Positions 1 through 35,459 of a stretch of DNA of 35,459 bases are shown here, one piece after another. Each line of letters opens with the position of its first letter. Within the stretch, counting starts at the first letter, position 1. The DNA comes from an uncultured archaeon. Lineage in GTDB: Archaea; Asgardarchaeota; Thorarchaeia; Thorarchaeales; Thorarchaeaceae. The position numbers and the translations under genes were made by a program. The notes below the pieces were generated by a model. That model had not been told where the DNA came from. It saw nothing but the letters and a program-made list of their open reading frames with translations, and made no database searches. The DNA lies in the NCBI GenBank assembly GCA_964590575.1, contig CAZPWM010000012.1, positions 17,993 to 53,451 on the forward strand, read 5' to 3'.

Positions 1-68
1 TCAAAGAAGAACTTGATTCTTTTGAGCTATAGGCCACGTAGTAGGCAAGACTGGCAATGTATTAAGGA

Positions 69-74
69 TTTATA
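69..74 (+). promoter_or_regulatory. Putative archaeal TATA box (TTTATA) for the ATP-grasp/GNAT transcript
   Basis: TTTATA preceded by purine-rich AAGGA, about 32 nt upstream of ATG 106; spacing fits a leaderless or short-leader archaeal transcript. Confidence 0.4.
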
Positions 75-105
75 CGAAACTGTACATATTTTTCGACGAA
101 TCTCC

Positions 106-1101
106 ATGAAAGTTGCACTAGTACTAAACACACGAAAAGATGAATCCGAGTTCGAAGTAGAATATGACCCACCACATACAATTGAGCTGATACAACATGG
201 AATAGAATCAGCAGGGCATGACTACTCATTCATCGAAGCTGATGCGAACATCCTTGAAACATTGAAACAAGTCAAACCAGACCTTGTCTTCAACAGAGCC
301 GAAGGTGTTCGTGGTGAAAGTCGAGAGTCTCATATTCCTGCAATCTTGGAGATGCTTGGAATTCCATATGTTGGTGCCAATGTTCTCTCAACAGCAGTTT
401 GCCTGAATAAGGGCTGGACAAAGAAATTCCTATCATTCCATAATATAGTGACCCCGCAGTTTCATATACTGTCAAATGTCAAACAAGTCAACAAACTTGA
501 CATCAAATATCCAGTCATCCTGAAACCCAATGAAGAGGGGTCTTCAGTTGGTATCAATGAGGATAATGTTGTGTCTGACAAGAAGCAATTCGTCAAGAAG
601 CTCGGATCTATGCTACAGGAGTATAAACAGCCAATCTTGGTCGAACAGTTCATTCAAGGTCGTGAGTTCACTGTGGGTGTACTAGATTGTCTTGGTCCCA
701 AACCTGAGGTTTTTGCCATATTGGAGATTGACTTCTCGAAGTTTCCAGCAGATGTTGGTGGTGTCTATGGACAGCGGGCCAAGACAATCTATGAAGAGCT
801 AGACCATTACATATGCCCTGCAAATATCCGTAAGGATCTAAAAAGAAAGATCGAGAAGAATTCTATTGCCATTTGTGAATTACTGGAGATCCCCGATTTT
901 GCACGAATTGATTATAGGATGGATGTTGACGAAGAACTATACTTTCTAGAAATTAATCCACTACCTGGGATGGACTTTGATTTAGATAACAAAGACATAT
1001 CCTTCTATCCGTATATGGCAATGAAATCTGGTCTTACCTATGACCAGCTGATCCAGAAACTCATTGACTCAGCTGCACATAGATACGGATTGAAGGCTTA
1101 A
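106..1101 (+). CDS. D-alanine--D-alanine ligase-like ATP-grasp enzyme
   Basis: Motifs DLVFNRAEG, LEMLGIPYVG, YPVILKPNEEGSSVGI, LVEQFIQGREFTVG, ARIDYR, FLEINPLPG. The ORF track starts at 13; ATG 106 (MKVALV) preferred. Confidence 0.9.
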   Translation: MKVALVLNTRKDESEFEVEYDPPHTIELIQHGIESAGHDYSFIEADANILETLKQVKPDLVFNRAEGVRGESRESHIPAILEMLGIPYVGANVLSTAVCLNKGWTKKFLSFHNIVTPQFHILSNVKQVNKLDIKYPVILKPNEEGSSVGINEDNVVSDKKQFVKKLGSMLQEYKQPILVEQFIQGREFTVGVLDCLGPKPEVFAILEIDFSKFPADVGGVYGQRAKTIYEELDHYICPANIRKDLKRKIEKNSIAICELLEIPDFARIDYRMDVDEELYFLEINPLPGMDFDLDNKDISFYPYMAMKSGLTYDQLIQKLIDSAAHRYGLKA

Positions 1102-1124
1102 AATCTGGAGTGAGGTACTAACCA

Positions 1125-1631
1125 ATGAACTCCCGTGATGCCTGGGAAAAGTTAAGGACACAACTTATCCCTTTTTTCGGAGATGCGGTGCACATCGTGA
1201 TACCTGAGTCATGGTCCGCTCAGTATGAAAAATGGTTCAAAGAGATTGAAGTAAGTTCATTTAGAGAGTCCCTTCGCTATAATACTGAAGAATTGAAAAC
1301 ACGTCTAAACGAAAAGGATGTCGTGATGATATTCTTAGTTGTTAATGACAGTCCCGAAGGTGTGATTCTAGGATATCCGGTTAAACGAGAACAAGTGAAA
1401 ATTTTCTATCTGGATACTTTTGCTGTTAGAACGAGGGGAAAAGGGATTGGTAGAATCGTGCTTCGTTTCATCATTCAATGGGCCAAATTGAACGGATACT
1501 ATGCAATTGAGATAGACACAGAAGCTGAGAATGAGGTAGGGATTCCGCTACAGAGATTCTATGAGAGCTTTGACTTTGTTGTACAATCTATCGCGGATGA
1601 TGGCAATATCACAATGACTCTTACTCTCTGA
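1125..1631 (+). CDS. GNAT family N-acetyltransferase
   Basis: Acetyl-CoA motif FAVRTRGKGIGRIVL, later LQRFYESFDF; GAGGT RBS upstream. Confidence 0.85.
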   Translation: MNSRDAWEKLRTQLIPFFGDAVHIVIPESWSAQYEKWFKEIEVSSFRESLRYNTEELKTRLNEKDVVMIFLVVNDSPEGVILGYPVKREQVKIFYLDTFAVRTRGKGIGRIVLRFIIQWAKLNGYYAIEIDTEAENEVGIPLQRFYESFDFVVQSIADDGNITMTLTL

Positions 1632-1638
1632 TTTTCAG

Positions 1639-2655
1639 CTATTCAAAATCTCTGCCAGTAAGTATTGCTGCAAACGTCCCTTTGACTGTAACTTTACTGT
1701 CAGCTAGGTCGTTCATAACAGCAAGAGTACTGGCTGCAGCTGGAAGAACATAAAGGCCCTCTTCCTGTCGAAGTAGTTTGGAAAATTCCATCATTTTACT
1801 GTCCGATGCATAGTCTGCGAATCCTTTAGAATCATAGATGGCATCCAACGCTTCTTGACCATCGAAAGAGTGCCAATTCGTTAGGGGTTCATTGAATTTA
1901 GTTTCCTTGATTTCATCTCTACCGAGGTCATGAATAATTCTACTATTCATCTTGAAAGATTTGACAATCGGGTTACCGCGTCTCGTACTTGTAGCCACCA
2001 TCTTTGGTAGGACTGAAATCTTACCTGCCTCATACAACTTTTTGAATCCTAAATGGATTCCTGCGATAGTTGTACCATTCCCTACAGGCACGAAGATATA
2101 ATTTGGTGCTCTTCGAATGTCTCTGTATATCTCGTTCGAAATTTCGGAATATGCTTCTATAGATATCTCCTTGACACCCTCTACTCCTGGATTTGCATCG
2201 AACCAGCCCTCCTCCTTAGCCATTTTGCTTGATAATTCTACAAGGTCCTCGTATTGACCTGGTCCGAAGTGAAGCTCTGCTCCAGTTTCTTTTATACGTT
2301 TCATCCGATCTTTGGGTACATGATATCCTTCAGGGATAAAGATATGGGCTGGAATATCGAATACTCTTGCTGCCCACGCAAGTGACGCTCCAAAATTGCC
2401 GCAAGACGCTGCTGTAATTGCTGTAGCATGTTGCTGCTTAGCGGTGTCCAATATTGCGAGAGAAATACGATCCTTCTGTGTTCCTGTTGGATTGCCCCCT
2501 TCAAATTTAAGGTATAATCTTTCACAACCAACATATCTTGCAAGATTCTTTGATTCGATGAACGTGGTGGAGCCTACGAATTCACTCCATTTTACTTTAC
2601 GTCCATTCCTTTTAACAAGTCTTTCATATTCATCTGTCATTTTTCTCAGTGCCAT
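1639..2655 (-). CDS. PLP-dependent fold-type II enzyme, threonine synthase-like
   Basis: LYLKFEGGNPTGTQKDR (PLP Lys), AASCGNFG, VPVGNGTTIAG, AILTG. Confidence 0.85.
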   Translation of the reverse strand: MALRKMTDEYERLVKRNGRKVKWSEFVGSTTFIESKNLARYVGCERLYLKFEGGNPTGTQKDRISLAILDTAKQQHATAITAASCGNFGASLAWAARVFDIPAHIFIPEGYHVPKDRMKRIKETGAELHFGPGQYEDLVELSSKMAKEEGWFDANPGVEGVKEISIEAYSEISNEIYRDIRRAPNYIFVPVGNGTTIAGIHLGFKKLYEAGKISVLPKMVATSTRRGNPIVKSFKMNSRIIHDLGRDEIKETKFNEPLTNWHSFDGQEALDAIYDSKGFADYASDSKMMEFSKLLRQEEGLYVLPAAASTLAVMNDLADSKVTVKGTFAAILTGRDFE

Positions 2656-2722
2656 TGATTTTGCTTACATTCTACTAATAACCCTGATGGTGATTTATAC
2701 CCTATTAGTAATCTATTTCCAT

Positions 2723-3985
2723 TCATGCTTGATTTATTCTACGTATTCTTGCTTTGCATTCTGCAGTTTTAATAACATCTCCGAGTTCTTCGTAGAGTGA
2801 TTGTGCTACAACCCATGTGCGTCTTGCCTCATCATGCCTATCTAGAATCTCCAATATCATTGCTCGATAGTATAGATGCTCTGGATTTCCAGGGTCAACA
2901 GAAAAAGCAGTGTCAAAGTCCTCCAACGCCTCTTGATATTTCTCTGTTGAGTAATAAATCAAGCCTCTCTGATGTGCAACACTAGCGTTCTTGGGGTCAA
3001 GAGCAAGAGCTGTATTGAGATATTCCAATGCTGTACCCTCATCCTCAAGAAGTAACATCACGGTGCCATTTTTAACCCAAGACTCTACATGTTCAGGATT
3101 GGCGTTGATAGCCTTTTGATATGCATTGGACGCCTGCTGATATGACTTGAAAGATTTGTGAATGTCCCCTTTCTTTATCCAAAGCTCTGGGTCATCGAAT
3201 TTGATGCTCACCGCTTTGTCATAATAGTATAGTGCTGACTCTCGATCATGCTTCTCAGCATAGACATCACCCATCGTGGAAAGAGCATATGCCTGTTCGG
3301 GGTCTAGTGCTAAGGCTCTGGTCAGGACTTCGATTGCTTCGTCGTATTTTTTTATAGTGAGATAGACATTCCCAAGTTCCATTAATGCAGGTATGAATTT
3401 TGGGTTCATAGCCAGAGCACGTCGCAACCACGTCACTGCTACATCAAGTTCTCCCCTTGCCCGAAAGAATTCACCTTTTACGAGCAAGGCTCTAGTCATA
3501 TTGGAATCAATTGCTAAGGCTCGGTCAAGGTTTGTATTGGCTTCTTCAAGTTCTCCAAGCTTAAGCTGCCCCACTGCAAGATATACCATTGCAAGAGCAT
3601 TTCTGTGGTCTATTGCTAGGGCACTTCCAAGGCAACTGATTGCCTCTTTGGGACTCGATACCATTAGATACGCCAATCCCATGTTTATCCATGCACTGAC
3701 TTGGTTACTATCAAGCCCTAATGCCAATTCATAAAGGACAATAGCACGGCCAAATATGGCTTCTTGGAGATATATATCCGCTAAACGTGTAATAATTCTT
3801 GGGACTCTTTCATCTGACTTTATTTCATCAAGGGTTTGAAGCAGCTCTTTCTCCAAATCTCCAAGTTGCCTTCTCTCTCGAGTCATAATGGCCACTGGAC
3901 GGATGCTCTCTGGTTCAATCAGCTCCGCTGGATTCAACTTATCCAGTTTAGCACCGATTGCTTCCAGCAGCTCATCCTTGTTCAC
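2723..3985 (-). CDS. Tetratricopeptide repeat protein (~9-10 TPRs)
   Basis: 34-aa periodicity, e.g. AWINMGLAYL...ALAIDHR, ALMELGNVYL...ALALDPE, LWIKKGDIH...AINANPE; GTG start. Confidence 0.9.
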   Translation of the reverse strand: MNKDELLEAIGAKLDKLNPAELIEPESIRPVAIMTRERRQLGDLEKELLQTLDEIKSDERVPRIITRLADIYLQEAIFGRAIVLYELALGLDSNQVSAWINMGLAYLMVSSPKEAISCLGSALAIDHRNALAMVYLAVGQLKLGELEEANTNLDRALAIDSNMTRALLVKGEFFRARGELDVAVTWLRRALAMNPKFIPALMELGNVYLTIKKYDEAIEVLTRALALDPEQAYALSTMGDVYAEKHDRESALYYYDKAVSIKFDDPELWIKKGDIHKSFKSYQQASNAYQKAINANPEHVESWVKNGTVMLLLEDEGTALEYLNTALALDPKNASVAHQRGLIYYSTEKYQEALEDFDTAFSVDPGNPEHLYYRAMILEILDRHDEARRTWVVAQSLYEELGDVIKTAECKARIRRINQA

Positions 3986-4056
3986 AAAAGTCCCCTCCGT
4001 CTTTGAGTGTCCCTTTTCTTATCAAACTTTGTAACCAACTTGTACCTTTGGCTCTC

Positions 4057-4743
4057 CTAGAATGCGAACGCGAACACACCTAGAGAGAGTAAGAAGATTG
4101 CTAGATAGTAGGTAGGCATGATATAGAACTCATAACGTGAGATCTTGTGGTGGAATTCGTTAATCCCAATGAAGGAATCTGAGATTATGAAGAACAGTGC
4201 TCCGATTACTGGCAAGTATCCCAGGAGAGCTCCTGAAGTCTGCCACAGGAGGAGGGAAGCACTAAGTGTTGCTGCTATTATGATGAAGTACAGAGTCCCA
4301 GCTCGTAATATGAATGGTGGAATCTCAGGACCTGATGCACGAAGGTATCTAATCAGCATGAAGACATACACAACTCCCACAACCAGACAACCAGCGAACA
4401 CTGCCAAGGGGATCAATGTAAGTCCCACTACACTCGCTTGCCATAGGAAGTCGGTAGTATAGAGAATGTGGGCTATCAGAAACATGCCTATGCCCGGAAC
4501 GAGGTCAACCTCCATCCCAACATCCCCAAACATACAGAACACCAATGCAGCTGCCAATAGGATTGTGAACAGAGTTGGTGGTTTAAAGAGAAGAACAAAG
4601 ACCACCGCACTCAATGCTGGAATCATTTTGATCAGGGTGGTTGGCGATGCGACCTTCTTCTCACCAGTTGAAGCTCTATCCTGAAGGTACGTCGAGACTA
4701 TTACTACGACCCAGAAGACCGCGCTATAGATTTCTAGTGACAT
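4057..4743 (-). CDS. YhhN/TMEM86 lysoplasmalogenase-like membrane protein
   Basis: Multi-TM; IKMIP, FCMFGDV, GIGMFLIAHILY, GALFFIISDSFIG, IMPTYYLA match YhhN motifs. Confidence 0.85.
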   Translation of the reverse strand: MSLEIYSAVFWVVVIVSTYLQDRASTGEKKVASPTTLIKMIPALSAVVFVLLFKPPTLFTILLAAALVFCMFGDVGMEVDLVPGIGMFLIAHILYTTDFLWQASVVGLTLIPLAVFAGCLVVGVVYVFMLIRYLRASGPEIPPFILRAGTLYFIIIAATLSASLLLWQTSGALLGYLPVIGALFFIISDSFIGINEFHHKISRYEFYIMPTYYLAIFLLSLGVFAFAF

Positions 4744-4807
4744 GGTCCACTCTACAAACGATTCCCGCCCTTAAGTAATGCGATTCTTGGGTCAAGGGAT
4801 GGTGCGA

Positions 4808-7800
4808 TTATGCCACAATCCTGACAGGCTTCAGGTTCACAATCATGTGCTCACCCTCGACATTGTCGTACTCGACCATTCCCACAAGTTCTCCCTCTGC
4901 TCCAGGCTGCAGCTCAAACTCAATTTGCGCAATTGAAACCGTATCAGGCTCGACAGTTCCAAGACTCTGCGTCTTTATCGCATCAGTCAGGTCTGGTACG
5001 CCCAGTATCACTTGCACGTTCTGCATCGCGTTGTCAGCACCGTTCCGCACTACTACACCGAAGATAACGCGCCCATCACGAATCTTGTACTCAACAGCAA
5101 TGTCCATACCCGGCTCCAGCCCTAGGCTCGCAGGCTCCGCCCGAGTCACGAACTCCCTCGTCATTCGAGCATCACGGAACTTCCTCACGCCAACTGCAGC
5201 AATAAACGCCAGCACCAAGAGTCCCGCAACCTGGAATATCCAGTGCGATGTCGGGAAGAAGTCCTGTCCATCCATGATGCCATCTCCATCACTATCAGGG
5301 TTATTGGGGTCCGTGCCCAGCACCATAATCTCTGTGTAGTCATCAATACCATCTCCATCGCTGTCTGCCAGCAGAGGGTTTGTATGGTATTCATTGACCT
5401 CAGCACCATCAGATAGCATATCCGAGTCCGTGTCATTGTTCATTGGTTGGGTGAGGTACTCTGTAACTTCCAGAAAGTCGCCGAGACCATCTTGGTCACT
5501 GTCTGTTTTGGTTGGGTCAGAATATGGAGTGACGAAAAGCTCCTCATAGTCGCTCAGTCCATCGAAATCTCCGTCCTCTCTTAGCGGGTTTGTGGGGATG
5601 CCCAGCGGGTTCACACCGAAGACCTCATCGTAATCACTTATGTTATCCTCATCAGTGTCTTCGACATTCGGGTTTGTTTCGTATATGATAACTTCCTCGT
5701 AGTCGCTAAGTCCATCAAGGTCGCTATCTGGCAACAAGGGGTCGGTATTATAGAGAAGATACTCTTCTCCGTCCGTCAGCTGGTCAAAATCACTATCCGT
5801 ACCATTGATGTTCGTGCCCAGGAAAATTTCAAGTCCATCTTTGAGATCATCATTATCAAAGTCATCATCGTTGGGTAGTGTGTGGTAAATCCGTAACTCG
5901 TCCCAGTTTGAAAGACCGTCATTGTCACTATCATAGTCTCTATCCAAGGTTGTCCCATACGTCATGTTGGTTGTCGGGTCTGTTCCGGTCAGAATCACTT
6001 CCTCATAGTCACTCAGCCAATCGAGGTCTGTGTCATTCGAGTCCGGCATGGTGCCCCAGTCGTTGACCTCAGGACCATCTTCCAAACCATCAAAATCACT
6101 GTCCTTGTTGAGTGGGTCAGTTCCCCAGTCATCAATCTCTTCGTTGTCATAGAGACCATCATGGTCGCTATCTCTGTTTCTCGGGTCGGTATGGTAAATC
6201 TTGCATTCTTCTCCGTTAGTGATTGTGTCGCCATCCTCATCGTCGTTGTAATCTGATATTCCGTTGTCATTACTGTCAGGGTTTCGTGGGTCCGTCAGGG
6301 TTAGTACACACTCCCAGTAGTTGGTTAGGAGGTCTCTGTCCTCATCATCCGCACCATCGGACTTTCCATCAGAGTCACTATCGAATAGTCGAGGGTTAGT
6401 TTTTGTGAGACGAATCTCCTGCTGATTGGTCAACAGATCTCCATCAATGTCCCAATCCGCATCAGATATCAGATTCCCTTGAGTGCTGTAGAGGGTCGGG
6501 TCCGTGTGCGTCATGTTCACTTCTTCAAAATCTGTAAGGGAGTCTTTGTCTGTATCACTCACTCTAGGGTTAGTGTAGACCCATCTACTAGTAACAACAC
6601 CACTGATGTTGAAGGTCATGTAGAAACCATTGATTTCTTGTCCATCTAGAAGTTTGTCGGAGTCGGTGTCTTCTCGCAATGGCGATGTGTTGTAAATGTT
6701 CAGTTCATCACCATCTCCGATTGAGTCTCCATCTGTATCGTAAAGCAATGGATTAGTTTCGAACACCTTGATCTCATCATAGTCACTGAGATTGTCTGAG
6801 TCCGTGTCTGTGCTGTTCAAGAGCGTGTGCCATGTTAGTGCCTCCTCTGAGTCTTCGAGACCGTCATTATCGCTATCTCTATCGTTGGGGTTGCTTGACC
6901 AGTAGAAGAGTTCATCCCAGTCTCCGAGACCATCCTCATCACTATCGAACATGTTTGGTGAGGTGCCCCAGACAAATATCTCATCGAAATCACTCAGGAA
7001 ATCTGAGTCTGTGTCAATCAGTGTGCAGTTGGTCTCGTAGAGGTATATCTCGTCAGCGTTTGTAAGGCCGTCCGCATCTTGGTCATCTAGGTCGTCAGGG
7101 ATAGAATCTCCATCTGTGTCAACAAGAAGTGGGTTTGTCCCGCTATTGAATAACTCATCCGCATCTGCGAGATTATCTGAGTCTGTGTCATCGTTGATTG
7201 GTGAGGTTCCGTAGATGTTCACCTCGTCGCCATCACTTATTGTGTCAAAGTCAGTGTCCCAGTTCTGCCAGTCTGTGCCGTTCTCGAGTTCCTCTGCATC
7301 GTTAAGTCCATCCTGATCGACATCCGCCTCTGTTGGGTCAGTATTGTAAAGTACCCACTCTTCCCAGTCTGAAAGTGTATCGGAGTCTGTGTCATTTAGC
7401 AATGGGTCAGTACCAATGTCCAACTCAAGCTTGTCACTGAGAAGGTCATCATCTGTGTCGATAGAATTCGGGTTCGTCCCGTATGTGTTCCATTCATCTC
7501 CATCAGATAATGTGTCACCATCACTATCCCATGAGGTGGGTGAAGTGAGCGAGACATACACCTCGAAGTAATCATCGAGACCATCTGAATCACTATCACT
7601 CCCACTTGGGTCTGTGTGATATATCCAGTATTCGAGATAATCGCTGAGCTGATCATTATCACTGTCTTGGTCGGTCGGTGATGTGCCTGACACATATACC
7701 TCGAAACCATCATTTAGACCGTCTAAATCGGTATCCTTCGCAGTAGCGTTTGAGTGGTACCCATAAATCTCAACTGCATTGGTCAGACCATCCCCGTCAT

Positions 7801-10800
7801 TGTCAAGCTGCCCGTCAAGAGTACCATTCATGTTAGTGGATGGTAGCAGAGGGTTAGTGCCTAGGTATTCTATCTCAACAAAGTCATCCAGCTGGTCTCC
7901 ATCAGTGTCCTGAATGTTGATGTCGGTGCCATAGAATAACTCCTCGTTATCTAGGAGTCCATCACCATCACTGTCATTCGATAACGGGTCTGAAAGGTAG
8001 ACGAGTACCTCCATTCCATCTCCGATATTGTCGTTGTCGCTATCAAAATCCCCGGGGTTCGTTTCATAGATGTAAACCTCATCCCCATTTGTCAGCGAAT
8101 CACCATCACTGTCAATCATGTAATCCGTGTGGGTTCCATTATACCACATGTTGTTGGGGTCGGTGAGGGTCTGCTTGATCTCTACCCAGTCAGACAGCAA
8201 GTCTGAATCAGTGTCGTTGTTGAGAGGGTTAGTGAAGTAGTCGTTAATTTCCTCTCCATCCAATAGACCGTCCTCGTCGCAGTCATCATTTAACGGGGAT
8301 GTGCCGTAGACGTACTCCTCAGCATCGTCCAATCCATCGGAATCACTGTCGGCTTCAAATGGTGAGGTCTCGCCAACGTTCACAACACCGTTCGCATTGA
8401 CATCCTCTCCACGTTCTCCGAGAAGCGGTTCATAGATGCCATTGAGGTTTATGTCATTCCACCCATCGTACAATGTGTCTCCGTCGCTGTCCGGATTTGT
8501 AGCATTGAGACCAACATCAATCTCTAGTCCATCTCGGATGCGGTCTCCATCAGTGTCCCAGAGAGTGACATTAGTGTTGTAGGTCCGCAGTTCCTCTATG
8601 TTCGTGAGACCGTCATTGTCTTGGTCATCCTGTCCATCGAGAATGCCATCATCGTCATCATCGTTGTCAGTAGGGTCTGTGTGGGTGTAGTGTACTTCTT
8701 CACCGTCAGTTAATTGATCTAAGTCAGTGTCTGCAGCCAATGGGTCGCAGCCATTCTCCTGTTCCTCTACATTGGTCAGGTCATCGTTGTCCGGGTCCTC
8801 CTCCCCATCGAAGACGCCGTTATCGTTCGTGTCGTTGTAGAGTGGGTCGGTCCCGGTCATCTCGACCTCGAACCAGTTCTCGAGGGAGTCACCATCCTCA
8901 TCGTCATGATAGTCCGATATGAAGTCATTATCTGTGTCACTGTCATTGTGTAGCGTGTGCGTGATGTAGAGCTCGACTCCATTACTCAACCCATCACCGT
9001 CAAAGTCCTCATCATAGTCAGTGATACCATTATCGTTGCTATCCTCATCGTTGGGATCTGTGAGCAGGATTAATACCTCGTCTCCATCTTTTACTTTATC
9101 TCCATCAGTGTCCGGATTTCTAGGATGTGTGAATGTCACATACAACTCTTCATAATTAGTAAGTCTGTCGAGGTCGCTGTCTTCAAGATCATCTGTAAGG
9201 GGCAACCCACCAGAATCTTTCAAAGTAGGATTCGTGCGCGTTAAGTAAATCTCTTGATAGTTAGTGAGAGTATCATTATCATAGTCATAGTTTCCATCCA
9301 AGATCGTAGCATTGAAGGTATGGGGGTTTGTTGCATTCCAGAAGTGTGGAGCACCACGATACTTCACTTCATCTGGGTCGCGAATCAAATCAAAGTCAGA
9401 GTCAACTAGCGTAGCATTTGTTTTATACGTGAAGACCTCCAAGCCATCTCCCAACGTATCCCCGTCTGTGTCACTGTTGGTCACGTTTGTGAAATATACG
9501 TAACATTCTAGATAGTCATTGAGATTATCAAGGTCGGTGTCAGCAGAGTTGGGATCAGATTTCCAGACATTGACTTCCAGTCCATCTGAAATATTATCAG
9601 AATCAGTGTCGTTGTTTAACGGGTCCGTGAAGTAGGTATTGACCTCTGCCCCATCGCTTAACGTGTCATCGTCACTGTCACTATCTAACACACCTGTGCC
9701 ATAAATGACGTATTCGTCATAGTCTGAAAGCCCATCACCATCACCATCAGCCTTGAGTGGATCTGAGTGGACAATCATCACCTCTTCGTAATCCGTTAGT
9801 TTGTCATTATCTGTGTCTTCGTTGAGCGGCGATGTTTTGCTGATCTTCACTTCATACCCATCATTCAAAAGGTCATCATCACTGTCAGGGTCGTATAATC
9901 CAGTCCCGAGCTGAATCTCTTTCCAGTTTGCGAGGTTGTCACCATCTTGGTCATCATAATAGTCTGTTATGGAGTCTCCGTCAGTGTCCACATCATTGGG
10001 ATCTGTCTTGGACTGGCGGACCTCCTGGATGTTCGTGAGTCCATCCCCGTCGTTGTCATCTTGCGCATCATTGATATTATCTCCGTCGCTGTCAGGATCA
10101 GTGGGCAGGGTGAGAGTGACGTTGTTCTCCTCATAGTCAGTAAGCGAGTCTCCGTCAGTGTCTGCCTGATTTGGATTAGTACCGAGGTATATCTCTTGCC
10201 AATCTGTGAGTTTGTCTGAGTCAGTATCGGCTAAGTTGGGGTCAGTGCCATGAGTGATGACCTCTGCAAAGTCAGAGAGTTTGTCGCCATCTGAGTCCGC
10301 TTTGAGAGGGTTTGTTCCATAGGTGAGGACCTCTTGCCCATCACTCAAATTGTCATTGTCGGTGTCAGAGTCATTGTAGAGCGTACCCTCCATGATGATC
10401 TCGCGAGCATCTGCGAGTCCATCTTTGTCAAAGTCTCTACCATAGGTGGACACGGCACCGAAGTTCGTGCCGAAGGCGAACTCATCTCCTCCGAAGTTGT
10501 CGAGGTCGCCAAAAGCCAAAGCACCAGTGAACCCATTAGCAGTGAGCTGGTTGACCCTCCATCCTGTGGAGTTGTACGTCGTGAGAGTGTTGGGAGTTCC
10601 CACGAGCACCTGTGCATTGGTAGTGGCTCCGATATTGGGGAACCGTATATCGTTTGGTACGCCGCCCAACGTCTTGTTCCATGACAACACTCCTACTGAG
10701 GTGTAGACACGAAGTTGATTGGACGCTGTACCAAGCGCGAACTCATACCTCCCACCAGTGACAAGGTCTCCGACGCGAAGGGCAGAGATACTACTAGCGA

Positions 10801-11638
10801 GCTCGAGTTTGAATGCAAGCGTGCCTGTGTCGTACCAGACATTTAGTGTCCCGTTGCTGTTCCCATAGAGCACATCCCAGTTCCCAGCAGTGGTTAGGTC
10901 TCCCATGGCTACGACATTGATTGCAGTGGGACTTGTTTTCTCGAACACCATAGTACCAGTGTCCTGTAAGAGGGTGAACAGTCTTCCCTCAGAGGCCACT
11001 ACTACCTCAGTTCGAGCGTCAGCATCAATGTCTCCCACAGCCAGCAAGCGGACTCTTCCATTGCTCAAATAGCTCCAGAGTGGAGTTGTGTTAATCTCAA
11101 AAGCGTAGACGTAGAAGTCATCACAGCCCACAATGACCTCTTCGAACGCATCGCCATCGAGATTACCCCCAACAACAGCATAGACTGCCTCTGGGAGAGA
11201 CATGTTCATCTGAACCGTCTTATCAGCACCAACTACGAGAATGCCCCGGTCTGTCCCTATGAGCATCTCCTGACCAGTGGCTGCAGTGCCATCGAAGGAG
11301 GTCAGTGCATGTGGTGTCGAGCTAAGTTTCAGTTTCCACAACAATGTGCTATTGTCATCGAACAGGAATAAAGTACCATTGTTCGCAATGACAGCAACCT
11401 CATCTCGCGCATCTGCATCGAAATTATCGACAACAACATCCACAACCTGATTCCCGGTCGTGGTGGACCAAACAAGGGCAATGTCGAATGGTGCGATCTC
11501 AGCGAGAGCGTGTGGAACCTGTTGAACCTGTGGCTTCGTGATTGTCACGGGTTGTATTCCCGTATCTGTCATCTGGAGCTGCAATCCTGCAAGTGCGCAG
11601 ACGACTAGTAGGGCTATGATCACATGATAGGTCTTCAT
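4808..11638 (-). CDS. Giant single-pass cell-surface protein: signal peptide, FG-GAP-type beta-propeller, TSP3-like Ca-binding repeat stalk, TM helix, cytoplasmic beta-sandwich
   Basis: Signal MKTYHVIIALLVVCALAG; blades such as GNLDGDAFEEVIVG, GDIDADARTEVVV, GDLDNFGGDEFAFG; dozens of DxDxDGLxDxxE...TxP units; TM WIFQVAGLLVLAFIAAVGV followed by RKFR; many N-x-S/T sequons; GGAGGA RBS and ATGA overlap with the upstream gene. Confidence 0.9.
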   Translation of the reverse strand: MKTYHVIIALLVVCALAGLQLQMTDTGIQPVTITKPQVQQVPHALAEIAPFDIALVWSTTTGNQVVDVVVDNFDADARDEVAVIANNGTLFLFDDNSTLLWKLKLSSTPHALTSFDGTAATGQEMLIGTDRGILVVGADKTVQMNMSLPEAVYAVVGGNLDGDAFEEVIVGCDDFYVYAFEINTTPLWSYLSNGRVRLLAVGDIDADARTEVVVASEGRLFTLLQDTGTMVFEKTSPTAINVVAMGDLTTAGNWDVLYGNSNGTLNVWYDTGTLAFKLELASSISALRVGDLVTGGRYEFALGTASNQLRVYTSVGVLSWNKTLGGVPNDIRFPNIGATTNAQVLVGTPNTLTTYNSTGWRVNQLTANGFTGALAFGDLDNFGGDEFAFGTNFGAVSTYGRDFDKDGLADAREIIMEGTLYNDSDTDNDNLSDGQEVLTYGTNPLKADSDGDKLSDFAEVITHGTDPNLADTDSDKLTDWQEIYLGTNPNQADTDGDSLTDYEENNVTLTLPTDPDSDGDNINDAQDDNDGDGLTNIQEVRQSKTDPNDVDTDGDSITDYYDDQDGDNLANWKEIQLGTGLYDPDSDDDLLNDGYEVKISKTSPLNEDTDNDKLTDYEEVMIVHSDPLKADGDGDGLSDYDEYVIYGTGVLDSDSDDDTLSDGAEVNTYFTDPLNNDTDSDNISDGLEVNVWKSDPNSADTDLDNLNDYLECYVYFTNVTNSDTDGDTLGDGLEVFTYKTNATLVDSDFDLIRDPDEVKYRGAPHFWNATNPHTFNATILDGNYDYDNDTLTNYQEIYLTRTNPTLKDSGGLPLTDDLEDSDLDRLTNYEELYVTFTHPRNPDTDGDKVKDGDEVLILLTDPNDEDSNDNGITDYDEDFDGDGLSNGVELYITHTLHNDSDTDNDFISDYHDDEDGDSLENWFEVEMTGTDPLYNDTNDNGVFDGEEDPDNDDLTNVEEQENGCDPLAADTDLDQLTDGEEVHYTHTDPTDNDDDDDGILDGQDDQDNDGLTNIEELRTYNTNVTLWDTDGDRIRDGLEIDVGLNATNPDSDGDTLYDGWNDINLNGIYEPLLGERGEDVNANGVVNVGETSPFEADSDSDGLDDAEEYVYGTSPLNDDCDEDGLLDGEEINDYFTNPLNNDTDSDLLSDWVEIKQTLTDPNNMWYNGTHTDYMIDSDGDSLTNGDEVYIYETNPGDFDSDNDNIGDGMEVLVYLSDPLSNDSDGDGLLDNEELFYGTDINIQDTDGDQLDDFVEIEYLGTNPLLPSTNMNGTLDGQLDNDGDGLTNAVEIYGYHSNATAKDTDLDGLNDGFEVYVSGTSPTDQDSDNDQLSDYLEYWIYHTDPSGSDSDSDGLDDYFEVYVSLTSPTSWDSDGDTLSDGDEWNTYGTNPNSIDTDDDLLSDKLELDIGTDPLLNDTDSDTLSDWEEWVLYNTDPTEADVDQDGLNDAEELENGTDWQNWDTDFDTISDGDEVNIYGTSPINDDTDSDNLADADELFNSGTNPLLVDTDGDSIPDDLDDQDADGLTNADEIYLYETNCTLIDTDSDFLSDFDEIFVWGTSPNMFDSDEDGLGDWDELFYWSSNPNDRDSDNDGLEDSEEALTWHTLLNSTDTDSDNLSDYDEIKVFETNPLLYDTDGDSIGDGDELNIYNTSPLREDTDSDKLLDGQEINGFYMTFNISGVVTSRWVYTNPRVSDTDKDSLTDFEEVNMTHTDPTLYSTQGNLISDADWDIDGDLLTNQQEIRLTKTNPRLFDSDSDGKSDGADDEDRDLLTNYWECVLTLTDPRNPDSNDNGISDYNDDEDGDTITNGEECKIYHTDPRNRDSDHDGLYDNEEIDDWGTDPLNKDSDFDGLEDGPEVNDWGTMPDSNDTDLDWLSDYEEVILTGTDPTTNMTYGTTLDRDYDSDNDGLSNWDELRIYHTLPNDDDFDNDDLKDGLEIFLGTNINGTDSDFDQLTDGEEYLLYNTDPLLPDSDLDGLSDYEEVIIYETNPNVEDTDEDNISDYDEVFGVNPLGIPTNPLREDGDFDGLSDYEELFVTPYSDPTKTDSDQDGLGDFLEVTEYLTQPMNNDTDSDMLSDGAEVNEYHTNPLLADSDGDGIDDYTEIMVLGTDPNNPDSDGDGIMDGQDFFPTSHWIFQVAGLLVLAFIAAVGVRKFRDARMTREFVTRAEPASLGLEPGMDIAVEYKIRDGRVIFGVVVRNGADNAMQNVQVILGVPDLTDAIKTQSLGTVEPDTVSIAQIEFELQPGAEGELVGMVEYDNVEGEHMIVNLKPVRIVA
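5260..10435 (-). repeat. Coding degenerate tandem repeats, D(T/S)DxDGLxDxxE(x4-5)T(D/N)P (bacterial thrombospondin type 3-like)
   Basis: Visible in translation over ~1700 aa, as ~22-23 aa units interspersed with ~36 aa units; strongly diverged at DNA level. Confidence 0.9.
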
Positions 11639-12633
11639 GGTGCGGTTCCTCCTATCTCTCTAGGAATTTGCTTCCAAGGTTTCACTTGGAAATAATCAAA
11701 GAAGTCCGCCTCTACAAGACTGACTTCTTCAAATCGTAGTTTCATTTCATTGAATTTCTTAATGATTGGCAGGAGCTGTTCACTGGGATTATCTAAGAAC
11801 AACTTCATTGCATTCCTACCAGCTTGTGCAGTGTATTCGATTCCTGGGAGCGATTCCACCCGTTTGATTATCTCCGGTGTTAAAGCATGGAGAACAACAC
11901 GGATGCTCTCCCCTTTTCCAGGGAGTGTCGAGATCAGTTCCTCTGGAGTCCCGAACTGACTCACATTGCCATCCTCTAAAAGGCACACTCGTGTGCAGTA
12001 ATCTACAATCTCTAGGTCATGGCTGATGATTACCATAGTTGTGCCAAGCTCGTAGTTTAGCTCTTTCAGATAGTTTAGCGTTTCATGTCGAAGATGGGCA
12101 TCGAGCCCTGTGGTTGGCTCATCAAGCAAGAGCACTGGCGGGTCATGTATCATACCAAGGCAGATTGACACCCGCTTACGTTCTCCGCCAGATAGTCTAT
12201 CAACTCTCTTGGTTATTAGTTCTTCATCAAATCCTAGGATTGTGAGGACATTTCTAGCCCGTTCTTCAATCTCCTTGGGCCTGAGACCGAACATGCGTCC
12301 GAAGAACTGAGCGTTCTGAAGAGGGTTGAAATCGTAGTAAAGGCTTAGATGTTCCAGCTGAGGGACATAACCTACGAGAAGACTGATCAGCTTAGCTTTC
12401 TTAGTGACATCATACCCACCAACAAAGGCTTGTCCATCAGTAGGACTAATCTGTCCTGTGAGAACTCGGAGTACAGTCGTCTTTCCAGCTCCTGAGGCTC
12501 CGATGATACCAAGGAACTCTTTCTTATTAGCGAAGAATGATGCTCCTTTCAAGGCGAAGAAATCTCCGAAAGCTACCTTGAGATCTATGATGTCAATCTC
12601 TCGATGGGTTTCCTTGACATCAGATTTTCCCAT
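11635..12633 (-). CDS. ABC transporter ATP-binding protein (DrrA/GldA-like ABC-2 exporter type)
   Basis: Walker A GASGAGKT, Q-loop YVPQ, signature LSGGE, Walker B LLLDEPT, H-loop ISHD, small C-terminal domain. ATG 12633 follows GGAGGTG RBS (track start 12642). Confidence 0.92.
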   Translation of the reverse strand: MGKSDVKETHREIDIIDLKVAFGDFFALKGASFFANKKEFLGIIGASGAGKTTVLRVLTGQISPTDGQAFVGGYDVTKKAKLISLLVGYVPQLEHLSLYYDFNPLQNAQFFGRMFGLRPKEIEERARNVLTILGFDEELITKRVDRLSGGERKRVSICLGMIHDPPVLLLDEPTTGLDAHLRHETLNYLKELNYELGTTMVIISHDLEIVDYCTRVCLLEDGNVSQFGTPEELISTLPGKGESIRVVLHALTPEIIKRVESLPGIEYTAQAGRNAMKLFLDNPSEQLLPIIKKFNEMKLRFEEVSLVEADFFDYFQVKPWKQIPREIGGTAP

Positions 12634-12634
12634 T

Positions 12635-15600
12635 TCACACACCTCCTACCTTGTCGCTTACTCGGTCGAACATCTTACGTCCTTCCTCAATGTCTTGCAT
12701 GAGTACGCGTAGTGCTTCTATCTTCTGTATTCGATCAAGATCTTCTCTTTGTATCAGGTCCTCGAGTTGTGTGAAGGCTGCAAGGAGCGCGCTGAGGGTA
12801 TTGTCTATCTCTCGTACTAACCCAGTATCAATCTCTGGGATTCTGAGACGTTTCCTCATTCTTCTACGATTCCAAACCAGAACCCCAATCAATCCGCCGA
12901 AAATCCCAAAAGATGTGAGAAGTGCTAGTTCTGCCATGGTCAGGAATACAAAGGGTGGGGGCGGAGATATTGTGGGTTCAAGCTCAAACAGGTAGAAAGT
13001 AACACTCGCGTAAGTCATGGCGTATTCCTCATCGCCCAAGACTAGGAAAATACCATTGATTCTACCTTCTTTACTCCAAGCACTGGATGTGAACTGTGAT
13101 GAATAGAGTCCATCTTCTACGAACCCTGCAATGAAAAAGGAAAGACTTCCGTTGGGTAGCTCATATGCAATAGCAACACGCAGGTCGTTGACAGGATTTC
13201 CGTCAATATCTGTTAGCTCTAGATTGACATAGACACTCCGACCTGCCTGATAGTACGAAGTGTTTTCCGAGAGGCTTGTTGCGGTGGTCAGAGTGTTTCG
13301 TAATAGGTACTGGTTCAGATTATCGAGCAACATGCTGTTATTGCATTTTACAAGGTTCTTGTTCATAAAGATCTTAGACGAGCCAAATACTGCTAGCTCA
13401 GGGTCTGTATAGTCCAGTAATATAACACTATTACCATCGAGTCTGGCATTTGCTTTAGACTGGTTGTTCATGACGTAGGTTCCGCCACCAAGCCAGATAC
13501 TCTCCAGTCCGAATCCTAAGCGAGAGGTTGTAACAATTTCTGTAGTATTCTCTTTGCTATGACTCCCATGTAAATAATAACCATACTCCATCAAGAGTGG
13601 ATTGAGTGCTGTGATGTTTGCATTATCATCATTGTCACCTAAAATAACGAGCGTGCCTCCGCCCTCGGAGAATTCCCTGAGAATCTCGATTTCTGTTGAG
13701 TTGTACTCCTTAGTTGGAGCTATGATAAAGACTGTTGAGAATGTTGCAAGTAGGTCTGCATCGAGCTCCATTCCTGGTGTTTCTATGAGGTCGAGTCCCA
13801 CATCTGCCATCCTTTTCTTCATGTTCGAGAGACCTGAGAACGTAGTCATTCTGAATGAGTCAAAGAGGCTTGTAAGTGAGCCAAGACTACCAAGGTCATT
13901 GAGACTAAAGCCAGTCAACATAGCTTCTCCACCGCTAGAACTGTCTTCTTGAGCGAGTGGGAATCCTAAACCTCCAGTATCTCCGCCAGTCAAGGAGCCA
14001 GTATCACCGAAACCTCCAGCACCTCCGAGTAGAGATCCAAACCCACCTCCGTGCGAAGTTTCAAGGAGCATCATTGCGCGTGGATATTCCAGAGTCCTTT
14101 CAAGAGTGATATTGGTTGTCCATCCTACCTCGGTTTCAAGCACATAGTCGCATCTATGATACCCATCCATACCAATTGGGGGTGTCAGTAAAAAGAGTGA
14201 GAAGTCATAGAATCCTTCTATTGTTTTAGCACTAGTAAGAGACATATTGCCCCAATCTGAAGCATTTCCACGATTTGAGATTGTGAGATTACCAAGGGAT
14301 TCGGTGGTTGAAAGAACAAAGCTGTAAATTCCAAAGTCTGCTGGAAATCGGATATCAAATGGTGCGAATGGTAGCTGCTTGGGGAATACCGATGTTGATG
14401 ATATTGGGGTGATAATGAAGACATCTCGTAGCAGAAAATCATCTAAAATCCCTACTCCCGATGTAAGAAGTGATGCCACCGGGTTAGATACAAGATTGAC
14501 GATTTGGTCTAGTCCTGTTGAAACCGCCCATGCTGCAGTTCTTACTCCCTCAGTTTCAGGTCGCCAGTCTGTGATTAGCACTTTAGCTTTGAATGGTTCT
14601 AGCACATCATAAGAGAAATACCTCGCGAACAGGGTACCATCATCAGCAGTACCTTCGACTACTAGCATGGCTCCGATAGCTGTTGTGTTCGCTTCTCCAA
14701 TATTCATGATTACTGCTTTCGATTGATACGTCTGACCAACCTGCGCTATCCTTGGAACATCGGCTTCCACGACTATGAGGTCTCCCTGGTCTAAGGCGCC
14801 GGATGGGACATCATATTTCCACATTGCATCTATTGATGCATCAAGAACCGTGCGGTTCTCACCAAAACCCATGGCTATTGTAACATTAGTAAGTTCATCG
14901 ACATCGAGAGTTCCGAAGTCCCATTGCATTGCTAACCCAACATCGCCATCAAAGACGGTGGACCCTGTTAGGTTATTGTCTGAAACATGACTGCCAATAT
15001 TTGACGAGTTTCCTACTTCAAATGAAGAGAGGGGGATGCTTGAGTTCATACCTACATAGAAGTTGCCATAATTCTCTGAGAGCCCATACGCAAACAGCTG
15101 CTGGTTATCAAGAGCGTACTTTCCGTGATCATTCTCACCATCTAGGTAGAGGTCAAGAGAATATGAAACATACAAGCTCACATTCTCTACAGGCTCGCTA
15201 CCAAGGTTGAGGATGAATGGTGTAATTCTAAATGCAGTCAAAGGAAGTGAATCATACGTAGTGAGATTATAGGCTTCGACCAAGAACGTGACATAGACCG
15301 AGTCATTGTTGGACAGCACGCCAATGTAACGATTGTAAGGTACATTATTTGACGACGATACAACCTGATGAAACTCGCTTTTCACATTAAACATCATCAA
15401 ATTTGTTGGGTCCTCATTATTCCACTTGAGAGAGAACATACCCATCATCAAGTGAATCCCCGAGTCCTGTGGATTACGTGTGTCTATTGCAACAAGTGTT
15501 GTTCCGAAACTACTCATCAACATGGTAGTTGATGCATCTGTGCCGCTAGCAGTGATCAAACCGAGTGCTAGGAGCGGCAAACTTGTTGTTCGCGAGTGTG

Positions 15601-17011
15601 GGTCTGCAGGGGTCTGTTGTGTGCTAAAGTAATCAAATGCTGCTTGCAGATTGAGAAGACCTGCGCCTCCATCATTTGCCCCATACCCAATCGGTGTGGC
15701 TGTGTCACGAAGGACATTGGCTAGAGCGATTGGACTTATTCTATCGAATGCTTGCAGTAAAATTGCTGCGGCACCTGCCGTGATGGCTGCAGAAGCTGCT
15801 GTTGTGTCTGCAATGGTATAATTCTCATCGAATGTTTCACCAATAGAACCCCCAAGAAGACCTCCTAGACCACCAAGGCCACCAAGATCACCTAGTCCGA
15901 TATCACCGAAACCAAGACCTCCAAGACCTGCAAATGGTTTGGCTCCCACAACACCAACACCTGGTGCCACTAGGTCTGGTTTGGTCAATAATGAGAGTGA
16001 TGGTCCTCTTCCTGAGAAATCAGGAATCTCCAGCTGTTCAGTGTCATACGCTCCAACACAAAACGCAGCTGCATTTCCACCGGGAGACATGACAGTCAAA
16101 TAGTCTGGGCCGTCATCTCCTGATGCTGCCACAACAAAAATTCCCTTTTTAGCTGCGATTTCAACTGCCTCTGAGACTGCGTCATCTGGTGCACCAAGAG
16201 TGTTGAAAGGCAATAGAATGATATCTGCACCCCTACTGCTTGCCCACTCTATACCTGAGACAATCCAACTTGGAGATGCAAAGAGCCCTCCAAGGGTCAC
16301 TTTCGCAGAGAGTAGTGTTGCACCAGGAGCAATACCAGCATAGACGCCATCAGATGTATTTCCAGAACTGACTGCAATTGATGCTGCATAGGTTCCATGC
16401 CCAATGAGGTCAAGAGGCAATGTGTCAGCTTCCACAAAGGATGCAAAAGCAGCCACGCTGAAATCTGTTTGAAGTGGGTCCACTCCTGTATCAAGGACTG
16501 CAATAACAGTACCAGTGCCATTGTAACCTGCATCCCAGAGGTCCCTTGCACCAATCCTGTCGATAAGCGGGACATAGTCCTCTGATGACGATGCAGCAGT
16601 GGTAGTGGTCTGTACATGTTCTATTGGTGTTATTTCGTTTGACCATATCTTGGTGATAAACTCCTCTTTGGCAAGGTCTACAATGGCTGAGCTCAGCATC
16701 TTTACATGGAGCATGCCTATCGTTTTGAAAGTTTCAATCATCTTGGCAGTCTGGTCTGCAAAAAGAACAGCATTCTTCGCTTTGAACTCGCCTACCTCAT
16801 CGTCATAACCGATTAGTACGTCACGATACTGATCCAAGTAAGTCTGATTGAGTAGTGAATCATCAATCTTGTCCATGGGGTCAGTTACATGGGGGCTGAT
16901 TCCGATAACAGGTTGAACAACAGAAAGTCCACTAACCATGATGATACATACAAGTATGTATGCTACCACCTTCTGGGTCAGATGCATCATTGTTTGTTTC
17001 AGACCTGCCAT
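12635..17011 (-). CDS. Membrane-anchored S8 subtilase homolog, probably catalytically inactive, with GIFT-like domain and C-terminal TM plus helical tail
   Basis: IAVLDTG (Asp), GHGT (His), FSGRGP, KPDLVAPG present; SGTSMA replaced by DTTAAS; GIFT-like segment FSTVFIIAPTKEYNSTEIEILREFSEGGGTLVILGD; TM LALLTSFGIFGGLIGVLVW then NRRRMRKR. Start 17011 preferred (4 nt after the upstream stop) over track start 17062. Confidence 0.85.
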   Translation of the reverse strand: MAGLKQTMMHLTQKVVAYILVCIIMVSGLSVVQPVIGISPHVTDPMDKIDDSLLNQTYLDQYRDVLIGYDDEVGEFKAKNAVLFADQTAKMIETFKTIGMLHVKMLSSAIVDLAKEEFITKIWSNEITPIEHVQTTTTAASSSEDYVPLIDRIGARDLWDAGYNGTGTVIAVLDTGVDPLQTDFSVAAFASFVEADTLPLDLIGHGTYAASIAVSSGNTSDGVYAGIAPGATLLSAKVTLGGLFASPSWIVSGIEWASSRGADIILLPFNTLGAPDDAVSEAVEIAAKKGIFVVAASGDDGPDYLTVMSPGGNAAAFCVGAYDTEQLEIPDFSGRGPSLSLLTKPDLVAPGVGVVGAKPFAGLGGLGFGDIGLGDLGGLGGLGGLLGGSIGETFDENYTIADTTAASAAITAGAAAILLQAFDRISPIALANVLRDTATPIGYGANDGGAGLLNLQAAFDYFSTQQTPADPHSRTTSLPLLALGLITASGTDASTTMLMSSFGTTLVAIDTRNPQDSGIHLMMGMFSLKWNNEDPTNLMMFNVKSEFHQVVSSSNNVPYNRYIGVLSNNDSVYVTFLVEAYNLTTYDSLPLTAFRITPFILNLGSEPVENVSLYVSYSLDLYLDGENDHGKYALDNQQLFAYGLSENYGNFYVGMNSSIPLSSFEVGNSSNIGSHVSDNNLTGSTVFDGDVGLAMQWDFGTLDVDELTNVTIAMGFGENRTVLDASIDAMWKYDVPSGALDQGDLIVVEADVPRIAQVGQTYQSKAVIMNIGEANTTAIGAMLVVEGTADDGTLFARYFSYDVLEPFKAKVLITDWRPETEGVRTAAWAVSTGLDQIVNLVSNPVASLLTSGVGILDDFLLRDVFIITPISSTSVFPKQLPFAPFDIRFPADFGIYSFVLSTTESLGNLTISNRGNASDWGNMSLTSAKTIEGFYDFSLFLLTPPIGMDGYHRCDYVLETEVGWTTNITLERTLEYPRAMMLLETSHGGGFGSLLGGAGGFGDTGSLTGGDTGGLGFPLAQEDSSSGGEAMLTGFSLNDLGSLGSLTSLFDSFRMTTFSGLSNMKKRMADVGLDLIETPGMELDADLLATFSTVFIIAPTKEYNSTEIEILREFSEGGGTLVILGDNDDNANITALNPLLMEYGYYLHGSHSKENTTEIVTTSRLGFGLESIWLGGGTYVMNNQSKANARLDGNSVILLDYTDPELAVFGSSKIFMNKNLVKCNNSMLLDNLNQYLLRNTLTTATSLSENTSYYQAGRSVYVNLELTDIDGNPVNDLRVAIAYELPNGSLSFFIAGFVEDGLYSSQFTSSAWSKEGRINGIFLVLGDEEYAMTYASVTFYLFELEPTISPPPPFVFLTMAELALLTSFGIFGGLIGVLVWNRRRMRKRLRIPEIDTGLVREIDNTLSALLAAFTQLEDLIQREDLDRIQKIEALRVLMQDIEEGRKMFDRVSDKVGGV

Positions 17012-17015
17012 CGTA

Positions 17016-18695
17016 TCACTTCTCAATTGTACCTTGAATAAGACCTCGAGTAATGGCAACATAGTAGTCTACCATGTCCGCAACCGACTTAGTCTTCACA
17101 ATCTTTACTTTGATGTTTTGCTCCTTCAGAGCAGTGACGCATCTCTCAGCAATCACTTCTAATGGCTCATCTGTGAACATCTTCAGGAGTTCTCCTCTCT
17201 GTAGCACAAAACGAACTCCTTTGACCTGCTCTAGTGTCTTGCGGGCTCTTGGGTCCACCTCTTCAAGCACGACCCCCACAGCAAATCCTCTTGAGGGCAT
17301 CGATTCTTTCAATGTGGCTGGACTTCCAAACGCTACAAGACTCTTACCCCGCATGAACACTGCTACCTTATCACAAAACTCAGCCTCTACGGGATAGTGC
17401 GTAATGACAATTATCGATGTACCATATTCCTGGTTGATATATGAAAGATAACTCCAGAGCTCATACCTGTTGTCAGGGTCAAGCCCTGAAGTTGGCTCAT
17501 CCATGAGGAGAACCTTGGGCTTGTGTGCCAAAGCTATGGCAATAGAAACTCTTCTCTGTTGCCCACCGCTTAGCTCCTTTGTGGGGCTGTTTCCTTTCTC
17601 GAGGACTCCAAAGTCTCTGAGGAGGGTCTTTCCTCTCTGAATCAATTGCCACTCAGGAATGTCATACTGCTTTCCAAATGCGATTATGTTCTCGAGAGGT
17701 GTAAAGGTCTCATACATATATGACAAGTCTTGAGGACAGTATCCAAAGAAGTGACGAACTTTCTGGGTCTGTTTCGAGTCAATTCCGGCAATTCTTGCTA
17801 CGCCAGTACTTGGAATATCGCCAATCAATGCTTTCACGGTCGTTGATTTACCTGCTCCAGACTCGCCGATGATGGCTAGCATCTCACCCTCGCGAATGGA
17901 GAACGAAACATTCTCGATGAGCTTCTGACCGCTTTTGACCGTCACTGTCAGATTTCTGGCTGCGAGCACATCTCTGTATTCAGGAGCTTGTTTCCAGGCA
18001 TAAGGCATTATGTAGACCTTGGTAGCTAAAACAGTGAGGTTTGGATTGTAGCTTGGACCAATTAGAAGCTGCGGCTGTGCAACCATGTAGATTTTGGGAT
18101 CTCCGACCTCTTCCTCTGGAGCAACTCGGACGTCAAGAGTCCCCTCAGGAAGTATGGGAGCTGGTCTTGTAGAAGCACCCACAATCGTACCTTTGATCAT
18201 AATCATAGTCTTGTCAGAGCCTCTGCGGCCCCAAACCGTGCAGGCCACTTCTTGACTCTTCATCTTCTCCAGATCTTTCACTGCTTGTTGGAGGTCACGG
18301 CCATCATAGTATAGGTCGTCTGCCATGTTTCGCTTCAGGTAGTTCTGAACCGTGATTTGTGTGGCTGCTACGTCATCCTGACCTGATCCCTCACCACCTA
18401 TTGTTAGTACCTTATCTAGTTCTCCTGCTCGTTGTCTGCGAAGATCCTCCTCTACATATACTGCGATCCTTCGTGTTAGGACTCCTTTCTTGACCTTCAA
18501 GACTCGACCTTTGAACTTCACTTCCTTACCAGATGAAGTCAACTTACCTTCAACTTCACAGTGTAGCTCACGGGTTTGTCGTGTGATGCACCAATCAATG
18601 GCATCACCTATTCGTGCTCCAGAAAAGTAAGCTTCTTCAACAAAGACTGGTTTCTCCTTTTCAGATGCACCCATTTGGTCTGTTTTTTGAATCAT
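17016..18695 (-). CDS. ABC transporter ATP-binding protein with ~240-aa duplicated N-terminal extension
   Basis: GESGAGKS, YCPQ, LSGGQ, LLMDEPT, ITHY all intact; GGTGA RBS upstream. Confidence 0.92.
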   Translation of the reverse strand: MIQKTDQMGASEKEKPVFVEEAYFSGARIGDAIDWCITRQTRELHCEVEGKLTSSGKEVKFKGRVLKVKKGVLTRRIAVYVEEDLRRQRAGELDKVLTIGGEGSGQDDVAATQITVQNYLKRNMADDLYYDGRDLQQAVKDLEKMKSQEVACTVWGRRGSDKTMIMIKGTIVGASTRPAPILPEGTLDVRVAPEEEVGDPKIYMVAQPQLLIGPSYNPNLTVLATKVYIMPYAWKQAPEYRDVLAARNLTVTVKSGQKLIENVSFSIREGEMLAIIGESGAGKSTTVKALIGDIPSTGVARIAGIDSKQTQKVRHFFGYCPQDLSYMYETFTPLENIIAFGKQYDIPEWQLIQRGKTLLRDFGVLEKGNSPTKELSGGQQRRVSIAIALAHKPKVLLMDEPTSGLDPDNRYELWSYLSYINQEYGTSIIVITHYPVEAEFCDKVAVFMRGKSLVAFGSPATLKESMPSRGFAVGVVLEEVDPRARKTLEQVKGVRFVLQRGELLKMFTDEPLEVIAERCVTALKEQNIKVKIVKTKSVADMVDYYVAITRGLIQGTIEK

Positions 18696-18706
18696 CGTGA
18701 TATCAC

Positions 18707-19885
18707 CTAACCCAGTGTTGGTTTTCTGGAGAATATGAAAGTGGCAGCTAGGATTGCTACAGCTGAGAATCCAAATAATATGAGAACCCTATCTATTACC
18801 TCTAGAATTGAAAGCCCTTTGAATGCTGTGTCTATGAGAAGGTTAAGTCCCTGGTTCATTGGGAGTATTCTATCCAAAACTCCGACATTGAGAAAGAATC
18901 CTGACAGAATTAAGGTTCCAAATAGAACAAAGAGGAACATCTGATTTGCTTGTAATCTCGTGTTTGCAACAGACGAGATCAAAATTCCTGTAGCTGATCC
19001 AGTTAGTGAGCTTAAGCTCATAATTATCACAAGGGATATGAAACTTGTATTGAGTGTGAGATTAAACGCTAGGACCCATAATGTGACCAACAACAACGAC
19101 TGGAAGAACCCAATAATCACATATCCAATTACTTTAGCAACAACGACCTCCAGTCTACTGGTTGGTGTGAGCAGCATTCGACGGAGAGGCGTATCGCCTA
19201 CTATTGATTGAGCTGAAGTCATGGCAATTCCAAGATAGCTTGAGAAAATCACAATGAAACCACCAAACACAGTTACCAAATATCCTCCTTCCGGAGTGAA
19301 CTCAATAACCATACTCGGAAAAATCTCAGAACGAATCCAGAGCTTTGATACTCTAAAAAAGATTGTTCCTGCTTGAATAATTCCCTGAATAGACGCAGAT
19401 CCTAACAGGTTGTTTCCATCATAGTGAACTTCGAGATATGTTGGGAAGTTATCTGTGAGGTTCGCCTCAAAGCCATCAGGAATAACGATGTATGCATCTA
19501 TCAGTTGTTCATACAATGCTCGATATGCATCAGCCGTACTATTGTATATGGTGACATTTGCCATTTCTTCATAAAACGCAGTTAGATTCTCAGAGAGGTC
19601 TTCTGCCCCGTAATATCCACTCGTAGAGTCTAAATCTACAATACCAAGTTTGACACTGCTCTCAGTGGTTGTTACATTATCACCACCACCACCCATGCCT
19701 GTGGATCCGCCAAGAGACATTCCTCCCAAACTACTTGATTCTGTAACATACCAGAGCATACCAATGAGTGCTGCAGGCAACATAAAAATCAGGAGGAGGG
19801 CGACCTTGTCTTTGACTATCAGTCGAAGTTCTTTCATCACCATGTTTCTAATGCGTCTGGATGGTTTTGTCAGAACTTCTGCCAT
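18707..19885 (-). CDS. ABC-2 type transporter permease
   Basis: MVMKELRLIVKD, TM1, extracytoplasmic domain (LGIVDLD, YIVIPDGF), RRMLLTPTSRLEVVVAK, LSGFF, five further TMs. Confidence 0.9.
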   Translation of the reverse strand: MAEVLTKPSRRIRNMVMKELRLIVKDKVALLLIFMLPAALIGMLWYVTESSSLGGMSLGGSTGMGGGGDNVTTTESSVKLGIVDLDSTSGYYGAEDLSENLTAFYEEMANVTIYNSTADAYRALYEQLIDAYIVIPDGFEANLTDNFPTYLEVHYDGNNLLGSASIQGIIQAGTIFFRVSKLWIRSEIFPSMVIEFTPEGGYLVTVFGGFIVIFSSYLGIAMTSAQSIVGDTPLRRMLLTPTSRLEVVVAKVIGYVIIGFFQSLLLVTLWVLAFNLTLNTSFISLVIIMSLSSLTGSATGILISSVANTRLQANQMFLFVLFGTLILSGFFLNVGVLDRILPMNQGLNLLIDTAFKGLSILEVIDRVLILFGFSAVAILAATFIFSRKPTLG

Positions 19886-19931
19886 TTTGTTTTCCCTCTT
19901 TTCAGTGAGTACTCAGAATTCATCTAAAGAC

Positions 19932-19939
19932 ACTATAAA
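19932..19939 (-). promoter_or_regulatory. Putative TATA box for the ABC/surface-protein operon
   Basis: TTTATAGT on the minus strand, about 50 nt upstream of ATG 19885, in an AT-rich divergent intergenic region. Confidence 0.3.
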
Positions 19940-20103
19940 CTATACTTGACGAAGGCAAGCTCAAATTGAACTCTATTAAGGGTTTACCACATCTCATAAA
20001 AATCGAGGATTGGAACTCTTGTCGTTTTTTCGAATACTTAAATAAACACACCAACATGACAAATAAAGGACTAGGACCTTCATGAACTATCTTACCACGC
20101 GGA

Positions 20104-22461
20104 ATGAATACTTTCTTGAAGAGGTTCCTTGATTTGGCCTATGATAATATTGCTCACTTGAACCGTTTCAGACGAGTAGCTCAAAATCTCAACATAAGAC
20201 TCCCTGAATCACCCATGAATACAAATCGAGAAATAGAGCATCTGAGGGACCAATTCAATGCATTATTCTATCTTGAGGCTGAGCCTTGGATGCTTCCCTC
20301 TTGGGTATCCTTAACCATGAAAGGACTCGACAAGGAAAAGGCCTTGATTACATCTCTGCCAAATAACACGTACCGAAATTGGTCACTGATAGGTGGTGTG
20401 GGGTCAAGGAAATATGGGGTGACTGACTCTCGCGGACTAGTTACTGCTCTTCCAGAATGTGGGTCAATAGATATCTGGGTTCAGGGAACAGACGGTATCA
20501 TTTTCCCAGGATTAATGGGAAAAGATGGTCCGCAATTGAAACTAGTATCAACACAAGATCAGCTCTATGAGTGGAGGACTGATGTTCAATCAGTTGAATT
20601 CCTTAGACTACTCTATCATGTTGAACAGGATGGCGTTGAATACCTCTACAATGAAGTGGTTATGAAAAACATAGCCCTTGAGAAGACTACAATTACTTTC
20701 TACGTAGCTCTAAGACCTATGTCTGTACTTGGCTTTGAACCAATTGAACATATTGAGTTTGATGCCAAAACAAATCAGATATTTGGAAATGGGGTTCTTG
20801 GACTTCATGCTAATACGGCCCCATCAGCAGTATTTCTAGTTGAATCAAATGATGTTTCTATTCCTGAGGTGGTTCAATCCGACAAGAATCGCTACGACTA
20901 CAAGCTAACATCCAAGGAAGGCCTTGGGACTGCAATCTTAAAATTCAGTGTCACTCTCTCACCTGCTGGAACCAAGTCCATTGTCTTTAGCTCACCCCTC
21001 GAGGTCCCTCAAGATGGAGCGTCATTGAGTGGGACTACCCCTAAAAGCACCAATCGCGATAAGACGATTGGTCAGTGGTTTGATTTTGCAGAGAAAAAAT
21101 ATGAGGCAATCTTTCCTGATGAGAAATTGGATGGTGTTCTCTCACAGGCTGCTGTGTCGCTGGCAATTCAATCACATTCCGTTCTCTTCCCTGAGGCATC
21201 AGACGAAACGCCTCTTAATTGGAGAGATCGAATGCGAGTCCTCTATGCGCTTATCAAATCCGGTGGAATTGATGTAGCTAGTCAAATAACCAATAAAGCT
21301 GCACAGATATTTGGAGATTCAGAGGTTTCCCTGGACACTACAATATTTAGCCCACTTCTCTGGGGCCTTCTGCAGCTACAAGGATATTCGATACAGCGAG
21401 AATCCATCCAAGATAATATTGAGTATCTTGCTCAACTTGCTGAGAATTTAGTAGCTTCTTTGGCAGTGGATCGACCCAAGAAGAAGGTGGCTGAACAAAC
21501 AATAGATGAATCGTTGACCAAGGAGATTGAAGACGCCCCTCTTGAACACTACAGTATCTTAGATGATAACATATTGAAGGAGTTTAATGAATTACTCTGG
21601 GACCTCTCAGCCCTTAAGGAAGGTCTCAGTTATTTCGCACTAACGAAAGTAAGCTTGGTTGCAAAAATTAGAGATATACTTCCACTTATCGAGAACCGCG
21701 CGAAGGCGAAATTTGATGAGATTAAGAGAGCACGATGGCCTCGGCCTCAGGATCCACAGATGATTGAAATTGATAAAGCAATCCTCGAAATTTTGACAAG
21801 CATTGTGCAACTCAAAATTAAGGAGTTCGACATGAAGTTCCTTAGGAATCTCTGCAAAAAAGTTTCAGGAAGACGACTTGTTCGCAGTCTTTGGAAAACT
21901 CAAGAACCCACAGAGTTATTCTCTAGCCATCTTGCCTTGAGACTTGCCCAATTTCATGTTTGGGATAATCAGCGTGATGCCGCTGAGCCACTTCTCAGAC
22001 GGGCTCTTGAATTCATATCAGAAGACTCTCTACTCCCAGAGTTCGTGAATCCACGAACCTTTGGAGGTAGTGGAGGCGCTGGATCAAGTGTGATGGCGGC
22101 TGCAGATCTCATTTTACTTTTGAGTGACATGTTGGTACACGAAGACAAGAACAACTTGGTATTTTTAGCTGGTATCCCAAGTGAATGGTATGATTCAACC
22201 AGACCTTTAATCATCAATGGGCTTCACACAAGGTTTGGAAAGACCAGGATTGATATTGGCTTGTCAGCAAATCAACATCAAATTAAAACAGGGATGGAAA
22301 TCCTTCCAGATGAAATTGAGATTCATGTGCCTGAAAGCGTTCCCATTCGGATGGTGAAAGCATATGGTGGGAGCATTGTAGACAGAGCAATGAAAGACCG
22401 GTCACCACACATCAAACTCGTTCCTCATTCGACTGATGTTGTGCTTACCTATCATAGATAG
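20104..22461 (+). CDS. Large hypothetical protein, six-hairpin glycosidase-like architecture
   Basis: N-terminal beta-rich part (YRNWSLIG, DSRGLVT, GSIDIW), helical middle, C-terminal LLPEFVNPRT...MLVHED...LAGIPSEW...GLHTRFG typical of GH65/GH78/GH95-like C-termini. Confidence 0.5.
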   Translation: MNTFLKRFLDLAYDNIAHLNRFRRVAQNLNIRLPESPMNTNREIEHLRDQFNALFYLEAEPWMLPSWVSLTMKGLDKEKALITSLPNNTYRNWSLIGGVGSRKYGVTDSRGLVTALPECGSIDIWVQGTDGIIFPGLMGKDGPQLKLVSTQDQLYEWRTDVQSVEFLRLLYHVEQDGVEYLYNEVVMKNIALEKTTITFYVALRPMSVLGFEPIEHIEFDAKTNQIFGNGVLGLHANTAPSAVFLVESNDVSIPEVVQSDKNRYDYKLTSKEGLGTAILKFSVTLSPAGTKSIVFSSPLEVPQDGASLSGTTPKSTNRDKTIGQWFDFAEKKYEAIFPDEKLDGVLSQAAVSLAIQSHSVLFPEASDETPLNWRDRMRVLYALIKSGGIDVASQITNKAAQIFGDSEVSLDTTIFSPLLWGLLQLQGYSIQRESIQDNIEYLAQLAENLVASLAVDRPKKKVAEQTIDESLTKEIEDAPLEHYSILDDNILKEFNELLWDLSALKEGLSYFALTKVSLVAKIRDILPLIENRAKAKFDEIKRARWPRPQDPQMIEIDKAILEILTSIVQLKIKEFDMKFLRNLCKKVSGRRLVRSLWKTQEPTELFSSHLALRLAQFHVWDNQRDAAEPLLRRALEFISEDSLLPEFVNPRTFGGSGGAGSSVMAAADLILLLSDMLVHEDKNNLVFLAGIPSEWYDSTRPLIINGLHTRFGKTRIDIGLSANQHQIKTGMEILPDEIEIHVPESVPIRMVKAYGGSIVDRAMKDRSPHIKLVPHSTDVVLTYHR

Positions 22462-22549
22462 ATTAACACCACCTTACCAACAAGTATCAACCCTCAAATC
22501 TTGAACAACAACAACCTGTGAATATTGTGGTACTACAGCTGGGTAGTTG

Positions 22550-23443
22550 CTAGAGTTCAATACGTAAGGGTTTCTGGTCCTCTCGCCATTGCCATACATC
22601 TAGAGTACATCGAGTTTCTTTTGGAATTCCTTTTAGTTTCAAGCCTGCATAGAGATATGCTCCATCAATGTATCTTCCGTCCTCATTCTTGGGGAGTTTC
22701 TTGATAAACTCAATTGCCGCTGGATCATACTCTCTAGCGACAATTATAGCTCTTGCTGGAAAATACGGTCGGAGTATCATCTCATCCTTCTTCATTGATA
22801 GGACCGCAAAATTGTCTAAAGAATCGATGAAATCAATTATGTGCACACGACCGACTCGTGTATCTGCAACTTTCACGAAACTACAGTTCTCACCAAATTC
22901 CTCCCATGAATCTCCTTGGTCGGTGTCTTTCTTTCTAGGTTCGATCAATAAATCGACTGTTCCCTGTGAACCATCACGTGTCATCAAACTTGGTCTAATT
23001 GATACCTTCCCTTCATACTCTTCCAAAATAAACTCCGAAACTCTGGTTATGAAAGGGTTCTGAATCTTCCTTAGATATTGGTCTGCAACATCTACAAACT
23101 CGGAGTATGCACTGCTTGATACCATAGACAAACCCGCGCTACTTTCCTCGAACTTTCTTCCCAGTTCGTTTGCCAGAGAATATGCCTGATCATATTCTTT
23201 CTTCTTGGGTGAAATTAGGGCTGTGATGATTTTGTCTCTTGGAGCTAGGTAGATTACTTTTTCTTCGGTGGTGAATGATGACAATCCTCCAAATTTCAGT
23301 TCCCGTGAGAAATGACCAATTGCAGAAACAAAACTTGAGAACAGAGAGGGGTCAATTTTTGTCTTCATTCTAGAGAATAGTGGAACACCTGATGCGGCAT
23401 CGAATATGATTATTCCTTCGATATCCAATCGAATTAGCTCCAC
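22550..23443 (-). CDS. Longin/roadblock-like domain protein with C-terminal restriction-endonuclease-like alpha/beta domain
   Basis: IIIFDAASGVPLFSR...DPSLFSSFVSAIGHFSREL...ELGRKFEE is the Asgard longin pattern; GTG start uncertain by a few codons. Confidence 0.75.
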   Translation of the reverse strand: MELIRLDIEGIIIFDAASGVPLFSRMKTKIDPSLFSSFVSAIGHFSRELKFGGLSSFTTEEKVIYLAPRDKIITALISPKKKEYDQAYSLANELGRKFEESSAGLSMVSSSAYSEFVDVADQYLRKIQNPFITRVSEFILEEYEGKVSIRPSLMTRDGSQGTVDLLIEPRKKDTDQGDSWEEFGENCSFVKVADTRVGRVHIIDFIDSLDNFAVLSMKKDEMILRPYFPARAIIVAREYDPAAIEFIKKLPKNEDGRYIDGAYLYAGLKLKGIPKETRCTLDVWQWREDQKPLRIEL

Positions 23444-23503
23444 AATGAAGCTGAATATTTTTCATTTAACAATATCTGAGATTATTAACTTGGATTAAAC
23501 TTT

Positions 23504-24205
23504 TCACGCTTCAAAGAGTCCATCGGGCATAGTAACAAGTTTTTTGAAACGCTTCTGGTCGTAGAATGGGGCTTGTCTGTTTAAACATGGGATTACTGCG
23601 CACCTTGAACATACGAATTCCACTAGTACTCTTAGTTCAGGATATTTGCTAACCACAACCTCAAATGTCTTCTTTGAGGGTACGAAGAATGTTTCTTTCT
23701 TTTCACCAAACGCGCTTATAGCTGTGCGGTAGATAGTATCCAGAAGACCCGGCGTGGCTCCCTGCGTTGCATGGAGATTTGCTATGAGAATCATAATAGG
23801 GGCAACAGAACATGAAAGGGCATAATGTTTGATTTCCCATGGTTTCTCGTATCCCTCCTCTATAATGCCAGTTTCCCACATCTTAAACATCTCAAGACCC
23901 TTTTTCTTCTCATGATCGAGAATTGAGGTTACAATCTTACCTCCTTCTTTATCTGGACCTGCACGATAAGACATACCTCTTGGAACGTGTGAAGGTTTCC
24001 CACAGAAGCAGTACCATCCGCCCTGTCTACCATTCTTCATCAATTTGAGAAGAGATTGATTCTCATCAAATGGTTGGTCAATTTCATGTGCAGGAACCCA
24101 AATAGTATGATCCTCACATCTTAATTCACCACAAAGAGCGCACGGAAATACCTCTTGATTGGTCCGAGAATAATTGTATCGCTTACACTCCTCACAATTG
24201 GTCAT
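23504..24205 (-). CDS. Zinc-finger protein with AN1-like N-terminal finger
   Basis: CxxC-x14-CxxC-x4-CxxH-x6-H, plus CFC...H and CSRC...C. Confidence 0.65.
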   Translation of the reverse strand: MTNCEECKRYNYSRTNQEVFPCALCGELRCEDHTIWVPAHEIDQPFDENQSLLKLMKNGRQGGWYCFCGKPSHVPRGMSYRAGPDKEGGKIVTSILDHEKKKGLEMFKMWETGIIEEGYEKPWEIKHYALSCSVAPIMILIANLHATQGATPGLLDTIYRTAISAFGEKKETFFVPSKKTFEVVVSKYPELRVLVEFVCSRCAVIPCLNRQAPFYDQKRFKKLVTMPDGLFEA

Positions 24206-24289
24206 TATACATCCATTCCAGTCTCATCTTAATTAACAACTCTCATGTTAATGTCTTCCTACTACTATACGGTTTAGTTAAAAACCAGT

Positions 24290-24300
24290 AAAAAAAAAAA
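24290..24300 (-). terminator. Oligo-T (T11) archaeal-type terminator
   Basis: Run of 11 A on the plus strand, about 80 nt downstream of the small minus-strand ORF 24383-24538. Confidence 0.45.
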
Positions 24301-24382
24301 CATTAGTCGAAACTATACAGGATACTTCATTGACCGAGGTCGGGTCGATAGAAGCAGAAGAGGATTGATGTTCACTTAATAA

Positions 24383-24538
24383 CTAATCTTCAAGCCACGA
24401 GCTGTCTTGATTCAGTTCTTGTGCCAAGCGTGACAGTCCTCTTCTGTGCAACCCGTACAACGCCAATAACAGAATAGAGATTGTGATGAAGAACCATACT
24501 CCTTGGTTAGTCCATAGGTTATCAATGGGCGGATACAA
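24383..24538 (-). CDS. Putative 51-aa single-pass membrane microprotein (not in ORF track)
   Basis: Hand translation from TTG: (M)YPPIDNLWTNQGVWFFITISILLLALYGLHRRGLSRLAQELNQDSSWLED*. TM followed by HRR, GAGTGA upstream, T11 downstream. Confidence 0.5.
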   Translation of the reverse strand: MYPPIDNLWTNQGVWFFITISILLLALYGLHRRGLSRLAQELNQDSSWLED

Positions 24539-24801
24539 GAATCATCTCACTCTTCTTGATAATTGTCCACACAGTGGATCACAATGAAATTGTTTATGCT
24601 TTTCGCCACGCGACCAAGAACCTCGCCACGCATATCACTTTTACGGATGTAGTGTTTTACCAGTTGTACGAACCATTTTTATCCACACTAAACAATAACG
24701 TAGTTTCTTTACTATTGGTTTTACTACCTCGTAATGTATTCCTACTACATTCACGAAGCCTTATGAGCCGAATATGATTTATCAAATTTGGAGAAGTCAC
24801 G

Positions 24802-26388
24802 ATGTCTGACAAAATCTACTCGTCGGATTTCCTTGTAATAGGTAGTGGGTTATCTGGCCAGCTGTTCTCTTTGAAGGCTTCAAAATTTGGAACAGTCAAT
24901 ATTGTTACCAAGGGGCGTCTAACAGAGTCTGCTACAATGAGAGCCCAAGGGGGAATAGCAGCAGTTGTGTCTGCTGAGGACTCGATTGAGCTACATATAG
25001 AGGACACTATCCGAGTCGGGGATGGTCTCTGTCATCGCGACGTTGTACAACAGATAATTCAAGCCGGTCCATCGAGAATTCAAGAACTAGTGGATCTTGG
25101 CGTTGACTTCAGCGGTGAGGAATCCACGGGCGAATATGAACTCGGGCTCGAAGGGGGACACAGTAAGCGTCGCGTACTACATGTGAAGGATCACACCGGA
25201 GAAGACATTGAACTTGCTCTCACAAAACAGCTGAAGCGAGAAGAGAACATTGCAGTCTACGAGAACCACATGGCTGTCAATCTGTTTGTCCGAAATAATC
25301 GAGTCTACGGTGCATATATTCTGGATCTCAATACTAACCAGGTTGAACGGTTCGTTGCCAAGACAATCATCCTCGCCACAGGGGGAGCTGGTAGAGTATT
25401 CCTCTATACAAGCAATCCCGACGTAGCTACTGGTGATGGTATTGCAATGGCTTTCCGCGCTGGTGCAACAGTAATGAATCTTGAGATGGTTCAGTTTCAT
25501 CCAACACTTCTCTATCATCACAAAACACGATCTTTCCTGATATCTGAGGCTCTACGCGGGGAAGGTGCACAACTTCTAGGTCCGGATGGTAAGAGGTTCA
25601 TGCCAAACTATCACGAAAAGGCTGAACTTGCACCCCGAGATGTTGTTGCAAGAGCTATTGACACTGAACTAAAGAGGACTGGTGCAGACCACGTTTGGCT
25701 TGATATCTCCTTCAAGGAAGCAGACTACATCAAAGACCGATTTCCACACATCTATGAAACGTGCCTTGAGGCTGGAATCGATATCACAAAGTCACCAATT
25801 CCCGTTGTCCCTGCAGCCCACTACATGATGGGCGGAGTGAAGACCGACATCAATGGTCGCACTGATGTTCTAGGCCTCTATGCTATTGGTGAAACCTCTT
25901 GTACTGGATTTCATGGTGCAAACAGATTGGCGTCGAACTCACTTCTTGAGGCATCAGTTCTTGCCCATAATGCATCACTTGCAGCAGCAGAGGACCTGAA
26001 AACAAAGATTTCCCCGGTTGAGGTCTCTCCTTGGGACCCAGGTGCGGCAACAGACCCTGATGAGCTCGTTGTCATCTCTCACCTCTGGGAAGAAATTCGC
26101 CGCATCATGATTAACTACGTAGGAATTGCCAGATCAAACAAACGATTGATTCGTGCGAGGAATAGGATCGGTTTCATTCAAAGAGAGATCAACCAGTTCT
26201 ACTGGGACTTCAAAATAACACCAGACCTTGTTGAGCTCAGGAACATCGCCATTGTTGCAGAGCTAATAATCAAGATGGCTCGGATGAGACGAGAGAGTCG
26301 AGGAGCTCACTACAATATTGATTATCCTAAGAAGTCAATAGAAACAGTGGACACAATTATGAAGAAAGGCTACGCTACCATTGAATAA
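24802..26388 (+). CDS. nadB: L-aspartate oxidase
   Basis: IGSGLSG FAD motif, AQGGIAAV, LEGGHSKRRVLH, ATGDGIAMA, QFHPT, LISEALRGEGA, ELAPRDVVAR, AAHYMMGG, HGANRLASNSLLE, ESRGAHY. Confidence 0.95.
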   Translation: MSDKIYSSDFLVIGSGLSGQLFSLKASKFGTVNIVTKGRLTESATMRAQGGIAAVVSAEDSIELHIEDTIRVGDGLCHRDVVQQIIQAGPSRIQELVDLGVDFSGEESTGEYELGLEGGHSKRRVLHVKDHTGEDIELALTKQLKREENIAVYENHMAVNLFVRNNRVYGAYILDLNTNQVERFVAKTIILATGGAGRVFLYTSNPDVATGDGIAMAFRAGATVMNLEMVQFHPTLLYHHKTRSFLISEALRGEGAQLLGPDGKRFMPNYHEKAELAPRDVVARAIDTELKRTGADHVWLDISFKEADYIKDRFPHIYETCLEAGIDITKSPIPVVPAAHYMMGGVKTDINGRTDVLGLYAIGETSCTGFHGANRLASNSLLEASVLAHNASLAAAEDLKTKISPVEVSPWDPGAATDPDELVVISHLWEEIRRIMINYVGIARSNKRLIRARNRIGFIQREINQFYWDFKITPDLVELRNIAIVAELIIKMARMRRESRGAHYNIDYPKKSIETVDTIMKKGYATIE

Positions 26389-26389
26389 G

Positions 26390-26926
26390 ATGAGTGATCT
26401 CGCTATGAATACACGAGAACATGCCATCTCTTTCATACTACCAATCAGTGTCATGATCCTCTTGCCATGGTTGTTGATGTGGCTCACTGGGGACTCGTCA
26501 ATTGGCTGGTCTCTTCCATGGTTTCTTAATTTGCTTGCGATGTCTATTGGTATGGCGATTCTCCTAGCAGGTGTAATTATGTTGGTTGTCTGCATTCGGA
26601 TGTTTGCAGAAACTGGCAGGGGAACACTTGCTCCATGGACACCAACGCAGAAGCTGGTTGTAGATGGTGTTTATGGATACATGCGTAATCCAATGATCAC
26701 AGGCGTGCTTCTTGGTCTGCTTGGAGAGTCAATTATTCTCTCAAACTATGTAGTCTTCCTTTGGTTCCTCTTAGCTTTAATCGTGAATCACATTTACTTC
26801 ATCAAGTCTGAAGAACCTGGTCTTGTGAAACGTTTTGGAAGAGAGTATATAGAGTACTCTAAGAATGTGCCTCGGTGGCTACCAAGAAAGACTCCGTGGA
26901 CTCCCTCGAGGAATCCCGCTGACTAA
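26390..26926 (+). CDS. Isoprenylcysteine carboxyl methyltransferase/PEMT family membrane protein
   Basis: GRGTLAPWTPTQKLVVDGVYGYMRNPM, EEPGLVKRFGREYIEYSKNVPRW. Start could be 26381, 26390 or 26405. Confidence 0.88.
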   Translation: MSDLAMNTREHAISFILPISVMILLPWLLMWLTGDSSIGWSLPWFLNLLAMSIGMAILLAGVIMLVVCIRMFAETGRGTLAPWTPTQKLVVDGVYGYMRNPMITGVLLGLLGESIILSNYVVFLWFLLALIVNHIYFIKSEEPGLVKRFGREYIEYSKNVPRWLPRKTPWTPSRNPAD

Positions 26927-27630
26927 ATTGGTGAAAGGTTTGGAGCATTACGCCACCGATGGTTGTACTCATTAGGCGGCCCTCTCGGTGCTTTTTTGTC
27001 ACCCCATCTTCCTTTGAAAGTACTGAAACTGGTTTTATCTAACAACTTCAGATTTTCTTTGGTGTTCCAAGCAAGCCCACCATCTGCTATTTTATCACAG
27101 AAAAATCGTGCATAGCATCGTGGCCTGCTCCGGGATGATGGATAGTTTGCATGAGTCCCCAGTGCTGCCCAGACGTTTATTTGTTCATTATCAAGAATTG
27201 GATTTTCCCTAGTAAAACCATCTAGAGTCTTTGATAGCGAAGCGAGTCGAGCTTCATGGTGATTCGAGAGCACCCATATCACATCCTCTACTTCAGTGGA
27301 ATCAAAGAGTCTTACCTCAACATTCTCCCAATCTCCTACATGTTTTCCCATGCCCAGTGGAGCACCGGGAAAATCATTGTATCGATACCAGAACCAATAT
27401 CGAATCTGAGTCAATTCATCACCTTCCCAGAACTCGTAGTAGCATGGAGTGGTTGGGAGTAATTTCTTGGGGTATCTATCCTCGACAAATAACTCCCACT
27501 TTGTATGAAACAATTCAAAGATTTCTTCCGCATCTGAGGGGTAGCAACAGAAATCTCCTTCGTCAGGATGAAAGTGAAGAATCGGTCCAAACCGTATTGC
27601 AAGCTCGTGCATATCCGAAGAGTGGCTCAT
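26923..27630 (-). CDS. Vps62-related protein
   Basis: FGPILHFHPDE, IRYWFWYRYND, HVGDWENVEVRL, ALGTHANY, FKGRWG...GP motifs of the Vps62 family. Confidence 0.75.
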   Translation of the reverse strand: MSHSSDMHELAIRFGPILHFHPDEGDFCCYPSDAEEIFELFHTKWELFVEDRYPKKLLPTTPCYYEFWEGDELTQIRYWFWYRYNDFPGAPLGMGKHVGDWENVEVRLFDSTEVEDVIWVLSNHHEARLASLSKTLDGFTRENPILDNEQINVWAALGTHANYPSSRSRPRCYARFFCDKIADGGLAWNTKENLKLLDKTSFSTFKGRWGDKKAPRGPPNEYNHRWRNAPNLSPI

Positions 27631-27782
27631 ATTCTATCTTGACTCCTTTTTAATCACAAGACATAGCTTTCGGAGCTGCTAATATCATCTTGATACACAC
27701 ATTGGATATGAATCGTTTGAATTAATTAGGGCGTTGTATAGATACTAGGTAATGATTTGCAGTAATTAGGGGGAATTGTGTC

Positions 27783-28541
27783 TTGGTAGACCAATCACAA
27801 ATCATCGAACTGGAGCAGGTGGCATCAAACGCGTGGGTGGCAGAAGAAATAGAACGTCTTGGTGGATGGCTTCTCCGTGCGAATAAAGGGATAACACGTC
27901 GTGCAAACAGCGTGCTTCCACTTGGTCCACCACCACCACCACATGACGAGGCAATTGAGAAAGTGATAAAATTCTACAAAGAGAGAAATCTCATTCCTCG
28001 ATTTCAGATGACCGAAGCCAGCAAACCTATTGAATTAGACAGAGACCTCTCAGAACGTGGATTCTCGGTTGGATTACAAGTAGAGATTCACACTGCTGCG
28101 ATAAATCACCTTGCTCAAAAGGAACCTGCTTTTGACGTACTGATATCAAATGATATCTCAGATGGTTGGTTGTCGGTGTACAGTGAATCATCTGGTTACG
28201 ATGAAGCATCAATGGAAACACGTAAGGACTTGATGAAACGGACGGCTCTCCAAAAGGGATTTGCAATAGCTCGAATCGATAGAGAACTGGCAGGAGTTGG
28301 TTTTGGAGTTGTTGAGAACAAATGGTTGGGTCTCTTCAATATAGCTGTTCATCCATCAATGCGGGGGAAAGGTGTTGCGCAAGCAGTGAACATAGCCCTT
28401 GCAAGGTGGGCTGACCAAAGAGGGGCACGATCAGCTTATCTTCAGGTAGAGTCTGAAAATATTCCTGCCCTCAAGCTCTACGCCAAATTAGGATTTCAGC
28501 ATGCATACACATATTGGTATCGTAAATTAGATGAAGAATAA
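27783..28541 (+). CDS. GNAT family N-acetyltransferase
   Basis: GGWLLR...ITRRANSV N-terminal domain; VHPSMRGKGVA, AYLQVESEN...LYAKLGF; TTG start. Confidence 0.9.
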   Translation: MVDQSQIIELEQVASNAWVAEEIERLGGWLLRANKGITRRANSVLPLGPPPPPHDEAIEKVIKFYKERNLIPRFQMTEASKPIELDRDLSERGFSVGLQVEIHTAAINHLAQKEPAFDVLISNDISDGWLSVYSESSGYDEASMETRKDLMKRTALQKGFAIARIDRELAGVGFGVVENKWLGLFNIAVHPSMRGKGVAQAVNIALARWADQRGARSAYLQVESENIPALKLYAKLGFQHAYTYWYRKLDEE

Positions 28542-28589
28542 TAGAAACAGGTGGAAGTCTATCTCCCACCTGTCAAATCTAGAGTGTTT

Positions 28590-29504
28590 TCACAGCCTTC
28601 GGGCCAGACCTTCGTACTCAGACTTGATTTTGAGTGCTATATCAGAACCACCAAAATCACCAGGTGTGATTATCAGTTCATTACCATCTAGAACTGCTTC
28701 AATAACCATGACTCCTGGGGATTCTATCTTCAAACCATACTTGCCTTTCCGGTCAAAACGCTCAGTATAGACAAGCTCGGAATTGCGAGTGATTGATAGC
28801 ATGAGGTAAGCAATCTTCTTTTCAGCTAGAGAAGCTGAAGGGGCTGGAGGAGGAGGCTTTACAGCAGGCTCTTCTTTCACTGTTTCAGCAAATAGTGTGG
28901 GTGCTGGCTTTGGTTTGGGTGCTCCAGCTATTGGTTCATCGTACACTGGTTTCGGTTTTGGTGCTCCAGCTATTGGTTCATCATACTTTGGTTTCGGCTT
29001 GGGTGCTCCAGCTATTGGTTCGGTGAACGCTGGTTTTGGTCTTGGCACCTCAGCTACCGGTTCTGAATCAGGCAGCGTCTTCTTTGTTGGTGCTCCTGCG
29101 ATTGACGAACTCGGTGTGGTCTCTCCTTTATAGGCTAGAACACCATCATCAAATGACCATCTTCCTTCCAAGGCTCCTCGAAACTCTGCAATATTGTTTG
29201 CTACATCCTGATCCGAGTCATCCTTTTCCATCATTTCGACAAACCTGGTGGTTGCAAGGCCAATTGTTGTTATTCCCACTTGGTGTCCTGATTTCTGTAG
29301 TCCTCTTGCAATTCTGAGAGTGTGCATTCTTGTTGGCATGGCGACACGACGTCCAACCCATGCCCAACATGTATCATTATATTCATCTAACACAATGAGT
29401 GCATTGTCGCTATTGACCAAATTTGAATCTAATCTAACAGCGTTCACTTCACCCGAATCATCTTTTAACATAAGCATGAATGGCTTTCTTGAGAGGTTCT
29501 TCAT
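28590..29504 (-). CDS. Gelsolin-like domain protein with Pro/Lys-rich tandem-repeat linker
   Basis: LVNSDNALIVLDEYNDTCWAWVGRR...RIARGL resembles the gelsolin LxSxDxFILD...IxxWxG core; EPIAGAPKPKP repeats; PPPP; ~80-aa C-terminal domain. Start 29504 (ATG) or 29537. Confidence 0.7.
   Translation of the reverse strand: MKNLSRKPFMLMLKDDSGEVNAVRLDSNLVNSDNALIVLDEYNDTCWAWVGRRVAMPTRMHTLRIARGLQKSGHQVGITTIGLATTRFVEMMEKDDSDQDVANNIAEFRGALEGRWSFDDGVLAYKGETTPSSSIAGAPTKKTLPDSEPVAEVPRPKPAFTEPIAGAPKPKPKYDEPIAGAPKPKPVYDEPIAGAPKPKPAPTLFAETVKEEPAVKPPPPAPSASLAEKKIAYLMLSITRNSELVYTERFDRKGKYGLKIESPGVMVIEAVLDGNELIITPGDFGGSDIALKIKSEYEGLARRL
28896..29063 (-). repeat. Coding 42-bp tandem repeat, about 4 units (EPIAGAPKPKPxxx)
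   Basis: ggtgctccagctattggttc occurs exactly at 28918, 28960 and 29002; a diverged unit encodes EPVAEVPRPKPAFT. Confidence 0.95.
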
Positions 29505-29591
29505 AGGAATCCAATGCCTCCGAAAATATAATCCCAAATACGCCTCGGCGTCCGTTGCATAAAAGAAAATCTTAGATGTAAAGAATGCCTG

Positions 29592-29858
29592 CTAGGAGCC
29601 TAAACTTGTGGAAGTCATATCGATCTCACTGTCAATGACAAGGATTGATTGTGTGTCCTCGATACCTTTTATCTTTCGGACTTTATCTGTGATGATCTCA
29701 ACCAATGTTTCCATGTCGCGGCCCCTCACTTCCGCTACAATATCGTAGGGTCCGAATACCTTGTGCGCTTCCTCTGTGACGGATAGTGCCAGCATATCCT
29801 TGAGTACTGAGTCCTCGTGACCGACTGCGGCTTTGATTAAAATGTAGGCTTTTACCAT
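29592..29858 (-). CDS. Stand-alone Lrp/AsnC ligand-binding (RAM) domain protein
   Basis: MVKAYILIK...VFGPYDIVAEV...KVRKIKGIEDTQS; GGTGA RBS before ATG 29858 (track start 29921). Confidence 0.9.
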   Translation of the reverse strand: MVKAYILIKAAVGHEDSVLKDMLALSVTEEAHKVFGPYDIVAEVRGRDMETLVEIITDKVRKIKGIEDTQSILVIDSEIDMTSTSLGS

Positions 29859-30088
29859 GGCTGTCACCACAGAACAATTTGTCTTCGGCTCAATAGAACT
29901 GATAACTTTTGCTCTATTCAATCGCTATATTGTCAAAATCTCCGATTGGCTTACTAGATTTAACATTCGATGTTCGAAGCCGTAGCTAAGATCGCCTTGG
30001 CAAAACATGCTTCACTAGTAGAAATCTAGCTACAACATCCAATCGTTGCTAGGCTGCCTTCGTGGAGTGCCTACTCTACTTTTCTTCA

Positions 30089-31204
30089 CTATTTTCTTGA
30101 TTTCCAGATTACCAGAACCAGTATAACAACTAATGAAACTCCGATAACGCCAACAATCATCTCGAAGGGGATCATCGGTTCCTCAGCTGGTTCATGATTT
30201 ACCGTGATTTTAATTACACCATTTTGAGTGTTCCCTAAGGTGTCATTGACACTCACAGATATGAAATAATCACCAGCAGCTAGCTGAGTATTATTCGCGA
30301 CAACTCCATCGTTATCTATGACGAAGTTCTGAGTGTCATTTATCCACCACTTGTCTAGTCCTGAGTAGTCTGTTGCATTCAAATCGTAATAGAAGGGTTC
30401 CCCGACTATAATCTGCTTATTCGAAACTGGTGGGTCCCACTTCGGTGGGGCTTTATCATAATCTATGGTGTCACTGACCGTGATATTGTCTATCGCTGGA
30501 TTTGCCATACCAAAGATACCGAAACGCTCTGATGTTGTGTGAGTACTATCCTTTACATCTAGGATAACCGACCCATTCAGATAGACATAGAACTGTCCTG
30601 ATGGTTCTCTTGTGACAATGAATCTCTTCCATCCGCTTATATTACTAACACCGTAGGTATCAAGAAAGTTGGTTCCTCCAGAAACAGTATTCCTGGCAAA
30701 ACGAATTTCTCCACCGGGTCCAAGTTCGTAGAACCAGAAGCAAAGGAAGTATGCATCTGAACTACCATCTGCGGGCAGCCAATGCTCTCCGAATTTCTCG
30801 CCAATGAAGCTAACCCCAAAACGATTGAATCCATCGGGATGCTGCACATCAACATCAAAACTCCAAGTCCCGTAAGCTATAGAGCTATTATACGCCGCAA
30901 AGTTCCATTCTGGACCAATCGATCGTAGTATACCACCACTAACTGAAAACAAATCATTTGGGTCCTTAGTCCAATTTACAGTTCCGTCTGGCAAGGTCCA
31001 GTTTATCTCAAAGATTTCCCAATCACTTAGGTTACCATCATCAAAGTTCTCTGTCCAGACCACTCCTGACGGAATGTAGGGTGATACTGCATCTGTCACT
31101 GCGTATTCTTCAATATGTGGTGCCTGACCGATGCACACTACAGACATCATTGCGATGATGCTAATCGTAATGACGATATTCAACGAATACTTCTTCAATC
31201 TCAT
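30089..31204 (-). CDS. Membrane-anchored extracellular protein (concanavalin-like beta-sandwich plus cadherin/Ig-like domain)
   Basis: Signal peptide, WTENFDDGNLSDW, GWKRFIVTR...FYVYLNG, IDNITV, YDLNATD...VSVNDTLGN, C-terminal TM then KSRK; GGAGGA RBS before ATG 31204. Confidence 0.7.
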   Translation of the reverse strand: MRLKKYSLNIVITISIIAMMSVVCIGQAPHIEEYAVTDAVSPYIPSGVVWTENFDDGNLSDWEIFEINWTLPDGTVNWTKDPNDLFSVSGGILRSIGPEWNFAAYNSSIAYGTWSFDVDVQHPDGFNRFGVSFIGEKFGEHWLPADGSSDAYFLCFWFYELGPGGEIRFARNTVSGGTNFLDTYGVSNISGWKRFIVTREPSGQFYVYLNGSVILDVKDSTHTTSERFGIFGMANPAIDNITVSDTIDYDKAPPKWDPPVSNKQIIVGEPFYYDLNATDYSGLDKWWINDTQNFVIDNDGVVANNTQLAAGDYFISVSVNDTLGNTQNGVIKITVNHEPAEEPMIPFEMIVGVIGVSLVVILVLVIWKSRK

Positions 31205-31338
31205 TCCTCCTGAAACCATACAACATTCAACTATTCCTCTAACCTTCTTATCAATTTAGCGAGTTAATGAACAATTAAGCATCGGTGCACGTCAGAAACA
31301 AAACTATGGATTCGCAGAATGGAGAACTATAAGAAACT

Positions 31339-31369
31339 GTGGTGGGCAGCCATAGCTGCCCAACTTCTT
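31339..31369 (-). terminator. GC-rich 3' hairpin, copy 1
   Basis: TGGGCAGC-cata-GCTGCCCA perfect 8-bp stem, about 20 nt after the stop at 31383. Confidence 0.6.
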
Positions 31370-31382
31370 ATTCACATTTTTC

Positions 31383-32186
31383 TTACTCTTGATTCCGAAG
31401 ATAGAACTTAGCAAAGCCCTTTCTTGTAATAAGAGGAAGAAGCAGAATCGCTACTATGATTATCAACGCTGTACCAATGGCTGTAAAATAGATGATTGGA
31501 ATCGCGCTCTGATTTGTTGCAATTCCTACTGTTGCCCATACTACCACTAGACCATATGCAGCATCCCTACGAGTGACCAGCATAAGCATTGTAATGATTA
31601 GTGCAATAATGATCACTAACGCAGTCCAGAGTTCTTGTATCGCCAAGGGAATTCCTGGAATAATCACATTGAGAACAGATGCAATGTTAGCTATCACAGC
31701 TAATGATACCCACCCCGCGTACACACTAACAGGTAGATGGACTGCAATCTTTTGTTTTATGGGAACATTGACTGCGCCAATCTCCAGCTTGACATAGGTA
31801 TACAGCATTAGAACCAGAAACAGTCCAATTAGAATTGGAGTGAACACATAGATTCCTGGTTGACCAAAAGAATAATGGAATAGAATAAGCCATGAAGTAT
31901 TGATGAGCCCACCCAGTACAAAGAATACTGCTGTTGGTTTGAGATATGCTGCTTCTTTCTGGCTTGGCAGGACTTGAAAGATCATAAAGACAATGAGCAG
32001 TGTGTAGATGACACTCCAAATTGAAAACACATAGCCTGGAGGTGTGAATAGGCTAGGATAGGCATCTGAAACTTCTTTGGAAGTCACGCCATTCACAAGC
32101 AAGATTTCTGCAAGCGCGTTGACTACTATTGTAATGATAATTGCAAGTATATTTGCTACTTGAAGGATATTCGGTTTTTTACTCAA
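31383..32186 (-). CDS. TspO/MBR-related tryptophan-rich sensory membrane protein
   Basis: VSDAYPSLFTPPGYVFSIWSVIY, NTSWLILF, PVSVYAGWVSLA, YGLVVVWA; about 8 TMs; TTG start after GAGGAG. Confidence 0.8.
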   Translation of the reverse strand: MSKKPNILQVANILAIIITIVVNALAEILLVNGVTSKEVSDAYPSLFTPPGYVFSIWSVIYTLLIVFMIFQVLPSQKEAAYLKPTAVFFVLGGLINTSWLILFHYSFGQPGIYVFTPILIGLFLVLMLYTYVKLEIGAVNVPIKQKIAVHLPVSVYAGWVSLAVIANIASVLNVIIPGIPLAIQELWTALVIIIALIITMLMLVTRRDAAYGLVVVWATVGIATNQSAIPIIYFTAIGTALIIIVAILLLPLITRKGFAKFYLRNQE

Positions 32187-32319
32187 TTCATCTCCTCACA
32201 TCTGTCAAGCCAGTATACAATATAAACTTAACTATTGTTACTCACTAATAGGTTGAGGACTGAAATGCTTTCAGCATGTTCGGAGCTATGAATTACAAAG
32301 AATAGAGATAGAATGAAGT

Positions 32320-32350
32320 GTAGTGGGCAGCTTAAGCCGCCCAACTTCTT
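32320..32350 (-). terminator. GC-rich 3' hairpin, copy 2
   Basis: 26/31 identical to copy 1; minus-strand stem TGGGCGGC-ttaa-GCTGCCCA with one G-U pair; about 30 nt after the stop at 32382. Confidence 0.6.
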
Positions 32351-32381
32351 TTGGCAAAAAGAAATGCTTGGTCTTGATTGG

Positions 32382-32576
32382 TCACTGCATGGCAAATCGA
32401 GGACACTTTTCCTTCGATATACCAGGAGTTTCGCAAGGCTTTTGCATGCCTTGGTAGAACTTGAAACCATCAACACCGCATGTTCCATCGGCCGCGTTAT
32501 ACTCTGGACAGGTCATTGCACATTCTTCCAACTTTTGACTTTTAGTCCTTGGTCCCACGGTCCCCCGGACTATCAT
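32382..32576 (-). CDS. Small Cys-rich protein (64 aa), putative metal/Fe-S binding
   Basis: GGAGAGGT RBS before ATG 32576; CAMTCPEY...TC...PC...CP (5 Cys); followed by a hairpin. Track start 32648. Confidence 0.6.
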   Translation of the reverse strand: MIVRGTVGPRTKSQKLEECAMTCPEYNAADGTCGVDGFKFYQGMQKPCETPGISKEKCPRFAMQ

Positions 32577-32644
32577 ACGGACCTCTCCTCTGGCACATAT
32601 TAAGCTATTTCGGCTAATTGCCTTCCAGTAAACCTCTTCTCGCA

Positions 32645-33445
32645 TCACAAGTGTCCACGGTCAACGAGAACCTCCCGGAGAATTGCAGGATAGTCGGTGA
32701 ATATACCGTTCACTTCCATGTTGAGCAATCGTTCCATGTCCTCCCTATTATTGATAGTCCAGACATGTACTACAAGGTCTCTGTCGTGCGCAGCTTTAAT
32801 GAATCGTGGGGTGACAACCTGAACTGATCCACTACGTTCAGGAACTTGGAATGCTCTAAATGCAATTGATCTCACAAACATTCCCATCATTCGCATTCGC
32901 GTCCCTATTACAAAATTCCGTATCTCGTTCGGGTGGGCTGATGTTGGAATCTTGGGCGCCGCTTCTCTGAATCTCTTCAACTGTAGTGGATTAAATGAGG
33001 CTATCATTATCCGGTCATACCTCTCTTGCTCATCCAAAATTCGTGCTACTTCTCTTGGAGCTTCAAGAAATGTATCCTTGATATCAAAATTAAGAATGGT
33101 GTCTGGAAATCGTGTGAGGGCTTCCTCCAATCTCACAACCTTCAATCCCTTCCCTCTAAATGGGTACGTCTGTCCACCATCTGTTGTGAATTCATGCCCT
33201 AGATCAATCTGAAGTAATTCATCGAATGTTTTCTCCCGGACTGTTCCTGACACTCCCGTCGTGCGTTCTAGTGATTCATCATGGAACAGGATTGGGATGT
33301 TATCCTTTGTGAGGCGAAGGTCAGACTCTAGCACATCCACTCCAATCCTTACTGCAGCCTCCAGAGCAAGTATAGTGTTCTCTGGAATTTTTCCGGACTC
33401 TCCACGATGAGCCATTATCAGTGGTCGACCGATATCAAATATCAT
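32645..33445 (-). CDS. Glycerophosphodiester phosphodiesterase family protein
   Basis: AHRG, PENT, LESDLRLTKD, FHD, NFDIK, VHVWTIN, GIFTDYP. Confidence 0.93.
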   Translation of the reverse strand: MIFDIGRPLIMAHRGESGKIPENTILALEAAVRIGVDVLESDLRLTKDNIPILFHDESLERTTGVSGTVREKTFDELLQIDLGHEFTTDGGQTYPFRGKGLKVVRLEEALTRFPDTILNFDIKDTFLEAPREVARILDEQERYDRIMIASFNPLQLKRFREAAPKIPTSAHPNEIRNFVIGTRMRMMGMFVRSIAFRAFQVPERSGSVQVVTPRFIKAAHDRDLVVHVWTINNREDMERLLNMEVNGIFTDYPAILREVLVDRGHL

Positions 33446-33570
33446 CTCTAATCAACAAAAAGTGAATGGACATAGCTCCGCATAAGTTCTCCTAGTCCAA
33501 CCTTGGAAATAGACCAAGTTTATATGTCTTCAAAAGTTAGACTAAACTAACTCTTGTGTGGGGGTTTTGA

Positions 33571-34980
33571 ATGCAAGAAGCTAGATCCATAGACGATCTC
33601 TGGAATCTCAGCGAGGAGGAGATACGCTTTGTTAAACATGATCGAAATATAACTGAAACCATGCGTGGAGATCCCGCTGATACATTGCTCTATGCAGTTC
33701 TTTGCTCAATATATGAGGGTCATACCACAAAATCTGAACTCTATATCCATTTGGAGTCAATGTTTGTTGTTCGTTTAGGTAGGATGACTGTATCTCCAGT
33801 TGATGTTGATGAGGTCATTCAATATGGTCTTAATGAAAAATTGATAGTCATGAATCAAAATGAGTTCGCACTCTCAACACTAGGAACTAATATTCTCAAG
33901 CAATCAAGAAAACAAGTACTACATGAAGGCTACTGGATGAAACGATTTCTACAAGAGAAGTGGGTCATTATCACCTCCGCCTCAGTCCTCGTTCTTCTTG
34001 TGATTCTAAAACTCTGGATTGGATTCAGCATAGGGAGTCGAGCTATGATGAATGACGGTCTGGAGAACCTTACTGACCTATTTGTTGTGGGAATCATTGC
34101 TCTTAGTCTAAAGTATGAACGTGACCGTTTAGGTGCAATTGCCATAATGGCCTTCATGTTGTTCTCGGGAACACTACTTGGGTATAATGCAATATTGAGA
34201 TTGATAACTCCAGAAGTCATGAATGTTACATTCTGGGGTTATATTGTCACAACGTTTTCAATCGCAATGACCTATGGTCTCATTTGGTACAAAACATTAG
34301 TTGGTCGCATGTCAGGCAATCTCGCACTTGTGAGTGATGCTAAGGAAGACCAGACGCATATCCGAATTGGTGCTGGTGTACTAATTGGGCTATTCTTTGC
34401 TGAGTTTCAAATCTATGTGATTGACTCAATAGTTGCAATACTCATTGCAATGGTAATCATCTGGGAAGGTATTGAAGCTTTACGCGAGATTCTGCAAGCT
34501 GGAGATGAGCTTAGCGTTGATACTATCCATCTTGCAGCCGCTGCCCAATATGATGACCTTATGACTGCATGGTTATTGGCTCGACTTGCTAGAAGCCCCT
34601 GTACTGAAGAAAATCTCAATCAAGCATTTATCAAGGGAATAACTATCGGACACAAGTATTTTGATGTGCACGCAGTTTTAGGATTTAGAAACCTAGAAGA
34701 AAAAGGGATTGCAAAACACATTCAGATTGCCAGACGAAGCGGTTTGATAAGAAAGGAGAATGAAACTCTATCCATCACCAATAATGGTCTCTCGATGTAC
34801 TACAAGAACAGAGTTACCGAACTTAAGAAAGTGGCTAAGCATTTCTCAAGAAGACGATCCCACTTCAGGAGTGCCGCCTACTCAGTCTTTGGATGGGTCA
34901 TTTTCATTCTTCTAATCTTCTATGGCGAAACAGTCTATACTGCGTTGATGAGCTTTCTTCATGCACTCCTAGGATTTTAG
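33571..34980 (+). CDS. Cation diffusion facilitator-like transporter flanked by two winged-helix-like domains
   Basis: Six-TM core: LKLWIGFSIGSRAMMNDGLENLTD, GNLALVSDAKEDQTH, IDSIVAILIAMVII; extra C-terminal TM; similar soluble domains either side. Confidence 0.75.
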   Translation: MQEARSIDDLWNLSEEEIRFVKHDRNITETMRGDPADTLLYAVLCSIYEGHTTKSELYIHLESMFVVRLGRMTVSPVDVDEVIQYGLNEKLIVMNQNEFALSTLGTNILKQSRKQVLHEGYWMKRFLQEKWVIITSASVLVLLVILKLWIGFSIGSRAMMNDGLENLTDLFVVGIIALSLKYERDRLGAIAIMAFMLFSGTLLGYNAILRLITPEVMNVTFWGYIVTTFSIAMTYGLIWYKTLVGRMSGNLALVSDAKEDQTHIRIGAGVLIGLFFAEFQIYVIDSIVAILIAMVIIWEGIEALREILQAGDELSVDTIHLAAAAQYDDLMTAWLLARLARSPCTEENLNQAFIKGITIGHKYFDVHAVLGFRNLEEKGIAKHIQIARRSGLIRKENETLSITNNGLSMYYKNRVTELKKVAKHFSRRRSHFRSAAYSVFGWVIFILLIFYGETVYTALMSFLHALLGF

Positions 34981-34985
34981 TAAAA

Positions 34986-35459
34986 CTAGAACTGAAATGC
35001 AACTTTGATTGCGGTATTCTTTCCCTTGTTCGAAGCCACAGCGAATGCTGTCTTGTACTCGTGAAGGTTGTATTTGTGTGTAACAAGTCCATCAAACAGA
35101 ACCGGGTTTTCATTTATCATCTTGAAAGCCAGCTTGAGCGTGTCGATTGATTTTCCATCATGAACCTCGCGCCCATGCATCATTGAACCAAGCACGTTCA
35201 CCTGTTTGTATACCGCTAATATCCAATCAGTTTTCTTTGTGACACCGAAATCCATACCGACTATAACAAGAGTTCCATTATTTCTGATAAGATGTAGCGA
35301 GTCATCTAAGGTTGAATCGCTACCTACGGTGTCGAATATGATGTCAGGTCCTGATCCCCCATAGAGAATCTTGCTACCAATGGTTGGCTTTAGGAGATGT
35401 CCGTTAGTGCTTTCTGCGACTCTCTGATAGAGTGCATCCCTCTCTTTCTCTGATATCAC
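34986..35459 (-). CDS. Zn-dependent (MDR family) alcohol dehydrogenase, C-terminal part; 5' end outside window
   Basis: DIIFDTVG, GTLVIVG, VLGS, LVTHKYNLHEYKTAF, IKVAF; ORF runs off the window edge. Confidence 0.85.
   Translation of the reverse strand: MISEKERDALYQRVAESTNGHLLKPTIGSKILYGGSGPDIIFDTVGSDSTLDDSLHLIRNNGTLVIVGMDFGVTKKTDWILAVYKQVNVLGSMMHGREVHDGKSIDTLKLAFKMINENPVLFDGLVTHKYNLHEYKTAFAVASNKGKNTAIKVAFQF

Follow-up and report, generated by a model that had tools for sequence, protein, structure and literature searches.

What might five co-oriented genes in an uncultured, Thorarchaeota-like and therefore Asgard archaeon build together at the cell surface? An earlier note on the window (the whole 35,459-nucleotide stretch that was analysed) had taken them for a coupled operon joining an ABC-2 exporter with two surface proteins. 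Reading the window sequence, we found all five open reading frames on the minus strand (19885..4808), where they had been reported, with a divergent gene upstream:

19886..20103, no strand: divergent intergenic region of 218 nt, common to the operon and the upstream gene
20104..22461, plus strand: conserved divergent neighbour, 785 aa
18707..19885, minus strand: ABC-2 permease, 392 aa
17016..18695, minus strand: ATPase-1, 559 aa; N-terminal extension, then a DrrA/ABCA-like NBD and a C-terminal domain
17961..18695, minus strand: ATPase-1 extension, residues 1-245, two related beta-rich repeats
12635..17011, minus strand: S8-GIFT pseudoprotease, 1458 aa, type I membrane protein
11635..12633, minus strand: ATPase-2, 332 aa; NBD and C-terminal domain, lacking the extension
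4808..11638, minus strand: giant type I surface protein, 2276 aa, with an N-terminal signal peptide

From 5' to 3' the junctions show gaps of 11, 4 and 1 nt followed by an ATGA stop/start overlap between the ATPase-2 and giant genes, exactly as first described. GGAGG-, GGTGA- or GAGGG-like motifs lie 6-9 nt upstream of four of the five starts, which agrees with the claim that most genes have a clear ribosome-binding site; the motif preceding the S8-GIFT start is weak. The order permease > ATPase-1 > S8-GIFT > ATPase-2 > giant is the same in 39 of the 40 related loci with enough flank to be counted (species-level genomes, S8-GIFT identity 49-88%), a conservation far beyond chance, and the sole exception, locus L069, is broken at a 100-N scaffold gap. 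Likewise, the permease is upstream in 65/65 loci with room for it, ATPase-1 is present in 74/74, ATPase-2 in 52/53 and the giant in 50/51, while the ATGA overlap is retained in 42/48 loci, the 4-nt gap in 40/59 and the 1-nt gap in 26/51. Read from sequence, this synteny supports the five genes forming a co-conserved and probably translationally coupled unit, as the earlier note had proposed.

Such regularity, together with the domain content, contradicts the idea that the genes are independent and adjacent by chance, or make up a defence island against viruses or a Lap-like type I secretion system for adhesin export and release, and we regard this whole set of explanations as hardly credible. 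PADLOC does return generic ABC-ATPase (mad3, mad8) and subtilase matches, and a giant calcium-binding protein with an ABC transporter and a protease superficially recalls LapA/LapB/LapG. However, only generic domains are matched by PADLOC, with nothing for the permease, giant or divergent neighbour, the permease is of the ABC-2 and not the type I secretion fold, the giant starts with a signal peptide and is anchored by a TM near its C terminus, and the protease is dead.

A TTTATA motif found by motif matching ~50 nt upstream of the permease start marks the divergent intergenic region as a likely, putative promoter region. The neighbour beyond it keeps its position and orientation in 51/52 loci and has no Pfam match, even at E 10, and no signal peptide. 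In a language-model look-alike search it fell in its own Thorarchaeota cluster, with look-alikes in six-hairpin glycosidase-like clusters (Bac_rhamnosid6H / MGH1-like, scores 0.96-0.97), and it is possibly a sixth member of the system.

In the permease, TM1 is followed by an extracellular domain (about residues 46-198) that includes a Gly-rich loop, and then by five or six further TM segments; the protein matched PF12698 (ABC2_membrane_3) at 100.6 bits (cut-off 31.6) and PF01061 at 49.1 bits, with no sequence relatives found in the PDB. ATPase-1 and ATPase-2 matched PF00005 at 100.1 and 91.3 bits, respectively, and in the window both carry Walker A, Q-loop, LSGG, Walker B-Glu and H-loop. These catalytic motifs are invariant or conservatively retained in 69/69 ATPase-1 and 52/52 ATPase-2 sequences, and the NBDs are the slowest-evolving parts of the system (mean pairwise distance 0.14). 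This supports the earlier description of two mutually different ATPases, both catalytically intact as judged by motif, alongside a single permease. ATPase-1 is further set apart by its extension, which in isolation matched the C-terminal part of Regulator_TrmB in two stretches (30.8 bits; cut-off 22.2) and has an internal repeat scoring 49, compared with 25.5 +/- 4.3 for shuffled sequences (maximum 44 of 200). This extension was found solely in Thorarchaeota-like ATPases (142 proteins), the best 120 of the 142 all being at least 62% identical.

The nearest solved sequences to ATPase-2 are the NBDs of the lipid exporters ABCA3, ABCA4, ABCA1 and ABCA7 (E 1e-51 to 1e-43), which are also the most similar to the thorarchaeal NBDs in general, and the large extracellular domain after permease TM1 is a further likeness to ABCA and DrrA transporters. 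The C-terminal domain after each NBD is covered by the drrA model, as in DrrA/NodI-type ABC-2 systems, although ATPase-2 scores 179 bits against the curated drrA cut-off of 312. Unlike in ABCA, DrrA or NodI systems, the thorarchaeal subunits are unfused, with two NBD genes for a single permease gene; the arrangement proposed below, two different NBDs on a permease homodimer, would be an unusual one. These affinities lend themselves to a plainer account, in which the ABC genes encode an ABCA/DrrA-like lipid or glycolipid exporter, the GIFT scaffold is its extracellular acceptor or chaperone, and the giant is co-regulated without contact, for example because its anchoring or modification depends on the exported lipid or glycan. 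The ABCA-like ATPase-2 and the PF12698 layout of the permease (TM1, large extracellular domain, TM2-6) fit this account, as does the glycosidase-like lead for the conserved neighbour. Against it, window annotation and related loci revealed no conserved lipid/glycan biosynthesis gene in the cluster, and the widely kept ATGA coupling ties ATPase-2 to the giant; the two large proteins bear on it further.

The S8-GIFT protein, on the minus strand throughout, is organised as follows:

~16562..16879: propeptide-like region, after a signal or anchor segment
~15602..16519: dead subtilase domain (PF00082)
~14057..15562: three beta-sandwich domains
~13292..13879: GIFT domain (IFT52_GIFT)
~12977..13291: Ig-like domain
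12638..12952: TM and helical cytoplasmic tail

The subtilase domain (116 bits to PF00082) has archaeal Tk-SP as its nearest solved relative (3afg, E 5e-55), and in the alignment to this structure the catalytic Ser corresponds to Ala405 and the oxyanion Asn to Asp299. Among 71 relatives the Ser position is occupied by A in 39, T in 25, S in 6 and V in 1, the oxyanion Asn is replaced by Asp in 71/71 and the catalytic His is gone in 8/71; of 33 proteins representing the wider family, the only one to combine all four canonical residues is P0319, which has a different architecture. Judged by these residues, the subtilase is catalytically dead across its family, as the earlier note had it. None-the-less, the S8 domain is the best-conserved extracellular part (distance 0.25), supporting the view that the dead fold is maintained under selection.

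The GIFT domain matched IFT52_GIFT at 33.8 bits (cut-off 27.2) and ABC_transp_aux at 19 bits, under the cut-off of 34.7, and when the S8-GIFT profile was run against PDB sequences IFT52 was the sole family found (E 1.6e-10). Foldseek searches with a predicted model of residues 460-1458 (pLDDT 72.6) returned OST48/Wbp1 as the best fold matches (E ~1e-9), S1P, and the N-terminal domain of IFT52 (TM 0.60-0.65, rmsd 3.2-3.6). S1P/MBTPS1 is laid out as propeptide, subtilase, beta-sandwich (P-like) region, GIFT, single TM and short tail (PMC11231238), and the S8-GIFT domain order is the same, with 454 columns of the post-subtilase region aligned to S1P (8uw8_A, E 3.1e-9). This evidence supports a real GIFT domain, IFT52-like in sequence and fold and S1P-like in arrangement, which bears out the IFT52/S1P comparison made earlier. 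The two proteins differ in that S1P is an active protease whereas the S8-GIFT family lacks the catalytic Ser and oxyanion Asn, its subtilase domain is nearest to Tk-SP, with S1P absent from the best 60 PDB matches, and its middle region is larger; MBTPS1_4th had no match in the window protein and reached 25.6 bits, under the cut-off of 27, in L077. OST48/Wbp1 and IFT52 are non-enzymatic scaffolds, as the dead S8-GIFT protein probably is, although OST48/Wbp1 belongs to the oligosaccharyltransferase and IFT52 to intraflagellar-transport trains, and both lack a subtilase domain and an ABC partner. That a glycosylation-machinery subunit such as OST48/Wbp1 carries a GIFT domain, and that the S8-GIFT protein and the giant hold 24 and 39 N-glycosylation sequons, are also points in favour of the exporter account.

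The cytoplasmic tail of the S8-GIFT protein has many invariant positions. Jordarchaeia-type homologues, which have the same length and 23-28% identity downstream of the S8 domain, have no adjoining ABC genes; the coupling of S8-GIFT to ABC genes is therefore specific to the Thorarchaeota lineage. It also follows that the S8-GIFT protein can work without an adjacent transporter and that its conserved tail may have another partner. The subtilase pseudoproteases CspC (Clostridioides) and PCSK9 are used as binding proteins and, like the S8-GIFT family, keep a subtilase fold under selection with no working triad, although there is no specific sequence relationship and both are soluble, with no GIFT domain or membrane anchor. 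Dead subtilases are known as receptors, and one could read the operon as an outside-in sensor, in which stalk and dead subtilase bind a ligand or surface, the tails switch the ATPases or another cytoplasmic partner, and the ABC module is the regulated output and not the engine. Weak matches of the S8-GIFT protein to CspC and CspBA pseudoprotease models, the TrmB-type, ligand-binding-like extension of ATPase-1, the conserved cytoplasmic tails of both large proteins and the retention of the S8-GIFT tail in Jordarchaeia-type and more distant relatives lacking adjacent ABC genes are all in keeping with this. However, no conserved kinase, transcription factor or second-messenger enzyme was found in the cluster by window annotation or in related loci, both ATPase sites are canonical as in working transporters, and sequence alone cannot give a direction of signalling, so we consider a sensor improbable.

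The giant, also on the minus strand, is divided as follows:

~10379..11521: FG-GAP/BBS-type beta-propeller
~5264..10435: ~75 TSP3-type calcium-binding repeats
5186..5242: TM
4811..5185: conserved linker and seven-strand beta-sandwich cytoplasmic tail

Residues 1-423 matched PHTB1_N (42.9 bits), BBS2_Mid (41.3 bits) and Beta-prop_BBS7 (39 bits), each above its cut-off. The BBS2-like propeller of the earlier note is upheld to the extent that the domain passes the Pfam cut-offs of the BBS2, BBS7 and BBS9 propeller models, but FG-GAP and carrageenase-type propellers match as well and none of the remaining matched Pfam families is a BBSome domain. The repeat region (86.2 bits to TSP3_bac) contains 75 Asp-rich motifs and is 21% Asp. 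Across 33 orthologues down to 50% identity the protein measures 2222-2276 aa with 69-78 motifs, and a stalk so constant in length is more in keeping with a structural part than with a variable adhesin. The tail (model pLDDT 81.6) shows 72% mean column identity with an invariant linker motif, compared with a mean distance of 0.52 for the propeller. A fold search with it gave ApaG first and a COPI chain fourth, with transglutaminase and TRAP domains scoring equally; the COPI appendage reported earlier is a generic seven-strand beta sandwich. In each of the two large proteins one hydrophobic segment lies at the N terminus and another towards the C terminus, the latter followed by a conserved cytoplasmic tail, as described for two huge single-pass proteins. 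Both look like type I membrane proteins that are targeted to Sec, which makes it unlikely that the ABC transporter exports them, as the earlier note had argued from their signal peptides.

Conservation of the giant tail far above that of the ectodomain points to a cytoplasmic partner. For the interface that coupling to the ABC module would imply, a complex prediction of the giant tail with ATPase-1, one tail-ATPase pair of several possible, scored 0.44, with 0.00 for the best of three controls; the runs shared at least 73% of contacts and partner pLDDT was at least 79, and the output gave no interface. Of 157 solved complexes 116 attained the pass mark, as did 2 of 215 mismatched pairs, but passes scoring 0.60 or less comprised 18 of the 157 solved complexes and both of these mismatched pairs, and the prediction tool cautions that most weak passes are wrong where the pairing was not already likely beforehand. 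The prediction tentatively suggests that the giant tail may dock on ATPase-1. Both the tail conservation and the predicted contact speak against a giant that is co-regulated without contact, and we consider the plain exporter unlikely.

The earlier note had likened the system to GldAFG. In Flavobacterium, membrane localisation of GldA needs both GldF and the GIFT protein GldG (PMC9127263). GldA, GldF and GldG of Flavobacterium johnsoniae comprise a DrrA-like ATPase, an ABC-2 permease and a membrane-anchored protein (ABC_transp_aux) whose large GIFT domain is extracytoplasmic, all encoded together, as here. Orthology was rejected, with the thorarchaeal ATPases scoring 104 and 130 bits to the GldA model against a cut-off of 402.6 and no match to the GldF or GldG models. 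Compared with GldAFG, the thorarchaeal system has two ATPases that differ from each other, ATPase-1 bearing an extension of 245 aa, a permease with a large extracellular domain, a GIFT protein fused to a dead subtilase with one C-terminal TM and a conserved tail, and a 2276-aa stalk protein. The likeness is partly supported: a GIFT-assisted ABC-2 system that resembles GldAFG in general manner only.

The giant shares long runs of bacterial TSP3 calcium-binding repeats with Myxococcus CglD, MtsC and MtsD, and scored 371.8 bits to the CglD model over 14 TSP3 stretches. It differs from these proteins in its N-terminal propeller, C-terminal TM and cytoplasmic tail, it has no lipoprotein or MYXO-CTERM anchor, and no VWA-domain Pfam family was matched. 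A surface-motility or traction device, analogous to GldAFG plus an adhesin or to the CglD focal-adhesion protein, could be built on this score, the fixed stalk length and the placing of a GIFT auxiliary beside ABC-2 genes. It seems to us very improbable, given that the CglD score owes its height to the repeats and stays under the cut-off of 400, that the Gld models fail as above, that no further gliding components lie within the cluster and that the role of GldAFG itself is unknown.

With the conserved order of the genes, their domains, the loss of the protease active site, the intact ATPases and the conserved tails established, we put a rough probability of 0.55 on the five genes encoding one membrane machine characteristic of Thorarchaeota, in which an ABC-2 core is coupled to two anchored surface proteins. 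The operon looks like an undescribed cell-surface machine, for whose function no description was found in the literature searched for it, and the assembly or sensing role suggested earlier is an inference. Its core would be an unfused ABC-2 (type V, DrrA/ABCA-like) transporter with a single permease type and two different ATP-binding subunits, in which a permease homodimer would probably be joined by ATPase-1 and ATPase-2 as a heterodimer, the lineage-specific extension of ATPase-1 making a double beta-barrel. Attached to this core, and not its cargo, would be two proteins that are exported by Sec and anchored at the C terminus: the S8-GIFT protein, as a GldG-type extracytoplasmic auxiliary of the transporter and non-cleaving binding scaffold, and the giant, as a fixed-length calcium-binding TSP3 stalk with a beta-propeller at its tip and a cytoplasmic tail touching the ATPase module. 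The state of both surface proteins may be linked, across the membrane and by way of the tails, to ATP binding and hydrolysis, either by conformational force transmission or by extrusion of a lipid or glycolipid that would be passed to the GIFT scaffold. By these means the cell would assemble, maintain or regulate a long surface structure stiffened by calcium, which may serve contact with surfaces or partner cells.

The five genes of the operon lie on the minus strand of the window and were called as open reading frames (ORFs) at the following positions.

19885..18707, minus strand: permease
18695..17016, minus strand: ATPase-1
17011..12635, minus strand: S8-GIFT, a subtilase-like protein with a GIFT domain
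12633..11635, minus strand: ATPase-2
11638..4808, minus strand: giant protein (2276 aa), a surface protein with a stalk of TSP3 repeats

Each junction was read in the window sequence, giving gaps of 11 nt from the permease to ATPase-1, 4 nt from ATPase-1 to S8-GIFT and 1 nt from S8-GIFT to ATPase-2, with an ATGA overlap joining the ATPase-2 and giant genes, and the description in the earlier note is therefore accurate for genes, gaps and overlap. Purine-rich ribosome-binding motifs stand 6-9 nt ahead of four of the five starts, and a 218-nt divergent intergenic region upstream of the operon contains a TTTATA motif. Rfam and tRNA scans of the window returned nothing, and sigma-70 promoter and terminator scans, which are not meaningful for an archaeon, did not rise above shuffles (promoters, 35 vs 25.3 +/- 6.3; terminators, 8 vs 9.9).

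A synteny search had been proposed as a check on this operon, and we scanned one genome per species, which yielded 78 loci (75 of them Thorarchaeota-type), called ORFs in all and compared these with the window proteins. Two contigs of a single MAG, L032 and L033, both carry the operon; as they share one assembly and have identical identity values, they may reflect assembly redundancy or a recent duplication, and possibly a single locus counted twice. Presence counts take in only those Thorarchaeota-type loci with enough flank, and here ATPase-1 was present upstream of S8-GIFT in 74/74, the permease in 65/65, ATPase-2 in 52/53 and the giant protein in 50/51 loci, with all five genes kept in order in 39/40. 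The sole five-gene exception, locus L069, was rejected as a counter-example because a 100-N scaffold join (L069:10897-10996) cuts its S8-GIFT gene, making the apparent loss of the downstream genes a scaffolding artefact; this record is labelled 'chromosome' yet contains several 100-N runs. Junction spacing is likewise kept, with the ATGA overlap found in 42/48 loci, the 4-nt gap in 40/59, a distance of 3-23 nt ahead of ATPase-1 in 55/55 cases, and the 1-nt gap between S8-GIFT and ATPase-2 in 26/51, the remainder being mostly short overlaps. We put the probability that the five genes form one functional unit at about 0.9.

The permease matches ABC2_membrane_3 (PF12698, 100.6 bits), with a first TM segment, a ~150-residue extracellular domain and then five or six TM segments, and both ATPases match PF00005 (100.1 bits for ATPase-1 and 91.3 bits for ATPase-2). 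With an ABC-2 permease family member and canonical ATP-binding parts (NBDs), the module is of the ABC-2, or type V exporter, kind. Walker A, Q-loop, LSGG, Walker B-Glu and H-loop motifs were complete in 69/69 ATPase-1 and 52/52 ATPase-2 sequences and, judged by these motifs, neither ATPase site is degenerate. The two ATPases are ~33% identical (L069 ATPase-1 orthologue compared with window ATPase-2), and no other part of the operon evolves as slowly (mean pairwise distance 0.14). With the drrA subfamily model they score 178.9 and 179.1 bits, short of the 312.45 cut-off, and among solved sequences ATPase-2 comes closest to lipid-exporter NBDs, those of ABCA3, ABCA4, ABCA1 and ABCA7 (E 1e-51 to 1e-43). 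The N-terminal 245 aa of ATPase-1 form an extension of two related repeats (local score 49; 200 shuffles, 25.5 +/- 4.3, maximum 44), which matches the C-terminal beta-barrel part of a TrmB regulator model (30.8 bits, cut-off 22.2). This extension was found in 142 proteins, all Thorarchaeota-like ATPases, with at least 62% identity among the 120 matches listed, while a look-alike search gave no usable match and comparison with PDB sequences gave one insignificant match (E 0.14).

S8-GIFT contains a Peptidase_S8 domain (PF00082, 116 bits, residues 165-445) for which the nearest solved structure is that of Tk-SP, a subtilase from an archaeon (3afg, E 5e-55), and by both matches it belongs to the subtilase fold and sequence family. 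Alignment with 3afg showed that Asp174 and His205 are present in the window protein, with Ala405 at the catalytic Ser and Asp299 at the oxyanion Asn, and the Asp-His-Ser triad and oxyanion Asn of an active S8 enzyme are thus incomplete. Across 71 sequences (the window and 70 loci) the Ser position is occupied by Ala in 39, Thr in 25, Ser in 6 and Val in 1, and the oxyanion Asn position by Asp in 71/71; the His205 position is Pro or Ser in 8/71 and the Asp174 position Gly in 2/71. The earlier note had called this subtilase dead, which is borne out by the substitutions in the window and by the universal Asp at the oxyanion position. Mean pairwise distances were 0.25 for the subtilase domain, 0.35 for the GIFT domain and 0.58 for the propeptide-like region. 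No other extracellular part is as well conserved as the subtilase domain, even though its active site is dead, which points to its being kept for something other than catalysis.

The GIFT domain that had been recognised in this protein was recovered with the IFT52_GIFT model (33.8 bits, cut-off 27.2). The DUF4350 and ABC_transp_aux models stayed below their cut-offs in the window protein (ABC_transp_aux, 19 vs 34.7 bits), and ABC_transp_aux reached 36.8 bits, above its 34.7 cut-off, in the S8-GIFT relative at locus L078. We modelled residues 460-1458 (27 sequences, pLDDT 72.6), and the model displays three beta-sandwich domains, an alpha/beta GIFT domain and an Ig-like domain, followed at the C-terminal end by a TM helix and, on the cytoplasmic side, a tail of two helices (S8-GIFT tail, residues 1383-1458), with low confidence in two Gly-rich stretches. 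A Foldseek search against the PDB placed OST48/Wbp1 (E ~1e-9) and eukaryotic site-1 protease (S1P, MBTPS1; 8uw8_A, 454 columns, E 3.1e-9) on top, and also gave a good match to the IFT52 N-terminal domain (TM 0.60-0.65, rmsd 3.2-3.6), with the sandwiches resembling glucodextranase, cellobiose-phosphorylase and transglutaminase domains. Likewise, a sequence profile of residues 460-1458 compared with the PDB returned IFT52 only (E 1.6e-10, two stretches), so that fold and profile both agree with the GIFT assignment. Gly/Leu-rich low-complexity loops are seen in the dead subtilase (15830..15920, residues ~363-392), ahead of the GIFT domain (~13950..14050, residues ~987-1020) and in the permease extracellular domain (residues ~50-70, ~19675..19735); they keep their character family-wide, have very low model confidence, and some relatives contain a third insert.

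A search for relatives of S8-GIFT gave 170 with E <= 0.001 among 7999 candidates scored, with 53-88% identity among the 120 matches listed; the named relatives among these matches were nearly all Thorarchaeota, with a few Promethearchaeota and one Lokiarchaeota label, which assigns the window to an Asgard archaeon of the Thorarchaeota lineage. An exhaustive profile search extended this to 1496 representatives with E <= 0.001, of which 164 had E <= 1e-10 and 53 had E <= 1e-30. A domain scan of 20 of these wider-family proteins showed that 12 are 1400-1800 aa relatives that align along most of the profile, all 12 with Peptidase_S8, and that the other eight are diverse GIFT-bearing surface proteins. 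Ser is kept in five and His in 12 of 33 wider-family representatives, and only P0319, a shorter protein of S8-GIFT-CARDB architecture, has all four canonical residues at once; a similar short Gly-Glu motif ends the tails of many members. Among the distant GIFT matches, P0304, P0308 and P0310 are proteins of 2000-4000 aa with several GIFT/DUF4350 domains, combined in this group with HYDIN/CFAP65-like Ig domains or FG-GAP propellers, and P0304 has a Por secretion (T9SS) sorting domain at its C-terminal end; from matches of this type, GIFT domains appear to be widespread in giant surface proteins.

Three Jordarchaeia-type loci (one labelled Thermoproteota) contain an S8-GIFT homologue of equal length, 23-28% identical to that of the window and also without the Ser or Asn. 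No ABC genes were found near this homologue in the two loci that were Pfam-scanned (L077 and L078), where genes for a PP-loop enzyme and a TPR protein lie next to it and, in L078, Mrp/Nuo-type genes lie farther upstream, and as far as seen the ABC coupling of S8-GIFT is therefore a Thorarchaeota feature. Also near the homologue in L078 are a weak longin-like gene and a sub-threshold MIT match (28.4 vs 30 bits), at L078:15130-15525 and 15529-18666.

The giant protein is formed of a signal peptide, a beta-propeller, TSP3 repeats, one TM helix, a linker and a cytoplasmic beta sandwich, in that order. As an isolated query (residues 1-423), the propeller scored above the cut-offs of PHTB1_N (42.9 bits, cut-off 28.6), BBS2_Mid (41.3, cut-off 27), Beta-prop_BBS7 (39, cut-off 27) and the carrageenase model Beta-prop_CGLA (33.8, cut-off 26.8), with FG-GAP models including FG-GAP_3 below cut-off. 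A BBS2-like propeller had been suggested and these scores support it as far as the models go, but neither the architecture that follows the propeller in BBS proteins nor their cytoplasmic location is found here. BBS subunits carry coiled-coil, GAE and platform domains. The giant-protein propeller is extracellular, because it lies behind a signal peptide and ahead of the TSP3 repeats into which it leads, and no BBSome domain is present among the other Pfam families of the protein; on these two grounds we read the BBS likeness as one of propeller class. The propeller is the second most divergent part of the operon products (distance 0.52).

After the propeller there are ~75 TSP3-type motifs (21% Asp; TSP3_bac, 86.2 bits), and among 33 complete orthologues, with identity down to 50%, the protein keeps a length of 2222-2276 aa with 69-78 motifs. 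The equivalog model of CglD, a Myxococcus adventurous-gliding lipoprotein, gave 371.8 bits over 14 repeat stretches, below its cut-off of 400, a score attributable to the TSP3-type motifs. Beyond the TM helix an invariant linker motif precedes a seven-strand beta sandwich (tail model pLDDT 81.6), and mean column identity of this linker and tail region, at residues 2152-2276, is 72% over 26 sequences. The earlier note had likened the tail to a COPI appendage; in Foldseek, however, ApaG structures (1tza, 1xvs) came first and the COPI leaf chain 9qpq_H fourth (E 5.6e-5, TM 0.53), followed by PolDIP2, transglutaminase and TRAP domains, and the likeness appears not to be specific, the matches being those of a generic beta sandwich. 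Even at E 10, Pfam returned for the tail a sole line, DUF1344 (E 0.1, 12.8 bits vs cut-off 23.1). A 125-aa tail query among proteins of 220-2000 aa gave 11 matches and no tail on other kinds of protein; since 9/11 had TSP3 and the four named ones were all Thorarchaeota, these sequences are read as fragments of the giant protein itself.

The nearest known kind of system is an ABC-2 transporter with a GIFT auxiliary (GldAFG / ABC_transp_aux), in which, as here, the genes for an ABC-2 permease and an ATPase are accompanied by one for a membrane protein with a GIFT domain. The GldAFG-like machine proposed in the earlier note therefore holds for this association but not for orthology: with the GldA equivalog TIGR03522 (cut-off 402.6 bits) ATPase-1 scored 104.3 and ATPase-2 130.2, and neither of the GldF and GldG models that NCBIfam contains was among the NCBIfam matches at E <= 0.01 for the permease or S8-GIFT. 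A second comparison is with S1P, which has its membrane anchor after the GIFT part. One S1P study describes the enzyme as pro-domains, Peptidase S8, P-like and a GIFT subdomain (617-998), the GIFT part being unique to S1P among proprotein convertases (PMC11231238). Within the compass of that account, S8-GIFT has the same order of propeptide, S8, P-like, GIFT, TM and tail; it differs in that its subtilase is nearer Tk-SP, S1P being absent from the best 60 of 138 PDB matches, and the MBTPS1-specific models (third and fourth domains) had no match in the window protein, with the fourth-domain model reaching 25.6 bits in L077 (cut-off 27).

What is new here is an auxiliary fused to an S1P-like dead subtilase, the presence of two ATPases per permease gene with a lineage-specific extension on one of them, and a TSP3 stalk of fixed length that is encoded in the operon and has a conserved tail in the cytoplasm; a search of the full-text literature found no description of such a system. 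A defence system was considered and rejected, as PADLOC gave only generic ABC-ATPase and subtilase matches, while the permease, the giant protein and the 785-aa protein encoded next to the operon had no match at all. Type I secretion or Lap-like export was rejected on the ABC-2 fold, the signal peptide with TM anchor and the dead protease.

Several genes flanking the operon recur with it or lie close by.

20104..22461, plus strand: divergent neighbour of 785 aa
22550..23443, minus strand: first of two further upstream genes
23504..24205, minus strand: second of these genes
2723..3985, minus strand: TPR protein
4057..4743, minus strand: YhhN-family membrane protein

The 785-aa neighbour is kept in position in 51/52 loci and could belong to the system as a cytoplasmic sixth component; it matches no Pfam family even at E 10, and the sole lead from a language-model look-alike search was six-hairpin glycosidase-like clusters. 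The two further upstream genes recur with 25 and 19 matches, respectively; in one the N-terminus is weakly longin-like (Fuz_longin_1, 18.4 bits, below cut-off), and the other is Cys-rich. The TPR protein lies downstream of the operon in 23/37 Thorarchaeota loci, and a convergent TPR protein was also observed next to the S8-GIFT homologue in both Jordarchaeia-type loci scanned (L077:13868-14827 and L078:14063-14890), with only generic repeat similarity (22% identity) between the two types. TPR clamps bind C-terminal peptide motifs of the kind that end many S8-GIFT family members, and the TPR protein is a lead as a possible conserved partner. The YhhN-family gene, 64 nt downstream of the operon, is kept in 9/37 loci, and the other lipid-related genes of the window (PEMT-like, GDPD) are outside the conserved block.

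Multimer modelling of the operon products had also been suggested, and from this the pair of full-length ATPase-1 and the giant cytoplasmic tail was run, scoring 0.44 compared with 0.00 for the best of three controls. The mark used for these predictions is reached by 116/157 solved complexes and 2/215 mismatched pairs, of which 18 and both, respectively, reach it at <= 0.60. The runs agreed in at least 73% of contacts with a partner pLDDT of at least 79, and no interface was returned; the prediction weakly supports a giant tail that may dock on ATPase-1. Residual co-variation of domain distances was uninformative with 14 complete taxa only, the best tail-related value being 0.43 (ATPase-1 extension vs S8-GIFT tail).

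Both S8-GIFT and the giant protein have signal peptides and C-terminal anchors, which argues against their being cargo of the ABC module. In GldAFG of Flavobacterium, the one studied system built on similar logic, the GIFT protein is an integral partner of the transporter, according to one report (PMC9127263). Given this precedent, and as it is not cargo, we read S8-GIFT as a putative auxiliary on the extracytoplasmic side of an ABCA/DrrA-like transporter. In this reading the giant stalk would act as a second client, its tail held on the ATPase side, and the two different, intact NBDs could provide asymmetric docking sites. ATP turnover might be coupled to the surface proteins by conformational transmission, for which NosDFY and FtsEX are precedents among ABC systems, or by extrusion of a lipid or glycolipid to the GIFT scaffold, and the present data fit either. 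We consider a physical complex of S8-GIFT with the ABC module fairly probable, while contact between the giant tail and the ATPase module is an even call, and the odds are similarly balanced on a role in assembling or controlling a cell-surface structure for contact. A much bolder proposal would make this an ATP-powered Thorarchaeota surface organelle undescribed in any domain, with cytoplasmic tails clamping a heterodimeric ABC motor to a dead S1P-like subtilase-GIFT scaffold and to a calcium-stiffened stalk of fixed length with a propeller at its tip, and would make Asgard subtilase-GIFT-TM pseudoproteases the stock for the eukaryotic S1P architecture and, more broadly, for OST48/IFT52 GIFT scaffolds; taken whole, we regard this as very unlikely.

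Current models of eukaryogenesis give cell-cell contact a central place, yet, to our knowledge, almost nothing is known of what Asgard archaea display at their surface or how they grip their partners. The operon provides a concrete, lineage-wide candidate, translationally coupled and found in ~74 species-level genomes, in which two very large proteins of the cell surface are linked to a source of energy. In addition, S8-GIFT reveals a sizeable family of subtilase pseudoenzymes that are anchored in the membrane and share the domain order of eukaryotic S1P, and the origin of the unusual GIFT domain of S1P therefore becomes testable by phylogeny. The system also offers a practical way to study how GIFT auxiliaries serve ABC-2 transporters, with soluble pieces (ATPase-1, the two tails and the GIFT ectodomain) that are potentially expressible. 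With a function predicted from sequence, its interest lies in Asgard cell-surface biology and in the origin of GIFT-domain proteins.

Follow-up and report, generated by a model that had tools for sequence, protein, structure and literature searches.

We propose that the subtilase-like protein encoded in the window (the whole 35,459-nucleotide stretch of DNA analysed here) carries an S8 domain that is probably a pseudoprotease, folded and under strong selection but without serine-protease catalysis, and that it would serve a GldAFG-like ABC-2 machine as a non-catalytic subunit for binding or scaffolding. The public annotation label for these proteins is "S8 family serine peptidase".

The reading frame (P0001) is open over 1475 codons from its first ATG, so the intact ORF described in the initial annotation stands. 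Because most orthologues are 1446-1461 aa in length, the true start is probably Met18, at 17011. With the start at the first ATG, the gene overlaps that of the upstream 559-aa ATPase by 47 nt. In one relative (L015), the gene is split into two ORFs. The features to which we refer below are as follows, in the order of transcription (residue numbers count from the first ATG):

18707..19885, (-) strand: ABC-2 family permease, 392 aa, with six hydrophobic segments; first operon gene (Pfam ABC2_membrane_3, E 1.3e-28; hydropathy)
17016..18695, (-) strand: ABC ATPase, 559 aa, with a 240-aa N-terminal extension
12635..17062, (-) strand: whole ORF of the proposed pseudo-subtilase/GIFT surface protein
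16913..16990, (-) strand: N-terminal hydrophobic segment, residues ~25-50, signal peptide or membrane anchor (hydropathy scan)
16568..16882, (-) strand: prodomain-like unit, residues 61-165, beta-alpha-beta-beta-alpha-beta followed by a Thr/Ser-rich linker (AF2, Foldseek, phmmer)
15623..16567, (-) strand: Peptidase_S8 fold domain, residues 166-480, catalytically degenerate (Pfam, Foldseek, dN/dS)
16490..16492, (-) strand: Asp191 (GAT), the retained catalytic Asp in VLDTG
16391..16402, (-) strand: GHGT His motif, residues 221-224 (codon reading)
16397..16399, (-) strand: His222, the retained catalytic His of GHGT
16202..16216, (-) strand: LLPFN, residues 283-287, in place of the canonical NLSLG substrate-binding strand (alignments)
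16115..16117, (-) strand: Asp316 (GAT) at the oxyanion-hole Asn position, with Asp317 next to it
15836..15937, (-) strand: loop rich in Gly and Leu, residues ~376-409, an insertion after the APG strand and ahead of the former Ser motif (low model confidence)
15797..15799, (-) strand: Ala422 (GCA) at the nucleophile Ser position, within DTTAASAAITAG (alignments; orthologues)
14795..15586, (-) strand: beta super-sandwich, residues ~493-756 (VIA-align Z 18-22 over 227-238 residues, rmsd 2.6-3.3)
14033..14794, (-) strand: further beta-rich domains, residues ~757-1010 (AF2 secondary structure)
13877..14032, (-) strand: Gly-rich linker, residues ~1011-1062, predicted to be disordered (pLDDT <50 at model residues 531-582)
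13295..13876, (-) strand: GIFT domain of the GldG/IFT52/OST48/S1P type, residues ~1063-1256 (Pfam, phmmer, VIA)
12968..13294, (-) strand: membrane-proximal beta-sandwich, residues ~1257-1365 (AF2 strands)
12872..12952, (-) strand: C-terminal transmembrane helix, residues ~1371-1397 (hydropathy scan; helix at the end of the model)
12638..12871, (-) strand: basic stop-transfer stretch NRRRMRKRLR and helical cytoplasmic tail, residues ~1398-1475 (sequence)
11635..12642, (-) strand: second ABC ATPase, 335 aa, with an 8-nt overlap with the stop region of the preceding gene
4808..11638, (-) strand: giant type-I surface protein, 2276 aa, with a beta-propeller, TSP3 repeats and a C-terminal helix plus tail; last operon gene

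The domain is a member of peptidase family S8, both by its Pfam Peptidase_S8 score (116 bits against a cut-off of 21.8, with residues 182-462 covering profile positions 1-280 of 288) and by its subtilisin alpha/beta fold (Foldseek matches to subtilisins at E about 1e-23 and TMt about 0.9). Its catalytic residues were placed by three independent alignments, namely, phmmer against PDB 3afg (Tk-SP), the Pfam Peptidase_S8 model, and MAFFT with Asgard relatives that have a canonical triad and SGTSMATP. In all three, Ala422 falls at the Ser position and Asp316 at that of the Asn, and LLPFN aligns with NLSLG. In the phmmer alignment, TIADTTAASAAITAG is matched to TAAPGTAMATPHVAG, and the 3afg chain itself shows Ala at the Ser position; we take this entry to be an S-to-A mutant. 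Thus, two features of an active S8 enzyme are present (Asp191 and His222), whereas the nucleophile Ser of GTSxA and the oxyanion Asn are absent. The initial annotation had described this same combination, with Asp and His retained in LDTG and GHGT, Ala (GCA) at the nucleophile, ASGD (residues 313-316) for AAGN and LLPFN for NLSLG, and each of these assignments was confirmed at its coordinates. In addition, Tyr225, next but two after His222, occupies a position where canonical enzymes carry His.

The region ahead of the S8 domain had been described as an I9-like prodomain that could not be autocleaved. At the level of the fold, the likeness holds: the AF2 model (pLDDT 89.6) places a beta-alpha-beta-beta-alpha-beta unit there, and Foldseek matches this model best to pro-subtilisins in their unprocessed form (3afg, E 6.5e-32 over 442 columns; 3whi). 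The phmmer alignment to 3afg starts at residue 80. The family assignment did not hold, since Pfam, searched with residues 60-165 and a threshold of E <= 10, returned no Inhibitor_I9, and only a chance-level RecG_N match. We infer that the prodomain would not be removed by the protein itself; it could be cleaved in trans by another protease.

To what extent the substitutions are shared was determined from 121 orthologues. The catalytic Asp is retained in 118 of them (Ala in one, gaps in two) and the His in 113 (Ser in five, Pro in three), whilst Asp316, Pro285, Phe286, and Asn287 are each found in 121/121. At the nucleophile position, 61 orthologues have Thr, 50 have Ala, and 10 have Ser, the codons in relatives being GCA, ACT, and TCA. 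None of the 121 carries GTSMA, the motif whose retention would have spoken against the initial annotation; the 10 Ser forms read TTSAS and have Asp instead of Asn at the oxyanion position. Residue 422 differs even between orthologues that are >85% identical, and at least 22 changes are required on the orthologue tree, compared to a median of 6 for columns of the S8 domain (33 of the 315 columns, including that of residue 422, have 22 or more). By the same measure, no change is seen at Asp316, Asp317, Pro285, Phe286, Asn287, Asp419, or Thr421, one is seen at Asp191, and two at His222. The suggestion that a neighboring hydroxyl, Thr421 or Ser424, could substitute for the nucleophile is, judging from the sequences, not credible: Thr421 is the ordinary Thr of the GTS motif, which canonical enzymes keep as well, Ser424 is Ala in 15/121 orthologues, and the 38 representatives of the wider degenerate clade described below share no conserved Ser, Thr, or Cys peculiar to them.

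The median NG86 dN/dS of the S8 domain is 0.038, the lowest of eight regions of the gene, compared to 0.054 for the whole gene and 0.062 for the cytoplasmic tail; these are rough values from a set of nine genes, in which dS is saturated near 2. The gene is thus under purifying selection, strongest in the S8 domain, and this and the intact ORF fit a repurposed domain and not a decaying one, which is what the initial annotation had favored over sequencing error or decay. An assembly artifact, or a pseudogene, might be entertained given that the source genome is assembled in 194 contigs and that the L015 gene is split. However, the ORF is intact at 1475 aa, dN/dS is about 0.05, and the gene is found in 79 of the 85 genomes of its own genome family (as judged from its middle region, which is also present in several other families). 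Moreover, chance and sequencing error are excluded, as the 121 orthologues were assembled independently and all show the same substitutions, and we give this explanation virtually no weight. Canonical subtilases, complete in all four catalytic motifs, are also present in this genome (L001, and L005/L007, which overlap and represent one gene).

Degenerate sites extend beyond these orthologues and were found in 38 of the best 150 representatives at 50% identity; those with a source name are all from Asgard archaea. The 38 rows lie on one side of a branch with support of 99 (FastTree) and 98 (IQ-TREE SH-aLRT), or 97 after dropping 17 catalytic-motif columns, values that are partly circular, since the group had itself been defined from a tree and the test trees contain the same rows. 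Among the 38, the His column holds His in 16, Arg in 14, Ser in 5, Glu in 2, and Ile in 1; the nucleophile column holds Gly in 13, Ala in 12, Thr in 5, Ser in 3, Asp and Phe in 1 each, and gaps in 3; and the oxyanion column holds Asp in 33 and Asn in 5. In the clade, canonical GTSMATPH has lost its Met, Pro, and His to Ala, Ala, and a hydrophobic residue, respectively. The strand at 285-287 varies widely, the commonest residues being Pro/Cys/Ala, Phe/Trp/Ala, and Ser/Asp/Thr, respectively. The median distance from APG to the Ser-motif Thr is 50 residues in the degenerate clade, compared to 39 in the 15 canonical rows that align through it.

Two other explanations of these patterns were considered. 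The domain could be a hydrolase with a non-canonical mechanism, using Thr or Ser at 422 as nucleophile, or a water molecule activated by His222 and Asp191 with the help of Asp316. The near-complete retention of Asp191 and His222 in the orthologues would be expected of such an enzyme, as would the hydroxyl at position 422 in 71/121 and the invariant Asp316, given that sedolisins use an oxyanion Asp. Against this, 50 of the 121 close orthologues have Ala, and the many switches at this site give no sign of selection for a hydroxyl. Furthermore, in the wider clade, the nucleophile position is Gly or Ala in 25/38 and the His is lost in 22/38, and replacements also affect the Ser helix (Met, Pro, and His) and the S-L-G strand. 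We therefore consider a hydrolase very unlikely. It should be kept in mind, as a counterweight to the pseudoprotease reading, that most Thorarchaeota orthologues still have Asp191 and His222 and that half of the orthologues carry Thr, a possible weak nucleophile. In the pseudoproteases of the Csp group, restoration of the triad is reported not to restore activity (PMC7200643), so that a triad alone does not predict activity.

Alternatively, the S8 domain may be a structural relic, i.e., a folding or spacing module of the stalk with a cleft that binds nothing, all function residing in the GIFT and membrane parts. Packing alone can conserve buried former catalytic residues, and the pocket is not conserved across the wider clade (as seen in the His column and the 285-287 strand). 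However, the S8 domain is the most constrained region of the gene, and seven pocket positions are free of any change in Thorarchaeota where the median column has six. Pockets that are frozen inside subclades, and yet different between them, are what one would expect of co-evolving binding specificity, an observation that is suggestive, rather than decisive. On balance, we think a relic unlikely and favor a pseudoprotease with a binding role.

In the remainder of the protein, the super-sandwich resembles the N-terminal domains of glucodextranase, bacterial glucoamylase, and cellobiose phosphorylase, and the last of the beta-rich domains that follow it aligns with the P-like subdomain region of S1P. 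A Protein Atlas look-up with residues 481-1090 gave best values of 0.80-0.81, which is the level of shuffled sequences. The GIFT domain belongs to its family by sequence and by fold: Pfam IFT52_GIFT (PF23355) scores 33.7 bits against a cut-off of 27.2, and comparison to IFT52 (5fms) gave a phmmer E of 1.9e-4 and a VIA Z of 22.5 (rmsd 2.1 with 192 residues aligned). In keeping with a location at the cell surface, the ectodomain contains 24 N-x-S/T sequons, compared to 11.2 +/- 3.0 in shuffled sequences.

The gene lies in an operon in the order permease, ATPase, pseudo-subtilase, ATPase, giant protein. At all nine related loci that hold the whole gene, every part covered by a contig is consistent with that order. 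By hand count, 51 genomes have matches to both the permease and the pseudo-subtilase; in 40 of these, from six of seven genome families, one contig carries the two at a distance of about 4-5 kb. In one family (f15), the permease match is on another contig in all five genomes, including one assembled in eight contigs. A complex prediction for the ABC-2 permease with residues 1090-1475 scored 0.00, which counts neither way. As for expression, five metatranscriptome runs contain 5-8% of the sampled words, and four of these runs yielded 27 short contigs at 85-100% identity; three contigs from run X2 show no differences (12943-13093, 15503-15653, and 18705-18880), and codon 422 is spanned by none of the few-difference RNA contigs listed. 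Since presence in an RNA library is not the same as transcription, these matches are no more than a hint of expression.

GldG has its role in the gliding-associated GldA/GldF/GldG ABC-2 transporter of Bacteroidota. The likeness to it is that an ABC-2 permease and ATPase are encoded beside a protein with hydrophobic ends and a large, GIFT-containing outer region, and our protein has such anchors at both ends (by hydropathy) and such neighbors (in the operon). It differs in its dead subtilase head and some 500 aa of additional beta-sandwich, and its operon has two ATPases and an adhesin-like giant. The GldG-specific ABC_transp_aux model (PF09822), which Pfam assigns to auxiliary proteins of an "ABC-type uncharacterized transport system", scores only 19 bits on the pseudo-subtilase, below its cut-off of 34.7; among 31 relatives scanned, P0140 (38.7) and P0147 (35.2) are above it and the canonical-triad P0160 (34.2) falls just short.

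For the subtilase part, a close parallel is with Clostridioides difficile CspC and CspA, S8-family pseudoproteases that are conserved and required without a working triad and that act by sensing or binding, and not by cutting (PMC7200643). The same paper mentions Csp homologues that have an intact-looking triad and are nevertheless inactive, which parallels our 10 Ser forms (PMC7200643). The protein is not a Csp by the NCBIfam models (28.4 bits against 675 for CspC_non_triad and 30.7 against 1250 for CspBA), and Csp proteins are found in soluble form in the spores of Firmicutes, whereas this is a membrane-anchored archaeal surface protein of ~1460 aa with a GIFT domain and an ABC-2 operon. Sedolisins (S53) have a Ser nucleophile and Glu in place of His; their chemistry was ruled out by the absence of the Ser, as Ala422 and His222 are found instead.

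The top Foldseek match for the C-terminal 915 aa is eukaryotic site-1 protease (S1P, MBTPS1; E 1.3e-9). Using S1P structures 8uw8 and 9csd, residues 479-873 of S1P align to residues ~888-1256 (model 408-776) with a Z of 18.9 over 306 residues and an rmsd of 5.6. Pfam MBTPS1_4th matches relative P0147 with 35.9 bits (cut-off 27). The two proteins share the order signal, prodomain, S8, beta (P-like), GIFT, membrane helix, and cytoplasmic tail (PMC11231238 for S1P). S1P has a working triad (D218/H249/S414) and oxyanion N338 (PMC11231238), in contrast to the Ala422 and Asp316 found here, and the super-sandwich, membrane-proximal beta-sandwich, and ABC-2 operon are found with the pseudo-subtilase alone. 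OST48/WBP1 (8b6l_N, 6s7t_G) likewise has a GIFT domain, a beta-sandwich, and a C-terminal membrane helix in the same order, with OST48 44-447 aligning to residues ~995-1395 (Z 18.2 over 319 residues). As the rmsd is 14 Å, the parts match and the arrangement does not; OST48 has no protease domain, and we do not claim orthology. Eme et al. 2023 report Asgard WBP1 homologues only from Heimdallarchaeia (PMC10307638).

Canonical-triad S8-GIFT forms also occur, for example in a cluster labeled Odinarchaeia (P0197) that is close to the S8-GIFT-Zn-ribbon proteins P0152 and P0160. A GIFT-like tail on a 671-aa canonical subtilase (G000 contig 21) could not be established, as it showed only a collinear BLASTP segment with an E of 1.5 and no Pfam match. 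A broader, and doubtful, possibility is that the Asgard S8-GIFT membrane proteins are prokaryotic kin of eukaryotic S1P, with a layout that predates eukaryotes, and that the dead clade is an offshoot recruited into an ABC-2 "mechanotransducer", in which it would be the outer subunit that receives force and which would handle a giant thrombospondin-repeat adhesin. FtsEX, which drives the dead-enzyme EnvC, would be the analogy for an ABC-2 machine driving such a subunit.

Returning to the pseudoprotease reading, the catalytic Ser motif would have been lost once, in the ancestor of the large clade, in which x-T-x-A-A-A-A-x has taken the place of GTSMATPH, and Asp that of the oxyanion Asn. From that point on, the site of the lost nucleophile would require just a small residue, and it may drift among Ala, Thr, and Ser in Thorarchaeota, the rest of the pocket (Asp191, His222, Pro285-Phe286-Asn287, Asp316-Asp317, Asp419, and Thr421) being frozen in that group. 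The S8 domain, probably with the uncleaved prodomain still attached, would form a protein- or ligand-binding head on a presumably glycosylated stalk made up of the beta-sandwich domains, GIFT domain, C-terminal membrane helix, and cytoplasmic helical tail. The whole protein may then be a GldG-like extracytoplasmic accessory subunit of the surrounding ABC-2 transporter, with its one permease and two ATPases, and this machine would work at the cell surface, where the giant TSP3/beta-propeller protein from the same operon may be its target.

We found no published description of a Thorarchaeota or Asgard pseudo-subtilase-GIFT family in the literature outside subscription-only journals. The peptidase label under which these proteins are filed is at odds with the evidence, and because that evidence indicates that they probably do not cut, counting them would inflate the protease inventories from which a protein-degrading lifestyle is inferred for Thorarchaeota and other Asgard archaea. 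The protein is among the largest conserved surface proteins of these organisms and is near-universal in its own genome family. The Ala, Thr, and Ser forms at the former nucleophile provide a natural series for studies of pseudoenzyme evolution, and the S1P-like and OST48-like layout makes the origin of those eukaryotic proteins a question that can be tested. Tied as it is to an uncharacterized ABC-2 machine and a giant adhesin-like protein, the pseudo-subtilase may offer a handle on how the cell surface is built in the closest archaeal relatives of eukaryotes.

The pseudo-subtilase is encoded on the minus strand, with the following features (residues are counted from the first ATG; the Asp, His, oxyanion and nucleophile positions were read from codons).

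12635..17062, minus strand: open frame of the pseudo-subtilase, 1475 aa from the first ATG
residues 182-462, minus strand: Peptidase_S8 domain (Pfam, 116 bits against a cut-off of 21.8)
16490-16492, minus strand: Asp191 (GAT)
16391-16402, minus strand: GHGT, the His motif, containing His222
residues 283-287, minus strand: LLPFN, opposite canonical NLSLG
16115-16117, minus strand: Asp316 (GAT), last residue of ASGD, at the oxyanion Asn position
15797-15799, minus strand: Ala422 (GCA), at the nucleophile Ser position

The true start is probably Met18, since orthologues are mostly 1446-1461 aa long. Three differently made alignments (phmmer against 3afg, the solved Tk-SP chain, the Pfam profile, and MAFFT with canonical-triad Asgard relatives, which read SGTSMATP) agree in placing Ala422 in the nucleophile column, Asp316 in the oxyanion column and LLPFN opposite NLSLG. 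The initial annotation had described a pseudoprotease that retains the Asp and GHGT but carries Ala at the nucleophile, ASGD and LLPFN, and the codons and alignments bear out every one of these details.

Among 5.8 billion clustered proteins, 376 matched, and the best 120 were taken together with the query (121 sequences). Across the query region these 120 share 54-93% identity with it, and they are mostly ~1450 aa long, apart from a few shorter partial sequences; where a source is named, it is a Thorarchaeota or related Asgard MAG, and the protein goes under the label "S8 family serine peptidase". Most relatives are MAG sequences. The nucleophile column (422) holds Thr in 61, Ala in 50 and Ser in 10. 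A check of orthologues for GTSMA, as the initial annotation had proposed, found the motif in none of the 121, the Ser forms reading TTSAS. The oxyanion column (316) is Asp in 121/121, and Pro285, Phe286 and Asn287 are each equally invariant; column 222 is His in 113, Ser in 5 and Pro in 3, and column 191 is Asp in 118 and Ala in 1, with 2 gaps. On a tree from which columns 422 and 222 were left out, column 422 requires at least 22 changes, against a median of 6 over the 315 S8-domain columns, only 33 of which require as many. No changes are required at Asp316, Asp317, Pro285, Phe286, Asn287, Asp419 or Thr421, one at Asp191 and two at His222. A frozen pocket surrounds a small residue that drifts freely.

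Codon 422 is GCA, ACT or TCA in the window and eight related genes (L015, in which the gene is split, and the partial loci L017-L019 were left out). Across these nine genes, median pairwise NG86 dN/dS is 0.038 in the S8 domain, the lowest of eight regions, 0.098 in the prodomain and 0.054 over the whole gene; dS is saturated near 2, which makes the figures rough, but their direction is clear. Because the substitutions recur across the 121 sequences and dN/dS is lowest in the S8 domain, neither sequencing error nor decay accounts for them, as had been argued initially, and an artefact is excluded. The L015 orthologue (4363-8742), from a related MAG, is broken into ORFs of 641 and 800 aa; as the contig title gives a coverage of ~0.48, the break is likely to be a frameshift or an assembly error. 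The window's own genome also encodes canonical subtilases: all four motifs are found in locus L001, in the gene spanned by L005/L007 and, with THGT read as its His motif, in a 671-aa subtilase gene on contig 21; the organism therefore reads and keeps canonical motifs elsewhere. Six of the genome's eight S8 matches lie within ~23 kb of contig 1 (~42900-66100; L001, L004-L008) and correspond to about four genes; canonical motifs are present in at least two.

The substitutions extend well beyond close orthologues. An exhaustive HMMER search with residues 60-500 against 1.84 billion 50%-identity representatives gave 33,912 matches at E <= 0.001, and real substitutions at catalytic positions, mapped onto the query, are found in 38 of the best 150; further rows with apparent degeneracy reflect alignment gaps or off-by-one placements and were not counted. 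Among the 38, the His column reads His 16, Arg 14, Ser 5, Glu 2 and Ile 1; the nucleophile column Gly 13, Ala 12, Thr 5, Ser 3, Asp 1 and Phe 1, with 3 gaps; and the oxyanion column Asp 33 and Asn 5. Instead of the His that follows GHGT in 107/112 of the other rows, 38/38 have Tyr, Phe or Trp; the Met and Pro of GTSMATP have become Ala in 29 and 33 of the 38, respectively, and the S-L-G strand varies. No Ser, Thr or Cys conserved specifically in these 38 rows was found. They form one ancient clade, lying on one side of a single branch with a FastTree support of 99 (150 rows), an IQ-TREE SH-aLRT of 98 (78 rows) and 97 once 17 catalytic-motif columns are removed, support that is partly circular because the group had itself first been picked from a tree. 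Source-named clusters among 20 representatives looked up are all Asgard (Thorarchaeota, Promethearchaeota, Ranarchaeia, Helarchaeota or Lokiarchaeia), and a canonical-triad neighbour cluster carries an Odinarchaeia label. The middle region specific to this family (residues 481-1090), used as a query against 400 genomes of the phylum, is present in 127, with 79/85 in the window's own genome family and most genomes of four others (17/19, 5/5, 6/6 and 3/3); in other genome families this query found it rarely or not at all, e.g. 0/31 and 5/135.

In the AF2 model of residues 60-500 (pLDDT 89.6, pTM 0.90), a beta-alpha-beta-beta-alpha-beta unit precedes the S8 fold, and confidence is low in a Thr/Ser-rich linker and a Gly/Leu-rich loop at ~376-409. 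The best solved matches are the unprocessed pro-subtilisins 3afg (E 6.5e-32, 442 columns) and 3whi, so that the I9-like prodomain noted initially stands at the level of fold; as a family assignment it does not, Pfam finding no I9 family in residues 60-165. Residues 481-1395 (pLDDT 83.4) contain, by VIA-align, a beta super-sandwich resembling the N-domains of glucodextranase, glucoamylase and cellobiose phosphorylase (Z 18-22), followed by more beta domains, a Gly-rich linker that is disordered, a GIFT domain (Z 22.5 to IFT52; Pfam IFT52_GIFT above cut-off; E 1.9e-4 to 5fms), a membrane-proximal beta-sandwich and a terminal helix. The topology is that of a surface protein, with one hydrophobic segment close to each end and 24 N-x-S/T sequons in the ectodomain (12968-16912, minus strand), compared with 11.2 +/- 3.0 in 1000 shuffles (maximum 20). 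Thirteen of the 24 lie within the beta-sandwich middle region, and another, Asn414-Tyr-Thr, lies just ahead of the old Ser motif and is seen again, as ENYT, in members across the wider clade. Gly-rich low-complexity stretches occupy three outside loops: pseudo-subtilase ~376-409 (15836-15937, minus strand), Gly/Leu-rich only in the Thorarchaeota subclade; ~1011-1062 (13877-14032, minus strand); and residues ~51-70 of the neighbouring permease (~19676-19735, minus strand; GGMSLGGSTGMGGGGDN).

Site-1 protease (S1P) is the top Foldseek match for the 481-1395 model (E 1.3e-9), with 306 residues aligned across its segment 479-873 (Z 18.9). According to PMC11231238, S1P consists of prodomains, S8, P-like subdomain, GIFT subdomain, membrane helix and short tail, with triad D218/H249/S414 and oxyanion residue N338; by that layout the order of parts is common to both proteins, but the chemistry is not. 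The whole of eukaryotic OST48 (44-447) is matched by the C-terminal part of the pseudo-subtilase, from GIFT domain through beta-sandwich to membrane helix (~995-1395; 12872-14077, minus strand; Z 18.2, 319 aligned, rmsd 14.4). Where Eme et al. (2023, PMC10307638) treat WBP1/OST48 homologues among Asgard archaea, they report them only from Heimdallarchaeia.

The gene is the third of five tightly packed minus-strand genes, the others being:

18707-19885, minus strand: ABC-2 permease, first gene
17016-18695, minus strand: ABC ATPase with a 240-aa N-terminal extension, second gene
11635-12642, minus strand: second ABC ATPase, fourth gene, overlapping the pseudo-subtilase gene by 8 nt
4808-11638, minus strand: giant 2276-aa type-I protein with beta-propeller and TSP3 repeats, fifth gene

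This order is kept in nine related Thorarchaeota loci with the whole gene, for every part their contigs cover, and all five genes are seen in five of them. The middle region (481-1090) and a permease match lie on the same contig, ~4-5 kb apart, in 40 of 51 genomes holding both, as counted by comparing printed coordinates by hand (by genome family: f1, 19/20; f2, 1/1; f14, 12/16; f15, 0/5; f16, 5/6; f21, 1/1; f22, 2/2). The two genes are divergently oriented in f16. Some of the 11 unlinked genomes are contig breaks; the f15 cases, which include an 8-contig assembly, look like genuine separation.

Several features of the neighbourhood are recorded here. The operon has two different ATPases and only one permease gene, and the extension of the 17016-18695 ATPase (~240 aa) weakly matches the C-terminal domain of the TrmB regulator (27 bits against a cut-off of 22.2). 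The giant protein has a signal-like N-terminus and at least six TSP3 repeats, with a single membrane helix towards its C-terminus and a tail of ~125 aa. Against the NCBIfam model of CglD, a myxobacterial gliding adhesin, it reaches 371.8 bits, just below the cut-off of 400, a match that is repeat-driven since it is spread over 13 stretches, and it also matches the cohesion protein MtsD. Divergent from the operon, a 785-aa ORF (20104-22461, plus strand) has no Pfam or NCBIfam match, and ORFs of 770-790 aa occur in the same place and orientation in four related loci (L012, L013, L014, L020). Elsewhere in the window's genome (L051; contig 21, 19000-33000), another ABC-2 permease (L051 5059-6219, plus strand), which shares 41% identity with that of the operon, lies 1.3 kb upstream of the 671-aa canonical-triad subtilase (L051 7525-9537, plus strand; IDSG, THGT, NLSLG, SAGNNG, GTSFAAP), with an Rce1-like gene between them on the other strand; the tail of this subtilase aligns only weakly with the GIFT region of the pseudo-subtilase (E 1.5).

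Judged from its sequence, the S8 domain would no longer cut, and the protein would keep its prodomain. A non-canonical hydrolase is unlikely, because the nucleophile position is Ala in 50/121 close orthologues and Gly or Ala in 25/38 wider-clade representatives. PMC7200643 cautions, for Csp pseudoproteases, that possession of the full triad is no guarantee of activity, which fits the ten Ser-bearing orthologues, and CspC/CspA are the nearest functional precedent. Conservation of the pocket does not extend over the wider clade, as would suit a domain surviving purely as a structural relic, a reading we consider less probable. Pseudo-subtilases as such are already known, and our literature search found no paper describing this family; what is new is the clade, its architecture and its operon.

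GldG acts as an auxiliary subunit of ABC-2-type transporters. The GIFT domain, the anchors at both ends and a fixed position next to an ABC-2 permease and ATPases make the pseudo-subtilase fit a subunit of this type; the GldG-type Pfam model gives it 19 bits, below the cut-off of 34.7, which two degenerate-clade relatives exceed (P0140, 38.7 bits; P0147, 35.2 bits). The S8 domain is predicted to act as a binding or scaffolding head, for which the co-encoded giant protein is an obvious candidate partner.

Follow-up and report, generated by a model that had tools for sequence, protein, structure and literature searches.

A TrmB-like two-barrel extension of an Asgard archaeal ABC-2-type ATPase and its possible role as a ligand sensor

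The 559-aa ABC ATPase described here carries at its N-terminus a tandem duplication of a module that is homologous to, and shares the fold of, the second subdomain of the effector-binding domain (EBD) of the transcriptional regulator TrmB. We propose, with a probability of roughly 45%, that this extended ATPase is an Asgard-specific ABC-2 exporter motor with a TrmB-derived two-barrel ligand sensor, which acts via an ATPase heterodimer. The window, that is, the whole stretch of DNA analysed, comprises 35,459 nucleotides from an uncultured archaeon of the Thorarchaeaceae.

Domain architecture of the extended ATPase

The gene and its parts, with the basis of each assignment, are as follows.

17016..18695, minus strand: whole ABC ATPase gene, 559 aa, stop codon included (ORF list and translation)
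18330..18647, minus strand: first TrmB-barrel-like module (copy 1), spanning aa 17-122 and made of a strand, a helix and a five-strand barrel (Pfam, model and structure matches)
18363..18404, minus strand: conserved loop of copy 1, aa 98-111, T98 I G100 G101 ... D107 D108 V A A (motif counts and spacing in the TrmB-like protein L005)
17991..18329, minus strand: copy 2 of the module, aa 123-235 (hhalign, model and structure matches)
17316..17963, minus strand: nucleotide-binding domain, aa ~245-460 (sequence, Pfam and alignment to the partner ATPase)
17019..17315, minus strand: C-terminal domain, aa ~461-559, common to DrrA-like ABC-2 ATPases (TIGR01188 and partner alignment)

The N-terminal extension of about 235 aa consists of two tandem modules, each with a strand, a helix and a beta-barrel, and the homologues, of 555-566 aa, have their start position in common. 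Pfam ABC_tran (PF00005) matched aa 261-403 (E 2.1e-28). The translation contains the complete set of motifs of the nucleotide-binding domain (GESGAGKST, CPQD, LSGGQ, LLMDEPTSGLD and ITHY), and the presence of Walker A, Q-loop, signature, Walker B with the catalytic Glu and H-loop thus identifies the protein as an ABC ATPase of the PF00005 family. An aromatic A-loop residue before Walker A is a general feature of ABC ATPases. At this site, the extended ATPase has the non-aromatic S254, aligned with F25 of the plain ATPase of the same cassette by gapless extension of the BLASTP alignment, and five distant relatives have Y.

The best NCBIfam match was drrA (TIGR01188), which aligned at full length across the nucleotide-binding and C-terminal domains (aa 259-548 to profile positions 8-300 of 302) with 178.9 bits, below the curated cut-off of 312.45 bits. 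Judged by its sequence, the extended ATPase resembles the drrA subfamily without being filed as a member. The C-terminal 104 aa gave no Pfam match at E ≤ 10, and no TOBE family was among the Pfam matches of the protein.

Internal duplication of the N-terminal module

An earlier note on this DNA had claimed an internal duplication at 17999-18632, corresponding to residues 22-232 of the 559-aa ORF, and both hhalign and the structural model bear this out. With close relatives alone (a Thor-only alignment of 37 sequences with a mean column identity of 82%), the comparison of aa 16-122 with aa 123-240 returned a probability of 36% (P 3.7e-4, 50 columns) in the same register as that proposed earlier, a result that by itself is suggestive. 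With 12 distant relatives added, the probability was 98.2-98.5% (E 1.5e-14 to 3.6e-14, 98-102 columns); the significance of the duplication signal is thus owed to the distant relatives. When the columns of the copy-2 alignment were shuffled 40 times, the maximum score was 16.4 (probability 1.5%), compared with observed scores of 78-80. The sequence identity between the two copies is about 17%.

The AlphaFold2 model of the module (pLDDT 82.8, pTM 0.77) has the order strand, helix, five strands repeated twice, the elements of copy 1 being E18-25, H26-38, E42-52, E58-70, E75-84, E96-100 and E109-122. The check for a structural duplication by AlphaFold that the note had proposed thus returned an equal order of elements in both halves. 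The pTM of 0.77 for the two-barrel model suggests that the barrels may hold a fixed mutual arrangement.

Likeness of both copies to the second TrmB EBD subdomain

The description of the N-terminus as two tandem modules like the TrmB sugar-binding subdomain, which had been read from the letters of the DNA alone, is strongly supported by sequence profile, by profile-profile comparison and by fold. Pfam PF11495 (Regulator_TrmB; gathering cut-off 22.2 bits) matched copy 1 at aa 39-117, corresponding to profile positions 162-231 of 233 (E 3.3e-6, 27 bits), and aa 1-122 alone also scored above the cut-off, with 24.6 bits. Copy 2 alone had no Pfam match. Among the distant relatives, PF11495 was found at E ≤ 0.01 in 7 of the 12 scanned, 5 of them above the cut-off, and in one distant relative (P0129) the best PF11495 stretch falls in copy 2. 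Comparison by hhalign with the barrel of L005, a full-length Asgard TrmB-like protein, gave a probability of 92% (E 6.6e-7) for copy 1 and a weak result (probability 15%, P 1.8e-3) for the copy-2 profile against this single barrel.

The structure of copy 1 matched residues 247-342 of 3qph_A with a VIA Z of 15.2 (rmsd 1.7 Å, 93 aligned residues); its TrmB matches reached Z 15.2 and 14.6, the next, unrelated match having Z 7.3, and Foldseek gave an E of 5.9e-6. Copy 2, modelled alone (pLDDT 82.6), matched residues 246-342 of 2f5t_X with a VIA Z of 13.5 (rmsd 2.4 Å, 96 aligned residues); its TrmB matches reached Z 13.5 and 13.4, followed by an unrelated match with Z 6.2, and Foldseek matched it to 3qph with an E of 7.6e-4. 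Both copies have the strand, the helix and the irregular, flattened seven-stranded barrel of the second EBD subdomain. At Z 5-7, both copies also resembled Sm-like, Pelota-N and WYL barrels, a likeness that we attribute to a widespread small-barrel arrangement and not to membership.

Searches against PDB chain sequences with the 245-aa module did not reach TrmB, the sole match being 6rpp at E 0.14. The seven-sequence copy-1 profile reached 2f5t at E 1.2 amid noise from ribosomal L3 and FTO, and the L005 barrel had no TrmB match among these sequences. Full-length L005 matched 3qph at E 6e-13, the alignment displayed covering residues 9-164.

The DNA-binding domain and the first EBD subdomain of TrmB are absent from the extended ATPase. 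PF01978, given in a published abstract as the accession for the N-terminal winged-helix DNA-binding domain of the TrmB family, was not among the 17 Pfam matches at E ≤ 0.1, and the N-terminus opens directly with the barrel module. The first EBD subdomain is described in a TrmB review as an eight-stranded sheet with flanking helices and a sugar-recognition helix; the profile positions for it (1-161 of PF11495) were unmatched in the extended ATPase, and in the model the stretches ahead of the barrels and between them are too short to form it. Compared with TrmB of Pyrococcus furiosus and Thermococcus litoralis (2F5T, 3QPH), each module has the strand-helix-flattened-barrel structure of the second EBD subdomain, and copy 1 has a G-G...acidic loop at the inferred place of Gly320-Glu326. 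Unlike TrmB, however, the extended ATPase lacks a winged helix, a coiled coil and the first EBD subdomain that contains the sugar-recognition helix, and its barrel is tandemly duplicated and fused to an ABC ATPase, which is not a transcription factor.

The conserved loop of copy 1

The effectors of TrmB-family proteins are maltose, sucrose, trehalose or of the glucose type. According to the TrmB review, the second subdomain makes six of the seven sugar contacts (Asn305, Gly320, Met321, Val324, Ile325 and Glu326), while Ser229 lies in the sugar-recognition helix of the first. The review also states that the barrel touches the non-reducing glucosyl residue of several sugars and that Gly320 and Glu326 are conserved in TrmBL1, Tgr and MalR. 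The GG and the acidic pair that had been noticed in copy 1, and reported as lost from copy 2, are indeed so distributed (G100 G101 ... D107 D108 vs A206 Q207 ... L220 T221). T98, G100 and D108, which form a T-x-G...D loop, are invariant in 133/133 relatives. Of these relatives, 87 have G at position 101, 40 have S, and N and A occur in 3 each; at position 107, 82 have an acidic residue, 46 have Q and 5 have another residue. Protein L005 has equal spacing, GG-x5-[E/D]-D-V-x-A.

We infer that the copy-1 loop is the counterpart of the TrmB Gly320-Glu326 sugar-contact loop. G101 would then correspond to Gly320 and D107 to Glu326, an assignment made from the end offsets of the structural alignment together with the L005 motif, not from a residue-level alignment to the P. 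furiosus protein. Since the invariant residues G100 and D108 adjoin the Gly320 and Glu326 equivalents and are not equal to them, a glucosyl pocket like that of TrmB is not assured. In copy 2, neither Gly at 206 nor an acidic residue at 221 was present in any of the 120 close relatives, all of which have Q207, T221, A224 and K226, while 9 of 13 distant relatives have Gly at 206 and 8 of 13 are acidic at 221; P0125 and P0131 are examples of distant orthologues in which copy 2 has both. Copy 2 has thus lost the loop in the Thor-type lineage, and the loop is partly kept in distant Asgard lineages.

Neighbouring genes

The cassette in the window includes the following neighbours of the extended ATPase.

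18707..19885, minus strand: ABC-2 permease, 392 aa, just upstream of the extended ATPase (Pfam ABC2_membrane_3, E 1.3e-28)
12635..17062, minus strand: membrane-anchored S8 subtilase with a GIFT/ABC_transp_aux/DUF4350 region, 1475 aa (Pfam; GldG-like accessory part)
11635..12642, minus strand: plain DrrA-like ABC ATPase, candidate partner, 335 aa (Pfam ABC_tran, E 1.1e-25)
4808..11638, minus strand: repeat protein with TSP3 repeats and a beta-propeller-like N-terminus, 2276 aa, with which the cassette ends in this lineage (Pfam)

The conserved cassette combines the extended ATPase with one permease, a second ATPase of the plain kind and a giant S8/GIFT protein. The permease, which has seven hydrophobic peaks, is separated from the start of the extended ATPase by 11 bases and adjoins it in 9/9 related loci inspected. 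The S8/GIFT protein, present in 7 of these 9 loci, has hydrophobic segments at its N- and C-termini and matched Peptidase_S8 (E 2.6e-33), IFT52_GIFT (E 2.5e-8), DUF4350 (E 6.2e-6) and ABC_transp_aux (E 9e-4). The 2276-aa repeat protein likewise has hydrophobic segments at both ends and is conserved in loci L034 and L037.

The plain ATPase, in which the motifs are canonical and the A-loop residue is F, is 34% identical to the nucleotide-binding and C-terminal domains of the extended ATPase, and the C-termini of the two proteins align. It shares the cassette with a single permease gene in all six loci with sufficient flank, which come from five Asgard families, and the A-loop aromatic residue is missing from one of the two ATPases in every lineage examined. 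No glycosyltransferase or polysaccharide synthesis gene was found among the ORFs scanned in the window. The genome also encodes a paralogue of the permease (on contig 21, with 39% BLASTP identity), which was considered as an un-extended sister system and rejected, there being no ATPase among its neighbours of at least 150 aa at E 1e-5.

Proposed function

Considering these results, we propose the following scenario. The extended ATPase would power, as motor subunit, an ABC-2 (DrrA/GldA-like) exporter specific to Asgard archaea, and its N-terminus, as a tandem duplication of the second TrmB EBD subdomain, would provide two barrels that may act as a sensor in the cytoplasm. At the conserved loop, copy 1 would bind a small molecule, most likely a sugar or a sugar-derived metabolite, and copy 2 would be a degenerate partner standing in for the first subdomain of TrmB. 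Ligand occupancy might be relayed to the nucleotide-binding domain across aa 236-244, which form a short linker, and this relay would switch ATP hydrolysis by a heterodimer of the two ATPases bound to a dimer of the permease. Regulation would take place at the transporter itself, as it does in MalK, ModC and MetN, whose regulatory domains are C-terminal; here, the domain has another fold and lies at the opposite end of the protein. Ligand sensing by the N-terminal barrels and the heterodimer are both putative. Against ligand regulation, which the earlier note had suggested, stand the partial retention of the sugar-contact equivalents and the absence of the first TrmB subdomain with its sugar-recognition helix and Ser229. 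A heterodimer with the plain ATPase had also been suggested in the earlier note; the sharing of one cassette with a single permease in 6/6 loci lends this pairing indirect support, and the complete catalytic motifs of both ATPases mean that a heterodimer is not forced.

A wider picture, which we consider doubtful as a whole, is that the TrmB barrel, an autonomous and portable sensor of metabolites, was duplicated in several Asgard lineages and wired to an ABC-2 exporter motor serving the giant S8/GIFT surface proteins. Export would then be gated post-translationally, not transcriptionally, by a signal of the sugar type, two ancestral ligand sites would have been reduced to one in the Thor-type lineage, and the ATPase heterodimer would be asymmetric.

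It is unlikely that the barrels are instead TrmB-derived scaffolds without a small-molecule ligand that dock the extended ATPase to the plain one, to tails of the S8/GIFT or repeat protein in the cytoplasm, or to another regulator. The equivalents of the sugar contacts are not strictly conserved, and copy 2, without the loop in this lineage, is still highly conserved (Q207, T221, A224 and K226 in 120/120 close relatives), which points to a constraint unrelated to sugar binding; the small barrels of the Sm-like, WYL and Pelota-N kinds at Z 5-7 belong to folds that frequently bind macromolecules, and the giant neighbours have single membrane spans at each end. However, the sole loop invariant in 133/133 relatives is the one that maps to the TrmB ligand loop, and the TrmB matches, at Z 13-15, stand far over the Sm-like rows.

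Substrate recognition is the more improbable of these two alternatives. From the cytoplasmic side, the barrels would bind cargo, such as a glycoconjugate or the terminal sugar of a lipid-linked glycan, and thereby choose what is exported, in line with the ABC-2 exporter type of ATPase and permease, the contact of the TrmB barrel with the non-reducing glucosyl residue of several sugars (as given in the review), the giant membrane-anchored surface proteins encoded nearby and the family-wide invariance of the copy-1 loop. However, no genes for glycosyl transfer or polysaccharide synthesis lie among the ORFs scanned in the window, the GldG/GIFT accessory protein indicates a GldAFG-like system, and both the fold and the position of the barrels differ from those of the Wzt domain; the present data do not separate cargo binding from allosteric sensing. 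A chance resemblance, with neither a true duplication nor a relation to TrmB, is extremely improbable and already contradicted by the hhalign E of 2e-14 (shuffles, at most 1.5% probability in 40), by the separate models of the copies, each of which ranks TrmB first by about 7 Z units, and by the Pfam match of copy 1 over the curated cut-off, despite the lack of a Pfam match for copy 2 alone, the ~17% identity between the copies and the failure of sequence-only PDB searches to reach TrmB.

Comparison with known transporters

MalK and ModC, with TOBE-type C-terminal domains, and MetN, with a C2 domain, are importer ATPases with ligand-binding regulatory domains. Like them, the extended ATPase has a small beta-rich extra domain on its nucleotide-binding domain, through which a ligand or regulator in the cytoplasm could act on ATP hydrolysis; theirs, however, are C-terminal, have other folds and serve importers, whereas the domain found here is N-terminal, TrmB-derived and part of an ABC-2 exporter-type ATPase. 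Wzt is the ABC-2 ATPase of O-antigen export, and its C-terminal carbohydrate-binding domain selects capped O-antigen. Being likewise an exporter ATPase of the ABC-2 class to which an extra domain, here of sugar-binding type, is attached, it is a model for cargo recognition, but its domain has another fold and position, and polysaccharide synthesis genes are lacking among the ORFs scanned in the window.

Among DrrA, NodI and GldA, the nucleotide-binding and C-terminal domains align best with the drrA model, at full length, and the permease (ABC2_membrane_3) and the neighbour with a GldG-type ABC_transp_aux/GIFT region recall GldA-GldF-GldG. The scores nevertheless lie below the curated cut-offs (178.9 vs 312 for drrA and 104 vs 403 for GldA), the ~235-aa N-terminal extension has no counterpart in DrrA, NodI or GldA, and, unlike GldA-GldF-GldG, the cassette has two different ATPases and an accessory protein fused to an S8 protease.

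Occurrence and significance

As far as found, the fusion occurs in Asgard archaea only, in 106/301 genomes and 7/30 families. In a scan of 121 Asgard genomes, all but one of the barrel matches listed were in the extended ATPase. A search of 1.84 billion representatives returned 17 relatives, and an organism label was present on five of the eight clusters looked up, all five being Asgard.

Where ABC motors are known to contain a ligand sensor of their own, they mainly belong to importers, and the sensor is a C-terminal domain. If the proposed sensor function is true, a sensor of a different fold would sit at the opposite end of an exporter-type ATPase, so far in Asgard archaea only. The sugar-contacting half of the TrmB sensor can evidently exist and evolve separately from the rest of TrmB. 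The cassette links the transporter to a giant protease with a GIFT domain, which is also present in eukaryotic IFT52, and knowledge of its switch would help in working out what this conserved, uncharacterised cell-surface system of Asgard archaea does.

The earlier note did not know the fusion from described ABC systems. In the literature searched we likewise found no description, but in public databases, proteins with precomputed matches to both PF00005 and PF11495 are already present. Among structural look-alikes of the module, the ESM Atlas returned one weak row with a score of 0.77, from a bacterial cluster. Public database entries name the relatives as generic ABC ATPases.

Tandem TrmB-barrel modules in the extended ATPase

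The interval 17999–18632 encodes residues 22–232 of a 559-aa ABC ATPase (extended ATPase), which lies in a cassette of genes on the reverse strand.

Genes of the cassette (assigned by Pfam; the extended ATPase by ORF and translation)
18707..19885 (-), ABC2_membrane_3 permease, first in order
17016..18695 (-), extended ATPase, 559 aa, 11 bases further
12635..17062 (-), 1475-aa S8 subtilase with IFT52-GIFT/DUF4350/ABC_transp_aux (S8/GIFT protein)
11635..12642 (-), plain ABC ATPase, 335 aa
4808..11638 (-), 2276-aa TSP3-repeat/propeller-like protein

Pfam ABC_tran matched aa 261–403 of the extended ATPase (E 2.1e-28), and Walker A, Q-loop, LSGGQ, Walker B with its Glu and H-loop were all complete in the nucleotide-binding domain (NBD). 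The NBD and the C-terminal ~100 residues gave their best, full-length alignment with the NCBIfam drrA subfamily model, at a score below the model cut-off (178.9 vs 312 bits); the last 104 residues matched no family in a Pfam scan up to E 10. A nine-residue linker joins the ATPase part to the N-terminal extension, in which Regulator_TrmB (PF11495) matched aa 39–117 (profile 162–231 of 233, E 3.3e-6) at 27.0 bits, and aa 1–122 scanned alone at 24.6 bits, both over the curated cut-off of 22.2 bits. Residues 123–245, scanned alone, gave no Pfam hit up to the same limit of E 10. In the AlphaFold2 model of aa 1–245 (33-row alignment; pLDDT 82.8, pTM 0.77), the same order of elements occurred in both halves, designated copy 1 (aa 17–122) and copy 2 (aa 123–235).

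Strands (E) and helices (H) in the AlphaFold2 model
Copy 1: E18-25, H26-38, E42-52, E58-70, E75-84, E96-100, E109-122
Copy 2: E128-131, H132-144, E150-158, E164-177, E184-191, E201-206, E221-230

Profile–profile comparison of aa 16–122 with aa 123–240, based on a close set of 37 homologues (mean column identity 82%), was suggestive (probability 36%, P 3.7e-4, 50 columns) and reproduced the register in which the earlier note had aligned the two copies. When the 245-residue extension was searched against 1.84 billion cluster representatives, only 17 proteins were returned at E <= 0.001. With 12 distant relatives (21–40% identical) added to the alignment, the probability rose to 98.2–98.5% (E 1.5e-14 to 3.6e-14, 98–102 columns, score 78–80), because copy 2 of these relatives retains a '...V-G-G ... 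D-V-x-A-x-K' stretch parallel to 'T-I-G-G ... D-D-V-A-A-T-Q' of copy 1. The maximum among 40 column-shuffled copy-2 alignments was a score of 16.4 and a probability of 1.5%. The internal duplication noticed in the bare sequence is thus borne out by the profiles, the shuffles and the repeated element order.

When the two-barrel model was structurally aligned against all 48,161 PDB representatives, P. furiosus TrmB headed the ranking: 3qph_A (Z 15.2, rmsd 1.7 A, 93 residues, 22% identity, model 18–123 on chain 247–342) and 2f5t_X (Z 14.6) were followed by Pelota at Z 7.3, and Foldseek gave E 5.9e-6 (3qph) and 5.3e-5 (2f5t). Since a single alignment is displayed per chain, copy 2 (aa 123–245) was modelled separately (pLDDT 82.6, pTM 0.73). 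TrmB again ranked first, with 2f5t_X (Z 13.5, rmsd 2.4 A, 96 residues, chain 246–342) and 3qph_A (Z 13.4) ahead of the next entry (6.2), and with a Foldseek E of 7.6e-4. In the distant relatives, PF11495 reached E <= 0.01 in 7 of 12 scanned and exceeded the cut-off in 5; in one of them, P0129, the best stretch lies within copy 2 (residues 135–196). Both halves of the extension are therefore TrmB-barrel modules, as the fold matches to TrmB residues 246–342 and the PF11495 matches indicate. The proposal of two tandem modules resembling the TrmB sugar-binding subdomain, together with the duplication, is confirmed as an observation, and its structural interpretation is supported.

Conserved loop of copy 1 and its fate in copy 2

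According to PMC4158304, TrmB residues 246–342 form the second subdomain of the effector-binding domain (EBD), which provides six of the seven sugar contacts (Asn305, Gly320, Met321, Val324, Ile325 and Glu326), and the remaining contact, Ser229, lies on a first-subdomain helix. Sequence searches yielded no residue-level alignment to the P. furiosus TrmB sequence. The structural alignments end with model residue 123 on chain residue 342 and model residue 122 on chain residue 341, and from this end offset we infer that G101 and D107 probably correspond to Gly320 and Glu326. A full-length TrmB-like protein encoded at locus L005 of another Asgard genome (377 aa, PF11495 positions 2–230, E 6.3e-39) ends in 'PVGGIRAQYEDVTADRITILD', which aligned without gaps onto 'TIGGEGSGQDDVAATQITVQ' of the extended ATPase; the copy-1 profile matched the barrel of this protein with a probability of 92% (E 6.6e-7).

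Across 133 relatives (120 at >= 55% identity and 13 below), T98, G100 and D108 were invariant, position 101 was mostly G (87) or S (40), with N and A in 3 relatives each, and position 107 was E/D in 82, Q in 46 and another residue in 5. All 120 close relatives have A/S/T/V-Q and L/M/F-T at the copy 2 equivalents; of the 13 distant ones, nine have Gly at 206 and eight are acidic at 221. These counts agree with the earlier reading that the loop motif is kept in copy 1 and gone from copy 2. The loss in copy 2 is specific to the lineage of the window; the motif is absent from close relatives and partly kept in distant ones.

Cassette organization and the two ATPases

The first four genes of the cassette, from the permease to the plain ATPase, follow one another in the same order in loci of three Asgard families (L037 of f1, L034 of f2 and L042 of f12); the sequences of L035, L036 and L038 stop inside the S8/GIFT gene. 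In L040 (f19) and L041 (f7), the extended ATPase, permease and plain ATPase are three adjacent genes, with the S8/GIFT gene as a divergent neighbour in L040 and none seen in L041. All six loci with enough flank (the window and five others, from five families) thus contain one permease gene and two different ATPases. In the window, the extended and plain ATPases share 34% identity across the NBD and C-terminal domain, and both have full catalytic motifs. The permease shows seven hydrophobic peaks, and each giant protein shows one hydrophobic segment near each end.

ABC ATPases usually carry an aromatic A-loop residue. With positions taken by fixed offset, this site is S254 in the extended ATPase (window 17934–17942, aa 252–254) and F25 in the plain ATPase (window 12562–12570, aa 25–27). 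By the same offsets, close relatives of the extended ATPase have no aromatic residue there, five distant extended ATPases inspected have Tyr, and I and L stand there in the partners from L040 and L041. An asymmetric heterodimer would be consistent with a single non-canonical site in each ATPase pair, though the small sample and fixed-offset positions make this a lead only.

The S8/GIFT protein matched S8 subtilase (E 2.6e-33), with T7SS mycosin as its best NCBIfam match, below cut-off; its ABC_transp_aux part is GldG-like. It is membrane-anchored, and 7 of 9 related loci conserve it beside the extended ATPase. Such a fusion of protease and GIFT-domain accessory protein in Asgard archaea may be notable in its own right. 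The 2276-aa protein has bacterial TSP3 repeats, weak N-terminal BBS2/BBS7 beta-propeller matches (E ~2e-7, at or near cut-offs) and highly repetitive internal similarity to orthologues. A second ABC2_membrane_3 permease paralogue (387 aa, 39% identical), present in all sampled f1 genomes, lies on contig 21 of the same genome (L039 8059–9222, (+)), with no ABC ATPase detected among its neighbours (ORFs >= 150 aa, E 1e-5). Divergent from the cassette is a 785-aa ORF (20104–22461, (+)), which matched nothing in a Pfam scan; orthologues 35–39% identical to it occupy the matching position in L037 and L038. A 297-aa ORF (22550–23443, (-)) with a weak match to the FUZ/MON1/HPS1 first longin domain (E 0.0027, 18.4 bits, below the cut-off of 26.1) has a 45% identical orthologue close to the cassette in L038.

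Proposed role of the barrel pair

The closest family of both modules is the TrmB EBD. The extended ATPase exceeds its Pfam cut-off and has the second-subdomain fold, but Pfam scans show neither the DNA-binding domain nor the first subdomain of TrmB in it, and it is therefore not a TrmB regulator. Its core, an ABC-2-type ATPase encoded in a conserved exporter cassette, is similar to DrrA/GldA but falls under the curated cut-offs. We take the closest functional analogues to be the regulatory domains of MalK, ModC and MetN and the carbohydrate-binding domain of Wzt, all of which differ from the barrel pair in fold, position and transporter class. Full-text searches of the open literature returned no description of a TrmB-domain ABC ATPase or of this cassette. 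The extended ATPase joins the ABC ATPases bearing an accessory ligand-binding-type domain.

We tentatively propose, with a probability of roughly 0.45, that the barrel pair acts as a cytoplasmic sensor. Copy 1 would hold a small, probably sugar-related ligand at the invariant loop, copy 2 would be a degenerate partner substituting for the missing first subdomain of TrmB, and ligand occupancy would modulate ATP hydrolysis by a heterodimer of the extended and plain ATPases. Such regulation and a heterodimer with the plain ATPase are plausible proposals. That the pair is instead a protein-docking scaffold with no small ligand seems unlikely, though two things speak for it: copy 2 is strongly conserved despite lacking the motif, and the Gly320 and Glu326 equivalents vary. 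Still less probable is recognition of cargo in the manner of the Wzt carbohydrate-binding domain, from which the pair differs as described. A chance resemblance is highly improbable, being contradicted by the profile comparison of the copies, the shuffle control and the TrmB-first structure rankings of both models.

Distribution

A word-index search found 142 proteins at E <= 0.001. Among the 120 matches listed, nearly all were 555–566 aa, source names were mostly Thorarchaeota with single Odin-, Loki-, Hod- and Promethearchaeota labels, and many already carried precomputed PF00005 and PF11495 hits. Eight distant clusters were looked up; three were unlabelled, and the five with an organism label were all Asgard (Freyarchaeum, Sigynarchaeota, Helarchaeota and Ranarchaeia). 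At E <= 1e-5, the 245-residue module occurred in 106 of 301 sampled genomes of the phylum, nearly always as a single copy per genome (families f1 73/76, f2 1/1, f7 5/5, f12 17/19, f19 6/6, f21 2/3 and f30 1/1), and the same query found none in the other 23 families (e.g., f9 0/68, f5 0/28 and f22 0/21). The fusion is so far confined to some Asgard lineages.

PF11495 itself was scanned over 121 Asgard genomes (G000–G120). The barrel-part matches listed (profile ~133–162 to 230–231) were all in 548–607-aa frames corresponding to the extended ATPase, except L005, the one listed match spanning both EBD subdomains. Most other matches listed span only profile positions 1–140, the first subdomain, in proteins of ~250–290 aa or much longer; a further 24 matches fall outside this set. 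In the genome of the window (3.4 Mb, 91% complete), the extended ATPase is the sole barrel match, and at three more sites the match is confined to the first subdomain. Within the Asgard phylum, the halves of the TrmB sensor domain seem to be evolutionary units in their own right. A stand-alone 162-aa protein of family f21 (G053, L043 1781–2269, (-)) carries one barrel module, which shares 31% identity with aa 23–117 of the extended ATPase (E 1.2e-8) and has a comparable loop, I-G ... A-D-V-A-A; the tail of the protein is Arg-rich. Another Asgard family therefore has the module in unfused form.
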